From positions 1,950,001-1,982,000 of the forward strand of contig NC_003272.1 in NCBI RefSeq assembly GCF_000009705.1: a DNA stretch of 32,000 bases, written 5' to 3'. Source of the stretch: Nostoc sp. PCC 7120 = FACHB-418. GTDB lineage: Bacteria > Cyanobacteriota > Cyanobacteriia > Cyanobacteriales > Nostocaceae. Made by a program: the position numbers and the translations under genes. The notes beneath the pieces were generated by a model. That model worked only from the letters and a program-made list of their open reading frames with translations. It had not been told where the DNA came from and did no database searches. Positions 1 to 32,000 of this stretch are shown here, piece by piece; position 1 is the first letter of the stretch, and every line of letters starts with the position of its first letter.

Positions 1-674
1 CACTCTGGATATTTTCTTTGCAACAAATAAGCGTATTTATTTAAAATTTCATTAGCTAATGAGTAGTCAGATTGACCGACATTGCCATAAAAAGAAACAA
101 AAGAAGAAAATAAAGCAATAAACTTTAATTGTGCGATATCGACACAATTTATTAAACTGTGTAAACCTTCTATTTTTACATTATAAACAGTTTGAAAATC
201 CTGTTCTGTTTTATGCTCAATTAACTTGTCTGCCAGATTTCCTGCCCCATGAATAATACCTGTAATTCTTCCCAAGCGTGCGACGACAGGAGCTAATGCA
301 GATTTTAAAGCAGAGGTATCTGTCACATCAATACTTAAATATTCTGCTTCACCGCCTCCTTGTTTAATATCAGCTAGGGTTTGATAAATTTCCCGACTTT
401 GGCATATTTTTTTATAAAGATTCTGCACTTTTATGGGCGTTGGTTTTTCTTGCTGCTCTATTAAATGTTGCATAATTCGTTTTTTTAACTCCGACTCATC
501 AACACAACCAATGCTCCATTCCGGTTCTGTTGCTAAAATTGCAGAACGACCCAACAGAATAAATTTGCACTGATATTTTCGAGCCAAATAAATAATACAT
601 TCCGATGTGATTCCTCTGCCACCACCACTGACAACAACGACAGATGATGAATTTAGTTTAGTATGAGTATTCAT
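1..674 (-). CDS. Ketoreductase (SDR) catalytic subunit, PKS/PUFA-synthase type; partial, 3' end lies beyond the left window edge
   Basis: Not in the supplied ORF track because it runs off the edge. Minus-strand ATG at 674-672. An in-frame stop 10 codons upstream (707-705) means the frame opens at 704. My translation is MNTHTKLNSSSVVVVSGGGRGITSECIIYLARKYQCKFILLGRS...IHGAGNLADK...FSSFVSFYGNVGQSDYSLANE. It contains a Rossmann NADPH motif (SGGGRGIT) and the PKS-KR catalytic Tyr/Asn region (GQxxYxxAN). Confidence 0.8.
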   Translation of the reverse strand, partial: MNTHTKLNSSSVVVVSGGGRGITSECIIYLARKYQCKFILLGRSAILATEPEWSIGCVDESELKKRIMQHLIEQQEKPTPIKVQNLYKKICQSREIYQTLADIKQGGGEAEYLSIDVTDTSALKSALAPVVARLGRITGIIHGAGNLADKLIEHKTEQDFQTVYNVKIEGLHSLINCVDIAQLKFIALFSSFVSFYGNVGQSDYSLANEILNKYAYLLQRKYPE

Positions 675-937
675 GATGAGAATTAAGTAATTGCCAGTTT
701 TTATTTATCGACTACAACTGTTAAATGAAACGAGTAATAATATCATGTTCGTCCAAATTCAAATAATATCTGTGGCGCTTGGTAGTTGGTAATGGGTAAT
801 AGTGAAAAATACCTGTTAGCTATTACCCCACATCAAACCAAATTATATGTAATTAGCCGAACTTGATATAATCTATTGCTAATGGACAAAATTTAACTGG
901 AGTTTAGTTGAGATTATTTTCCTAAACTCCTGACAAT

Positions 938-1699
938 TTAAACTCCTAAATCAGCCAATTCACAAGTCAAAGTAACACGACCTTTTGTGGTATAGCCCAC
1001 TTCTTGAATTAAGGCATTGGGATCATGTAGTTCTGCCAGAATAATTTGAGCAGTAGTAGCTGCATCTAAATCAGGGCTAATATCAAGGGAACGACAAAAT
1101 ACAGCAGGCCACTCTAAATTTAAGGTTTTGGTTAATCCAAATAATCCGCCACTAACTGCACTAAAATCCTGTTGTCCACTTAATCCAAACTCTCCATCTA
1201 AATGAGCCAAAGTCAGAAAACTGCTCCTTCCTTGGTTTGCCGCTTGAGTGAGGCTAGATTTGAGATGTTTGGCTAATAAAAATACTTGCTTAAGAATTGC
1301 CTTATCAGGATTTACTAGAGTATCTGGTTGATTGTAAAGGTACTGGCTGATAGGGTGTAAATGGATAAAAGTGCCAATCAAACCGTAGGTCTGGAAAATC
1401 CCTGCTAATTGATCTTGTAAATGTTCTTCGCTCAAATTGGTCAGAATTACTCGGTGAACTGTAGCAGGAAGGATAGGACGCTTAGGAACTAAAGAATTTG
1501 GGAAACTGAGAACTATAACCTGCCATCCGCGATCGCTTAAACATTGAGCCACTTCAGTCGTGGTTGATGAACCATCGTCGGTTAATAAACAAGTTTGGTA
1601 AGGAGTGTTAGGAACATTCCAAAAATCAGGGGCGGGTAAAGACATCAGTTTCACCTGGTAACGTCCAATCTCTCCATGACTCCGAGGATTCGGAGCCAC
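938..1699 (-). CDS. KR structural (pseudo-KR, no NADPH motif) subdomain-like protein; start uncertain
   Basis: The ORF track gives 938..1825, but its first 42 codons overlap the ACP end of the upstream gene in another frame. Likely starts are GTG at 1699 (10 nt after the upstream stop) or ATG at 1645 (AGGTGA 5 nt upstream). The sequence CLLTDDGSSTTTEVAQCLSDRGWQVIVLSF...GGLFGLTKTLNLEWPAVFCRSLDI resembles the truncated-Rossmann structural half of type I PKS/PfaA ketoreductases. Confidence 0.55.
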   Translation of the reverse strand: MAPNPRSHGEIGRYQVKLMSLPAPDFWNVPNTPYQTCLLTDDGSSTTTEVAQCLSDRGWQVIVLSFPNSLVPKRPILPATVHRVILTNLSEEHLQDQLAGIFQTYGLIGTFIHLHPISQYLYNQPDTLVNPDKAILKQVFLLAKHLKSSLTQAANQGRSSFLTLAHLDGEFGLSGQQDFSAVSGGLFGLTKTLNLEWPAVFCRSLDISPDLDAATTAQIILAELHDPNALIQEVGYTTKGRVTLTCELADLGV

Positions 1700-1709
1700 A
1701 TTAACTAAG

Positions 1710-4700
1710 CTATTTTTTTTCTGCCACCATGATTTGTCCTGCCAAATATTGGACAATTTGTGCCAGGGTACGCTTTTCCGCCAGTTCTTCGGGGCTAAGT
1801 TTGGGTAACTGAGGAAAAGATTCATGTAGAGTTCCCATAATTTCTACACGCTTGATGGAGTCCACGCCTAAATCCGCTTCTAAATCCATCTCTAATTCCA
1901 ACATTTCTGTAGGATAACCAGTTTTATCACTGACAACCTCCATTAATGCTCGGCTAATGTAACTTTCACTAGCCGCAGGAGAAGCAGTTTCAGTGACAAC
2001 TAATGTGGGTTGAGGAGTAGGGGCAGAATAACGAGGCTCTAAATAGTTGGCAATATGGGAGATATGAACGGGTTCAGCTACAGGTGCAGGAGTTACCTTG
2101 GGAGATTCCACTACAGGTGCAACAGGGGTCTTGGGAAGTTCTACCACAGAAGCGACGGGTGTCTGGGGAAGTTCCACCACTGGTGCTGGGACAACAACTG
2201 TTTGCTCCGCAATAGCAGAGGTTGAACCTTGAGGAATAAGAACTTCCTGTTGTTGCAGTAATTGTAGAAATGCTTGAAAACTCTGGGATTGAGTCTTCAC
2301 GTATTGTTCGTGAACCTGTAGCATTTCTTTTTGATGTTGATAAAACTGTTGGAAAAGATAGGCGACAGTATTATGAGTAGAGTTATTCATGGTATTTGTT
2401 TCGTCCTTAGAGATAATAAGTTGGTAATCAGATTGATGGTAAATTTCTCCTAGAGATACCGACTCTTCCATCACAGAGACGGGGGTAATGGCAATCTCAT
2501 CATTTGATGAAGCCACTAAAGGTTGAGCAGGGGAATCTGAAACAACAGTTGCTGCATCAGAAGCAACCTGATCAAGAGGGGTGGAAGCTAGCTGCACTAC
2601 AGGCTCAGGTTTGAAAGCAAATTCAAAGGCAGCTTTTGTTTTGTCACTGATGTAGTTGGTGGCATTGAGCTTAATAGATAATCCTTTAGATTTGCTTTTT
2701 TGAGCAGGCAATTTTCGGGGAGAAGCATCAAGATCCTCCAGGGACAATCCCATTACTCGTAGTTGGATGACTCCTTGACGCAGTTGGACATCACTGTCTT
2801 TTTGGCGACTGGGGTTGAGGGCAATGGCTATATGGGGGCGATCGCCTAATGTCTGCTTAACTAAGTTGGTGAGAATTTGTCGGGGGCCAATTTCAACAAA
2901 GCAATATCCTCCTTGGGCGTAAAGATTTTCGATTTCCTGTGCAAACTGAACGGCATTTAAAAGATGGGCTTCCAACAGTTGCCTGATGGCAGTTGCCTCC
3001 GTCGGATAGGCGTTACCCGTCATGTTTGCATAGACAGGAATTTGAGGAGTATTAAAGGTCACCCGATTGAGCGCCTCTGCAAAGGGTTGACTTGCATGGC
3101 GAACAAAGGGGGTGTGAAAAGCAGCAGAAACAGTTAAAGGAGTAACAGTGTAGCCCTGTTTGCTTAATACTTTCTCTAGGGCGGCAATTTCGGGTTTAGA
3201 ACCAGACAGTACTACTTGTTCTGGAGCATTATAATTAGCAATCTGCACCTTAGTCATACCGGCGATCAGTTGCTTAATTTTTGCCACATCACCACTGACG
3301 GCCAACATCGTACCGCGATCGCAATCATGAGACCCTTGGGGAATAGTCATGGCTTGCCCCCTGGCTTTGATCAGGTAACAATAATCCTCATCACTAAACA
3401 CCCCAGCCGCCCAAAGTGCAGTTAATTCCCCAAAGCTATGACCAGCCACAAAATCGGGCTTAAATCCTACTTTCTGCAAGATTTTATACAATCCCAGGCT
3501 CAAGGCTCCAATGGCAGGTTGAGCGTTTTCTGTGCGCTGTAATTGTTGGGACTGTTGCTTGATTGTTTCTGGGCTAAAGGCAGGAATTGGAAAGACTACA
3601 TCAGACAAAGCTGGCAAGTTATCCTGAGCCATCAACTGATCCAGAGCTTGATAAGCTTGTTGTATCTCTGGGAAGTTCAAGCTAATTTCTCGCCCCATGT
3701 TCAGATATTGCGACCCTTGACCGGGGAACAAAGCTACAACTTTACCCTTGAGAGATAAACCAGTTTGGCGGTAGTAAATCCCTTGGGGATGTTCCCAGGC
3801 AAAAGCCTGGGGCTGTATTTGCAGTTGTTTAATCGCTGCTTTTAGTAATTTTTGGGCTTCTTCTAGAGAGGTAGCCACAAAGCCCACACGGGCAGATGTT
3901 TCGGGGATGAGGGCTGTTTTGCTGTGATTTTGCAGTTGATTATATTGTTCGCCGCCGTTGTCAGATTGCAGTTGCTCAAGAGTCGCTTGACACTTTTGAG
4001 ATAATTGTTGTGGCGTATCAGCCCACAATAAAATAGATTGGGCTGTGGAATGGATGCGATCGCCTCCTTGGGGAAGTGTCGGGGTATATTCTTCCAAAAC
4101 CACATGATAGTCAGTGCCGCCAAATCCAAAAGAACTGACCCCCGCCCGTCTAGGAATGTCGCCATTTTGTATCCAGGGACGAGTTTCTGTATTGATATAA
4201 AAGGGAGACTCTTCTATTTTGAATTTCGGATTAGGTTGGGTGACATTAATGGTCGGTGGCAGGATTTTATGGTGTAAGGCTAGGGTCGCTTTGATTAAAC
4301 TAGCAGCGCCAGCAGCAGCTTTGGTGTGACCGATTTGAGATTTAACACTACCAAGAGCGATTTGTTGTTTTCCTGCCTGATTTTCCGTCAAAACTTGATT
4401 GAGGGCGGTAAATTCACAGAAGTCACCAGCTGGCGTACCTGTACCATGAGCTTCCATTAATCCTAAAGTCGCAGGAGAAAAGCCTGCATCTTCATAGGCT
4501 CGCCGTAAAGCTCGCACTTGTCCCTCAACACGGGGCGCATAGATACTTTTATAGCGACCATCACTGGCAGTGCCAATACCTTTTATTACTGCATAGATGC
4601 GATCGCCATCCCGTTCTGCATCTGCCAACCGCTTGATAACTAACATTCCTAATCCTTCTCCCACCATCATGCCGTCGGATGTAGCATCAAAGGGATTAAG

Positions 4701-5501
4701 ATAGTCTTTTTTAGAAAAAGCTGGGGTTTTACTGAAACACATATAGTTGAGGATGGAGTTGTCTGTGTCAAAGCCCCCGGTCAACATCATGTCACAACGA
4801 CCTTCAATCAGTTCACTAATTGCCATTTTTAAAGCACTTAAAGAACTAGCACAAGCCGCATCAACAACACAGTTAGTTCCTCCCAAATCTAGACGATTGG
4901 TAATTCTTCCTGCGACCACATTAGGCAACATACCTGGGAAAGAATTTTCTGTCCACGGTACAAAAGCTGCCTGCATTTTTTCAATAATTTTTTCGGTCTG
5001 TTCTGCGGATAGACCACTATTTTTTAAAACTTTTTCCCAAACGGGATATTGTAAACGAGCAGTTAAGGGAGTAATACTTTTCCAAAGTCCACTAGCCCCT
5101 AAAATTACTCCTGTTGTTTCTCGATTAAATTCTTTTCCTTCACTATAACCAGCATCTTTCAATGCTTGTTTTGCCAATACCAACGCTAATAAATTTGCTG
5201 AATCCAAAGCTTCAAGAGTATCCGGTGGCAATCCAAATTCTAAGGGATCAAAATCGATTTCTGGGAGAAATCCCCCTGCTCTGGCGTAAGTTTTATCAGG
5301 CGTACTGGGGTCTGGATCATAATAATCTTTAAGGCTCCAAGCTGTTTCTGGAACTTCAGAAATACCGTTGATTCTAGCTAGTATATTGTCCCAATATTGT
5401 TGTAAATTCTCTGCTTTGGCAAACAAGGCTGACATACCAATAATGGCAATAGGTGTTTGTTGTAAAGCGGAATTTTTCAGGGTCTTTTGTTGTGTATCCA
5501 T
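1710..5501 (-). CDS. HglE/PfaA-like polyketide synthase, KS-AT-(Pro-rich repeat linker)-ACP
   Basis: 1263 aa. KS motifs: DAACASS, EAHGTGTPAGD, GHTKAAAG. AT motifs: GHSFGELTALWAAG and SAAFHTPF. The single ACP has LGVDSIKRVEI, typical of PUFA-synthase/heterocyst-glycolipid-synthase carrier domains. The N-terminus (TPIAIIGMSALFAKAENLQQYWDNIL) is PfaA/HglE-like rather than modular-PKS-like. Confidence 0.9.
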   Translation of the reverse strand: MDTQQKTLKNSALQQTPIAIIGMSALFAKAENLQQYWDNILARINGISEVPETAWSLKDYYDPDPSTPDKTYARAGGFLPEIDFDPLEFGLPPDTLEALDSANLLALVLAKQALKDAGYSEGKEFNRETTGVILGASGLWKSITPLTARLQYPVWEKVLKNSGLSAEQTEKIIEKMQAAFVPWTENSFPGMLPNVVAGRITNRLDLGGTNCVVDAACASSLSALKMAISELIEGRCDMMLTGGFDTDNSILNYMCFSKTPAFSKKDYLNPFDATSDGMMVGEGLGMLVIKRLADAERDGDRIYAVIKGIGTASDGRYKSIYAPRVEGQVRALRRAYEDAGFSPATLGLMEAHGTGTPAGDFCEFTALNQVLTENQAGKQQIALGSVKSQIGHTKAAAGAASLIKATLALHHKILPPTINVTQPNPKFKIEESPFYINTETRPWIQNGDIPRRAGVSSFGFGGTDYHVVLEEYTPTLPQGGDRIHSTAQSILLWADTPQQLSQKCQATLEQLQSDNGGEQYNQLQNHSKTALIPETSARVGFVATSLEEAQKLLKAAIKQLQIQPQAFAWEHPQGIYYRQTGLSLKGKVVALFPGQGSQYLNMGREISLNFPEIQQAYQALDQLMAQDNLPALSDVVFPIPAFSPETIKQQSQQLQRTENAQPAIGALSLGLYKILQKVGFKPDFVAGHSFGELTALWAAGVFSDEDYCYLIKARGQAMTIPQGSHDCDRGTMLAVSGDVAKIKQLIAGMTKVQIANYNAPEQVVLSGSKPEIAALEKVLSKQGYTVTPLTVSAAFHTPFVRHASQPFAEALNRVTFNTPQIPVYANMTGNAYPTEATAIRQLLEAHLLNAVQFAQEIENLYAQGGYCFVEIGPRQILTNLVKQTLGDRPHIAIALNPSRQKDSDVQLRQGVIQLRVMGLSLEDLDASPRKLPAQKSKSKGLSIKLNATNYISDKTKAAFEFAFKPEPVVQLASTPLDQVASDAATVVSDSPAQPLVASSNDEIAITPVSVMEESVSLGEIYHQSDYQLIISKDETNTMNNSTHNTVAYLFQQFYQHQKEMLQVHEQYVKTQSQSFQAFLQLLQQQEVLIPQGSTSAIAEQTVVVPAPVVELPQTPVASVVELPKTPVAPVVESPKVTPAPVAEPVHISHIANYLEPRYSAPTPQPTLVVTETASPAASESYISRALMEVVSDKTGYPTEMLELEMDLEADLGVDSIKRVEIMGTLHESFPQLPKLSPEELAEKRTLAQIVQYLAGQIMVAEKK
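1713..1720 (-). repeat. A8 homopolymer (T8 on + strand) immediately 5' of the stop codon of the KS-AT-ACP gene
   Basis: Read directly. The minus strand is ...atg gtg gca gaa aaa aaa tag. The downstream ORF frame reads tgg tgg cag aaa aaa aat agc through the same bases, so the two frames are offset by one nucleotide. Confidence 0.9.
2082..2180 (-). repeat. Three tandem 33-nt (11-aa) Pro-rich repeats in the linker preceding the ACP
   Basis: The translation reads VVELPQTPVAS / VVELPKTPVAP / VVESPKVTPAP. The DNA repeat is visible at 2082-2180 (gtggtggaacttccccagac...). Confidence 0.85.
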
Positions 5502-5712
5502 GTTCCTTTTGTCTTCTCCAATAATGAGTAGTAGGGAAAATATTAGAGGCTTGTAATTTACATATTCTTTTGGGGTTAGATATATTGAATCAACTCAATT
5601 GGTCTAAATTTACGATTTTTGTTTTTGGCATATTCAGTTGTGAATCCTGAATCTATTAACCGTAAATACTGAATTATTTATAACTTCAATATATCTTCTC
5701 TTAATGCTTGAA

Positions 5713-5745
5713 ACAATGGATTATTTTCTGTCAAAAATGGAGATT
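5713..5745 (-). promoter_or_regulatory. Shared 33-nt upstream element, copy proximal to the HglE-like gene
   Basis: The + strand reads acaatggattattttctgtcaaaaatggagatt. Its reverse complement, aatctccatttttgacagaaaataatccattgt, matches 21923-21955 at 32 of 33 positions. It lies 212 nt upstream of the ATG at 5501 and contains TTGACA. Confidence 0.4.
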
Positions 5746-5843
5746 ATTGTTTTTTGCTGTTGGACGATAAAATAAATAAAAATCTGTAGGATATCTTCTA
5801 TTGTCCTTAGTAGTTTTGCATCAAAAAACTAAACTAAATTGCT

Positions 5844-5863
5844 CAAAAATGGAGATTTTTTAT
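5844..5863 (-). promoter_or_regulatory. Second, partial copy of the shared element (20 nt)
   Basis: The + strand reads caaaaatggagattttttat. Its reverse complement, ataaaaaatctccatttttg, is identical to 21917-21936. Confidence 0.35.
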
Positions 5864-6037
5864 TTCTGCACTATGTATCTAACAGTAGATTTATAGGAAT
5901 TATGCACGAAAACGAAAAATCAAGGATTTAGACATGGCTTAAGGGTTCAATGGTATAGGTTTCTGCTAACTTAATACCCTGATTCCCCTACCCACAGCTT
6001 TGATTTTTCGTATCACTGAGGTAGATGCTCAAAAATT

Positions 6038-6062
6038 AACCCTTGCCTACAAGACAAGGGTT
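6038..6062 (-). terminator. Candidate rho-independent terminator after the A-C NRPS gene
   Basis: The minus strand reads AACCCTTG-tcttgtagg-CAAGGGTT followed by aatttttga. That is an 8-bp stem, a 9-nt loop and a T-rich tail, about 50 nt downstream of the stop at 6111. Confidence 0.45.
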
Positions 6063-6110
6063 GTCAGCCATATTTACTTCTATTCTTCTATAAACGCATA
6101 GAGGTGTTAG

Positions 6111-9074
6111 CTAGCGTAGAGGTAGGAACGTAGGAGCGTCAGTAGTGCTTTGGATAGAGACAGGAGTCAAAAGATCCTCAAGCAATAGGAGATATTGTTT
6201 TCCTAAGGATTGAATTGTTGTAGCCAGATGAAAATTACGAGAATATTCAATTGTGATCTCTAAATGACCATCAACTATCAAAAAGAAAAATTCAATGAGT
6301 GTGGTACGTTTTTGATCGGGGAGTGACAAACGACAGTCTCGGACAGTTTGTATAAACTCAAACAGGTTAGACGGAGGAACAGAACGATTCCCTAAATAAT
6401 TAACCCGTATAGGAGTTAGATTGCTGTCAGGGTAGAGGTATTCAGGTAAGCGATCGCCAATCCAATCATAGGTTACACCATTCATGGGTAAACTTTGAAA
6501 GCGATCGCTAATCTCTTGAATAATTTCTTGCCAAATCGCAGATGAACCCAAGGTTATACCTACAGGGAAATTAATTGCATAATTCCCCATACTTTCCATG
6601 AAAGTACTTCCTTGTCCTAAATCTCTGCCGTGACTCCGATGACTAATTACCACCCCTGGGCGATGACTCCAATTAGCCATTAAACGATATAACGGCGCGA
6701 GTAGGATCAAGTAGACATTAGAACCATAATAAGATTTTCCTTGATTCAATAAAAGTTCTGTCTGTTGTTGACTAAGGCGAAAACATTCTTTTTCCGCCGA
6801 GGCTTCTATATTGACCCCTTTCACATGGTCGATAGGAATCTCAAATCCGCTTTTAGCATCAGGGAATTGAGATTGCCAATATTTGAGATGATGCTCAAAG
6901 GTTCCTTTGTTATCCTCATTCACTAATAATTGAACAAAATGTTCATAGGATTCGGATTTAGCCTGTGGAAATGTGGGAGCAACACCCAATAAAAGTTGAT
7001 GATAAGCACTCCAAAGTTCTTTAAATAAAATTGTCGCGCTCAACATATCAGTAATCATATGGTGAGCAATCATCGTAATATCGTAACAATTAGAACTCAC
7101 CTTTACGACGATCGCGGCCGTCATCGGCCAACTGTCAATCTGAATTTTTTTGGCTACTGCTTCCATGTATTGCTCAATTTTCAGATTCCGTTCTTCTTGA
7201 CTTACCTGACTACCATCCCAATATTCAGCAACAAAGGATTGTGTTTGATTGAGAATATGTTGTTGCCATTGTCCCTGATTCTGTACAAAAATCGTGCGGA
7301 AAGCGGCATGACGATGAACAAGGTGATTAACCGCTTGATTGAAGATATCTACATTGAGGGATTGATGATAGAGAAAACGGGTATAACCCAACCACTGATA
7401 AGGAGGTTCAAAATATTTGACTAACCAACGTTGAGCTGGGCCTAGAGGTAATAAAGGTAGTAAAGAAGGAGAGGAATCAGGGGAATCAGAGGTTAATTGA
7501 GTCACTAATGCTTTGCGGTCTAATTTCCCATTATGATTTTTGGGTAAACTATCCAACCAGAGAAATCTTTGGGGAATCATGTAATGAGGAAGCTTCTGTT
7601 CTAGATATTCCTTGAGGAAACGATTTTTGATTTTATTTCCCGATATACAAGCAACTAATCGCTTTTGCCCTTCCCCATAATCAACGGCCAGAGCTGCGGC
7701 TTCACGGACATCGGGATGAGTGGTTAACACACTTTCGATTTCTCCCAATTCAATGCGGAAACCGCGAATTTTCACTTGATGATCTATGCGTCCATGATAC
7801 TCAATGGTTCCATCTGGCAATTCTTTGACCAAATCTCCTGTCCGATAAATATAATCACCAGGAATATCAGTAAAGGGGTTAGGACAAAAAGCCTGAGCAG
7901 TTTTCTCTGGATCTTTGAGATAGCCTAATGCCAATTGGACTCCACCAAGCCACAGTTCTCCCATATTTCCAGGTTGTACAGGCTGCATCCCCCCGTCCAG
8001 AACTTTTACATAAACATTATCGATAGCTTTACCAATGGGAATTTGCGTCGTCAGCCGTTCATCAGGACGTTCCGTAATCAAGTGACAAGTAACGTCAATG
8101 GAAGCTTCTGTAGGGCCATAAAGATTGGCTAGTCCGGTTTTGAGTCCATGACGGTCAATCCACCTCTGAATAAAGGACATGGGTAATGCTTCCCCACTAA
8201 ACATCAACCAACGTAATTGGGGAAAACTCCAAGTTTCATTTTCTAAAGCACTAATAAACTCCCCAAACAGGGAAGGAACAAAGTGCATGACATTAATTTG
8301 AGTTTCTTGAATCCATCGAGCGAATTCCCAAGGATTGAGAACTACTTCCCGTTGCACAGGGCAAATAGTCGCGCCTGACATTAATGTCCAGAAAATTTCC
8401 CAAACCGAGATATCAAAACAAAAAGAGGTTCTTTGCGCTACGCGATCGCCTGGTTGTAATGAAAAAGTATTCTGCATCCATGTCAGACGATTCATGTAAC
8501 CTCGATGATTCAGCATTACCCCTTTGGGACGACCTGTGGAGCCAGAGGTGTAGAGAATCACCATTAAATCGTCGGGACTGTTACAAAGTTCTAAAGCATC
8601 ATCACTTAAACTTTGCCAGGTTTCAGCAGTGATTTGAGTTAATGATTGAATTTCTCCTAAAGGTTCACCCTCATCTAAAAACATCACCGTTTGTAAAGGT
8701 AACGCTTCCTGAACACAAGCCACTAATTGTTGACTAACTTGATGTTCTGTAAGTAGAGTCTGGATAGTGGCGTGTTCTAGGATGTAACGCAGTCTGTCAG
8801 TGGGATAACCAGGATCGAGGGGGATATAACTCCCGCCAGCTTTGAGAATACCTAAAATACCAATCATCATTCTGGCTCCCCGTTCAGCCATAATCCCGAC
8901 TCTGGTATTGGGGGCTACTCCTTGAGTGCGTAAATAAGTAGCCACTTGATTCGAGAGACGATCTAACTGTTGATAAGTCAGAGGATTGGTTTCATCAAGA
9001 ACAGCGATCGCATCAGGGGTTAATTGCGCTTGCTGAATAATCTGATAATAGGGTATTTCTGAAGTTAAGGTCAT
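6111..9074 (-). CDS. NRPS adenylation-condensation didomain protein (A-C, no carrier domain)
   Basis: 987 aa. A-domain core motifs: LTYQQLD, LKAGGSYIPLDP, YTSGSTGRPKGV, FDISVWE, NLYGPTE, GELWLGGVQLALGYL, YRTGDL, GRIDHQVKIRGFRIELGEIE, NGKLDRK. About 25 residues after A10 the C1-like motif GPAQRWL begins. The C-domain His motif is HHMITDM (7047-7064). No LGxDS carrier motif occurs anywhere in the protein. Confidence 0.9.
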   Translation of the reverse strand: MTLTSEIPYYQIIQQAQLTPDAIAVLDETNPLTYQQLDRLSNQVATYLRTQGVAPNTRVGIMAERGARMMIGILGILKAGGSYIPLDPGYPTDRLRYILEHATIQTLLTEHQVSQQLVACVQEALPLQTVMFLDEGEPLGEIQSLTQITAETWQSLSDDALELCNSPDDLMVILYTSGSTGRPKGVMLNHRGYMNRLTWMQNTFSLQPGDRVAQRTSFCFDISVWEIFWTLMSGATICPVQREVVLNPWEFARWIQETQINVMHFVPSLFGEFISALENETWSFPQLRWLMFSGEALPMSFIQRWIDRHGLKTGLANLYGPTEASIDVTCHLITERPDERLTTQIPIGKAIDNVYVKVLDGGMQPVQPGNMGELWLGGVQLALGYLKDPEKTAQAFCPNPFTDIPGDYIYRTGDLVKELPDGTIEYHGRIDHQVKIRGFRIELGEIESVLTTHPDVREAAALAVDYGEGQKRLVACISGNKIKNRFLKEYLEQKLPHYMIPQRFLWLDSLPKNHNGKLDRKALVTQLTSDSPDSSPSLLPLLPLGPAQRWLVKYFEPPYQWLGYTRFLYHQSLNVDIFNQAVNHLVHRHAAFRTIFVQNQGQWQQHILNQTQSFVAEYWDGSQVSQEERNLKIEQYMEAVAKKIQIDSWPMTAAIVVKVSSNCYDITMIAHHMITDMLSATILFKELWSAYHQLLLGVAPTFPQAKSESYEHFVQLLVNEDNKGTFEHHLKYWQSQFPDAKSGFEIPIDHVKGVNIEASAEKECFRLSQQQTELLLNQGKSYYGSNVYLILLAPLYRLMANWSHRPGVVISHRSHGRDLGQGSTFMESMGNYAINFPVGITLGSSAIWQEIIQEISDRFQSLPMNGVTYDWIGDRLPEYLYPDSNLTPIRVNYLGNRSVPPSNLFEFIQTVRDCRLSLPDQKRTTLIEFFFLIVDGHLEITIEYSRNFHLATTIQSLGKQYLLLLEDLLTPVSIQSTTDAPTFLPLR

Positions 9075-9214
9075 ATTTAAAAATATCCTTGCTACTATAG
9101 CGTTTACTGGTCGGCTGGAATATAAATTTATCAGCGTTTATCGGTGTTTATATGCGTTTAATTATTGTTTTTGCACCTCATTAAGGTAATACCAATTGGA
9201 AAAAATAAACCATC

Positions 9215-9243
9215 TGTAGAGACGCGATGAATCGTGTCTTCAC
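9215..9243. repeat. Nostoc-type dispersed repeat (tgtagagacgcgatgaatcgtgtcttcac)
   Basis: Imperfect hairpin agacgcga/tcgtgtct. I recognise this sequence class as a common small intergenic repeat in Nostocales. Copy number cannot be verified here. Confidence 0.5.
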
Positions 9244-9269
9244 TCAATAATGTATTGCTCAAAACCAAC

Positions 9270-9313
9270 GAAACCGGGTTTACGGTAATTAAGAATAGAT
9301 AAAACCCGGTTTC
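9270..9313 (-). other. Perfect 12-bp stem hairpin 6 nt downstream of the hybrid PKS-NRPS stop codon
   Basis: gaaaccgggttt (9270-9281) and aaacccggtttc (9302-9313) are exact reverse complements separated by a 20-nt loop. On the minus strand the hairpin is followed by gttggttttgag. Confidence 0.6.
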
Positions 9314-9319
9314 TGGTTC

Positions 9320-12300
9320 CTACGCGCTGATGGCTAGGGATTCAGCACTCAAAACAACCACCATTTCCTGTAAAGTGCGGCAATTCAGGAGGGCTTGACG
9401 ATAATTTTTGCCATACACGCTTTCTAAACGAGTTACCAAACGAATTAGCTCTAGAGAATCGAGTCCTAAATCCGCTTCTAAATCATCACTCATTTCTGAT
9501 TCTGCGATCGCCCAGTGGCAAATTTCGGAAGTAACTTGGCGTAAGTTTTTCCCAATATCTTTATTGATAAAGATAGGAGAGACCAACGCTGAGGAAACTT
9601 GTTCTTCAATTGGTAATGTAGCTAATTCTTCAATGTGTGCTAGATAGGATTTCATCAAACTATCAATCACCTTCACATCAAAGGTGTTGCCATCGTAGCT
9701 AGCAAACAAGTGCAGACGACTATCAAAAATTTCTTGTAAAATATCAATCGTTCCGGAAGCATTCATTCCTCCTGCTTGATACTCAGTCACAGATAAAGAC
9801 CCATAATTAGGATGAATGTGGGTTTGACCTGTATAAGGAAGATACAAGTTAGATTTTAAAGCTCCTTGGATTAAAGAAAGGCTGTGGTCTGGAATCCTGC
9901 CATTTTCTAAAACAAAACTATCCCGGAAAATAACTCCCATTTGTCTGGTTTGCGCCCGGTCTAAACCACTACCAATGTGTTGTTGAACCGTTTGCTGAAT
10001 TTCGGTGAGAAATGTTTGCCAATCTTGTTGTGCTTGGGGTGGGGTAAAACTCAGGGCTAAATTTTGAGCAAAACTACTAATTACGCCTGACGCATCCACT
10101 CCCGGATACACCCGACCACTGGTAGGGATTTGTATGCCAATTTTTTCTGAGGTGGTATCCAGTTTGGCCACAGTTTGAATAAATGCCCCTAAGAGGAGGG
10201 TATTCATAGGTACTCGCCATTCACGGGTTTTGGTGATTAACTTGGCAGTGGTTTCCGCAGACAGGATATATTTTTGATTATCAAATAAAGGAGTTTGCTG
10301 ACGAATCTTTTGCTGGGGATTCCACAGGTAAGCAGTATGACGTTGAGAGTTGTTGTATGCTGCTAAAGCTCGGTCTTCCTCAACATCTTGCCAAGCGTTC
10401 ATTGCTCGCACCTGCGCTTGATAATCAGCGACTGATACAGCCGGGGGAAGGTCAGGGGTATCTTGATCAATAAGAGCGCGATAGATTTCCAGAAATTCTC
10501 GGATAATTACATGATTACTCAAACCATCAGCAATCAAATGTTCATTTCCCAAGAACAGTTGATAGACGGAATCAGATAGTTGTAACACTGAAAATCCATG
10601 TAGTGGCCATTGGGTTAATGACCAGCGATAATTTAACCAATAGTTGACTTCTTGAGCGATCGCTTGTGTTTGTTCCTCAGAAGCAAGATGTCTGATATCC
10701 TTGAGGGGAATAGCCGGAGGGGTGGGATTTTTCAACACTTGCAATTGATAGTCTGCAAAGCTTGTTGCCCCTTGGGGGATGTGGAACCGCGCCCTTAACA
10801 TGGGATGTCTATCTATCAATGCTTGCCAACTTTGTTGAGCAATCTCCAGGTTAAAGTCACCTTCAATTTGTACCTTGGTAAACAAACTATTGGAATTGAG
10901 ACTCCAGTAACTTACTAATAGAGGTAATTGACTATGGAGAATGTCTACAACATCACTTGTCTGATCTATTGCGGGAATATCAGCAGATGGGACTACATCA
11001 ACTGCTGTGGTTGCTGGTAAATCAACAGTTTGCCAAGGTTCTAGAACCTTTAACAGTTCCCCTAAATTTGATATTTGCATTAAATCCCGCAGAGAAAAGA
11101 CCTGATGGAAACTTTCCCTTTGTCCTGGGGGAATGAATTTGATAATCCCATTCATTAATTGGGTCATCATAATCGAGTCTAAGCCCAAACCCCCCTCTAA
11201 AGTGGCATCCAGACTGAGTTGTTGAGGATTCATCCCGGTAATCTTCGCCACTAAGGAGAGAATCTGGCTTTCTAAGGTTTCTGTGGCTGCAACAATTGTT
11301 GATGTTTCCGGGGAAATGGCAGCAACAGGAATAACTTCCGGTTGAGTAGATTCTGCTTCGGCTAACCAATACCGTTGTCTTTGGAAAGGATAGGTAGGTA
11401 TAGTCAGACGACGACGAATATAATCTTGCTCAAACCCAGACCAGTCAAGCCTTACCCCATGAACTGATAAGGTGGCAACACTCTGTAATAAAGATTGCCA
11501 ATTGTTTTGTTCTCGATGCAGAGATGGTAGCCAGAGGATTTGGGGATCGGATAAAGTTTGTTTTCCCAATCTGGTTAAAACAGGATGGGGGCCGATTTCG
11601 ATCAACACATCGTAACCTTGTTGGGCTAATGTCTCCATCGCGGGTGCAAACTGCACACAATCACGTATTTGCTGACACCAATATTCTGCATCAATACTGT
11701 GGGTAATTTCTGCCCCTGTCACGCTAGAAATCCAATCAATGCCAGGAGTTTGGTAATTAATCTTCGCTGCTACTTGTTTAAATTCCCCTAACATCGGTTC
11801 CATCATGGGAGAATGGAAGGCGTGGGAGACTTGCAGAGGACGGACATCAATTCCCTGGGCGGTTAAATCAGCTTGCACCAAAGCTATGGCTGCTTTCACC
11901 CCAGAAATCACCACATTTTCCGGGCTATTAATAGTAGCAATCGTCACTTCGTTAGCGTAAGGAGCGATCGCCCTCGCCACGGTTTCCACCGGAGCAAATA
12001 CAGCCGCCATTGTCCCTGTTTGGGGTAAGGCCTGCATTAGTTGTCCCCGTTGGGCGATTAATTCTATGCCTTCTTGGAGAGTATATACACCAGCGATACA
12101 AGCCGCTACATATTCGCCTACACTATGACCCAAGACTCCCTGGGGTTGAATGCCCCATGATTGCCATAGTTTACACAAAGCATATTCAATAGCAAATAAG
12201 GCAGTTTGGGTATAAGCAGTTTGGTTGATTAGGGGGTTGGCTGTGGGAGTTTGGGGATATAAAACACTTAATAGGGATTCTTTTAAGTAAGGTTGTAATA

Positions 12301-14083
12301 GGCGATCGCATTCGTCTAAAGCTTGACGGAATGTAGGTTGGGTTTCATAGAGTTGTCTGCCCATACCCACATATTGAGATCCTTGTCCGGTGAATAAAAA
12401 GGCTATTTTCGGTTGTCGTCCTTTTTCTACTTCTTGACTGAAAACGTTCAAGGATGGTTGTTTTTGATTAAAAGCGGCTAAATTTTGCCTTGCTTGTGCG
12501 GTTGATTGGGCGATAATTGCCAAGCGATGATTAAAGCTTCCCCTTCCGGTATTGGCACTAAATGCCAAATCGGCAAAATTCGTTTCGGGATGGTTGCGTA
12601 AAAGATGTTCCCAATCAGTAGCTAAGGTGTGTAAAGCAGCTTCACTTTTTGCCGATAACATTAAAACATGAAGCGGGCGATCGACTTCCGCCGGAGTAAC
12701 CGTTAACTGGGGCGGTTCTTCAATAATGATATGAGCATTAGTTCCACTTAAGCCAAATGAACTAATTCCTGCCATTCTCGGTTGTTCTGTAGGTTGCCAA
12801 GGAATAATGCTGGTAGGAATCTTTAAAGACTTGGCCGAAGCAGCTAAATCGGGGTTGAGTTCCTGAAAATTAAGATGGGGAGGAATTTCTTGATGTTGCA
12901 AGGATAAGATCACTTTCAACAAACTTGCCATACCGGCAGCAATTTCTAAGTGACCAATATTGGTTTTCACCGAACCGAGAATCAGGGGATGATTTGGGGA
13001 ACGTCCTTTACCAAAAACCCCATCAATAGCCCGCACTTCAATCGGATCGCCCAAAGCAGTTCCCGTCCCGTGGGCTTCCAGATAGCTAATTTGTGCCGGT
13101 GTCACCTTGGCATTAGCCAAAGCTTGACGAATCACTGCTTGTTGCGCCGTCCCATTGGGAACTGTCAACCCACTACTAGCACCATCTTGATTAACTGCGG
13201 AGCCACGAATTACAGCTAAAATATGATCTCCGTCAGCAACGGCACTACTGAGGCGTTTGAGAACTACCATCCCACAACCTTCACCCCGCACATAGCCATT
13301 AGCATCTCGGTCAAAGGTTTTACAACGACCATCAGGAGAAAGGGCGCGGGTTTTAGATAAATACAGGGTAACTTCGGGGGACAGCATTAAACTCACGCCC
13401 CCAGCTAAAGCCAAGTTACACTCACCATTGCGTAAACTCTGACAAGCTAAATGAATGGTGACTAAAGAGGTAGAACAAGCTGTATCAATGGCTAAACTTG
13501 GCCCTTGCAATCCCAAAAGATAGGATAAACGTCCCGCCGCAAAACAAAAAGCATTGCCCGATCCCGTATAGGCATCAATGGGAATGTGATGTTTAATTTG
13601 CCGTTTAGCATAATCATCTATACCAATACCAACAAACACGCCTGTTTGCGTACCTGTAAGCTTTTGTGGGGCAATTCCCGCATTTTCCAAGGCTTCCCAA
13701 CTTACTTCTAACAATAGCCGTTGTTGGGGGTCAAGGGCGATCGCTTCTCTAGGGGTAATGCCAAAAAACTGCGGATCAAACTGATCAACGTTGTTAATAA
13801 AGCCCCCATAACGGGCATACATTTTATTGGGGACATCAGGATCATCATCGTAATAGGCATCAATATCCCAGCGTTGGGGTGGTACTGTGGTAATGCCATC
13901 TTTTCCTTGACGTAATAACTCCCAAAATTTTTCTGGGTTGTTGGCATCCCCAGGAAAACGACAACCCATACCCACAATGGCAATTGGTTCGTTTTGTGTC
14001 CGTTCTAAGCTTTCAATCTTTGTACGGGCTTCTTTAAGGGCAATAATAGCTTTTTGTAAAGGTGTTAAGTCTTGAGTTTGCAT
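9320..14083 (-). CDS. Hybrid PKS-NRPS: docking helix-KS-AT-ACP-C-PCP
   Basis: 1587 aa. KS motifs: DTACSTS, EAHGTGTALGDPIE, NIGHLEIAAG. AT motifs: GHSVGEYVAACIAG with HAFHS, which suggests malonyl-CoA. The ACP has GLGLDSIMM (Ser codon 11174-11176). There are no KR, DH or ER domains. The condensation domain has a variant His motif, EHLIADG (10523-10543). The C-terminal carrier has ADLGLDSLELI (Ser codon 9455-9457). The N-terminal 35 aa (DLTPLQKAIIALKEARTKIESLERT) look like a docking helix. An AGGAGA SD lies 8 nt before the ATG, and only 14 nt separate this gene from the upstream one. Confidence 0.9.
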   Translation of the reverse strand: MQTQDLTPLQKAIIALKEARTKIESLERTQNEPIAIVGMGCRFPGDANNPEKFWELLRQGKDGITTVPPQRWDIDAYYDDDPDVPNKMYARYGGFINNVDQFDPQFFGITPREAIALDPQQRLLLEVSWEALENAGIAPQKLTGTQTGVFVGIGIDDYAKRQIKHHIPIDAYTGSGNAFCFAAGRLSYLLGLQGPSLAIDTACSTSLVTIHLACQSLRNGECNLALAGGVSLMLSPEVTLYLSKTRALSPDGRCKTFDRDANGYVRGEGCGMVVLKRLSSAVADGDHILAVIRGSAVNQDGASSGLTVPNGTAQQAVIRQALANAKVTPAQISYLEAHGTGTALGDPIEVRAIDGVFGKGRSPNHPLILGSVKTNIGHLEIAAGMASLLKVILSLQHQEIPPHLNFQELNPDLAASAKSLKIPTSIIPWQPTEQPRMAGISSFGLSGTNAHIIIEEPPQLTVTPAEVDRPLHVLMLSAKSEAALHTLATDWEHLLRNHPETNFADLAFSANTGRGSFNHRLAIIAQSTAQARQNLAAFNQKQPSLNVFSQEVEKGRQPKIAFLFTGQGSQYVGMGRQLYETQPTFRQALDECDRLLQPYLKESLLSVLYPQTPTANPLINQTAYTQTALFAIEYALCKLWQSWGIQPQGVLGHSVGEYVAACIAGVYTLQEGIELIAQRGQLMQALPQTGTMAAVFAPVETVARAIAPYANEVTIATINSPENVVISGVKAAIALVQADLTAQGIDVRPLQVSHAFHSPMMEPMLGEFKQVAAKINYQTPGIDWISSVTGAEITHSIDAEYWCQQIRDCVQFAPAMETLAQQGYDVLIEIGPHPVLTRLGKQTLSDPQILWLPSLHREQNNWQSLLQSVATLSVHGVRLDWSGFEQDYIRRRLTIPTYPFQRQRYWLAEAESTQPEVIPVAAISPETSTIVAATETLESQILSLVAKITGMNPQQLSLDATLEGGLGLDSIMMTQLMNGIIKFIPPGQRESFHQVFSLRDLMQISNLGELLKVLEPWQTVDLPATTAVDVVPSADIPAIDQTSDVVDILHSQLPLLVSYWSLNSNSLFTKVQIEGDFNLEIAQQSWQALIDRHPMLRARFHIPQGATSFADYQLQVLKNPTPPAIPLKDIRHLASEEQTQAIAQEVNYWLNYRWSLTQWPLHGFSVLQLSDSVYQLFLGNEHLIADGLSNHVIIREFLEIYRALIDQDTPDLPPAVSVADYQAQVRAMNAWQDVEEDRALAAYNNSQRHTAYLWNPQQKIRQQTPLFDNQKYILSAETTAKLITKTREWRVPMNTLLLGAFIQTVAKLDTTSEKIGIQIPTSGRVYPGVDASGVISSFAQNLALSFTPPQAQQDWQTFLTEIQQTVQQHIGSGLDRAQTRQMGVIFRDSFVLENGRIPDHSLSLIQGALKSNLYLPYTGQTHIHPNYGSLSVTEYQAGGMNASGTIDILQEIFDSRLHLFASYDGNTFDVKVIDSLMKSYLAHIEELATLPIEEQVSSALVSPIFINKDIGKNLRQVTSEICHWAIAESEMSDDLEADLGLDSLELIRLVTRLESVYGKNYRQALLNCRTLQEMVVVLSAESLAISA

Positions 14084-14097
14084 TTAAAATTTCTCCT

Positions 14098-17000
14098 TTA
14101 AGACAGCAATGCTTGTAATTCGGCGATTTCTTGTTCCATGAGGGCTTCGGTTTCTGCTGTGGATAATCCCTCTAGTTGGGCGATCGTATTTTCTATAACT
14201 ACACTGGCTTGTGATTCCATTGCAGATGAATCATCGGCATCGAGTTGCCAAGCAAACACTTCTCGCATTAAATAACTAACCACATCACCAATAGAGGGGC
14301 ATTCAAATACCAAGGTTGAGGGGAGAGAGACAGCAAGTAAAGCTTCAAGACTATGCCTGAATTGTACAGACATCAGAGAGTCCATCCCCATATCGAAAAA
14401 TCCCTGCTCAACTTCCGGTACATAAGACCCACTGTGACCTAATACCTGGGCAACTTCTTGTTGTACTTGGGTGGTGAGTAAAGCTGGTCGTCTATGAAGG
14501 GGTGCGGCTGATAATTTTTGGCGGAAATTCTCACCATTGCTGCCATCTTTACTTTCTTGGGTCAATAATGCTTCTAAAAAAGCTACTCGTCCTTTGGCAG
14601 CAACAATCTTCCCAAAAGCAGACCAATTAATAGCTGCTACCATAGTTTGCATCGATGCACTCCCCAATAAACCGCCGAGAACTTGCAGGGCTGCTGTGGG
14701 TTCTAAGGGTTCAATACCCATGCGTTTTAAGCCCACCTCATAACCTTGGGTAGCCATTCCCCCCTCAGCCCAAGGCCCCCAGTTAATGCTTAAACCTGGT
14801 AAACCTAAGCTCTGGCGATGGTAAACTAGTCCATCTAAGAAAGAGTTGGCAGCAGCATAATGAAGTTGACCCCGTGAACCCAGTAGTGCAGACATGGAAG
14901 AAAAACAAACAAAGAAGTCTAAAGATAAGTCCTGGGTGAGTTGGTGGAGATTCCATGCACCTGTAACCTTGGGTTGAAATACCTTGGTAAAGGTTTCCGA
15001 ATCCATTTGGGCAATCGAACAATCATTTAATACCCCGGCTGCATGAATAATTCCGCGCAACTTGGGAGAATTTAACTGGATTTGTGCAAATAGTTGAGAC
15101 ATTTGCTGATAATCACTAACATCAGCCGCTACAACTTTGACAGTTGCCCCTTGATTTTCTAAAGCACGGATTTTTTGTTGTTTCTCCTCAGACTGATTTA
15201 ACAGCCCTTGACGACTAGTTAAAACTAAATGACGCGCTCCTTGTTGTACCAACCATTCTGCTAGAGTCAGTCCTAAAGCCCCTAAACCACCGGTAATTAA
15301 ATAACTGCCATCACTAATTAAGGGTTGGGGTGCGGGTAATGGAGCGGAAATCGGCATCAAGCGGGCAACATATCGTTTCCCATCCCGAAATGCTACCCGG
15401 TCTTCTCCAGTTTTTGCCGTCATCTCTGCAATTATGGCCGTTGCCGCAACATCCTGGTTGCCAAAATCAATTAATCCGCCCCAAAGTTGGGGATATTCTA
15501 GGGCTATGACCTGACCCATGCCCCATAAAGGGGTTTGGGCAACATTAATTTGATGGCAGCTGGGCGTGACAGCTTGAGCTTGTTGTGTACCAATCCACAG
15601 TTGAGGCGCAATTTTGCTGCTAATTTTAGCTAATGCTTGTACCAAATACAGCAGATGACTATAGCACTGAGGTTGAGAATTTTCTAAATTTATGGAACTA
15701 TCTAAACTCCATAGATAAACTACTTTGGTTATGGGTTCAGAAATATCCGCTAATAATTGTTGAAAATCAGCAGCTTGATGCGGATTAATTTGATAATGAC
15801 TGGATGATAATTTTTCGTAACTCTCACCCGATGAAACTAAAATACAAGAGTCATTAACTACAGCAGCTAATTCTTGTCCTAGCCCTTGGTTGTCACTAAA
15901 AATTAACCAACGTTCAGCCTCAGAGGTTTTATTATCTACAGTTAAAGGACTAAGTTGCCATTCAATTCGATAACGGGCATTACTTAAATCTTGAGTAATT
16001 TTTGCTGTAGATTTTCCTGTAGCCAATAATTGTAGTAATTGGGGAATAAATTGTTTAGCTTCAGGAGATAACTGGTGATGGTTGCTTAATTCTTGGGTGA
16101 GTTGTTCTGTTTTTCCTGCTACTAATAAATTTAGTAAAGAAGAAGCTGGTAGTGCTTTTTGAAACTGGGGTTGAGATTCACTGACCCAATAAGATTCTCT
16201 TTGCCAAGGATAAAGGGGTAAATCCACCATTTGGCAGCCATCAGGATATAAAGACTGCCAATTTATTGAGTGACCAAGGGTATACAGTGTTCCCAGACTT
16301 TTTAACAGGGTTGCCCGTTCTCCAAAACCCCGTTTTAAAGATGGTAATATCACCCCATCAACTTCCTGCTTTCTCAAACAGGCATTGATATATCCTGATA
16401 ATACGGGATGTGGACTAATTTCTACGAATTGGGTGTAGCCCGATTGAATCAAAGCTGTCAAAGCTGGTGCAAAGCAAACTGTGTGGCGGAGGTTCTGACC
16501 CCAATAATCAGCATTAAATTTCTCACCAGCTTGTTTATCGCCTGTCACTGTGGAGAAAACTGCTAGGCTTCCTGCTTGGGGCTGGATGTGTGATAATTTC
16601 TCAACTAAAGCTTCAGCAAAGGGAGCCATTTGTTGGCTATGGAAGGCATAATTAACGGGTAATTCTTTATAAAAAATATCGGGATGTTGCTGTTGTAATT
16701 GGGTAACAAATATCTGCAATGCCTGAGACTGTCCAGAAATTACCGTTGCGGTGGGACTATTAATGGCGGCAATTTCCAATTGACCAGCCCAAGCCGTTAA
16801 TAAAGGTTCAACTTCCGTAGCTGGTAATTCCACTGCTAGCATCTTGCCGTTACCAGTGGCTTGCTGCATTAACCGTCCCCGGTGACAAATTAAATGCACT
16901 GCATCTTCTAAACTCAAAACCCCGGCAATATGGGCAGCAGCTACTTCTCCTAAACTATGCCCTACCACGGCTTTGGGTTCAATTCCCCAAGAACGCCACA

Positions 17001-18810
17001 AATGAGCTAATCCGACCTGCAAGGCAAACAAGGCAGGTTGGGCAATTTCGGTTTCTTGGAAGCGAGACTGAGACTCAGGAACAGCAAACTCTGTTAATAA
17101 TGACCATTGGGCATACTTTTGAATTAAAGCATCACATTCCTCAATCACTGCCCGAAAAACAGGTTCTTGGGCTAATAATTCCCGTCCCATCGCCCACCAC
17201 TGGGGGCCTTGTCCAGAAAACACAAAGGCAACTTTGGGCTTGCGTTTTGACTGTTTTGTTTGGGTGGTAATATCTGCGGTTGCTAGGGCTTGTAAACAAG
17301 ATGGTAAGTCTTCGGGAGAATTGACGACAACGGCACTACGATAGGATTGATGGGTGCGTCTGACACTAGCGCTGTAGCAAAGATTCTGCACAAATTCTGG
17401 AGTCAGTTTTTGTGCGTTAATCAAGTCTTGATACCCTAGCGCTAGGGTTTGCACTGCGGCGGGTGTATGGGCTGATAAAGGTAATAAATGGGGGAATTTG
17501 CAAGTTTGTTGTTCAGGAGAGTTAAATGATGAAACCCCTTCTAAAATTACGTGGGCATTAGTTCCCGAAAATCCGAAAGAACTAACTCCGGCTTTCGCGC
17601 CATACTTACTTTTTGGCCAAGGAATAAGACTAGTCTGCACCCGTAAAGGTAACTGATCAAAAGGAATGTAGGGATTAGGTTGATGAAAATGCAGGCTGGG
17701 AGGAATTTGTTGATATTTGAGGGCAAGAGCCATTTTAATGATGCTGGCAATCCCCGCAGCTGCTTCTAAATGTCCAATATTACTTTTAACTGCTCCTACC
17801 AAACAAGGATGCGCTGCATCTCGTCCTTCCCCTAAGACTGCACCTATAGCCATCGCTTCAATCGGATCGCCCAAAGGTGTTCCAGTTCCGTGTAATTCTA
17901 CATAACTAATTTCTTTAGGCTGGACTTGTGCTTGCTGCAATGCTTGACGTATCAAAGATTCTTGGGCTGGCCCGTAGGGAACAGTTAATCCTTTACTGCG
18001 ACCATCATGGTTAATCGCACTACCCCGAATTACCGCATAGATGGGGTCATGATCTGCTAATGCTTGGGCAATAGGTTTGAGAATAATACAGCCAGCCCCT
18101 TCACTCCGCACATAACCATTGGCACTTTCATCAAAGGTTTTACACCGTCCATCCGGGGAAAGGGCTTTGAGTTTACTTAACGCAATATTACCAATGGGAG
18201 AAAGAACCAAATTGACTCCAGAGGCGATCGCCATGCTAGACTCTTGATTCCAGATACTTTGGCAAGCTAAATGCACGGCCACCAAAGAAGAGGAACAAGC
18301 CGTATCTACAGCTAAACTCGGCCCCCGTAAGTTAAACAAATAGGAAAGACGACCCGCAGCAATATTAATACAGTTACCTGTGAGATCGTAACCTTGAGGA
18401 TTGCTATCAAACTCAGGATGGATGCGGCTGTAATCATTGGTGGAAATGCCAACAAATACGCCAGTTTTTGAGCCAGTCAGTTGTTCGCGGACAATTCCCG
18501 CATCTTCTAAAGCTTCCCAAGCTACTTCTAATAACAGTCGCTGTTGGGGGTCCATTAATAGGGCTTCTCGCGGAGAAATACCGAAAAAATGCGGATCAAA
18601 GCGATCTACTTGGGATAGAAACCCACCATAACGGGCGTTCATTTTCCCTGGAGTTTCTGGATTGCGATCGTAAAATTCGTCAATATTCCAACGTTCAGCC
18701 GGAATTTCCGTAATTGCATCAACTCCGTTAGACAACAATTGCCAAAATGCTTGAGGACTATCTGCCCCAGGAAAACGGCAACCAATACCAATAATTGCAA
18801 TAGGTTCCAT
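14098..18810 (-). CDS. Type I modular PKS: KS-AT-KR-ACP with C-terminal docking tail
   Basis: 1570 aa. KS motifs: DTACSSS, ELHGTGTPLGDPIE, NIGHLEAAAG. AT motifs: GHSLGEVAAAHIAG with YAFHS, so specificity is ambiguous. The KR has YLITGGLGALGL, and HAAGVLNDCS tentatively suggests a B-type KR. The ACP has GMDSLMSV. No HxxxGxxxxP DH motif lies between AT and KR. The C-terminal AQLEGLSTAETEALMEQEIAELQALLS resembles a docking domain. Confidence 0.9.
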   Translation of the reverse strand: MEPIAIIGIGCRFPGADSPQAFWQLLSNGVDAITEIPAERWNIDEFYDRNPETPGKMNARYGGFLSQVDRFDPHFFGISPREALLMDPQQRLLLEVAWEALEDAGIVREQLTGSKTGVFVGISTNDYSRIHPEFDSNPQGYDLTGNCINIAAGRLSYLFNLRGPSLAVDTACSSSLVAVHLACQSIWNQESSMAIASGVNLVLSPIGNIALSKLKALSPDGRCKTFDESANGYVRSEGAGCIILKPIAQALADHDPIYAVIRGSAINHDGRSKGLTVPYGPAQESLIRQALQQAQVQPKEISYVELHGTGTPLGDPIEAMAIGAVLGEGRDAAHPCLVGAVKSNIGHLEAAAGIASIIKMALALKYQQIPPSLHFHQPNPYIPFDQLPLRVQTSLIPWPKSKYGAKAGVSSFGFSGTNAHVILEGVSSFNSPEQQTCKFPHLLPLSAHTPAAVQTLALGYQDLINAQKLTPEFVQNLCYSASVRRTHQSYRSAVVVNSPEDLPSCLQALATADITTQTKQSKRKPKVAFVFSGQGPQWWAMGRELLAQEPVFRAVIEECDALIQKYAQWSLLTEFAVPESQSRFQETEIAQPALFALQVGLAHLWRSWGIEPKAVVGHSLGEVAAAHIAGVLSLEDAVHLICHRGRLMQQATGNGKMLAVELPATEVEPLLTAWAGQLEIAAINSPTATVISGQSQALQIFVTQLQQQHPDIFYKELPVNYAFHSQQMAPFAEALVEKLSHIQPQAGSLAVFSTVTGDKQAGEKFNADYWGQNLRHTVCFAPALTALIQSGYTQFVEISPHPVLSGYINACLRKQEVDGVILPSLKRGFGERATLLKSLGTLYTLGHSINWQSLYPDGCQMVDLPLYPWQRESYWVSESQPQFQKALPASSLLNLLVAGKTEQLTQELSNHHQLSPEAKQFIPQLLQLLATGKSTAKITQDLSNARYRIEWQLSPLTVDNKTSEAERWLIFSDNQGLGQELAAVVNDSCILVSSGESYEKLSSSHYQINPHQAADFQQLLADISEPITKVVYLWSLDSSINLENSQPQCYSHLLYLVQALAKISSKIAPQLWIGTQQAQAVTPSCHQINVAQTPLWGMGQVIALEYPQLWGGLIDFGNQDVAATAIIAEMTAKTGEDRVAFRDGKRYVARLMPISAPLPAPQPLISDGSYLITGGLGALGLTLAEWLVQQGARHLVLTSRQGLLNQSEEKQQKIRALENQGATVKVVAADVSDYQQMSQLFAQIQLNSPKLRGIIHAAGVLNDCSIAQMDSETFTKVFQPKVTGAWNLHQLTQDLSLDFFVCFSSMSALLGSRGQLHYAAANSFLDGLVYHRQSLGLPGLSINWGPWAEGGMATQGYEVGLKRMGIEPLEPTAALQVLGGLLGSASMQTMVAAINWSAFGKIVAAKGRVAFLEALLTQESKDGSNGENFRQKLSAAPLHRRPALLTTQVQQEVAQVLGHSGSYVPEVEQGFFDMGMDSLMSVQFRHSLEALLAVSLPSTLVFECPSIGDVVSYLMREVFAWQLDADDSSAMESQASVVIENTIAQLEGLSTAETEALMEQEIAELQALLS

Positions 18811-19134
18811 CTTATAAATCCGTGATTTTACATCATGATGAACAGGAGAAATGGAAACGTCTGGCTCCTCACATCACTTGGTCAATTTAGATATTGATAT
18901 GAAATTTTTTTTGAAAATTCTTACGAGGTTTCTGTTAGCCAAGGATAGAGCTTTGGTTTTTCCTCGTTCTACAACTTTATTAATTCAATTGTTGATAGAG
19001 TAAATGTCGGGTTTGATAAACATCTAGAAAACTAGCCTCAATCATAACATCATCATATTGGTGAGGATAGGTAATAACAATAAATCTATTGGCTCTTCAT
19101 TAAATTAAGTGATTGATTGCAAAAACATGGGTAA

Positions 19135-19392
19135 TCAAAGATATAATTCCCCCAAGCGTTTAGCCAATTGAGCAATAGTTGGGTAGTTGAATATTAAAAC
19201 GGGATTTAACTCTTTACCCAACCATTTTTCTAATCGACCTAGTAAAATCAAAGCTTTACTGGAATTTAGATCATAATTATCAAATGATTCTTCCATGTCA
19301 ATATCATCTGGATCAACATCGAGTTGTTGAGCAAACTGATCGATTAACCAACTTTGAATATCTTCTACAGAGCAGGGTTGAATGGTTTTCAT
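19135..19392 (-). CDS. Stand-alone acyl carrier protein
   Basis: 85 aa. The layout ...FDNYDLNSSKALILLGRLEKWLGKELNPVLIFNYPTIAQLAKRL is PKS-type ACP-like, as seen in carriers that partner with acyl-AMP ligases. The usual DS is replaced by NS at the phosphopantetheine site. Confidence 0.75.
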   Translation of the reverse strand: MKTIQPCSVEDIQSWLIDQFAQQLDVDPDDIDMEESFDNYDLNSSKALILLGRLEKWLGKELNPVLIFNYPTIAQLAKRLGELYL

Positions 19393-19529
19393 ATTGTTTA
19401 GTAGTTTAGGCTAGAGAAAGAGTCAACAAAAAATTTAATTCAGCTAAAATTCTAGCTGTCTTAATACCTATTCTATGAAGTTTTCTCTCAGTAAACCATA
19501 GGTTATTTTTAGGGAAAGATGGATTTTTA

Positions 19530-20363
19530 TTAGTTCATTGTTTGCAAAGATTGATATTTTTGTCTCCAACTTCTGGGTGACAATTTATGATACTGGCTAA
19601 AACGACGAGAAAAGTAATAAGCATCTGTAAAGCCAACAGCCATAGCAATCTCTGTTACTGACTTGTCGCTGTTAATTAATAATGAACGAGCTTCTAGCAT
19701 TTTTCTTTCGAGAATCCAATCAATAATCGTTAATTGGGTTCGACGCTTAACTAAATTAGTTAAATATGCAGGAGAATAACCGACTGCTTGGGCAACATCG
19801 TTAAGACTAATGGGTAAGTGATAGTTTTGCTCAATAAATTCAAAAATTGGTCGAATTTGTACACAATTAGGATAAAAGTCAGCACTTGACAAAGACTTAT
19901 TAGATGGGTGAACAGGCTGATTTTTTTCATCTAAATATAAACCTTGATCAGAGGAAATATCTGGATTCTTTGTCGAGAATGTATGAGCTAGAATACAGCC
20001 CAAAACTTCACTTCCATGTTCTAGAGATTTAATAGTGACTTCTATGGATTGATATTCTTGAGAAGAACAAACTTTCTTAAAAGTTAAGGAAGTTTGTTGT
20101 TTAAGTAATTGCCAGTAGTATGACCAACTTGAAGGAAGAAAATCCATCTCTACTTCATCAATGGTCATGTTCAACAATTTTTGTCTAGAATGCCCTAATA
20201 AAGAACAAGCAGCATCATTAATGTAGTGAAAGTGACCTTGATAATCTAAACAAAATATTGCTTCCTTCACTTGATTGATCAAATGCTGAATTAAGGAAAC
20301 TGGTTCAGATAAGCTTGATTGAGAGTATGTGTTGGTAGAGGAAATATTTTGGTTGGAAAACAT
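19530..20363 (-). CDS. PAS-domain / AraC-family HTH transcriptional regulator
   Basis: 277 aa. The C-terminal ~100 aa (ISLNDVAQAVGYSPAYLTNLVKRRTQLTIIDWILERKMLEARSLL...VTEIAMAVGFTDAYYFSRRFSQYHKLSPRSWR) form a canonical double-HTH AraC/XylS domain. The N-terminal ~110 aa (IFCLDYQGHFHYINDAACSLLGHSRQKLLNMTIDEV...) are PAS-like. Confidence 0.85.
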   Translation of the reverse strand: MFSNQNISSTNTYSQSSLSEPVSLIQHLINQVKEAIFCLDYQGHFHYINDAACSLLGHSRQKLLNMTIDEVEMDFLPSSWSYYWQLLKQQTSLTFKKVCSSQEYQSIEVTIKSLEHGSEVLGCILAHTFSTKNPDISSDQGLYLDEKNQPVHPSNKSLSSADFYPNCVQIRPIFEFIEQNYHLPISLNDVAQAVGYSPAYLTNLVKRRTQLTIIDWILERKMLEARSLLINSDKSVTEIAMAVGFTDAYYFSRRFSQYHKLSPRSWRQKYQSLQTMN

Positions 20364-21580
20364 AATGTCAATTTTTACTAATTGATAGTTTGAGATGGAA
20401 TTTGGACTTTGGGTGGAAATAAATTTCTTCCAGATTGTCAGGTCGTAAATTTGTTGCTTTTATCTATATTATTCAGGGTGTAAAGTAGTTTTTATGCAAT
20501 CTTATTACATAAAAATATAATTTTGCTGTTAATAAATGTGAGCCTTTACAGCAAGTATGATTCATACATGGACGAAAGTCTGATTATGCGGGTTGTGTCA
20601 TACATACTTTATAGATGTCAGTTGCAGAGACCATTTATAAAGTGAATATTAAGTAGGGTGTGTTACGGTTGTGTAAGGATTTGGGTGTGTGAGCAAATTA
20701 TATATAGCCGTAACGTACCGTATGATAGTGGTGCGTTATGCTTTGCTTTAACACGCCATTACAAATTTAAGGTTTACTCTATAAATCATCTCTGATTAGC
20801 TTATGAACTAACACTAAAGGGGCAGAAGAAGTGAGAAGAGATGGCAATAGAAAGCTTATAAACCCAACGCGGTACTTTACTGTAGGCTGTCTATTTATAA
20901 AGTGCGTGAGTCCTCTCCGTGTATTTATTCATCAATAAACATACTAATCTTTATGTCGTTCTGTTACATTACTTAACAATCGAATTGATGGGATGTAGTC
21001 TAGTTCGCACTGTGAACTCGTCTAAACCCCAATGAGTAAGGGCAACAGAGCGATCGCAAATATCAAGGAAGATGTATTTATTTACCTTCACATAGTTCGT
21101 TTTTTTGAGTTGTTCTACTCAGAGGCTTTGATTATTACTCCCTTTCGCTTGTAGGAAAGGGATTGGGGGTTAGGTTTAAGAAAAAGCTGCATATAGTGTT
21201 AATTTAGGAATTATGCTTTTTCTTTCACCATGAAGTAGCTTATTGGTTTAATATTAAATCTTATTTATAAATAATTTAAGTCGAAATTAATTTATATACA
21301 TGAAGTGCTTTGTTTAGATTTGTAATCTATAATCAAAAATCTTTAATTGACAAATTAAATTATTGAAAATTTAATTTATATAATAATATCAAAAATAGAT
21401 AGTTTATGTTTATGTTTCGGGAAAAAATAAATCATAAAAACTGCAAACAAGGTAATTTTGAAACCACATGAGTGTGCTAGTAAAAACGTTTAAAAAAACT
21501 ATAGGACTCATACTTGATTTTTGAAATACACGTAGGGGAGCCACTGCGTTGGACGGGTTTCCCGGCTTGGAGCAGGTGGC

Positions 21581-21627
21581 GTTGGGCATTGCCCACCAAA
21601 ACTATGAGCCGGTGGGCAATGCCCACC
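21581..21627. repeat. Two copies of a GGTGGGCAWTGCCCACC-type palindrome, inside a block of dispersed cyanobacterial repeats (~21530-21680)
   Basis: tgggcattgcccacc (21583-21597) is the exact reverse complement of ggtgggcaatgccca (21611-21625), and each copy is itself palindromic. It is flanked by gccactgc...cgggtttcccg...gcaggtggc and gcaggctacgccaac, both typical Nostoc repeat words. Confidence 0.7.
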
Positions 21628-21916
21628 CTACAGATACTGAGAATTTTATGCGCTAGTGCAGGCTACGCCAACAGAAATCAAATCAGATTCCTATATCTAG
21701 GTATTGGTAACTTTTGATATTCAGTGATATGAAATGAAAGTATAGAGATGGCAACGGTGATGACTAAGTGAGTAGCGGAAAAAATTTACAAATATGTAAC
21801 AAACAATTAAACTGAAGATTTGCGGTTAAATTTGTTACGTTGTACACGGTAGTTACCTTTTTCTCCTCTGATTGGAACTCTACAAATTACAGCACAAGAC
21901 TTGCGTCTAATTCTAC

Positions 21917-21955
21917 ATAAAAAATCTCCATTTTTGGCAGAAAATAATCCATTGT
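21917..21955 (+). promoter_or_regulatory. Shared upstream element, copy upstream of the PEP-CTERM/efflux gene set
   Basis: The sequence is ataaaaaatctccatttttggcagaaaataatccattgt. It combines the 20-mer found at 5844-5863 (reverse complement) and the 33-mer found at 5713-5745 (reverse complement, 1 mismatch). Its orientation relative to the downstream gene is the same as at the HglE-like gene. Confidence 0.4.
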
Positions 21956-22054
21956 ATGGGCATTTAAAAAAAACTAAACTCAAGTCACAAATAATAACTG
22001 TTGCAGGAAATCTACATTGTAAGTAAGTTAATACAGTTCAGTTAAGGCTCACAA

Positions 22055-22225
22055 CTTAGAGGATGTTTGAAAAGTCCCATGCTTGGTAGCAAAACATTTT
22101 AGATCCCCCTAAATCCCCCTTTTTAAGGGGGACTTTGATTCATTTTACCCCCTTATTAAGGGGTGTTAGGGGGGATCAACGAGTGCTTAAAATCACATCC
22201 AATCACTTTTCAAACATCCTCTTAG
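22055..22225. mobile_element. MITE-like element (171 bp) with 20-bp perfect terminal inverted repeats
   Basis: cttagaggatgtttgaaaag (22055-22074) and cttttcaaacatcctcttag (22206-22225) are exact reverse complements. The interior has nested hairpins: gatccccctaa / ttaggggggatc, ccccctttttaaggggg and ccccttattaagggg. No coding capacity. Confidence 0.75.
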
Positions 22226-22260
22226 ATCGGGTCTAAACAGTTTCGCCACAAACAAAAGAA

Positions 22261-22278
22261 CTTTTCAAACATCCTCTT
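22261..22278. repeat. Solo copy of the MITE terminal repeat
   Basis: cttttcaaacatcctctt repeats the right TIR 36 nt downstream of the element. Confidence 0.7.
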
Positions 22279-22328
22279 GTAGTTCTGTGGCAAGTTCTGA
22301 AAATTGGAAAAAATTAAGGGACTATTAA

Positions 22329-23108
22329 ATGCTGAAAAAAATAAATGCTACATTTTCAGGTTTACTGAGTATTATCACTGCTGCAACTGCGACTGTTACC
22401 ATATTGTCTTCATCAGTGAAAGCGGCAGACTTTAGACCCTATCGCTTTGTCTCAGGTCAGGAGAGTATTAGACTCGATGCTGATGCCTTGAATTCTCTAA
22501 AAGCTATTGGCTTAAATCTATCGGTTGTAGATAATGTAGTTCCTCCAGCAGAGGGTTTTGACTTCGGTTGGCCAGTGTTACCACCAGCAACTAATCCAGG
22601 CGATCGCGGAACAAGTTTTGAGTTCCTTTATGATGAAGAGACAGATACTTTTGTTCCCATCTCAGGAACCATTGAGTTTAACGGCAGTTTATTCTTTGAT
22701 TTTGACCCAACTAAATTTAGTGTAGCGTCGCCACTACAATTAGGCGAACTTTCAGTTTTTTTTAATGAAAACTATGAATTTTTCGCGATCGATACAGTGA
22801 CAACTAATCTACCGATCATGACTGTTAATACCTTCGAGGCCCCAACAATCGATTTAAAAAATCGCACTTGGTTTCTTGAACCCATTGAATTGGTTTTCAC
22901 CACAGAATTTAGTAACTTTCTTATCAATGCAGCCATAACTCCAGAATCAGCCAATGAAGTGGCAAGTCTTATACCTGGTTTAAAAATAGGGGAAGCTAGA
23001 GGAGATCGGGGTTTTATTCCCTTAGATACTGCTTCTGTTCCTGAACCCAGCATCTTACTGGCGATGTTTGTAGTTACGGGAACAGTATTAGTAGCGAGAA
23101 AGAAATAA
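22329..23108 (+). CDS. Secreted PEP-CTERM-anchored protein, unknown function
   Basis: 259 aa. N-terminal signal peptide (…ILSSSVKA/AD). The C-terminus VPEPSILLAMFVVTGTVLVARKK (from 23037) shows the PEP motif, a TM helix and a basic tail. Confidence 0.8.
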   Translation: MLKKINATFSGLLSIITAATATVTILSSSVKAADFRPYRFVSGQESIRLDADALNSLKAIGLNLSVVDNVVPPAEGFDFGWPVLPPATNPGDRGTSFEFLYDEETDTFVPISGTIEFNGSLFFDFDPTKFSVASPLQLGELSVFFNENYEFFAIDTVTTNLPIMTVNTFEAPTIDLKNRTWFLEPIELVFTTEFSNFLINAAITPESANEVASLIPGLKIGEARGDRGFIPLDTASVPEPSILLAMFVVTGTVLVARKK

Positions 23109-23155
23109 CGAAGAATCGAAAAACCTAATCAATTGATAGGAGTGTATTAAAAATA

Positions 23156-24103
23156 ATGCGTACTTTTCTCATTGGCTTACTAGGATTAGCGAGTGCTACA
23201 GTTTTGACAATTCCTCAAGCAGCACAAGCTCAAACCTTTGATTTTGATCGACTGGAATTTATTGAATCTCGTCCACTTCCAGCTAATGGATCTCTTTTCT
23301 TTTTTGGAGATCAAAACCAGAATGAAGGATATGCAGCTTACTCTAATCTAGACCGGAATGCTCCAGATGCTGGACACGTCGGCTTTCGCAGTGATCTTAA
23401 TAATCGTTATTATGTAACTGGTCGGGAAAATAGCCCAGATCCTACGGGGGCGACGCGTTCTGCGACCCTTGAAAGCCTCGCAAATTTTCCGAACTTAATG
23501 AATTACTTGAATAATAATGGCATTCCATTAAGTGATATTGGTTACGGTTTTGGGCAGAAACCTGGCTTTTCTGTAACTCAATCCTTGAATTTAGGGGCAG
23601 ATGTTTTGGGACAAGATTGGTTTGGTCGTCCTGGTTCTCCAGTCGAAGAATCAATTTACCGCGCGCGTCCAGAAAGTTTTGAGCGTTATTTAACGTATCA
23701 AACCACTAAAATTATTAAGTTTGGATATTCAGATACCTTTTTTGCTTCAGCTGATGATAACCCAGATAGCGTCTTTGGTAATCCCAATATATTTTTTTCT
23801 AATCCAGTTTCCCCCTCCAAAGCACCTGGCTTAGAGGGATTGGGATCAGGAATTGCTGATGCTTTTTTGCAAGATGTAGTAGCAGGTGGTGGAAAAATTC
23901 AAGAGTTTTCTGAAGACATTCTTGATCCAGAGGATTTAGCGGTCTCAGTCAATGGAGGATTTGAAATTTATACATTTTCCTTTCCCATAGAAATCAGAAT
24001 TGTCCGAGAAGTCCCTGAATCGTCATCGATTTTAGGTTTAATGTTCTTGGCAGGAGGTGGCGTTGTTACCCAAATAAAACGACACAAAAGAAGTGTTCGA
24101 TAG
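23156..24103 (+). CDS. Secreted PEP-CTERM-like protein (VPES variant), paralog of 24360..25343
   Basis: 315 aa. Signal peptide (…IPQAAQA/QT). The C-terminus is VPESSSILGLMFLAGGGVVTQIKRHKRSVR. It shares blocks with the next protein: F(I/V)(E/K)(S/T)RPL, ATLxxxxxFxNxxxxLxxNxI, FGYSD, GxADAFLxDV, KIQxxSED, (E/Q)(I/L)RIV(R/D)(E/V)PE. Confidence 0.8.
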   Translation: MRTFLIGLLGLASATVLTIPQAAQAQTFDFDRLEFIESRPLPANGSLFFFGDQNQNEGYAAYSNLDRNAPDAGHVGFRSDLNNRYYVTGRENSPDPTGATRSATLESLANFPNLMNYLNNNGIPLSDIGYGFGQKPGFSVTQSLNLGADVLGQDWFGRPGSPVEESIYRARPESFERYLTYQTTKIIKFGYSDTFFASADDNPDSVFGNPNIFFSNPVSPSKAPGLEGLGSGIADAFLQDVVAGGGKIQEFSEDILDPEDLAVSVNGGFEIYTFSFPIEIRIVREVPESSSILGLMFLAGGGVVTQIKRHKRSVR

Positions 24104-24359
24104 AGGTTTTTCCTGAAAATTGACCAATATAACTTGATTTCATCAATTCCTCAGTAGCTTATAAAGAATCAGCGAATTTAGCTAAAGATTCTCCATTTCT
24201 CTGAGGAATTTCTGTTTTATAGTAAGTTTTAAGAATTATACGTAATTCCTTCTAGGTATACTGACAATTAAACTATTTGTCCAATAATCTCTTAGCCCGT
24301 TTGATTGTTAAAAATCAAGAACTAATTCCACATCATCATTTGGAGTCGAACAACTAACT

Positions 24360-25343
24360 ATGCGAACTCAATACCTCTCTATATTACTGGGGATGACTGT
24401 AACAGCAACCGCAAATATGATATCCGCAGCACCAGTGCGTGCGGCAAGCCTGACTTGCGAAACTGGCAATTTCTTCGATTATAGCTCAGTCAAATTTGTC
24501 AAAACTCGACCCCTTTCATCTAATAACTGTCTACGGTTATTTGGAGAGCGCGTGGGTGCGACAGATCCCGATCCTCAAGGATTTGTGGCCTATGGATTCG
24601 GTCATATAGAAATGAGTCTCAATTCTCCTAATAATCCTGCTCCCTATTATGCTGCTGGGATTGACTTTAGCCCTGAAAATCTACCAGGGGCCAGACAAGC
24701 AGCTACTTTACTTGATGACATTACAGGCTTTGGCAATTTTGCGACTTTCTTAACTGAGAATAACATTACGACTGATCGGATTGGATTTAGTTTTGGTGCC
24801 AAAGATAGGGACTTTACCAAAACTTGGAATTTAGGAGAGGATATCAATGGACAGAACTATTTTTCTTCTCCTACTTCCACATTAGAAGAGCGTATCTATT
24901 CGGCTAATCCTGACGAAGTAGAAAGTTTTCTTGTGCTAGATGGTAACAAATTTGTCACCTTTGGCTATAGCGATATTTATTCATTTTTAGAATATGGTGC
25001 AACTCGCGCTCCTGACGATGACACCGAAGCCATTATTAGCAACCCCTTTAGTGCATTTAAAGTTGCGGGACTTAATGGGTTAAGTTATGGTTTAGCTGAT
25101 GCGTTTTTAGCAGATGTAAGAGGGAATAAAATCCAATTGGTGAGTGAAGATGCTGGAGTTGTTCCTGATTTCGTATCTGTCTCCGATCCTTTCGGTCCTT
25201 TAGATCCCATTGTCTCGATTCGTTTTCCAGTTCAATTAAGAATTGTAGACGTTCCTGAACCTTCTATAACCATCGGCTTTTTGGGGCTAGGTTTACTAGC
25301 ATTTGGCTCTCGGCTCAAAAATAAAAATCGTCATCGTTGTTAA
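24360..25343 (+). CDS. Secreted PEP-CTERM protein, paralog of 23156..24103
   Basis: 327 aa. Signal peptide (…SAAPVRA/AS). The C-terminus is VPEPSITIGFLGLGLLAFGSRLKNKNRHRC. Alignable by eye with the preceding protein along its whole length. Confidence 0.8.
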   Translation: MRTQYLSILLGMTVTATANMISAAPVRAASLTCETGNFFDYSSVKFVKTRPLSSNNCLRLFGERVGATDPDPQGFVAYGFGHIEMSLNSPNNPAPYYAAGIDFSPENLPGARQAATLLDDITGFGNFATFLTENNITTDRIGFSFGAKDRDFTKTWNLGEDINGQNYFSSPTSTLEERIYSANPDEVESFLVLDGNKFVTFGYSDIYSFLEYGATRAPDDDTEAIISNPFSAFKVAGLNGLSYGLADAFLADVRGNKIQLVSEDAGVVPDFVSVSDPFGPLDPIVSIRFPVQLRIVDVPEPSITIGFLGLGLLAFGSRLKNKNRHRC

Positions 25344-25440
25344 ATTCATCCTGGGGCAATATTTCCTGCGTAATTAAGACCTAAGGAGATGATAGTGATA
25401 ATAACCTTCAAATACTGCTTTAGGAAAGAAAATAGTTAAT

Positions 25441-26973
25441 ATGCAAGATACCAATCCTGCTTCATGTTCATCACCGGAAGAAACTCTAGAGATTGCTGCC
25501 TCCTCTGTTGAACAGAATAAAACTCCTAAAAGCTCTTTGAGGTTTTCTTGGGGATTATGCCTAAGTAGCCTACTCTTGTTGGGATTGGGTTTTTGGCTGG
25601 GTTCAATTCGTCAAACAGTAGAACCCATTAGTTCCGCAATGGCAGAAAATCAAAATTTCCTGCCCGTTGAAGTGGATAATCTAGTTGCTGCCAGTTCCTA
25701 TCAGCAGTCTCGTACCTATACCGGAGAAATTGTTGCCCAAAATACTAGTAATTTAGGATTTGAACGGGCTGGTAAAGTTGTCCAACTTGCGGTAGAAGCA
25801 GGACAATGGGTGAGTGCAGGCACTCCCTTAGCCCGTTTAGATACCAGTCAGTTGATGGCTCAAAAGCAAGAATTATTTGCTCAAAAGCAACAGGCTCTGT
25901 TCCAATTGAGAGAGTTGCAAGCTGGGCCGAGGGCAGAAACCATTGATACAGCGAGAGCTAAACTAGCACAAGAACAGGCGCTACTCAAGGAAATGCAATC
26001 AGGGCCTCGGATACAAACGATCGCCTCAGCAAGGGCTAATGTCAATAATTTACAGGAACAGTTAGAATTAGCACGCTCTAAAAGTAAGCGGCGAGAAGCC
26101 CTTTATAATCAAGGAGCGATCGCTCGTGAACAATTTGACGAAGCGATTACCGATGTTAATAGTCAACAAGCCAGGGTAAAACAAGCCCAAAGTCAACTGG
26201 ATGAATTATTAGCCGGAACTCGCTCAGAAGTGATTACTGCTCAACAGGCTAGGGTAAAACAAGCCCAAAGTCAGCTCAATGAATTATTAGCCGGAACTCG
26301 TTCAGAAGTGATTGAGGCTCAAAAAGCCGCCCTCAAACAATTACAAAGCCGTCTAGCCAGTTTAGAGCTTGATTTAGAAAAAAGTGTTCTCAAAGCTCCT
26401 TTTTCTGGTAAAGTTTCTCAGCGTTATCTTGATCTAGGCACAGCCGTTTCTAGTGGACAAGCGATCGTCCGTCTGGTTCAAGTAGAACAGGTGAAAGCCC
26501 ATATAGGCATTCCTGCATCCCTCACCTCTCAAATTAAAATCGGGGAAGTTCAATCAATACAGGTGGGTCAAAAATCCTATCGGGCAAAGGTTGATTCCTT
26601 CTTACCAGAACTAGACAAAGCTACTCGTACCATAACCGTAGTTTTAAAATTGGAAGATGCTGCCAGTAAAACTTTAACAGCAGGGCAAATCGTCAATTGG
26701 CAACTAAAACAAAAGATATCAACTTCCGGTTATTGGCTGCCAACAACAGCATTAGTACGTGGTATACGGGGGTTGTGGTCTGTCTACATTTTAGGAACAG
26801 TTCCCGGAGGCTTTGAAGTAGAACGTCAAGATGTAGAAGTTCTTTATACTGACGGGGAACGGGTTCTGGTACGGGGAACCCTAGAAGGTAATGAACAAAT
26901 TATTACTAATGGCACAAATCGGCTGGTTCCTGGCCAAAAAGTACGTCCTATCTCATTAGGGAGTTCCAATTAA
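25441..26973 (+). CDS. HlyD-family periplasmic adaptor (membrane fusion protein) of an efflux system
   Basis: 510 aa. N-terminal TM anchor (LCLSSLLLLGLGFWLGSI). Lipoyl-like segment (GEIVAQNTSNLGFERAGKVVQL...GQWVSAGTPLARLD). A long coiled coil carries four G(P/T)RxExI repeats. The C-terminal beta-barrel/MP region includes APFSGKVSQRYLDLGTAV. Confidence 0.85.
   Translation: MQDTNPASCSSPEETLEIAASSVEQNKTPKSSLRFSWGLCLSSLLLLGLGFWLGSIRQTVEPISSAMAENQNFLPVEVDNLVAASSYQQSRTYTGEIVAQNTSNLGFERAGKVVQLAVEAGQWVSAGTPLARLDTSQLMAQKQELFAQKQQALFQLRELQAGPRAETIDTARAKLAQEQALLKEMQSGPRIQTIASARANVNNLQEQLELARSKSKRREALYNQGAIAREQFDEAITDVNSQQARVKQAQSQLDELLAGTRSEVITAQQARVKQAQSQLNELLAGTRSEVIEAQKAALKQLQSRLASLELDLEKSVLKAPFSGKVSQRYLDLGTAVSSGQAIVRLVQVEQVKAHIGIPASLTSQIKIGEVQSIQVGQKSYRAKVDSFLPELDKATRTITVVLKLEDAASKTLTAGQIVNWQLKQKISTSGYWLPTTALVRGIRGLWSVYILGTVPGGFEVERQDVEVLYTDGERVLVRGTLEGNEQIITNGTNRLVPGQKVRPISLGSSN
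26164..26319 (+). repeat. In-frame 2 x 78-bp tandem duplication inside the MFP coiled coil
   Basis: Unit 1 (26164-26241) and unit 2 (26242-26319) differ at only a few positions. The translations are QQARVKQAQSQLDELLAGTRSEVITA and QQARVKQAQSQLNELLAGTRSEVIEA. Confidence 0.9.
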
Positions 26974-26978
26974 CAATT

Positions 26979-27190
26979 CAAAATTCAAAATACCCTACGG
27001 GAAGGCTTCGCCAACAAAATTCAAAATTAAAGACAGTTGTGGTCGGTGATTTAAATCCCAATTTGATATTACGTGTAGACGTAGCGCAAAGTCTGTAGCT
27101 TGCTTCCCGCAGGGTGCGCCGACTTCCGGCAGCGTAGCGGTAGCGAGTCTGCGTTCGCTTTTAGCGTCTCGTAGAGAGCGTCACAGAACT
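26979..27190. repeat. Block of Nostoc-type dispersed repeats between the MFP and RND genes
   Basis: ccctacgggaaggcttcgccaac (26993-27015) is flanked by the 13-nt direct repeat caaaattcaaaat (26979-26991 and 27015-27027; the second copy overlaps the last base of the repeat word). A GC-rich, gtagcg-rich structured segment follows at 27075-27190 (cgtagcgcaaagtctgtagc...cagcgtagcggtagcgagtctgcg...agcgtctcgtagagagcgtc). Confidence 0.6.
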
Positions 27191-27238
27191 TTGTAAGAGA
27201 GGGGTTTTAAACCCTTGAATTTACTATAAAAATATCCT

Positions 27239-30200
27239 ATGAACAATCTTTTTTATCAGAATGTCCGGCTACTAATATTAACAGTTTTAGCGATCGCTGT
27301 TTGGGGCTTATCTTCCTTTTTTAGTTTACCTCGCATTGAAGATCCAGAAATTACTCCCCGATTTGCGGTGATTACAACGAGTTTTCCAGGTGCGGCACCA
27401 GAACGGGTCGAAACCCTAATCACCGATAAATTAGAACAATCCCTATTTGAAGTAGAAGAAATTAATAATATTGAATCCACCTCACGTCTGGGATTCTCCA
27501 GCATTACAGTTGAGTTAAACGAAACAATCAACGATGTCGATCCTGTTTGGTCACGGGTGCGGGCTAAAATCAATGATACGATTCCCCTATTGCCTTCAGG
27601 TGCCGCAACTCCTAAATTTGAACAGTCGAAACCTAAAGCTAATGCTTTAATTGTCGCTTTGACTTGGGATTTGGAATCAGCCCCAAATTATGCAATTTTA
27701 AGCCGTTGGGCGCAAGAATTAGACGATCAATTACGTTTGATTGGGGGAACAGAAAAGGTCGAGCAGTTTGGTACCCCCCAAGAAGAAATTGCCATTGAGG
27801 TTAACCCAAAACAACTAACGAATTTAGGGTTAACAATACAATCCGTATCTCAACAAATTTTACAGAGTGATGCTAAAGTTGCGGCAGGGCAACTGCGGAG
27901 CAACCAAAGTAATTTATTATTAGAAATTAATGGGGAACTTGATTCTCTTGACCGTCTTAATCGCTTATCAATTCAATTGGGTAACTCTAGCAATGTAGTA
28001 CGACTAGGAGATATTGCTCAGATTAAAAAGGGAATTTTAGATCCCCCTAGAGAATTAGCTTTAGTAAAGGGTCGTCGAGCGATCGCCATCTCTGCATTTG
28101 TTGAATCAGAACAGCGTTTGGATGCTTGGGCAGCGATCGCCAATACAACCTTGAATAAATTCCAGCAACAACTGCCAAACGGCGTTGGTCTGCAAATACT
28201 GTTTGACCAAAGTCATTACGTAGAACAGCGTCTCAACGAAGTGTTAATGAATTTAATCACTGGAGCTGTTTTGGTGGTTGGCATTACCCTATTCATGATG
28301 GGCTGGAAGTCTTCGTTAATTGTTGGTTCTGCTTTACCTCTGTCTGTTTTCATGGTCTTTGGTAGCATGAAGCTTTTAGGAGTTCCGCTACATCAAATTT
28401 CTGTGACTGGTCTGATTATTGCCTTGGGACTGTTAATTGATAACGCCATTATCGTTGTAGATGAAGTTCAAATTTATTTACGAGAAGGACTAACACCTAA
28501 AAAAGCCGTTGCTACTACTGTCCGGGAAATCTTTTCTCCCTTACTGGCATCCACATTTACCAGTGTTCTGGCTTTTGTACCGATCGCCACTGCACCTGGA
28601 GGAACGGGAGAGTTTACGGGAACTATTGGGGTAACTGTAATTCTCGCCCTAGTTAGTTCTTTATTTCTAGCTCTCACGGTGATTCCCGCTTTAGCAGGTC
28701 GGTTACATTATTGGAAACCCACACCAGCATCAGGAAGTTGGTGGCAAGTGGGTTTTTCTCACCATCACTTAGGACAACTTTACAGTTGGAGTCTGGATCG
28801 CACCTTCAGCAGACCCTTATTGAGCATAGCTTTAAGCTTGATTCTACCATTGTGGGGTTTTATCTCCTTGGCTAATCTGGAGCAGCAATTTTTCCCCCCA
28901 ACAGATCGCGGTCAATTTTATGTAAATTTTGAATTGCCCATTCAAGCTTCTTTGCAACAAACACAATCCCAAGTGACTCAAGCGCGAGAATTGATGTTAC
29001 GCCATCCCGAAATTGCCGATGTTCAATGGTTTATCGGCAAAAGTGCGCCACCTTTTTATTACAATGTGATTCAAAATCGGGAAAATTCTCCTAATTATGC
29101 TCAGGGTCTTGTCCAACTTCAGAAAAATGTCAAGTCTGGCTCTTTAATCCGAACCTTGCAACAAGAACTTGATCAAGCCTTTCCCGCAGCCCAAATTATT
29201 GTCCGACAGTTAGAACAAGGTCCACCTTTTGACGCACCCATTGAACTGCGAGTTTATGGATCTGATTTAGATCGATTGCGAGAGTTAGGAGATCAACTGC
29301 GAGCTGAATTAGCCAAAACACCCAATGTCATCCATACCCGCGCTAATTTAACGGAAACCTTACCGAAGTTGGCATTAAATCTAGATGAAGAACAACTGCG
29401 TTTAGCAGGATTAGACAAAACCGCCGTTGCTAGACAATTGGACACCAATTTAGAGGGAATCGTCGGGGGTTCGATTTTCGAGGGGACGGAAGAATTGCCA
29501 GTAAGGGTGCGTAGTTTAGAATCACAACGAGGGAATTTAGGGGATATTGCTTCATCAACCCTTTTATCTCCAGAAAACTCAAATCAGTCCGGTAATAGGG
29601 TTGTTCCCTTGTCTGCTGTAGGAAATTTGGAAATTGTTCCAGATGTGGTGACGATTTCTCGTCGCAACGGCAAAAGAGTTAATACTGTACAGGGTTTTAT
29701 TCCAGCAGGAATGCTAGCAGCTCAGGTACAGACTGACTTTCAAGATCGTTTAACAGCAAGTAACTTTACCCTACCCTCTGGTTATTCTTGGGATTTTGGC
29801 GGAGAAGAAGGGGAACGGGGTGATGCTTTAAGTAACCTCATCTCTACCGTTGGGGTGTTAATGATTATGATGATCGCCAGTTTAGTTCTAACTTTTAGTT
29901 CTTTTCGCCTGGCAAGCATTATCCTAGTGGTTGCTATTTTATCGATGGGTTTAGGATTGGGATCGTTAGCTTTGTTTAATTATCCTTTTGGATTTACGGC
30001 AATTTTAGGCATGATTGGTCTGATGGGCGTTGCAGTCAATGATTCAATTGTGGTTCTGAGTTCCCTTAATCATGACCCCAAAGCCCGTCAAGGCGATCGC
30101 CATGCAGCCAGAAAAGTAGTCATCCGTTCCACCCGTCATGTCATTGCAACTACTTTAACCACTATTATTGGATTTACCCCCCTATTATTAGATGCCAGTG

Positions 30201-30343
30201 GTTTTTGGCCACCGCTTGCCATTACCATTGTCGGCGGGTTAGGAGGAGCTACTTTAATTGCTTTATATTTTGTCCCTTCTGTATATTTGTTGCTGCAACG
30301 CTCATTAACTAAGGAGTCAAGAAAAAATAACTTGAACAATTAG
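27239..30343 (+). CDS. RND-family efflux permease (AcrB/CzcA-like, 12-TM architecture)
   Basis: 1034 aa. The N-terminus has a TM helix followed by a periplasmic loop (LPRIEDPEITPRFAVITTSFPGAAPERVETLITDKLEQ). Two hydrophobic six-helix blocks lie at about residues 335-490 and 860-1020, with GLLIDNAIIVVDE and MGVAVNDSIVV motifs. Confidence 0.9.
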   Translation: MNNLFYQNVRLLILTVLAIAVWGLSSFFSLPRIEDPEITPRFAVITTSFPGAAPERVETLITDKLEQSLFEVEEINNIESTSRLGFSSITVELNETINDVDPVWSRVRAKINDTIPLLPSGAATPKFEQSKPKANALIVALTWDLESAPNYAILSRWAQELDDQLRLIGGTEKVEQFGTPQEEIAIEVNPKQLTNLGLTIQSVSQQILQSDAKVAAGQLRSNQSNLLLEINGELDSLDRLNRLSIQLGNSSNVVRLGDIAQIKKGILDPPRELALVKGRRAIAISAFVESEQRLDAWAAIANTTLNKFQQQLPNGVGLQILFDQSHYVEQRLNEVLMNLITGAVLVVGITLFMMGWKSSLIVGSALPLSVFMVFGSMKLLGVPLHQISVTGLIIALGLLIDNAIIVVDEVQIYLREGLTPKKAVATTVREIFSPLLASTFTSVLAFVPIATAPGGTGEFTGTIGVTVILALVSSLFLALTVIPALAGRLHYWKPTPASGSWWQVGFSHHHLGQLYSWSLDRTFSRPLLSIALSLILPLWGFISLANLEQQFFPPTDRGQFYVNFELPIQASLQQTQSQVTQARELMLRHPEIADVQWFIGKSAPPFYYNVIQNRENSPNYAQGLVQLQKNVKSGSLIRTLQQELDQAFPAAQIIVRQLEQGPPFDAPIELRVYGSDLDRLRELGDQLRAELAKTPNVIHTRANLTETLPKLALNLDEEQLRLAGLDKTAVARQLDTNLEGIVGGSIFEGTEELPVRVRSLESQRGNLGDIASSTLLSPENSNQSGNRVVPLSAVGNLEIVPDVVTISRRNGKRVNTVQGFIPAGMLAAQVQTDFQDRLTASNFTLPSGYSWDFGGEEGERGDALSNLISTVGVLMIMMIASLVLTFSSFRLASIILVVAILSMGLGLGSLALFNYPFGFTAILGMIGLMGVAVNDSIVVLSSLNHDPKARQGDRHAARKVVIRSTRHVIATTLTTIIGFTPLLLDASGFWPPLAITIVGGLGGATLIALYFVPSVYLLLQRSLTKESRKNNLNN

Positions 30344-30386
30344 TTTATTGTTCTTGGCTTAATTTGATAGTTCTAGATATATACAA

Positions 30387-30416
30387 AGTGTGGGCTTACA
30401 TCTGTAAGCCCACACT
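30387..30416 (+). terminator. Candidate rho-independent terminator after the RND gene
   Basis: agtgtgggcttaca (30387-30400) and tgtaagcccacact (30403-30416) form a perfect 14-bp inverted repeat followed by tacagtatttt, 44 nt after the stop codon. Confidence 0.6.
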
Positions 30417-30446
30417 TACAGTATTTTCGGCTGCTATGATACCAAT

Positions 30447-30689
30447 TCACAAAATATTTGAGACAGTCGCTACGTTGATACGCATCTGTTGCATTTTTTT
30501 CGGGAAATGGTATGAGGTACAGTAGCAACAATTAGCAAACCAGTTTCTTAAATGTCGAGGATTTATTAAGTCGTGTGCAACTGATATTAGTTTATCAAGC
30601 ATTTCTGTTGTAGTTGGAGAAAAACTGCGTAAGAAAGATTTGAGTTGTGACCACCATAATTCGATTGGATTAAAAAATAATCCACTCAT
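30447..30689 (-). pseudogene. 3' remnant of an IS630/Tc1-mariner-type transposase
   Basis: The 80-aa ORF contains FNPIELWWSQLKSFLRSF, the conserved NPIE-xxW-xxLK block just after the last catalytic acidic residue of IS630-family transposases. An in-frame stop lies immediately upstream of the ATG, and no DDE core is present. Confidence 0.6.
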
Positions 30690-30941
30690 TACTCATTTAA
30701 TTTGGTTCACCGATGATGACACCAAAATTGTATGAATAAAAAATAGGTCAATCTCATCAAAGTCAACACCCTACCTACCCCTACACCCTTAAGTTTTCTC
30801 CTACCTTGCTTCTGCTCAAATGGCAATGCTGTTTTATGCAATTTCAAATGTCGTTAATTGCTTGTATGTCAAGAATAACCGTGATAATTTAGACTGTACT
30901 TAAGTGAAAATACTTGTGCGTTAATTGTTAATTTCAAGAAT

Positions 30942-32000
30942 GTGAAAAATATTGACTTAGGCAGAAATGATACGCGAATCAAAGCAAAATTTCCCTTTTC
31001 TAGATTATTTCTGCTACTAACCTTAATTAGCGTTCCTGGTGTCGCGTCTGCCCAATCTACACCACCAGCAGGGGTGACAATTCCCCCAACTACACCAGAA
31101 ACTATTGACCAAACTATCCCTAAATCGTCCCCTAGTCCTGCTACTCCCACTCCTCCTTCTCCTACTACTACACCTATCCTTCCTGTGCCTCCTGTGCCAA
31201 CACCATCGGATGTTAATTCTCCTATTGGTGAAAGCTTTTTAGTCAAAAAAATCGAAGTTTTGGGGGCTACAGTCTTAAAAAATGAAATCGCCAAGTTGAT
31301 TGAACCATTCGAGAAGCGTCAAGTTACTTTTGCAGATTTAATTCAACTACGTTCAGATATTACCGAACTCTATATTCAAAACGGTTGCATCACCAGTGGC
31401 GCATTTTTACCCAACAATCAAAATCTGACTGATGGTGTGGTGAAAATTCAGGTGGTGGAAGGGGAACTAGAGAAAATTGAGATCACTGGGTTAAGAAGTC
31501 TTCAATCAGTATACGTGCGATCGCGTCTTGCCCAAGCTACCTCCACGCCATTAAATCGCCAACGCCTAGAAGCAGCATTGCAACTATTACAACTAGACCC
31601 CGTGATTCAACGGGTAAATGCTGAGTTAAGCGCTGGCAGCACTGCTGGTAGTAATATCTTGCTGGTAAATATCACTGAAGCGCCGGCATTTCATGGGGGA
31701 GTTTTTACAGCCAATAATCAAACTCCTAGTGTTGGTTCGACTCAACTAGGGGTATTTTTGAATCATGATAACTTGCTGGGTTTTGGCGATCGCCTCGCTG
31801 CTGAATATACAATTACTGAAGGACTCAACTTGTACGATGTCAGTTACACAATTCCTCTAAATGGCAATAATGACACATTGAGCTTTCGGGTGAATAATGC
31901 CAATAGTCGCATTATTACAGACGATTTCCGCGATTTGAACATTAGAAGCGAAACTCAAACCTATTCTCTCAGTTATCGTCATCCTCTCTACCGCCAACCC
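30942..32000 (+). CDS. ShlB/FhaC/HecB-family (TpsB) outer-membrane secretion/activation protein; partial, continues past the right window edge
   Basis: Not in the ORF track: it has a non-ATG start and runs off the edge. The frame is open from 30888, and the first plausible start is GTG at 30942. My translation begins (M)KNIDLGRNDTRIKAKFPFSRLFLLLTLISVPGVASAQ, a signal peptide. A Pro/Thr-rich linker follows, then POTRA-like FLVKKIEVLGATVLKNEIAKLIEPFEKRQVTFADLIQLRSDITELYIQNGCITSGAFLPNNQNLTDGVVKIQVVEGELEKIEITG...LNRQRLEAALQLLQLDPVIQRVNAELSAGSTAGSNILLVNITEA. Confidence 0.8.
   Translation, partial: MKNIDLGRNDTRIKAKFPFSRLFLLLTLISVPGVASAQSTPPAGVTIPPTTPETIDQTIPKSSPSPATPTPPSPTTTPILPVPPVPTPSDVNSPIGESFLVKKIEVLGATVLKNEIAKLIEPFEKRQVTFADLIQLRSDITELYIQNGCITSGAFLPNNQNLTDGVVKIQVVEGELEKIEITGLRSLQSVYVRSRLAQATSTPLNRQRLEAALQLLQLDPVIQRVNAELSAGSTAGSNILLVNITEAPAFHGGVFTANNQTPSVGSTQLGVFLNHDNLLGFGDRLAAEYTITEGLNLYDVSYTIPLNGNNDTLSFRVNNANSRIITDDFRDLNIRSETQTYSLSYRHPLYRQP

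Follow-up and report, generated by a model that had tools for sequence, protein, structure and literature searches.

Gene content of the locus

The window, i.e., the whole stretch of 32,000 nucleotides that was analyzed, comprises the genes all1644 (partial) to alr1656 of Nostoc/Anabaena sp. PCC 7120, and exact protein matches equate BAB78012-BAB78022 with all1646-alr1656. The genes are arranged in two back-to-back halves, with an assembly line plus regulator (all1644-all1651) on the minus strand and a surface/export block (alr1652-alr1656) on the plus strand. An earlier note on this DNA had likened the PKS half to the hglE2-type region around all1643-asl1650, which is the right locus according to the exact protein matches, and Pfam and TIGRFAM matches bear out its reading of a PKS/NRPS line, a PAS-AraC gene, three PEP-CTERM proteins, a HlyD adaptor, and an RND pump. 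To the left of the window, the cluster extends over a further ~8 kb containing PfaC-like, PfaD-like, and MFS genes. With modest confidence, which applies to the whole explanation given below, the window represents most of a ~38-kb specialized-lipid gene cluster (all1641-alr1656).

The gene all1646 (HglE2; 1710..5501, minus strand; BAB78012) encodes a PfaA-like KS-AT-ACP protein (Pfam; TIGR02813, 1453 bits). The adjacent all1645 (938..1699, minus strand) codes for a 253-aa Rossmann-like piece that corresponds to PfaA's KR structural subdomain, matches positions 1756-1982 of TIGR02813 only (NCBIfam, E 1.9e-33), and has neither a Pfam KR match nor any other Pfam match. It cuts the pfaA homologue in two, and its counterpart has been termed "HP with Rossmann fold" (PMC13291983). 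The catalytic KR (SGGGRGIT Rossmann motif, YSLAN) is located in the 5' part of all1644 (1..674, minus strand), is followed by PS-DH, and leaves the window at its left edge; the full-length counterpart on L029 has 585 aa with Pfam KR and PS-DH matches. The KR that had been assigned to the HglE-like KS-AT-ACP gene must therefore be relocated, since the open reading frame 938-1825 represents a separate gene, which is called at 938-1699 on public contigs and at 7534-8295 on L029.

The PKS/NRPS modules are encoded on the same strand by asl1650 (19135..19392), a stand-alone ACP (Pfam PP-binding, E 5e-15), all1649 (14098..18810), with the order KS-AT(YAFH)-KR-ACP, all1648 (9320..14083), with KS-AT(HAFH)-ACP-C(EHLIADG)-PCP, and all1647 (6111..9074), an NRPS A domain with a terminal C domain (HHMITDM) that lacks both a carrier domain and a TE. 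The A-domain code of all1647, DIWHMSLIDK, is Ser-like, and DIWH[I/V/M]SLIDK is complete in 69 of 75 homologues (72 if three with one alignment gap are counted). The code predicts serine, provided that the serine code and the GrsA reference fragment used for the comparison are correct.

The first genes of the plus-strand block encode alr1652 (22329..23108), with a Sec signal peptide, a beta-sandwich domain, and a PEP-CTERM tail (family A), alr1653 (23156..24103), with a Sec signal peptide, a beta-rich domain of ~260 aa, and the same type of tail (family B), and its paralogue alr1654 (24360..25343; 34-36% identity), also with a signal peptide and PEP-CTERM tail. Families A and B are two unrelated families of Sec-exported proteins. 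All three combine the signal peptide with a C-terminal PEP motif, hydrophobic helix, and basic tail, as in PEP-CTERM/exosortase sorting (cyanoexosortases CrtA/CrtB), and score 19.6, 17.3, and 17.8, respectively, against TIGR02595 (cut-off, 16). Unlike usual PEP-CTERM/exosortase loci, their partner is a PKS/NRPS cluster: exosortase, TolC-type, and exopolysaccharide genes are absent from the window and its 10-kb flanks, and a PEP-CTERM partnership with such a cluster was not found described in the literature searched. The AF2 model of alr1653 (pLDDT 84.9, pTM 0.80) had no PDB structural match at E<=0.001, and alr1653/4 have no sequence relative of known function. The model of alr1652 (pLDDT 80.7), homologues of which are present in related clusters, points to a ligand-binding-type beta-sandwich with a moderate likeness to the HtaA CR domain 6jsa (Foldseek; E 3e-5, TM 0.40/0.57, 15% identity).

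The block continues with alr1655 (25441..26973), an RND-type periplasmic adaptor (MFP; TIGR01730, 187 bits) with an in-frame 78-nt tandem duplication within the coiled-coil hairpin, and alr1656 (27239..30343), an RND inner-membrane permease (PF00873, 531 bits). The alr1652-alr1656 unit is closed by a strong terminator-like hairpin (30386..30417, plus strand; 14-bp stem, T run), and no comparable hairpin lies between its first and last gene.

Regulatory elements and Fur-related data

The product of all1651 (19530..20363, minus strand) combines PAS with an AraC-type HTH (Pfam) and is the likely pathway regulator; AraC-type regulators are also found at two related loci (L013 and L035). A 32-nt element is located upstream of all1646 (5713-5744, minus strand) and ~375 nt upstream of alr1652 (21924..21955, plus strand; containing TCCATT-N15-TCCATT), with the same orientation relative to both genes. 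The two copies are identical at 31 specified positions and share one A/G position, the likeness around them reaches 76 nt at 76%, and none of 100 shuffled controls yielded a match. Partial copies are present at 5843-5869 and 5603-5629 in the upstream region of all1646 (5603..5869, minus strand). The sharing of an upstream element by both halves, as claimed previously, is thus upheld, but its length is 32 rather than 33 nt. The element was not found in the other loci compared and occurs in PCC 7120-type sequences only, too narrow a range for it to count as a conserved operator at this stage; it is a candidate for a common operator of all1646 and alr1652.

The gene all1651 was bound by FurA and FurC in EMSA and is a reported direct target of both (PMC12282138). 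Transcripts of the cluster were very low in the one dataset considered (FurA depletion; about 1-4 normalized units), in which all1649 rose 9.5-fold and all1647 3.9-fold, both classed under "siderophore/cyanotoxin biosynthesis," whereas alr1652 and alr1655 showed no rise at very low counts. Together with the heme-binding domain that alr1652 matches best in structure, these data might suggest a Fur-controlled amphiphilic chelator or carrier, with HtaA-like surface proteins as receptors for the loaded ligand or heme. Such a metal or heme system is nevertheless very improbable: FurA did not bind all1649 or all1647 in EMSA, the FurA dataset has the low counts just mentioned, an acyl-serine skeleton would lack obvious high-affinity iron ligands, and neither a TonB-dependent receptor nor an ABC importer is present in the cluster. 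Moreover, alr1652 has no Pfam HtaA match, and its homologues share one nearly invariant Tyr but no conserved His that could partner it.

Linkage of the two halves in other cyanobacteria

Among 24 loci anchored on the alr1653/4 family only (one genome per species), an all1647-type A-C gene (53-69% identity) was present within 10 kb at 15; contig ends truncate four of the remaining nine, and one has the NRPS on the same contig. In the opposite direction, alr1652- and/or alr1653/4-family genes occur at all five cyanobacterial loci anchored on all1647 homologues, i.e., in Microcystis, Moorena producens JHB, Anabaena cylindrica, and two MAG/metagenome contigs. The linked loci belong to at least four orders (Nostocales, Oscillatoriales-type, Pleurocapsales, and Chroococcales). 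Inherited gene order alone is insufficient as an explanation, because the linked genes show at least three arrangements, being divergent in PCC 7120, convergent in Microcystis, and collinear elsewhere. The adjacency of the halves, on which the earlier note had based a functional link, clearly extends beyond a single genome, and since surface proteins and pump stay beside the assembly line across many cyanobacteria, they are probably parts of one synthesis-and-export system.

It is conceivable that the PEP-CTERM/MFP/RND block, as an operon for general envelope functions or multidrug efflux, just happens to adjoin a secondary-metabolite cluster. The unequal response of the halves to FurA depletion at very low counts, the confinement of the 32-nt motif to PCC 7120-type sequences, and some family-B genes located away from any all1647-type NRPS (L006 and L008) would agree with such independence. 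The all1647-type NRPS is lacking at L006, L008, L012, and L016, where some of the family-B genes adjoin CHAT/CHASE2/DUF928 signaling genes, which indicates that family B is not strictly tied to the cluster. However, adjacency at 15 of 24 and five of five independent loci, across orders, inversions, and transpositions, compares with a chance adjacency within 10 kb of ~0.3% per genome by our own estimate, which assumes about one all1647-type gene per 6- to 9-Mb genome. Independent neighborhood is already largely refuted by these synteny data and retains only a marginal probability.

The occurrence of the linked PEP-CTERM genes follows that of the Ser-type NRPS and the MFS, and not that of the Pfa/HglE genes, which most related loci lack. 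Among the loci compared, the C-PCP-A-C Ser-type unit with its surface/export partners is far more widespread than the Pfa part. Elsewhere, an MFS gene is located between the NRPS and PEP-CTERM genes, and the MFS to the left of the window (all1641) is orthologous to it (50-73% identity). MFP and RND genes are present at L025, L027, L032, and L033 (alr1656 orthologues with 52-75% identity), and an MFP+FtsX+ABC set at L012, L015, L019, L021, and L024.

The biosynthetic half is already on record as an orphan hybrid PKS-NRPS-PUFA-synthase cluster of "Clade II" (PMC13291983, JACS Au 2026), for which Trichormus variabilis NIES-23, with the same proteins as the PCC 7120 window, serves as the example. 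Both share the pfaA homologue that is split by a Rossmann-fold protein, the fused pfaB/C-like gene, a pair of PKS modules, and a single NRPS module. The identical NIES-23 region is flagged "NRPS, T1PKS, hglE-KS, zeamine-like" without a known antiSMASH/MIBiG cluster. The locus is therefore indeed an orphan with respect to its product, but the view of the PKS half as poorly characterized needs qualification, since it has been described as "Clade II." The text and supplement of that paper, as searched, mention no Clade II MFS, MFP, or RND genes, and "PEP-CTERM" does not occur in them; the conserved PEP-CTERM/MFP/exporter partners and their wider spread than the Pfa part go beyond that description.

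Proposed pathway and related systems

On balance, we favor a three-step cluster in which synthesis, export, and surface handling act as one unit, most likely a pathway for a lipid of the acyl-serine type that has its own module for export and surface handling. Judging by the domains present, a long acyl chain would be supplied by the PUFA-synthase-like enzymes all1646-all1642 or, in related clusters, by a fatty-acyl-AMP ligase (FAAL in place of Pfa in L034 and L036). The chain would pass via the ACP asl1650 to the PKS modules of all1649 (KS-AT-KR-ACP) and all1648 (KS-AT-ACP). The A domain of all1647 may load the amino acid, predicted to be serine, in trans onto the PCP of all1648, whose C domain would couple it to the chain, and the terminal C domain of all1647 would free the acyl-serine intermediate by cyclization or by handing it to a second nucleophile. 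The amphiphile could then be moved out of the cytoplasmic membrane and periplasm by all1641, the conserved MFS, and by alr1655/alr1656 as an MFP-RND pair, presumably working via the TolC-like channel of the cell; in other cyanobacteria, the DevBCA/MacAB-like MFP-FtsX-ABC set would substitute for the RND. The PEP-CTERM tails would sort both protein families to the outer envelope, where they might bind, retain, or relay the exported lipid, a role in lipid handling or "display" that is suggested by synteny and sorting signals only.

The hgl island of Anabaena PCC 7120 with its DevBCA/HgdBC-HgdD export resembles the cluster in its PfaA/HglE-type synthase genes, a nearby MFP-dependent exporter, and the link to nitrogen step-down that was reported for hglE2, one of the heterocyst-specific genes requiring SigE (PMC4390870), and for an alr1655 insertion mutant that did not grow without combined nitrogen (PMC8262864). 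Pfa/HglE-type enzymes belong to the class that builds the chains of heterocyst glycolipids, and the product might be a minor heterocyst (or akinete) envelope lipid, deposited by the pump outside the outer membrane in the manner of DevBCA/HgdBC-HgdD. We consider this distinctly unlikely. The title of Saito & Awai 2020 credits HglEA, not HglE2, with heterocyst glycolipid synthesis, the alr1655 mutant served as a control and had not been complemented, neither a glycosyltransferase nor an HglB-type reductase is present in the window or its flanks, and the conserved NRPS/MFS/PEP-CTERM/exporter core also occurs in the unicellular or non-heterocystous Microcystis, Moorena, Capilliphycus, and Pleurocapsa. 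The added PKS and NRPS modules and an exporter of the RND instead of the ABC type are further differences, and the analogy to heterocyst glycolipids drawn in the earlier note is weak.

Zeamine/fabclavine systems share with the favored acyl-serine pathway a final condensation in place of a thioesterase; in zeamine, a stand-alone C domain finishes the assembly. They also join a secondary-lipid synthase (PUFA-like) with PKS and NRPS modules, and the related zeamine-type hybrid lipids are antibiotics (PMC5811116). The product could be a membrane-active toxin or allelochemical, with pump and surface proteins keeping the producer's own envelope clear by efflux and sequestration. Pumps beside biosynthetic clusters commonly have a role in resistance or export, L036, a relative from outside the cyanobacteria, has an MFP-MFS-OMF efflux set without the PEP-CTERM family, and an accumulation of unexported product would agree with the growth defect of the alr1655 mutant. 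Self-protection is still rather unlikely, as two dedicated surface-sorted protein families would be an unusual resistance device, the mutant defect is specific to growth without combined nitrogen, and the measured expression is very low. Zeamine clusters, moreover, belong to another phylum, differ in module content, and lack PEP-CTERM surface proteins, with RND genes noted only as neighbors, in Dickeya, whereas the PCC 7120 cluster lacks aminotransferase domains.

For the coupling of synthesis, export, and surface handling that we favor, mycobacteria offer a parallel: PDIM-type systems consist of a PKS-made lipid, an exporter of the MmpL (RND) type, and LppX, a lipoprotein that carries lipid in the periplasm. 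The families of alr1652 and alr1653/alr1654 might act akin to LppX/LprG, which serve PKS-made lipids exported by MmpL pumps. The likeness would be one of logic only, i.e., a lipid made by a PKS, its own transporter of the RND family, and an exported protein, encoded alongside, that conveys the lipid toward the surface, without an evident sequence or fold relationship, and PEP-CTERM/exosortase anchoring would stand in for lipoprotein acylation.

Gene content of the locus and its assembly line

The 32-kb window consists of two back-to-back gene blocks, the first on the minus and the second on the plus strand, and the ORF list and Pfam searches confirmed the gene layout and domains that had been described from the sequence. 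Exact look-ups identified the window proteins as BAB78012-BAB78022 of Nostoc sp. PCC 7120 (all1646 to alr1656), and the locus suggested in the earlier note, all1643-asl1650, was correct. Identical proteins are present in Trichormus variabilis NIES-23 (BAY67267-78) and Anabaena FACHB-709, and orthologues in A. variabilis ATCC 29413. No match was obtained when the window was scanned for Rfam families and tRNAs.

According to Pfam, the minus-strand block comprises the 277-aa PAS and AraC regulator all1651 (19530-20363), the 85-aa ACP asl1650 (19135-19392), the 1570-aa KS-AT-KR-ACP protein all1649 (14098-18810), the 1587-aa KS-AT-ACP-C-PCP protein all1648 (9320-14083), the 987-aa A-C protein all1647 (6111-9074), and the 1263-aa KS-AT-ACP protein all1646 (HglE2; 1710-5501), which matches the PfaA model TIGR02813 with 1453 bits. 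The KR that had been assigned to the HglE-like gene has to be split off: all1645 (938-1699, minus strand; 253 aa, no Pfam match) covers only positions 1756-1982 of the PfaA model (NCBIfam), and the catalytic KR, recognized in translation by its SGGGRGIT and YSLAN motifs, lies in the 5' part of all1644, which runs on the minus strand from 674 off the left edge. The mechanical ORF list extends all1645 to 295 aa (938-1825), with 116 nt shared with the end of all1646; in public gene calls it starts at 1699, 11 nt past the all1646 stop. On public contigs, all1644 is a KR-DH gene of 585 aa, joined left of the window by genes for a PfaC-like protein of 1601 aa bearing two FabA domains, for a PfaD-like enoyl reductase (525 aa), and for an MFS transporter.

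This biosynthetic half belongs to a known orphan class. The clade described in PMC13291983 is presented there as uncharacterized and as having a split pfaA, an intervening Rossmann protein, a pair of PKS modules, and a single NRPS module. The split-pfaA feature is shared by all1646 (KS-AT-ACP), all1645 (PfaA fragment), and all1644 (KR-DH), and all1649, all1648, and all1647 as well as the PfaC-like and PfaD-like genes also match these Clade II clusters. The comparison with antiSMASH and MIBiG, as proposed earlier, is covered by the identical NIES-23 region, which the supplement lists as "NRPS, T1PKS, hglE-KS, zeamine-like" with no known cluster.

The specificity residues of the all1647 A domain, extracted against a GrsA fragment, read DIWHMSLIDK, which we take to be close to the serine code DVWHLSLIDK. 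The pattern DIWH[I/V/M]SLIDK is complete in 69 of 75 homologues (72 including three with one alignment gap), and the use of one amino acid by the whole all1647 family is therefore indicated. The catalytic His is retained in the two C domains (EHLIADG and HHMITDM). Given the order C-PCP then A-C and the lack of a thioesterase, the A domain would load the preceding PCP, and the last C domain would have to free the chain, either by cyclization or with a second nucleophile; relatives have an SDR fused behind this terminal C domain. Relatives that lack Pfa genes have a FAAL-ACP, which is read as the starter supplier there and suggests that Pfa-type enzymes supply the long acyl starter in PCC 7120. 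Instead of such a Pfa-supplied starter, two parts made separately might be joined in a convergent, zeamine-like manner.

The AT motifs of the two PKS modules differ, with YAFH in all1649 and HAFH in all1648, a hint of different extender units as judged by AT specificity motifs. The KS-AT regions of both genes are paralogues at the DNA level and form direct repeats 4820 nt apart. In many relatives, the C terminus of all1648 and all1647 are fused as a single C-PCP-A-C protein (e.g., at 2900-8656 of the fetched locus L015), which often ends in a C-terminal short-chain dehydrogenase. Such fusions extend beyond cyanobacteria to Clostridium pasteurianum and to Methylococcales and Pseudomonadota MAGs, with 44-45% identity and the same Ser-like code.

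Conserved neighbourhood of the two blocks

Family B, i.e., the PEP-CTERM proteins of the alr1653/alr1654 type, is small and mostly cyanobacterial, with 70 matches among 5.8 billion proteins and 70 representatives at E<=1e-3 among 1.84 billion proteins. In a forward test, the alignment of this family was used to fetch loci, one genome per species, and the 24 loci obtained, none of them from the Anabaena/Trichormus group, were read by tblastn and ORF clustering. An all1647-type A-C gene (53-69% identity), usually accompanied by the C-PCP end of an all1648-type gene, lies within 10 kb of family B in 15 of the 24; four further loci end at a contig edge on the relevant side, and one (L017) has an all1647-type NRPS elsewhere on the same contig. 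The recurrent order is PKS/NRPS, MFS, optional SRPBCC cyclase, P450 and DUF4386, then an alr1652-like gene (family A), one or two alr1653/4-like genes, and finally MFP and RND or MFP, FtsX, and ABC. Elsewhere, an MFS gene stands between the NRPS and the PEP-CTERM genes, and its orthologue in PCC 7120 is the MFS gene to the left of the window.

The reverse test, anchored on all1647 homologues, gave the same picture in cyanobacteria, where these loci carry PEP-CTERM genes, e.g., in Microcystis (RND 75%, MFP 64%, alr1654-like 70%, and two alr1652-like genes, convergent with the NRPS) and Moorena producens JHB (MFS, alr1652-like, alr1654-like, MFP [53%], and RND [68%]). In Anabaena cylindrica, an alr1653-like gene is located directly 3' of a fused C-PCP-A-C, and on a 3.9-Mb MAG contig, three PEP-CTERM genes occur together with a REC-AraC regulator, MFS, DUF4386, and MFP. 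A relative at 69-84% identity is collinear for the Pfa genes, MFS, amine oxidase, and an alr1652-like gene. In a Pseudomonadota MAG, a C-PCP-A-C (44%) occurs with MFP-MFS-OMF, and the locus lacks the PEP-CTERM family. Since the all1647-type gene occurs about once per genome, chance adjacency is negligible, and in at least four orders of cyanobacteria the linkage of the halves has thus withstood inversions and transpositions.

The link between the halves thus extends beyond the genome from which it was first proposed, and their simple independence can, in view of this conserved synteny, be set aside almost completely. The best-supported interpretation is that the halves act as one unit that makes a lipid of the acyl-serine type, exports it, and handles it at the surface. 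Gene content, domain order, the conserved Ser-like code, and the conserved neighbourhood are established here, and the chemistry, the substrate of the exporter, and what the PEP-CTERM proteins do are inferred. Cyanobacterial hybrid PUFA-synthase/PKS/NRPS lipid clusters have been catalogued without known product or function, and through the synteny a Ser-type lipopeptide line is linked phylum-wide, including bloom-forming Microcystis, with two PEP-CTERM families and with an MFP-dependent exporter. The searched portions of PMC13291983 mention neither PEP-CTERM proteins nor a transporter for this clade, and the literature searched contained no description of PEP-CTERM together with PKS, NRPS, or BGC. 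The conserved partnership of the cluster with two PEP-CTERM families and MFP-dependent exporters appears to be undescribed. It provides sharper cluster borders for genome mining and offers surface proteins that are otherwise anonymous a concrete function that can be tested.

Exceptions among the forward loci are L006, L008, L012, and L016, in which family B lies beside signalling genes (CHAT, CHASE2, DUF928, and DUF1822) or other PKS/NRPS genes. Signalling genes instead of an NRPS adjoin family B in some Nostoc-type genomes, i.e., in L006 (1-7957 and 15240-20909), L008 (3-9579), L012, L014, and L018, and these contexts also encode Ser/Thr kinase-GAF-HisKA and REC-PAS-GGDEF-EAL proteins; L006 additionally carries MFS, alr1652-like, and DUF4386 genes. 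Such neighbourhoods may represent a second genomic context for family B.

The clusters of Microcystis, Moorena, and the close relative have in addition a flavin amine-oxidase gene of ~425 aa (L032, 21825-22934; L033, 8184-9473; L048, 8480-9757), and in two of these three loci it lies just ahead of the PEP-CTERM genes. The gene is absent from PCC 7120, where no remnant of a decayed copy was found in the 2-kb all1651-alr1652 gap.

Surface proteins and exporter

The plus-strand block encodes alr1652, alr1653, and alr1654 (259, 315, and 327 aa), followed by the RND-type adaptor alr1655 (TIGR01730, 187 bits; cut-off 95) and the RND permease alr1656 (PF00873, 531 bits). A strong terminator-like hairpin at 30386-30417 is located directly 3' of alr1656, and none was found inside the five-gene block alr1652-alr1656. 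The sequence hallmarks of PEP-CTERM/exosortase substrates, i.e., PEP motif, TM helix, basic cluster, and signal peptide, are present in alr1652-alr1654: an N-terminal signal peptide is combined with a C-terminal VPEPS or VPESS motif plus hydrophobic and basic stretch, and TIGR02595 (PEP-CTERM, NCBIfam) scores above its cut-off in all three proteins. The genes called in the window and its 10-kb flanks include no exosortase.

Kinship of families A and B was rejected, as their alignment is limited to the PEP-CTERM tail, and neither family had a significant sequence match among PDB chains. Distant family-B members form the N terminus of large surface proteins whose tails are of the Calx-beta, DUF11, or type-IX secretion kind, as would suit a cell-surface module. 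For alr1653, the confident AlphaFold model (pLDDT 84.9, pTM 0.80) had no Foldseek match in the PDB at E<=0.001, and weak matches to OmpW and Bet v 1/START were unusable (TM ~0.15). The alr1652 model (pLDDT 80.7) matched the haem-binding C-terminal CR domain of HtaA (6jsa) with an E value of 3e-5 and probability of 1.0, but with TM values of 0.40/0.57 and 15% identity. Membership in the HtaA/ChtA haem-binding family was rejected because alr1652 has no Pfam HtaA match and the 14 family-A members, inspected for Tyr/His haem ligands, have a single Tyr that is nearly invariant and lack a conserved His; the model is read as a probable ligand-binding-type beta-sandwich.

Adaptor and permease are encoded together as in tripartite RND efflux systems, but an outer membrane factor (TolC/OEP) is not adjacent, the downstream outer membrane gene being of the ShlB/FhaC type; we assume that the partner of alr1655/alr1656 may be encoded elsewhere, HgdD being an example. 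The ShlB/FhaC-type Omp85 gene (POTRA_2 and ShlB; 30942-32000, plus strand, off the right edge) lies directly downstream of alr1656, measures 585 aa on public contigs, and is followed by housekeeping genes. It was dropped as a member of the unit and probably lies outside it, since a homologue adjoins a family-B gene only in L012. Within alr1655, an in-frame tandem duplication of 78 nt (26156-26311; 88% identical) yields two 26-aa copies (…ARVKQAQSQL[D/N]ELLAGTRSEVI…) in the coiled-coil hairpin, which it would lengthen.

A rival explanation of these genes is that exporter and surface module serve self-protection; under the preferred unit for an acyl-serine-type lipid, they would export the product and handle it at the surface. 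A bolder version of this unit, which we consider improbable, makes the PKS/NRPS/Pfa product the dedicated outer-envelope partner of the PEP-CTERM proteins, either as exosortase lipid acceptor or as a lipid that needs them as obligate chaperones or receptors. In the former case, exosortase would cleave the PEP-CTERM tail and move the proteins onto a secondary-metabolite lipid, i.e., anchor them; in the latter, two extracytoplasmic protein families would be obligate for lipid placement on the cell surface. Cyanobacteria have many PEP-CTERM proteins, with 35 in N. punctiforme, and despite this abundance few have an assigned role; exosortase sorting is, to our knowledge, a process without a settled chemistry. 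If the bolder version were true, the PEP-CTERM proteins would be integral parts of a natural-product pathway, and a model organism amenable to genetics would allow tests of what the long-unknown acceptor or partner of exosortase substrates is.

Regulation, nitrogen dependence, and upstream repeats

The defining C-terminal double HTH of AraC/XylS regulators is present in all1651 (HTH_18/HTH_AraC, E values of 1e-21 and 1e-20), preceded by an N-terminal PAS domain. The all1651 gene is bound by FurA and FurC (PMC12282138), and All1651, a candidate pathway regulator under FurA/FurC, is a handle for experiments. A metal or haem role linked to Fur is a rival explanation; in a FurA depletion dataset, all1649 and all1647 were up and alr1652/alr1655 did not follow, all counts being very low.

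The earlier interpretation leaned towards the heterocyst envelope; its pairing of the two halves stands as a conserved partnership, and the heterocyst leaning is weakened. The hgl island shares the HglE/PfaA-type KS-AT-ACP synthase with all1646, but its HglT glycosyltransferase, HglB/HetM-type reductase, and DevBCA/HgdBC-type ABC exporter have no counterpart among the called genes of the window and its 10-kb flanks, the exporter here being of the RND type. By its title, Saito & Awai 2020 reports that HglEA, not HglE2, makes heterocyst glycolipids, and the module is present in Microcystis and other non-heterocystous genera; both points argue against a heterocyst-envelope role. A nitrogen-related role in Anabaena may nevertheless exist, in view of the citation of hglE2 as a SigE-dependent heterocyst-specific gene (PMC4390870) and of the insertion mutant of alr1655, which served as an "unrelated" control and failed to grow without combined nitrogen (PMC8262864). 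With routine genetics and this existing mutant, Anabaena PCC 7120 offers direct experimental access.

The upstream element reported as common to both halves is real: the 32-nt sequence ATCTCCATTTTTGRCAGAAAATAATCCATTGT occurs twice in the window, ~212 nt upstream of all1646 (5713-5744, minus strand) and ~375 nt upstream of alr1652 (21924-21955, plus strand), in the same orientation relative to the downstream gene, and was matched in 0 of 100 shuffles. Two partial copies lie nearby, upstream of all1646. The element holds a pair of TCCATT hexamers at a distance of 21 nt, which may be compared with the spacing of direct-repeat sites of the AraC type, and is a candidate operator. TCCATT-N15-TCCATT was seen among the fetched loci in those of the PCC 7120 type only; blastn-short of the whole element against all fetched loci, including the 69-84% identical L048 and L049, gave no match, and of two metagenome scans, one was empty and the other returned nine chance matches in unrelated DNA, so that no sign of its conservation was found.

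The all1651-alr1652 gap of ~2 kb is AT-rich and contains two further repeat structures. Between the 32-nt element and the alr1652 start, a small inverted-repeat element (22055-22277), whose arms CTTAGAGGATGTTTGAAAAGT and ACTTTTCAAACATCCTCTTAG flank the G/C-rich hairpins CCCCCTTTTTAAGGGGG, looks like a miniature mobile or repeat element. A GC-rich palindromic stretch at 21530-21640 (…GGGCAATGCCCACC…GGTGGGCAATGCCCACCC…) resembles dispersed cyanobacterial repeat hairpins.

Follow-up and report, generated by a model that had tools for sequence, protein, structure and literature searches.

We analysed a stretch of 32,000 nucleotides of Nostoc sp. PCC 7120 DNA, which as a whole is referred to here as the window. 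Its minus strand carries, in this order, a gene for a PAS-AraC regulator, an ACP gene, two PKS genes, an NRPS gene, a terminator, a pfaA-like gene and further genes. On the plus strand lie three PEP-CTERM-type genes and the genes for a membrane fusion protein (MFP), an RND transporter and a ShlB/POTRA protein. The closest named orthologues were PfaA of Nostoc parmelioides (95% identity) and AraC of Trichormus variabilis ATCC 29413 (92%). In gene content the window resembles the uncharacterised Clade II triple-hybrid PKS-NRPS-PUFA-synthase-like clusters, which the passages of PMC13291983 on this clade place in Trichormus, Nostoc, Scytonema and Microcystis. Those passages cover the Clade II enzymes; the regulator, the PEP-CTERM/RND export genes and a cis-element go unmentioned in them. 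The features on which the analysis centres are listed below, in the order of their coordinates.

1710-5501, minus strand: pfaA/HglE-like KS-AT-ACP gene, which heads the operon downstream of copy A
5688-5693, minus strand: predicted -10 TATATT of the pfaA promoter, assigned by conservation
5714-5748, minus strand: predicted operator copy A in the promoter of the pfaA/HglE-like operon, with the 33-mer 5713-5745
5844-5863, minus strand: copy B, a distal half-site standing alone, ATAAAAAATCTCCATTTTTG, at 112 bp upstream of copy A
6038-6062, minus strand: hairpin resembling an intrinsic terminator, behind the NRPS gene, with an 11-bp stem and then a run of T
19470-19475, minus strand: predicted -10 TAGAAT of P_ACP, 20 nt after ..TATGG
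19496-19530, minus strand: P_ACP, a predicted third, diverged operator, ATAAAAATCCATCTTTCCCTAAAAATAACCTATGG, in the interval between the AraC stop codon and the ACP gene
19530-20363, minus strand: PAS-AraC regulator gene (Pfam PAS_8/PAS and HTH_18/HTH_AraC), candidate binder of the operator
21920-21954, plus strand: predicted operator copy C in the promoter of the export operon, with the 33-mer 21923-21955
21952-21957, plus strand: weak -35-like TTGTAT of copy C
21975-21980, plus strand: predicted -10 TAAACT of copy C, 20 nt after ..CCATTG, assigned by conservation
22329-23108, plus strand: the PEP-CTERM-type gene that comes first in the export operon, downstream of copy C

The core AATCTCCATTTTTG occurs three times in the window, at 5732-5745 and 5844-5857 on the minus strand and at 21923-21936 on the plus strand, and no fourth match was found there with two mismatches allowed. 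The reverse complement of 5713-5745 agrees with 21923-21955 at 32/33 positions, and from the base composition of the window about 3.7e-9 pairs of 33-mers with at most one mismatch would be expected by chance. Likewise, the reverse complement of 5844-5863 was identical to 21917-21936. The similarity between copies A and C extends beyond the 33 nt, at 76-79% across 76-77 nt (5673-5748 against 21920-21995). All three copies read toward the downstream gene, copies A and B toward 1710-5501 on the minus strand and copy C toward 22329-23108 on the plus strand. The original prediction had described a 33-nt pair that could not be due to chance, an identical second copy of its core, and a promoter position with gene-relative orientation at every copy; each of these points was borne out, with some 4e-9 such pairs expected. 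It had also held that the pfaA/HglE-like gene needs a promoter of its own downstream of a terminator, and the hairpin at 6062-6038 on the minus strand, which separates the NRPS operon from the pfaA promoter, agrees with this.

Sites from the window and from related loci were placed in an ungapped alignment of 9-10 sites, in which TCCAT, AAATAA,.C.AT.G and TA.A.T are invariant and the sequence between them varies. The module consists of two 13-nt direct-repeat half-sites (consensus aAAAAtaaTCCAT, from 18 pooled half-sites) exactly 21 bp apart. TCCAT-N16-(T/C)(C/A)(C/T)AT, a direct repeat with a period of about two helical turns, is present in all 9-10 sites. The TCCAT cores of the half-sites lie at 5741-5737 and 5720-5716 in copy A, and at 21927-21931 and 21948-21952, 21 bp apart, in copy C. 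The only other conserved block is TAnAnT (mostly TAAACT), which lies exactly 20 nt past the proximal half-site, or 21 nt in one site. Invariant blocks with a variable interior point to constraint on spacing and phasing. The three cores of the original prediction are thus present, and the unit is a pair of half-sites 21 bp apart with a -10 at a fixed distance rather than the core itself. The aligned sites were as follows.

PpfaA_win: AATAATCTCCATTTTTGACAGAAAATAATCCATTG-N20-TATATT
PPEP_win: AAAAATCTCCATTTTTGGCAGAAAATAATCCATTG-N20-TAAACT
PpfaA_L019: AAAAATCTCCATTTTTGACATCAAATAATCCATGG-N20-TAAACT
PAO_L006: AAAATTCTCCATTTTTGACAGAAAATAATCCATGG-N20-TAAACT
PACP_win: ATAAAAATCCATCTTTCCCTAAAAATAACCTATGG-N20-TAGAAT
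PACP_L006 and PACP_L013: both AAAAAAATCCATCTTTCTCCAAAAATAACCTATGG-N20-TAAACT
L035, two modules upstream of pfaA: AAAATTATCCATTTAAAGCACTAAATAATACATTG-N20-TAAACT and AAGATTATCCATGATTAACTATTAATAATCCATTG-N20-TAAGCT
L035, module upstream of the PKS gene: ..GTCCAG-N16-CCTATGC-N21-TAAACT

The -10 assignment was made from conservation alone. When the start is taken 7 nt past TAnAnT, the 33-mer spans about -64 to -32, and transcription would begin near 21987 for copy C, near 19463 for P_ACP and near 5681 for the pfaA promoter, the last with a leader of about 180 nt. At the -35 position the sites hold a weak TTGTAT, TTGTTT or TGGTAT, and a simple promoter scanner did not call the module promoters, as is expected with so weak a -35. 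The full architecture was found three times in the window against 0.01 expected per shuffled window, a figure to be read with the fact that the regular expression was composed after the sites had been seen, so that the independent HMM and matrix discoveries described below weigh more. All three matches are intergenic and each points at an operon.

The TTGACA/TTGGCA within the element had been put forward as its -35, an assignment that does not hold. TTGACA is replaced in related sites by TTTCCCT (P_ACP) or by TTAAAGCA and GATTAACT (L035), and no conserved -10 lies at 16-18 nt from it; therefore it is not the -35. From it to the one conserved -10-like hexamer downstream are about 35 nt, and in the geometry of the module it falls at about -53 to -48. 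A canonical sigma-70 promoter with TTGACA as -35 was considered and rejected, the hexamers at 17 nt being TGGGCA, TAAGCG, TCGGGA and TCAAGC; such a promoter was not called by the promoter scan either.

An nhmmer profile built from the main copies only gave weak matches in the AraC-ACP spacer, on the gene strand, in three loci (window 19491-19524, L006 5742-5780 and L013 498-580). A weight matrix built from four main sites only ranked 19496-19530 on the minus strand as the best position in the window outside its training sites, with a score of 10.3, the maximum over 30 shuffles being 8.1. With the same matrix the P_ACP sites of L006 and L013 came first among the non-training positions, with a score of 15.1. 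The cores of P_ACP in the window, TCCAT (19523-19519) and CCTAT (19502-19498), are again 21 bp apart, and in L006 and L013 its -10 reads TAAACT. The copies that the original prediction had reported around 5713-5863 and at 21923 are real, and its inventory had missed this third full module upstream of the ACP gene.

We compared the window with orthologous loci from ENA ERZ25039505 (contig_4772, with L006 and L019, and contig_4771, from which L020 comes), ERZ893784 (L035) and GCA_029979845.1 (L033). Contig_4772 is syntenic with the window, its PfaA being 79% and its PEP-CTERM protein 71% identical. In contig_4772/4771 the module lies upstream of pfaA at 9740-9821 of L019/L020, 240-255 nt from the ATG, and the distance to the ATG is nearly equal in L019 (-255) and in the window (-244). 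The export operon of contig_4772, headed in L006 by an amine-oxidase (AO) gene, has its module at 7439-7512 of L006, 105 nt upstream of the AO gene. Copy C is conserved at 30/33 positions in L006 and at 28/33 in L019, and the rest of the contig_4772/4771 intergenic regions gave no match. In L035, where PfaA is 73% identical, a matrix built without this locus found three modules. Their inter-half-site bases are unrelated to TTTTTGACAG, yet the half-sites are kept, as are their 21-bp spacing and the distance to the -10. Two JGI contigs (L003 and L004) carry the element as well. Conservation upstream of orthologues, which had been named as a check on the element, is thus seen at the pfaA and export promoters of contig_4772/4771 and at pfaA in L035.

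The likeness of the copies might be historical only, a promoter segment having been duplicated or gene-converted and serving no sequence-specific function. That the cluster is clearly rearranged, as judged from the gene order of L033, L008 and L035 against that of the window and contig_4772, speaks for such a history, as does copy C being closer than copy A to the pfaA copy of L019. A neutral duplicate, however, would decay evenly, whereas copies A and C agree at 32/33 positions in the 33-mer and at 24/45 in the adjoining 45 nt, and P_ACP and L035 have retained the half-sites and their spacing despite different bases in between. The 33-mer moreover keeps 28-31/33 positions in all cross-genome comparisons, so that it is under constraint and more than a recent duplicate. 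We consider a purely historical similarity improbable.

Copy B has neither a second half-site nor a -10, and shares 27 nt with copy A, on the upstream side only. It is not conserved in L019/L020, and in its stead L035 has a second full module 194 bp upstream. As a distal half-site it recalls araO2 of the AraC system.

In several other loci the module, or one of its copies, was not seen. Copy C was missing from L013-L015, in which the cluster looks truncated and the MFP and RND genes are lacking, and no module was seen in the examined parts of the Microcystis, L008, L016 and L017 loci, parts that lie outside the pfaA upstream regions. In the pfaA upstream region of L033, AATCTCC alone is retained, at -243 (the orthologous position being -244 in the window), and the region upstream of the ACP gene holds just a remnant without a -10. 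No convincing rearranged operator was found in L033. The operator there appears to have been rearranged or lost with the AraC gene left intact. At L033 9758-9790, AATCTCC is followed by an inverted AATCCAT, which is not a direct-repeat partner. A plasmid of Nostoc flagelliforme CCNUN1, pNFSY07 (188677-229294; L036), holds a degenerate, transposase-interrupted relative of the cluster with PKS, NRPS and MFS genes and two PEP-CTERM genes; no operator-like site was found in it.

The arrangement of the operons differs between these loci. In L033/L008 and L035 the AraC gene is divergent from pfaA, and in L033/L008 the pfa genes are succeeded by MFS (a major-facilitator transporter gene), AO and finally the PEP-CTERM gene. 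The L035 sequence breaks off inside MFS, and of the L033/L008 order the Microcystis loci have the downstream part. In the window and contig_4772 the pfaA block instead follows the NRPS gene, and both resulting operons have a copy of the module, which argues that the promoter was duplicated when the operon split. The window has lost the amine-oxidase gene, of which no remnant is left, and exactly in place of L006 7581-9959, the stretch with that gene and a spacer, it has a MITE-like array at 22055-22277.

This array separates copy C from the PEP-CTERM gene. As terminal inverted repeats it has CTTAGAGGATGTTTGAAAAGT and ACTTTTCAAACATCCTCTTAG (22055-22075 and 22205-22225), with an extra right end at 22251-22277 and G/C-rich palindromes inside, and it is 70-83% identical to intergenic DNA of Nostoc, Anabaena and Dolichospermum plasmids. 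Three further observations were made in the window. The MFP gene (25441-26973) contains an in-frame tandem duplication of 78 nt at 26156-26311 (88% identity, 26 codons). The region of about 1.5 kb upstream of the AraC gene (20364-21900) has no convincing ORF and shares only short blocks with L013, e.g. 21635-21696; no operator-like site was found in it. Just past the second PEP-CTERM gene, at 24147-24208, lies a hairpin-like element (TTCCTCAG ... AAAGAATCAG..AATT.TGC.AAAGATTCTCCAT ... CTGAGGAA), which is also present in L006, L013, L017 and the Microcystis loci L009/L010, i.e. from Nostocales to Microcystis. RNAalifold gave it 13 pairs, two of them with compensatory changes, and its loop holds ATTCTCCAT, which is like the operator's distal half-site. 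An RNA element within the operon, an attenuator and an additional half-site are all conceivable roles for it.

In genomes of Nostocales, repeats such as MITEs, IS ends and REP-like elements abound, and one such repeat lies only 100 nt downstream of copy C; the copies might accordingly be members or fragments of a dispersed family. Among 185,579 reference genomes (GTDB representatives), CTCCATTTTTGN5AAATAATCCAT gave one match, in a Cloacimonadales MAG with unrelated flanks, and TCCATTTTTGN5AAATAATCCAT gave 11 matches among metagenome contigs, in unrelated low-GC contexts. None of the genome or metagenome matches had the -10 in register. A distant-mode blastn search of the 72,556 plasmids of PLSDB with the element gave no match. 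These scans missed the source organism's own copies, and what they exclude is a widespread family, not a particular copy number in the source genome; of the genome-wide count of the 33-mer that had been called for, the collections supply the part showing only chance matches, and the source genome's own copies were not returned. Nor did the scans return a Trichormus variabilis locus, despite its 92% identical AraC. Either the stretches concerned are masked or absent, or the element differs at one or more of the 21-22 specified positions. Around the copies themselves no terminal inverted repeats or target duplications were found, and the copies sit at orthologous promoter positions. With 1 + 11 scan matches, all attributable to chance, and no plasmid match, the dispersed-repeat alternative raised by the original prediction was not upheld, and we regard it as extremely improbable.

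Copies A and C are also near-perfect inverted repeats 16.2 kb apart, and L006 has a serine recombinase gene at its end, both of which would suit a pair of recombination sites flanking an invertible 16-kb AraC-PKS-NRPS segment. Orientation and synteny are nevertheless equal in the window and contig_4772, in L035 a single gene is preceded by two copies in direct orientation, the segment itself contains P_ACP, and no recombinase gene adjoins the copies in the window. Inversion at these sites is on this evidence exceedingly unlikely.

An effect at the level of RNA or peptide, through a leader structure, an sRNA or a small ORF, was considered since a 41-codon ORF (21901-22026) overlaps copy C. Against it, Rfam gave no match at the gathering score and RNAalifold no consensus pair over five sequences, every reading frame is interrupted by stop codons in several of the nine aligned sites, no conserved small ORF was found, and the conserved block lies mostly upstream of the predicted start. 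We hold such an effect to be very improbable.

Taken together, a conserved operator plus promoter probably accounts for the element, the 33-mer being most likely the operator part of an activator-dependent promoter module that is re-used within the cluster. The architecture of the sites, their conservation at orthologous promoters, the fixed spacing and the restriction to the cluster are shown by the sequence analysis. In re-used ("mobile") promoters, homologous promoter segments stand before non-homologous genes. The module is like them in that a segment of about 80 nt lies upstream of non-homologous genes (pfaA, AO/PEP-CTERM and ACP), and unlike them in that its copies stay in one cluster, sharing an operator, and are not spread over the genome.

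The protein most readily connected with this operator is the regulator encoded beside it. PAS-AraC orthologues were found in the same cluster in L013, L033, L035 and contig_4771/4772, counted as five other lineages, and the gene is present in the cluster of every module-bearing lineage. Their DNA-binding domain is nearly invariant, and so are its two recognition helices, GYSPAYLTNLVKRRT and DAYYFSRRFSQ, among the orthologues aligned, whose identity goes down to 47%. Microcystis, Cyanothece sp. BG0011 and Crocosphaera have AraC orthologues as well. In the plasmid collection, AraC and PEP-CTERM queries returned only AraC matches at the level of the DNA-binding domain and one degenerate N. flagelliforme cluster.

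With AraC at araI1-I2 and XylS at Pm the module shares a pair of homologous half-sites, direct repeats of about 13-17 bp at a periodicity of about 21 bp, and a regulator with two HTH motifs that is encoded nearby. The proximal half-site would adjoin a predicted weak -35, and the geometry of the module fits the AraC/XylS class II activator layout. A direct-repeat operator with proximal and distal sites is the layout described for XylS at Pm (PMC5481539). Direct repeats two turns apart at a weak -35 being the arrangement of both systems, the PAS-AraC protein is the candidate binder. The half-site aAAAAtaaTCCAT is, however, unrelated in sequence to TGCA-N6-GGNTA or to araI, and for sensing the protein has a PAS domain in place of a cupin/arabinose or benzoate domain. 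A direct-repeat operator adjoining the -35 had been expected for an AraC-type regulator, and the comparative data fit this expectation.

A precedent comes from Nostoc punctiforme, in which AraC_PKS1 (RS10525) is a pathway-specific activator of the pks1 cluster, over-expression of which turns the cluster on, and whose homologues occur only in cyanobacteria and mostly adjoin biosynthetic gene clusters, as given in the searched text of PMC9324945. With the PAS-AraC protein it shares the AraC family, a cyanobacterial host and a location within a polyketide gene cluster; it differs in serving another cluster and product (PMC9324945). A binding site of AraC_PKS1 is not mentioned in the searched text of that paper.

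The operator and promoter may, on the other hand, be real and be read by another protein, either a global or unlinked factor or an alternative sigma factor (AATCCATKG, TAAACT). It would be in keeping with this that L033 retains an intact PAS-AraC with identical recognition helices although it has lost the module, and that the half-site-like ATTCTCCAT is conserved in the intergenic PEP-CTERM hairpin even in the Microcystis loci. Yet direct repeats spaced by 21 bp at a weak -35 are typical of AraC/XylS dimers, and to our knowledge atypical of CRP/NtcA, LysR, Fur or OmpR-type sites. Among the NtcA, Fur, LexA, HLR1/RpaB and HetR sites as we know them, none fits the element. The module was moreover seen only in clusters that encode PAS-AraC, and the strict pattern had no related occurrence outside the cluster in the scanned collections. 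We thus regard another reader as rather unlikely, and put the chance that the module is read by the cluster-encoded PAS-AraC at about even.

Viewed as a whole, a cluster-specific AraC/XylS-type operator-promoter module, used several times and read by PAS-AraC, is in our opinion a reasonably probable explanation. The positions of the transcription starts, the role as activator and not repressor, and the binding protein are our inferences. Following the example of XylS at Pm or of AraC at araI1-I2, a PAS-AraC dimer would bind both half-sites; it would also recruit RNA polymerase. Of the three full modules in the window, copy A would serve the pfaA-like lipid operon, copy C the PEP-CTERM/MFP/RND export operon and the diverged copy the ACP-PKS-NRPS operon, so that the biosynthesis and export operons could be turned on together according to a signal perceived by the PAS domain. 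That PAS-AraC in fact co-activates the Pfa-like lipid, PKS-NRPS and PEP-CTERM plus RND/ShlB export operons via the 21-bp-spaced operator is a tentative proposal, to which we give slightly less than an even chance.

The module is ordinary regulatory biology, probably of the known AraC/XylS type. The cluster is also a clear case in which, on its division into separate operons, the promoter was copied. The Clade II PKS-NRPS-PUFA-synthase-like cluster is an orphan, found also in bloom-forming Microcystis, and a predicted operator, three predicted promoters and a candidate activator should aid experiments on it. Over-expression of the AraC gene, for which AraC_PKS1 is a precedent, may be a handle for turning on the silent cluster, and the promoters may serve as reporters of its signal. 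The shared operator is further an argument for counting the PEP-CTERM proteins and the RND/ShlB exporter as functional members of the pathway. If PAS-AraC does co-activate the three operons, the operator would mark out a compact, signal-responsive regulon linking secreted PEP-CTERM proteins to a specialised lipopeptide, and would be a direct route to waking the pathway.

Follow-up and report, generated by a model that had tools for sequence, protein, structure and literature searches.

The window, a stretch of 32,000 nucleotides of Nostoc sp. PCC 7120 (NC_003272.1, positions 1,950,001 to 1,982,000), carries a PKS-NRPS gene cluster in which all of the genes concerned are located on the minus strand (Table 1). 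A regulator stands at the head of the operon and is followed by a small stand-alone ACP, which lies directly 5' of the first PKS, a protein whose N-terminal domain is a KS; this ACP probably carries the starter acyl chain. The first PKS module is kept upstream in relatives of this cluster. The next two genes encode a hybrid PKS-NRPS protein and a protein in which an adenylation (A) domain is joined to a second condensation-fold domain, termed E* below, and a terminator-like hairpin, detected by a consensus scan only, was present ~50 nt past the stop codon of the latter gene. Beyond this hairpin are the parts of a split PUFA-synthase-like PfaA. The gene order of its KS-AT-ACP part matches that of two related loci (L004 and L005), and this protein probably supplies the lipid starter. 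The product of the adjoining ORF matched positions 1756-1982 of the TIGR02813 PfaA model in NCBIfam (E 2e-33), and the L004 homologue of the ORF at the end of the window contains KR and PS-DH domains.

Table 1. Features of the window, with the evidence on which each was placed
Feature	Coordinates	Strand	Basis
KR(-DH) part of split PfaA, start; continues past window end	3..704	(-)	Pfam KR, E 3e-29
~240-295-aa protein homologous to PfaA segment just before KR	938..1825	(-)	NCBIfam TIGR02813
PfaA-like KS-AT-ACP, first part of split PUFA-synthase-like PfaA	1710..5501	(-)	Pfam
Terminator-like hairpin, 11-bp stem then T run	6038..6062	(-)	Consensus scan only
A-E* protein, 987 aa, next gene after hybrid	9074-6111	(-)	Pfam
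E* domain, aa 545-975, epimerization-type condensation fold	6150..7442	(-)	Profile, PDB and fold searches
23-residue linker, A10 NGKLDRK (aa 515-521) to E1-like GPAQRWL (aa 545-551)	7443..7511	(-)	Motif coordinates
A domain, aa 14-521, core motifs intact	7512..9035	(-)	Pfam AMP-binding, E 6e-87, and AMP-binding_C
Hybrid protein KS-AT-ACP-C-PCP, 1587 aa	14083-9320	(-)	Pfam
PCP, aa ~1515-1587, Ser motif LGLDSL (aa 1539) at 9446-9469	9323..9541	(-)	Second PP-binding stretch and motif
First C domain, aa ~1041-1505	9569..10963	(-)	Pfam Condensation, E 5e-28
PKS module 2, KS-AT-ACP, without KR, DH or ER	11048..14083	(-)	Pfam and motif coordinates
PKS module 1, KS-AT-KR-ACP, 1570 aa	14098..18810	(-)	Pfam
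Stand-alone acyl carrier protein, 85 aa	19135..19392	(-)	Pfam PP-binding, E 5e-15; position from ORF list
PAS and AraC-type regulator, operon head	19530..20363	(-)	NCBIfam

Pfam analysis of the hybrid protein detected a KS (32-406), an AT (562-877), a PP-binding domain (940-1012), a Condensation domain (1071-1501) and, at the C terminus, another PP-binding stretch, while AMP-binding, KR, DH and ER domains were absent. An earlier, sequence-only reading of this DNA had held that the protein ends in ACP-C-PCP with no A domain, and this was borne out. The motifs of the PKS part were the active-site Cys motif DTACSTS, the AT motifs GHSVGE and HAFHS, the latter of malonyl type, and an ACP motif, LGLDSI, at aa 966. 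The PCP forms the end of the hybrid protein, ahead of the A domain, and is single in the window; the closest relatives have two near-identical tandem PCPs at this site.

The first C domain is flanked by the ACP and the PCP. Its EHLIADG motif (aa 1181-1187) was located at 10523-10543, exactly as reported earlier, but the suggestion that this motif is non-canonical was not upheld: 76 of 76 relatives had both the Asp and the second, catalytic His, and the first position was E, H or N, which is ordinary variation. Both the placement and the invariant residues are those of a peptide-bond-forming C domain, and this domain is predicted to join a beta-ketoacyl-ACP to a seryl-PCP. A heterocyclization (Cy) identity was considered because Cy structures occurred alongside C domains among the PDB matches and because E-x4-D resembles D-x4-D; it was rejected, as the catalytic His was invariant and no other Cy signature motif was seen on reading the sequence. 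A PapA/WS-DGAT identity was likewise rejected for both the first and the second domain, the matches being marginal (E ~1e-3).

The 987-aa protein comprised AMP-binding (14-386), AMP-binding_C (445-517) and Condensation (543-970) domains, and its A domain passed the TIGR01733 cut-off. No PP-binding match was obtained for this protein even at E<=0.01, so that the carrier between the two domains that would have restored an ordinary module was not found. The carrier motif [LIVMF]Gx[DNH]S[LIVMF] was absent throughout, in agreement with the reported lack of LGxDS, and occurred twice in the upstream hybrid (LGLDSI and LGLDSL). The distance from the A10 motif to the next core motif, given previously as about 25 residues, was counted as 23, and across the related loci this spacing was mostly 16 to 56 aa and hence too short for a carrier of ~75 aa. 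A cryptic carrier was therefore rejected on the combined grounds of the Pfam result, the missing Ser motif and the short linker. By Pfam, the arrangement is thus a C-PCP that lacks an A domain in cis, together with an A domain that a different gene of the cluster encodes.

The 10-residue specificity code of the A domain, with positions mapped by hand from the GrsA numbering, was DIWHMSLIDK, which is identical at 8 of 10 positions to the serine code DVWHLSLIDK. This code was kept as DIWH(I/V/M)SLIDK in ~80 loci, with a consensus of DIWHISLIDK, and one locus (L073) had exactly DVWHLSLIDK. On this evidence, L-serine is the predicted substrate in nearly every locus.

In order of domains the cluster is one of a large family. 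Among 84 related loci that were mapped, every sufficiently complete locus had the order ACP-C-PCP-A-E*, in one of three packagings, and most encoded it as one polypeptide; a Halotia protein, for example, has precomputed Pfam matches to Condensation, PP-binding, AMP-binding and Condensation in a single chain. The permuted order recurred in more than 80 species of several phyla, among them cyanobacteria, clostridia, Paenibacillus, proteobacteria and myxobacteria, and the nearest locus, in Nostoc parmelioides, was 91% identical. The hosts include Microcystis, which forms blooms, as well as Paenibacillus that fix nitrogen and clostridia that degrade cellulose. When the two proteins of the window were compared with a fused homologue, a single collinear BLASTP match of 1643 columns and 51.8% identity spanned the gene boundary, which indicated that the two genes arose by fission in the PCP-A linker. 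The same match, together with the C-PCP-A-E* order of the fused relatives, supports the earlier proposal that the A domain serves the upstream PCP, and the A-E* protein is accordingly identified by collinearity as the predicted partner of the C-PCP. An MFS exporter gene was co-conserved in 53 loci. Many relatives also have a FabG-like SDR fused after E*. This SDR may be the "missing" beta-ketoreductase, and the beta-keto donor deduced from the lack of a KR would therefore not be a feature of the whole family.

The window also resembles, in gene content and host genera (Microcystis, Nostoc, Scytonema and Trichormus/Anabaena), the cyanobacterial clade II of PKS-NRPS-PUFA-synthase-like hybrids, which has been described as uncharacterised (El Arnouki Belhaji et al., JACS Au 2026, PMC13291983). 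It has a pfaA divided by a small Rossmann-type protein, a pair of PKS modules and a single NRPS module in a cyanobacterial host, and the 938..1825 product is the one that was published there as a "Rossmann-fold hypothetical protein". The main text of that paper makes no mention of a C-PCP-then-A order, a missing carrier, an E-type last domain or occurrence in other phyla without pfa genes (PMC13291983). A domain order written as C-PCP-A-C, C-PCP-A-E or ACP-C-PCP-A was not found in the literature, and no characterised relative was found in the literature on tetramates, Clostridium or Paenibacillus. Myxofacycline was rejected as such a relative, as its A-less NRPS module is accompanied by an aminotransferase and a TE and belongs to a different family (PMC9298251).

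A-less C-T modules served in trans are known from syringomycin (SyrE/SyrB1), ramoplanin and enduracidin (reviewed in PMC8949500). These systems share with the window a megasynthase that ends in a C-PCP without its own A domain, this domain being provided by a second protein. Their helper, however, brings its own carrier as an A-T didomain, whereas that of the window is carrier-free, and syringomycin needs a shuttle enzyme in addition. The HMWP1/HMWP2 pair of yersiniabactin is a further A-less C-T module complemented in trans. As the helper is fused downstream of the PCP in most relatives, the arrangement described here represents a fixed permutation and not a missing domain. A condensation-fold domain straight after an A domain, with a carrier-free junction, also occurs in VibF of vibriobactin synthesis, which has the order Cy-Cy-A-C1-PCP-C2 and whose C1 is reported to be dispensable; in VibF, though, the carrier follows the C domain and does not precede the A domain. 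A "Peptide synthetase" structure in which an A domain runs straight into a C-like domain (PDB 8xjz chain C) was rejected as a counterpart, since its similarity to E* was weak.

The sequence-only reading had described the A domain as fused to a second C domain. Fusion to a condensation-fold domain was confirmed, but this domain belongs to the epimerization (E) lineage and was hence named E*. With a profile of the E* family, all E domains of solved structure scored 154 to 234 bits, against 91 for the best true C domain, and the single window sequence matched the E domains of PvdL, BacC, TycB, TycA and GrsA at 1e-18 to 5e-32. In a Foldseek search with the AF2 model of E* (pLDDT 84), the 12 best matches were all E domains. 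The assignment is based on these profile-versus-PDB and fold searches. Canonical E domains (TycA, GrsA, TycB3, PvdL E2 and BacC) are thus the best matches by sequence, profile and fold, ahead of C, Cy and X domains, and E* keeps their E1 PxQxW, E2 HHxIxD, E4 HGR and E7 NYLG motifs. In the window these correspond to HHMITDM (aa 671-677, 7044-7064, one codon longer than the 7047-7064 given earlier), SHRSHGRD (6621-6644) and VNYLGN (6387-6404), and they include His672 and Arg813.

Several features nevertheless separate E* from canonical E domains. The Glu of the EGHGRE motif is replaced by Arg, which stood opposite it in the alignment to PvdL E2 and was present in 75 of 75 E* sequences (SHRxHGR); the assignment of this exchange is based on the one alignment, to PvdL, and on knowledge of the motif. 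A canonical EGHGRE domain was found in 0 of 120 retrieved proteins. The His, His and Asp of HHxxxD were kept in 73 to 75 of the 75 sequences, but the Gly after the Asp was changed to Met or Leu. Placement differed as well, since E* adjoins the A domain with the PCP upstream of the latter in all loci and stands at the end of a TE-less line. A carrier downstream of E*, as would be expected for an LCL or DCL domain, was present in none of the packaging types, and C-domain scores were low. These results set E* apart from LCL, starter and PapA-like C domains and from canonical E domains alike.

The changed active site could reflect a catalytically dead scaffold that holds the module together, like C1 of VibF or the X domain of glycopeptide synthetases, and the loss of both the canonical Glu and the HHxxxDG Gly would fit such a role. 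This is very improbable, because the HH, D, S-H-R, HGR and NYLGN residues were invariant or nearly so between sequences as low as 29% identical, and the near-invariance of HH..D and SHRxHGR in 75 sequences indicates that E* is under selection. A working epimerase is unlikely too, but has more in its favor. E* would in that case use another acid/base pair, such as the invariant His beside the Arg in SHRxHGR, and form D-serine on the PCP, with release by a type II TE, another hydrolase or spontaneously. The sequence and predicted fold nearest to E domains, the retained E1, E2 and E7-like motifs and the discrete TE of some relatives are all consistent with this. The Glu that is essential in the E domains of GrsA and TycA is, however, an invariant Arg in E*, the domain follows the A domain and not the PCP, and a TE is missing from the surroundings of most loci, as detailed below.

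Neither a TE nor an R domain was detected in any of the scanned ORFs of the window, as the earlier reading had stated. Among 50 fully flanked loci, a PF00975-type TE homologue was present within 10 kb in 11 and absent in 39, and in two loci (L054 and L006) housekeeping genes directly follow the A-E* gene. The low frequency of TE homologues makes E* the best candidate for chain release, and off-loading by E* would be plausible and parsimonious; alternatively, the chain may be released spontaneously or by a hydrolase encoded at a distance of over 10 kb. The earlier view of the terminal domain as the last catalytic domain holds for the window but not for the many relatives with a fused SDR. Release by terminal condensation-fold domains at the end of a line without a TE or R domain has precedents in the CT domains of fungal NRPSs, the C-A-T-C proteins RapP and FkbP (rapamycin and FK506) and Bamb_5915 (enacyloxin). 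The matches of E* to these domains were far weaker (6cgo, 45 bits; TqaA, E ~0.015), none of them is known to be directly preceded by an A domain, and canonical E domains are not known as catalysts of chain release.

The same precedents count in favor of a genuine condensation activity of E*, by which the acyl-seryl chain would pass to a separate nucleophile, either a Pfa-derived lipid alcohol or amine of the zeamine type or, in an oligomerisation on the tandem PCPs, a second chain. The Pfa-like genes that adjoin the module in the window and the twin PCPs of the closest relatives would suit this role, but the window has a single PCP, E* is of E type, and E domains are not known to have an open acceptor site. 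Pfa genes are missing from most loci that carry E*, and coupling to a Pfa lipid was therefore rejected as its general role; we regard condensation by E* as decidedly improbable.

Starting from the observed domain order, gene split, serine code, E ancestry and Glu-to-Arg exchange, we propose, at a confidence that is evenly balanced, that the locus encodes the serine-specific NRPS module that ends a two-module PKS line primed with lipid, the module being permuted to ACP-C-PCP-A-E* and split in the PCP-A linker and the chain being released by E* without a thioesterase. The first five steps are read from domain content. A long acyl starter would be transferred to the KS of module 1, here probably from the adjacent Pfa-like synthase via the small ACP and in most relatives from a fused FAAL-ACP. 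Module 1 (KS-AT-KR-ACP) would add a C2 unit and leave a beta-hydroxyl, and module 2 (KS-AT-ACP) would add a second C2 unit and leave a beta-keto group. The A domain would activate L-serine and load it in trans onto the C-terminal PCP of the hybrid, and the C domain between ACP and PCP would then produce N-(5-hydroxy-3-oxoacyl)-seryl-S-PCP. As the sixth step, we infer that E* may act on the PCP-bound thioester and off-load it without a thioesterase, most likely by a base-catalysed intramolecular cyclisation, for example a Dieckmann closure to a 3-acyl-5-hydroxymethyl tetramic acid, or by lactonisation. If the fused SDR of the relatives reduces the beta-keto group, Dieckmann closure would not be the family-wide route of release.

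Another role of E* would be modification of the PCP-bound serine side chain, either to dehydroalanine through alpha-deprotonation and loss of the beta-hydroxyl or to a beta-lactone or oxazoline, with release as a consequence or elsewhere. Serine is the predicted substrate family-wide, E-type chemistry yields the carbanion required, and condensation-fold domains that dehydrate Ser or Thr are known in AmbE and in C5 of nocardicin NocB. This role is nonetheless improbable: the modifying C domain of AmbE scored 47 bits with the E* profile versus 154 to 234 bits for E domains, and the clusters showed no use for dehydroalanine. Returning to release by E*, a more tentative extension would view it as an E domain turned thioesterase-independent release catalyst, in which the alpha-proton-abstracting His, with Arg for Glu, might convert an N-(beta-ketoacyl)-seryl thioester to its enol and form the ring of a tetramate, gamma-lactam or lactone. 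The catalyst would then be part of an ancient circularly permuted C-PCP-A-E* unit that spread across at least five phyla and makes exported serine lipids.

NRPS engineering and genome-mining tools assume a C-A-T order, take an E-type domain to mean a D-residue and treat a missing TE as an incomplete cluster. The permuted family contradicts all three assumptions, having its carrier before the A domain and a Glu-less E-type domain at the end of the line, and the unit works both as a single protein and in two-protein form. If E* does release the chain, its chemistry would be new among termination reactions, and the termination module would be compact and portable. The lines apparently make a hydroxy/oxo-acyl-serine lipid for which there is a dedicated exporter, and the organisms that encode the family, including Microcystis, Nostoc, Crocosphaera, Paenibacillus and clostridia, are ecologically important.

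Pfam annotation confirmed the domain order claimed in a sequence-only reading, in which a hybrid protein ending in ACP-C-PCP is followed by a protein carrying A and then a condensation fold. In the hybrid protein (1,587 aa), Condensation lay between two PP-binding stretches, and AMP-binding, KR, DH and ER were all absent, which bore out the claim that the upstream PKS module lacks a KR. The following 987-aa protein had neither a PP-binding match nor a carrier Ser motif, consistent with the carrier-free arrangement proposed, and NGKLDRK was separated from GPAQRWL by 23 residues, close to the approximately 25 reported. These genes lie in a minus-strand operon in a window of ∼40% G+C.

Features of the window and Pfam domains of the 987-aa protein
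Feature	Position	Strand	Remark
PAS/AraC regulator	20363-19530	-	operon head
ACP, 85 aa	19392-19135	-	
PKS module 1, KS-AT-KR-ACP	18810-14098	-	
Hybrid protein, KS-AT-ACP-C-PCP	14083-9320	-	Pfam
PCP of hybrid protein	9323-9541	-	
Near-palindromic element pair	9270-9319		in 245-bp gap before A-E* gene
A + condensation-fold protein, 987 aa	9074-6111	-	Pfam
AMP-binding	aa 14-386		Pfam
AMP-binding_C	aa 445-517		Pfam
Condensation	aa 543-970		Pfam
Terminator-like hairpin	6062-6038	-	inside 609-bp gap after A-E* gene
PfaA-like KS-AT-ACP	5501-1710	-	after 609-bp gap
Small PfaA-derived protein	1825-938	-	
KR start	704-3	-	runs past window end
Three PEP-CTERM proteins	22329-25343	+	
HlyD-type adaptor, then RND pump	25441-30343	+	
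80-aa ORF	30447-30689	-	just beyond RND pump

Close homologues of the 987-aa protein (60 to 89% identity) were found in many cyanobacteria, and 45 to 58% identity was detected to proteins of ∼1,650 aa and ∼1,400 to 1,540 aa that include PP-binding. The precomputed Pfam order of one such protein, from Halotia, was Condensation, PP-binding, AMP-binding, AMP-binding_C and Condensation; PCP-A-E*-SDR was another version, E* being the condensation-fold domain after A (aa 545 to 975 in the window protein). One genome per species was scanned with the E* alignment as the query, which yielded 80 loci. Hosts were cyanobacteria (Nostoc, Microcystis, Crocosphaera, Calothrix, Scytonema, Moorena, Coleofasciculus, Chamaesiphon and Leptolyngbyaceae), Clostridium, Ruminiclostridium, Acetivibrio, Paenibacillus, Shouchella, Methylocaldum, Luteimonas, Cellvibrio, Gynuella and Anaeromyxobacter. 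When the window's own domains were placed on six-frame ORFs of all loci, ACP(-ACP)-C-PCP-A-E*, in which A is preceded by the PCP and followed by E*, was observed in every locus complete enough to show the order. Three packagings were distinguished: KS-AT-ACP-C-PCP plus A-E* as two proteins (type i, the window type), ACP-C-PCP-A-E* as a single protein (type ii) and ACP-ACP-C-PCP-A-E*-SDR (type iii). The partner PKS was always (FAAL-ACP-)KS-AT-KR-ACP-KS-AT.

Alignment of the concatenated window proteins with the fused Halotia protein gave one hit (51.8% identity over 1,643 columns) that crossed the gene boundary without a gap. This collinearity indicated that the window arrangement arose by gene fission in the PCP-A linker, and hence provided strong evidence that the upstream PCP is the predicted client of the A domain, as the sequence-only reading had proposed. 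The window hybrid protein has exactly one PCP and is 80 aa shorter than its closest relatives, and those of Nostoc parmelioides and Calothrix end in two nearly identical tandem PCPs; recombinational loss or assembly collapse could account for the missing repeat.

The second condensation-fold domain had been taken for a C domain, an assignment that was not upheld. A single-sequence phmmer search of E* against all PDB chains returned epimerization domains as the top matches (PvdL E2, 5e-32; BacC, 2e-27; TycB3, 4e-27; TycA, 2e-25; GrsA, 1e-18), and the best genuine C domains scored ∼1e-9. With a profile of 15 family members, every E domain matched over its full length at 154 to 234 bits, and the best C domain (TycC) scored 91 bits. 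An AlphaFold2 model of E* (pLDDT, 84; pTM, 0.83) retrieved only E domains at Foldseek ranks 1 to 12, and the E-domain-specific model TIGR01720 gave a weak match below the cut-off (32 bits). E* is thus of E ancestry. The core motifs of E domains are PxQxW, HHxISDG, FNYLG and EGHGRE, the Glu of the last being the second catalytic residue. Equivalents of the first three were present as GPAQRWL, HHMITDM and VNYLGN, and SHRSHGRD replaced EGHGRE; in one printed alignment with PvdL, read with knowledge of the motif, the catalytic Glu faced an Arg. HHMITDM occupied 7044 to 7064, one codon longer than the 7047 to 7064 originally reported. Across 75 homologues, Ser, Arg, Gly and Arg of SHRxHGR were invariant, and HHxIxD retained both His residues and Asp, with Met, Leu or Ile always at the Gly position. 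E* is clearly under selection and, judged from these motifs, is without the canonical E catalytic pair. Rival readings are that it is a dead scaffold or a non-canonical epimerase.

As had been noted, neither a TE nor an R domain was present in the window. Nostoc parmelioides, 91% identical and with its genes in the same order, had only Pfa-like genes in the 10 kb beyond E*; housekeeping genes (cobS/tgt and hemN-like) came next after A-E* in a Xenococcaceae and a Crocosphaera locus, and the Calothrix neighbors were MFS, PfaD, a PfaC-like gene and KR-DH. A discrete PF00975-type TE was detected in 16 of 83 related loci screened (11 of 50 with full 10-kb flanks), and C. pasteurianum also had one. 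The most widely co-conserved neighbor was an MFS transporter (53 loci). As no such TE was detected within 10 kb in most fully flanked loci, release would fall in most organisms to something in the conserved core, of which E* is the sole conserved candidate within flanks of up to 10 kb.

We infer that E* would act on a PCP-bound N-(5-hydroxy-3-oxoacyl)-seryl thioester and off-load the chain, its E-type general base generating a carbanion or enolate that would then cyclize. For the beta-keto form, as here, the obvious candidate product is a tetramic acid formed by Dieckmann closure. The type iii C-terminal SDR was closest to FabG and (3R)-hydroxyacyl-CoA dehydrogenase and is best read as the putative beta-ketoreductase wanting in the last PKS module; were the ketone so reduced, lactonization would be an alternative. 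Serine side-chain chemistry and intermolecular condensation are rivals to release by cyclization. E* is unlikely to serve generally in coupling a Pfa lipid, since it is conserved in loci without Pfa genes.

The seryl residue follows from the A domain, whose core motifs were all intact. Its ten specificity positions, mapped by hand with GrsA numbering, read DIWHMSLIDK; over ∼80 loci the code was DIWH(I/V/M)SLIDK, one locus having exactly DVWHLSLIDK, the classical serine code. L-Serine is therefore the predicted substrate for virtually the entire family. The first C domain, between ACP and PCP, gave weak matches to ordinary C and Cy domains. Its motif EHLIADG lay at 10523 to 10543, as reported, and is non-canonical at the first position as claimed; among 76 relatives, however, that position varied (E in 38, H in 15 and N in 12) and the second His and Asp were kept, so EHLIADG is normal within this family and consistent with an active domain.

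Just past the hybrid-gene stop codon, a short near-palindromic element occurs twice, as AAACCGGGTTT and AAACCCGGTTT, ∼25 nt apart; the pair could form a hairpin or regulatory site. The regulator joins a PAS domain like that of the scytonemin sensor kinase to a DNA-binding domain of AraC type; genes of the AraC type also adjoin the module in loci of Leptolyngbyaceae (L047) and Paenibacillus (L064). The plus-strand PEP-CTERM proteins (22 to 30 kb, with the HlyD and RND genes) are secreted and carry sorting signals, and Pfam gave no family for any of the three. Members of the family of the 315/327-aa pair occur beside the permuted module in 28 loci of cyanobacteria, that of the 259-aa protein in 9 and the HlyD family in 11; the genes resemble a conserved set with an accessory or export role. 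The 80-aa ORF, which had no Pfam match, resembles a C-terminal transposase remnant and may mark a candidate island edge.

Clade II in a survey of PKS-NRPS-PUFA-synthase hybrids published in 2026 matches the window cluster; it is an uncharacterized cyanobacterial group with two PKS modules, one NRPS module, pfaA split by a hypothetical Rossmann-fold protein and, in some strains, tryptophan-halogenase genes (PMC13291983); the main text mentions neither the module order nor an E-type domain. A tryptophan-halogenase-type gene was found upstream in the Calothrix locus. The small PfaA-derived protein of the window corresponds to the Rossmann-fold protein of that description, and its ORF shares 116 nt with the end of the gene before it. 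It matched TIGR02813 positions 1756 to 1982 (E, 2e-33), just upstream of the PfaA KR, and is thus a detached piece of PfaA, not a recruited enzyme. That A-less C-T modules can be complemented in trans is well established from SyrE/SyrB1, ramoplanin and enduracidin (PMC8949500), but the helper there is an A-T didomain, whereas the window helper is A-E* without a carrier. Exact domain-order strings gave no literature match. At the level of architecture, it is well supported that the permuted module falls under nonlinear hybrid NRPS and differs from the described cases.

Beyond the cyanobacteria, Firmicutes and proteobacteria (loci L049-L083 and L084) repeatedly carry a compact set of four genes without Pfa genes. 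Its members are ACP-ACP-C-PCP-A-E*-SDR, a PKS of ∼3,100 aa with the order FAAL-ACP-KS-AT-KR-ACP-KS-AT, an MFS transporter and, in some loci, a discrete TE, and the set would offer a convenient target for heterologous expression.
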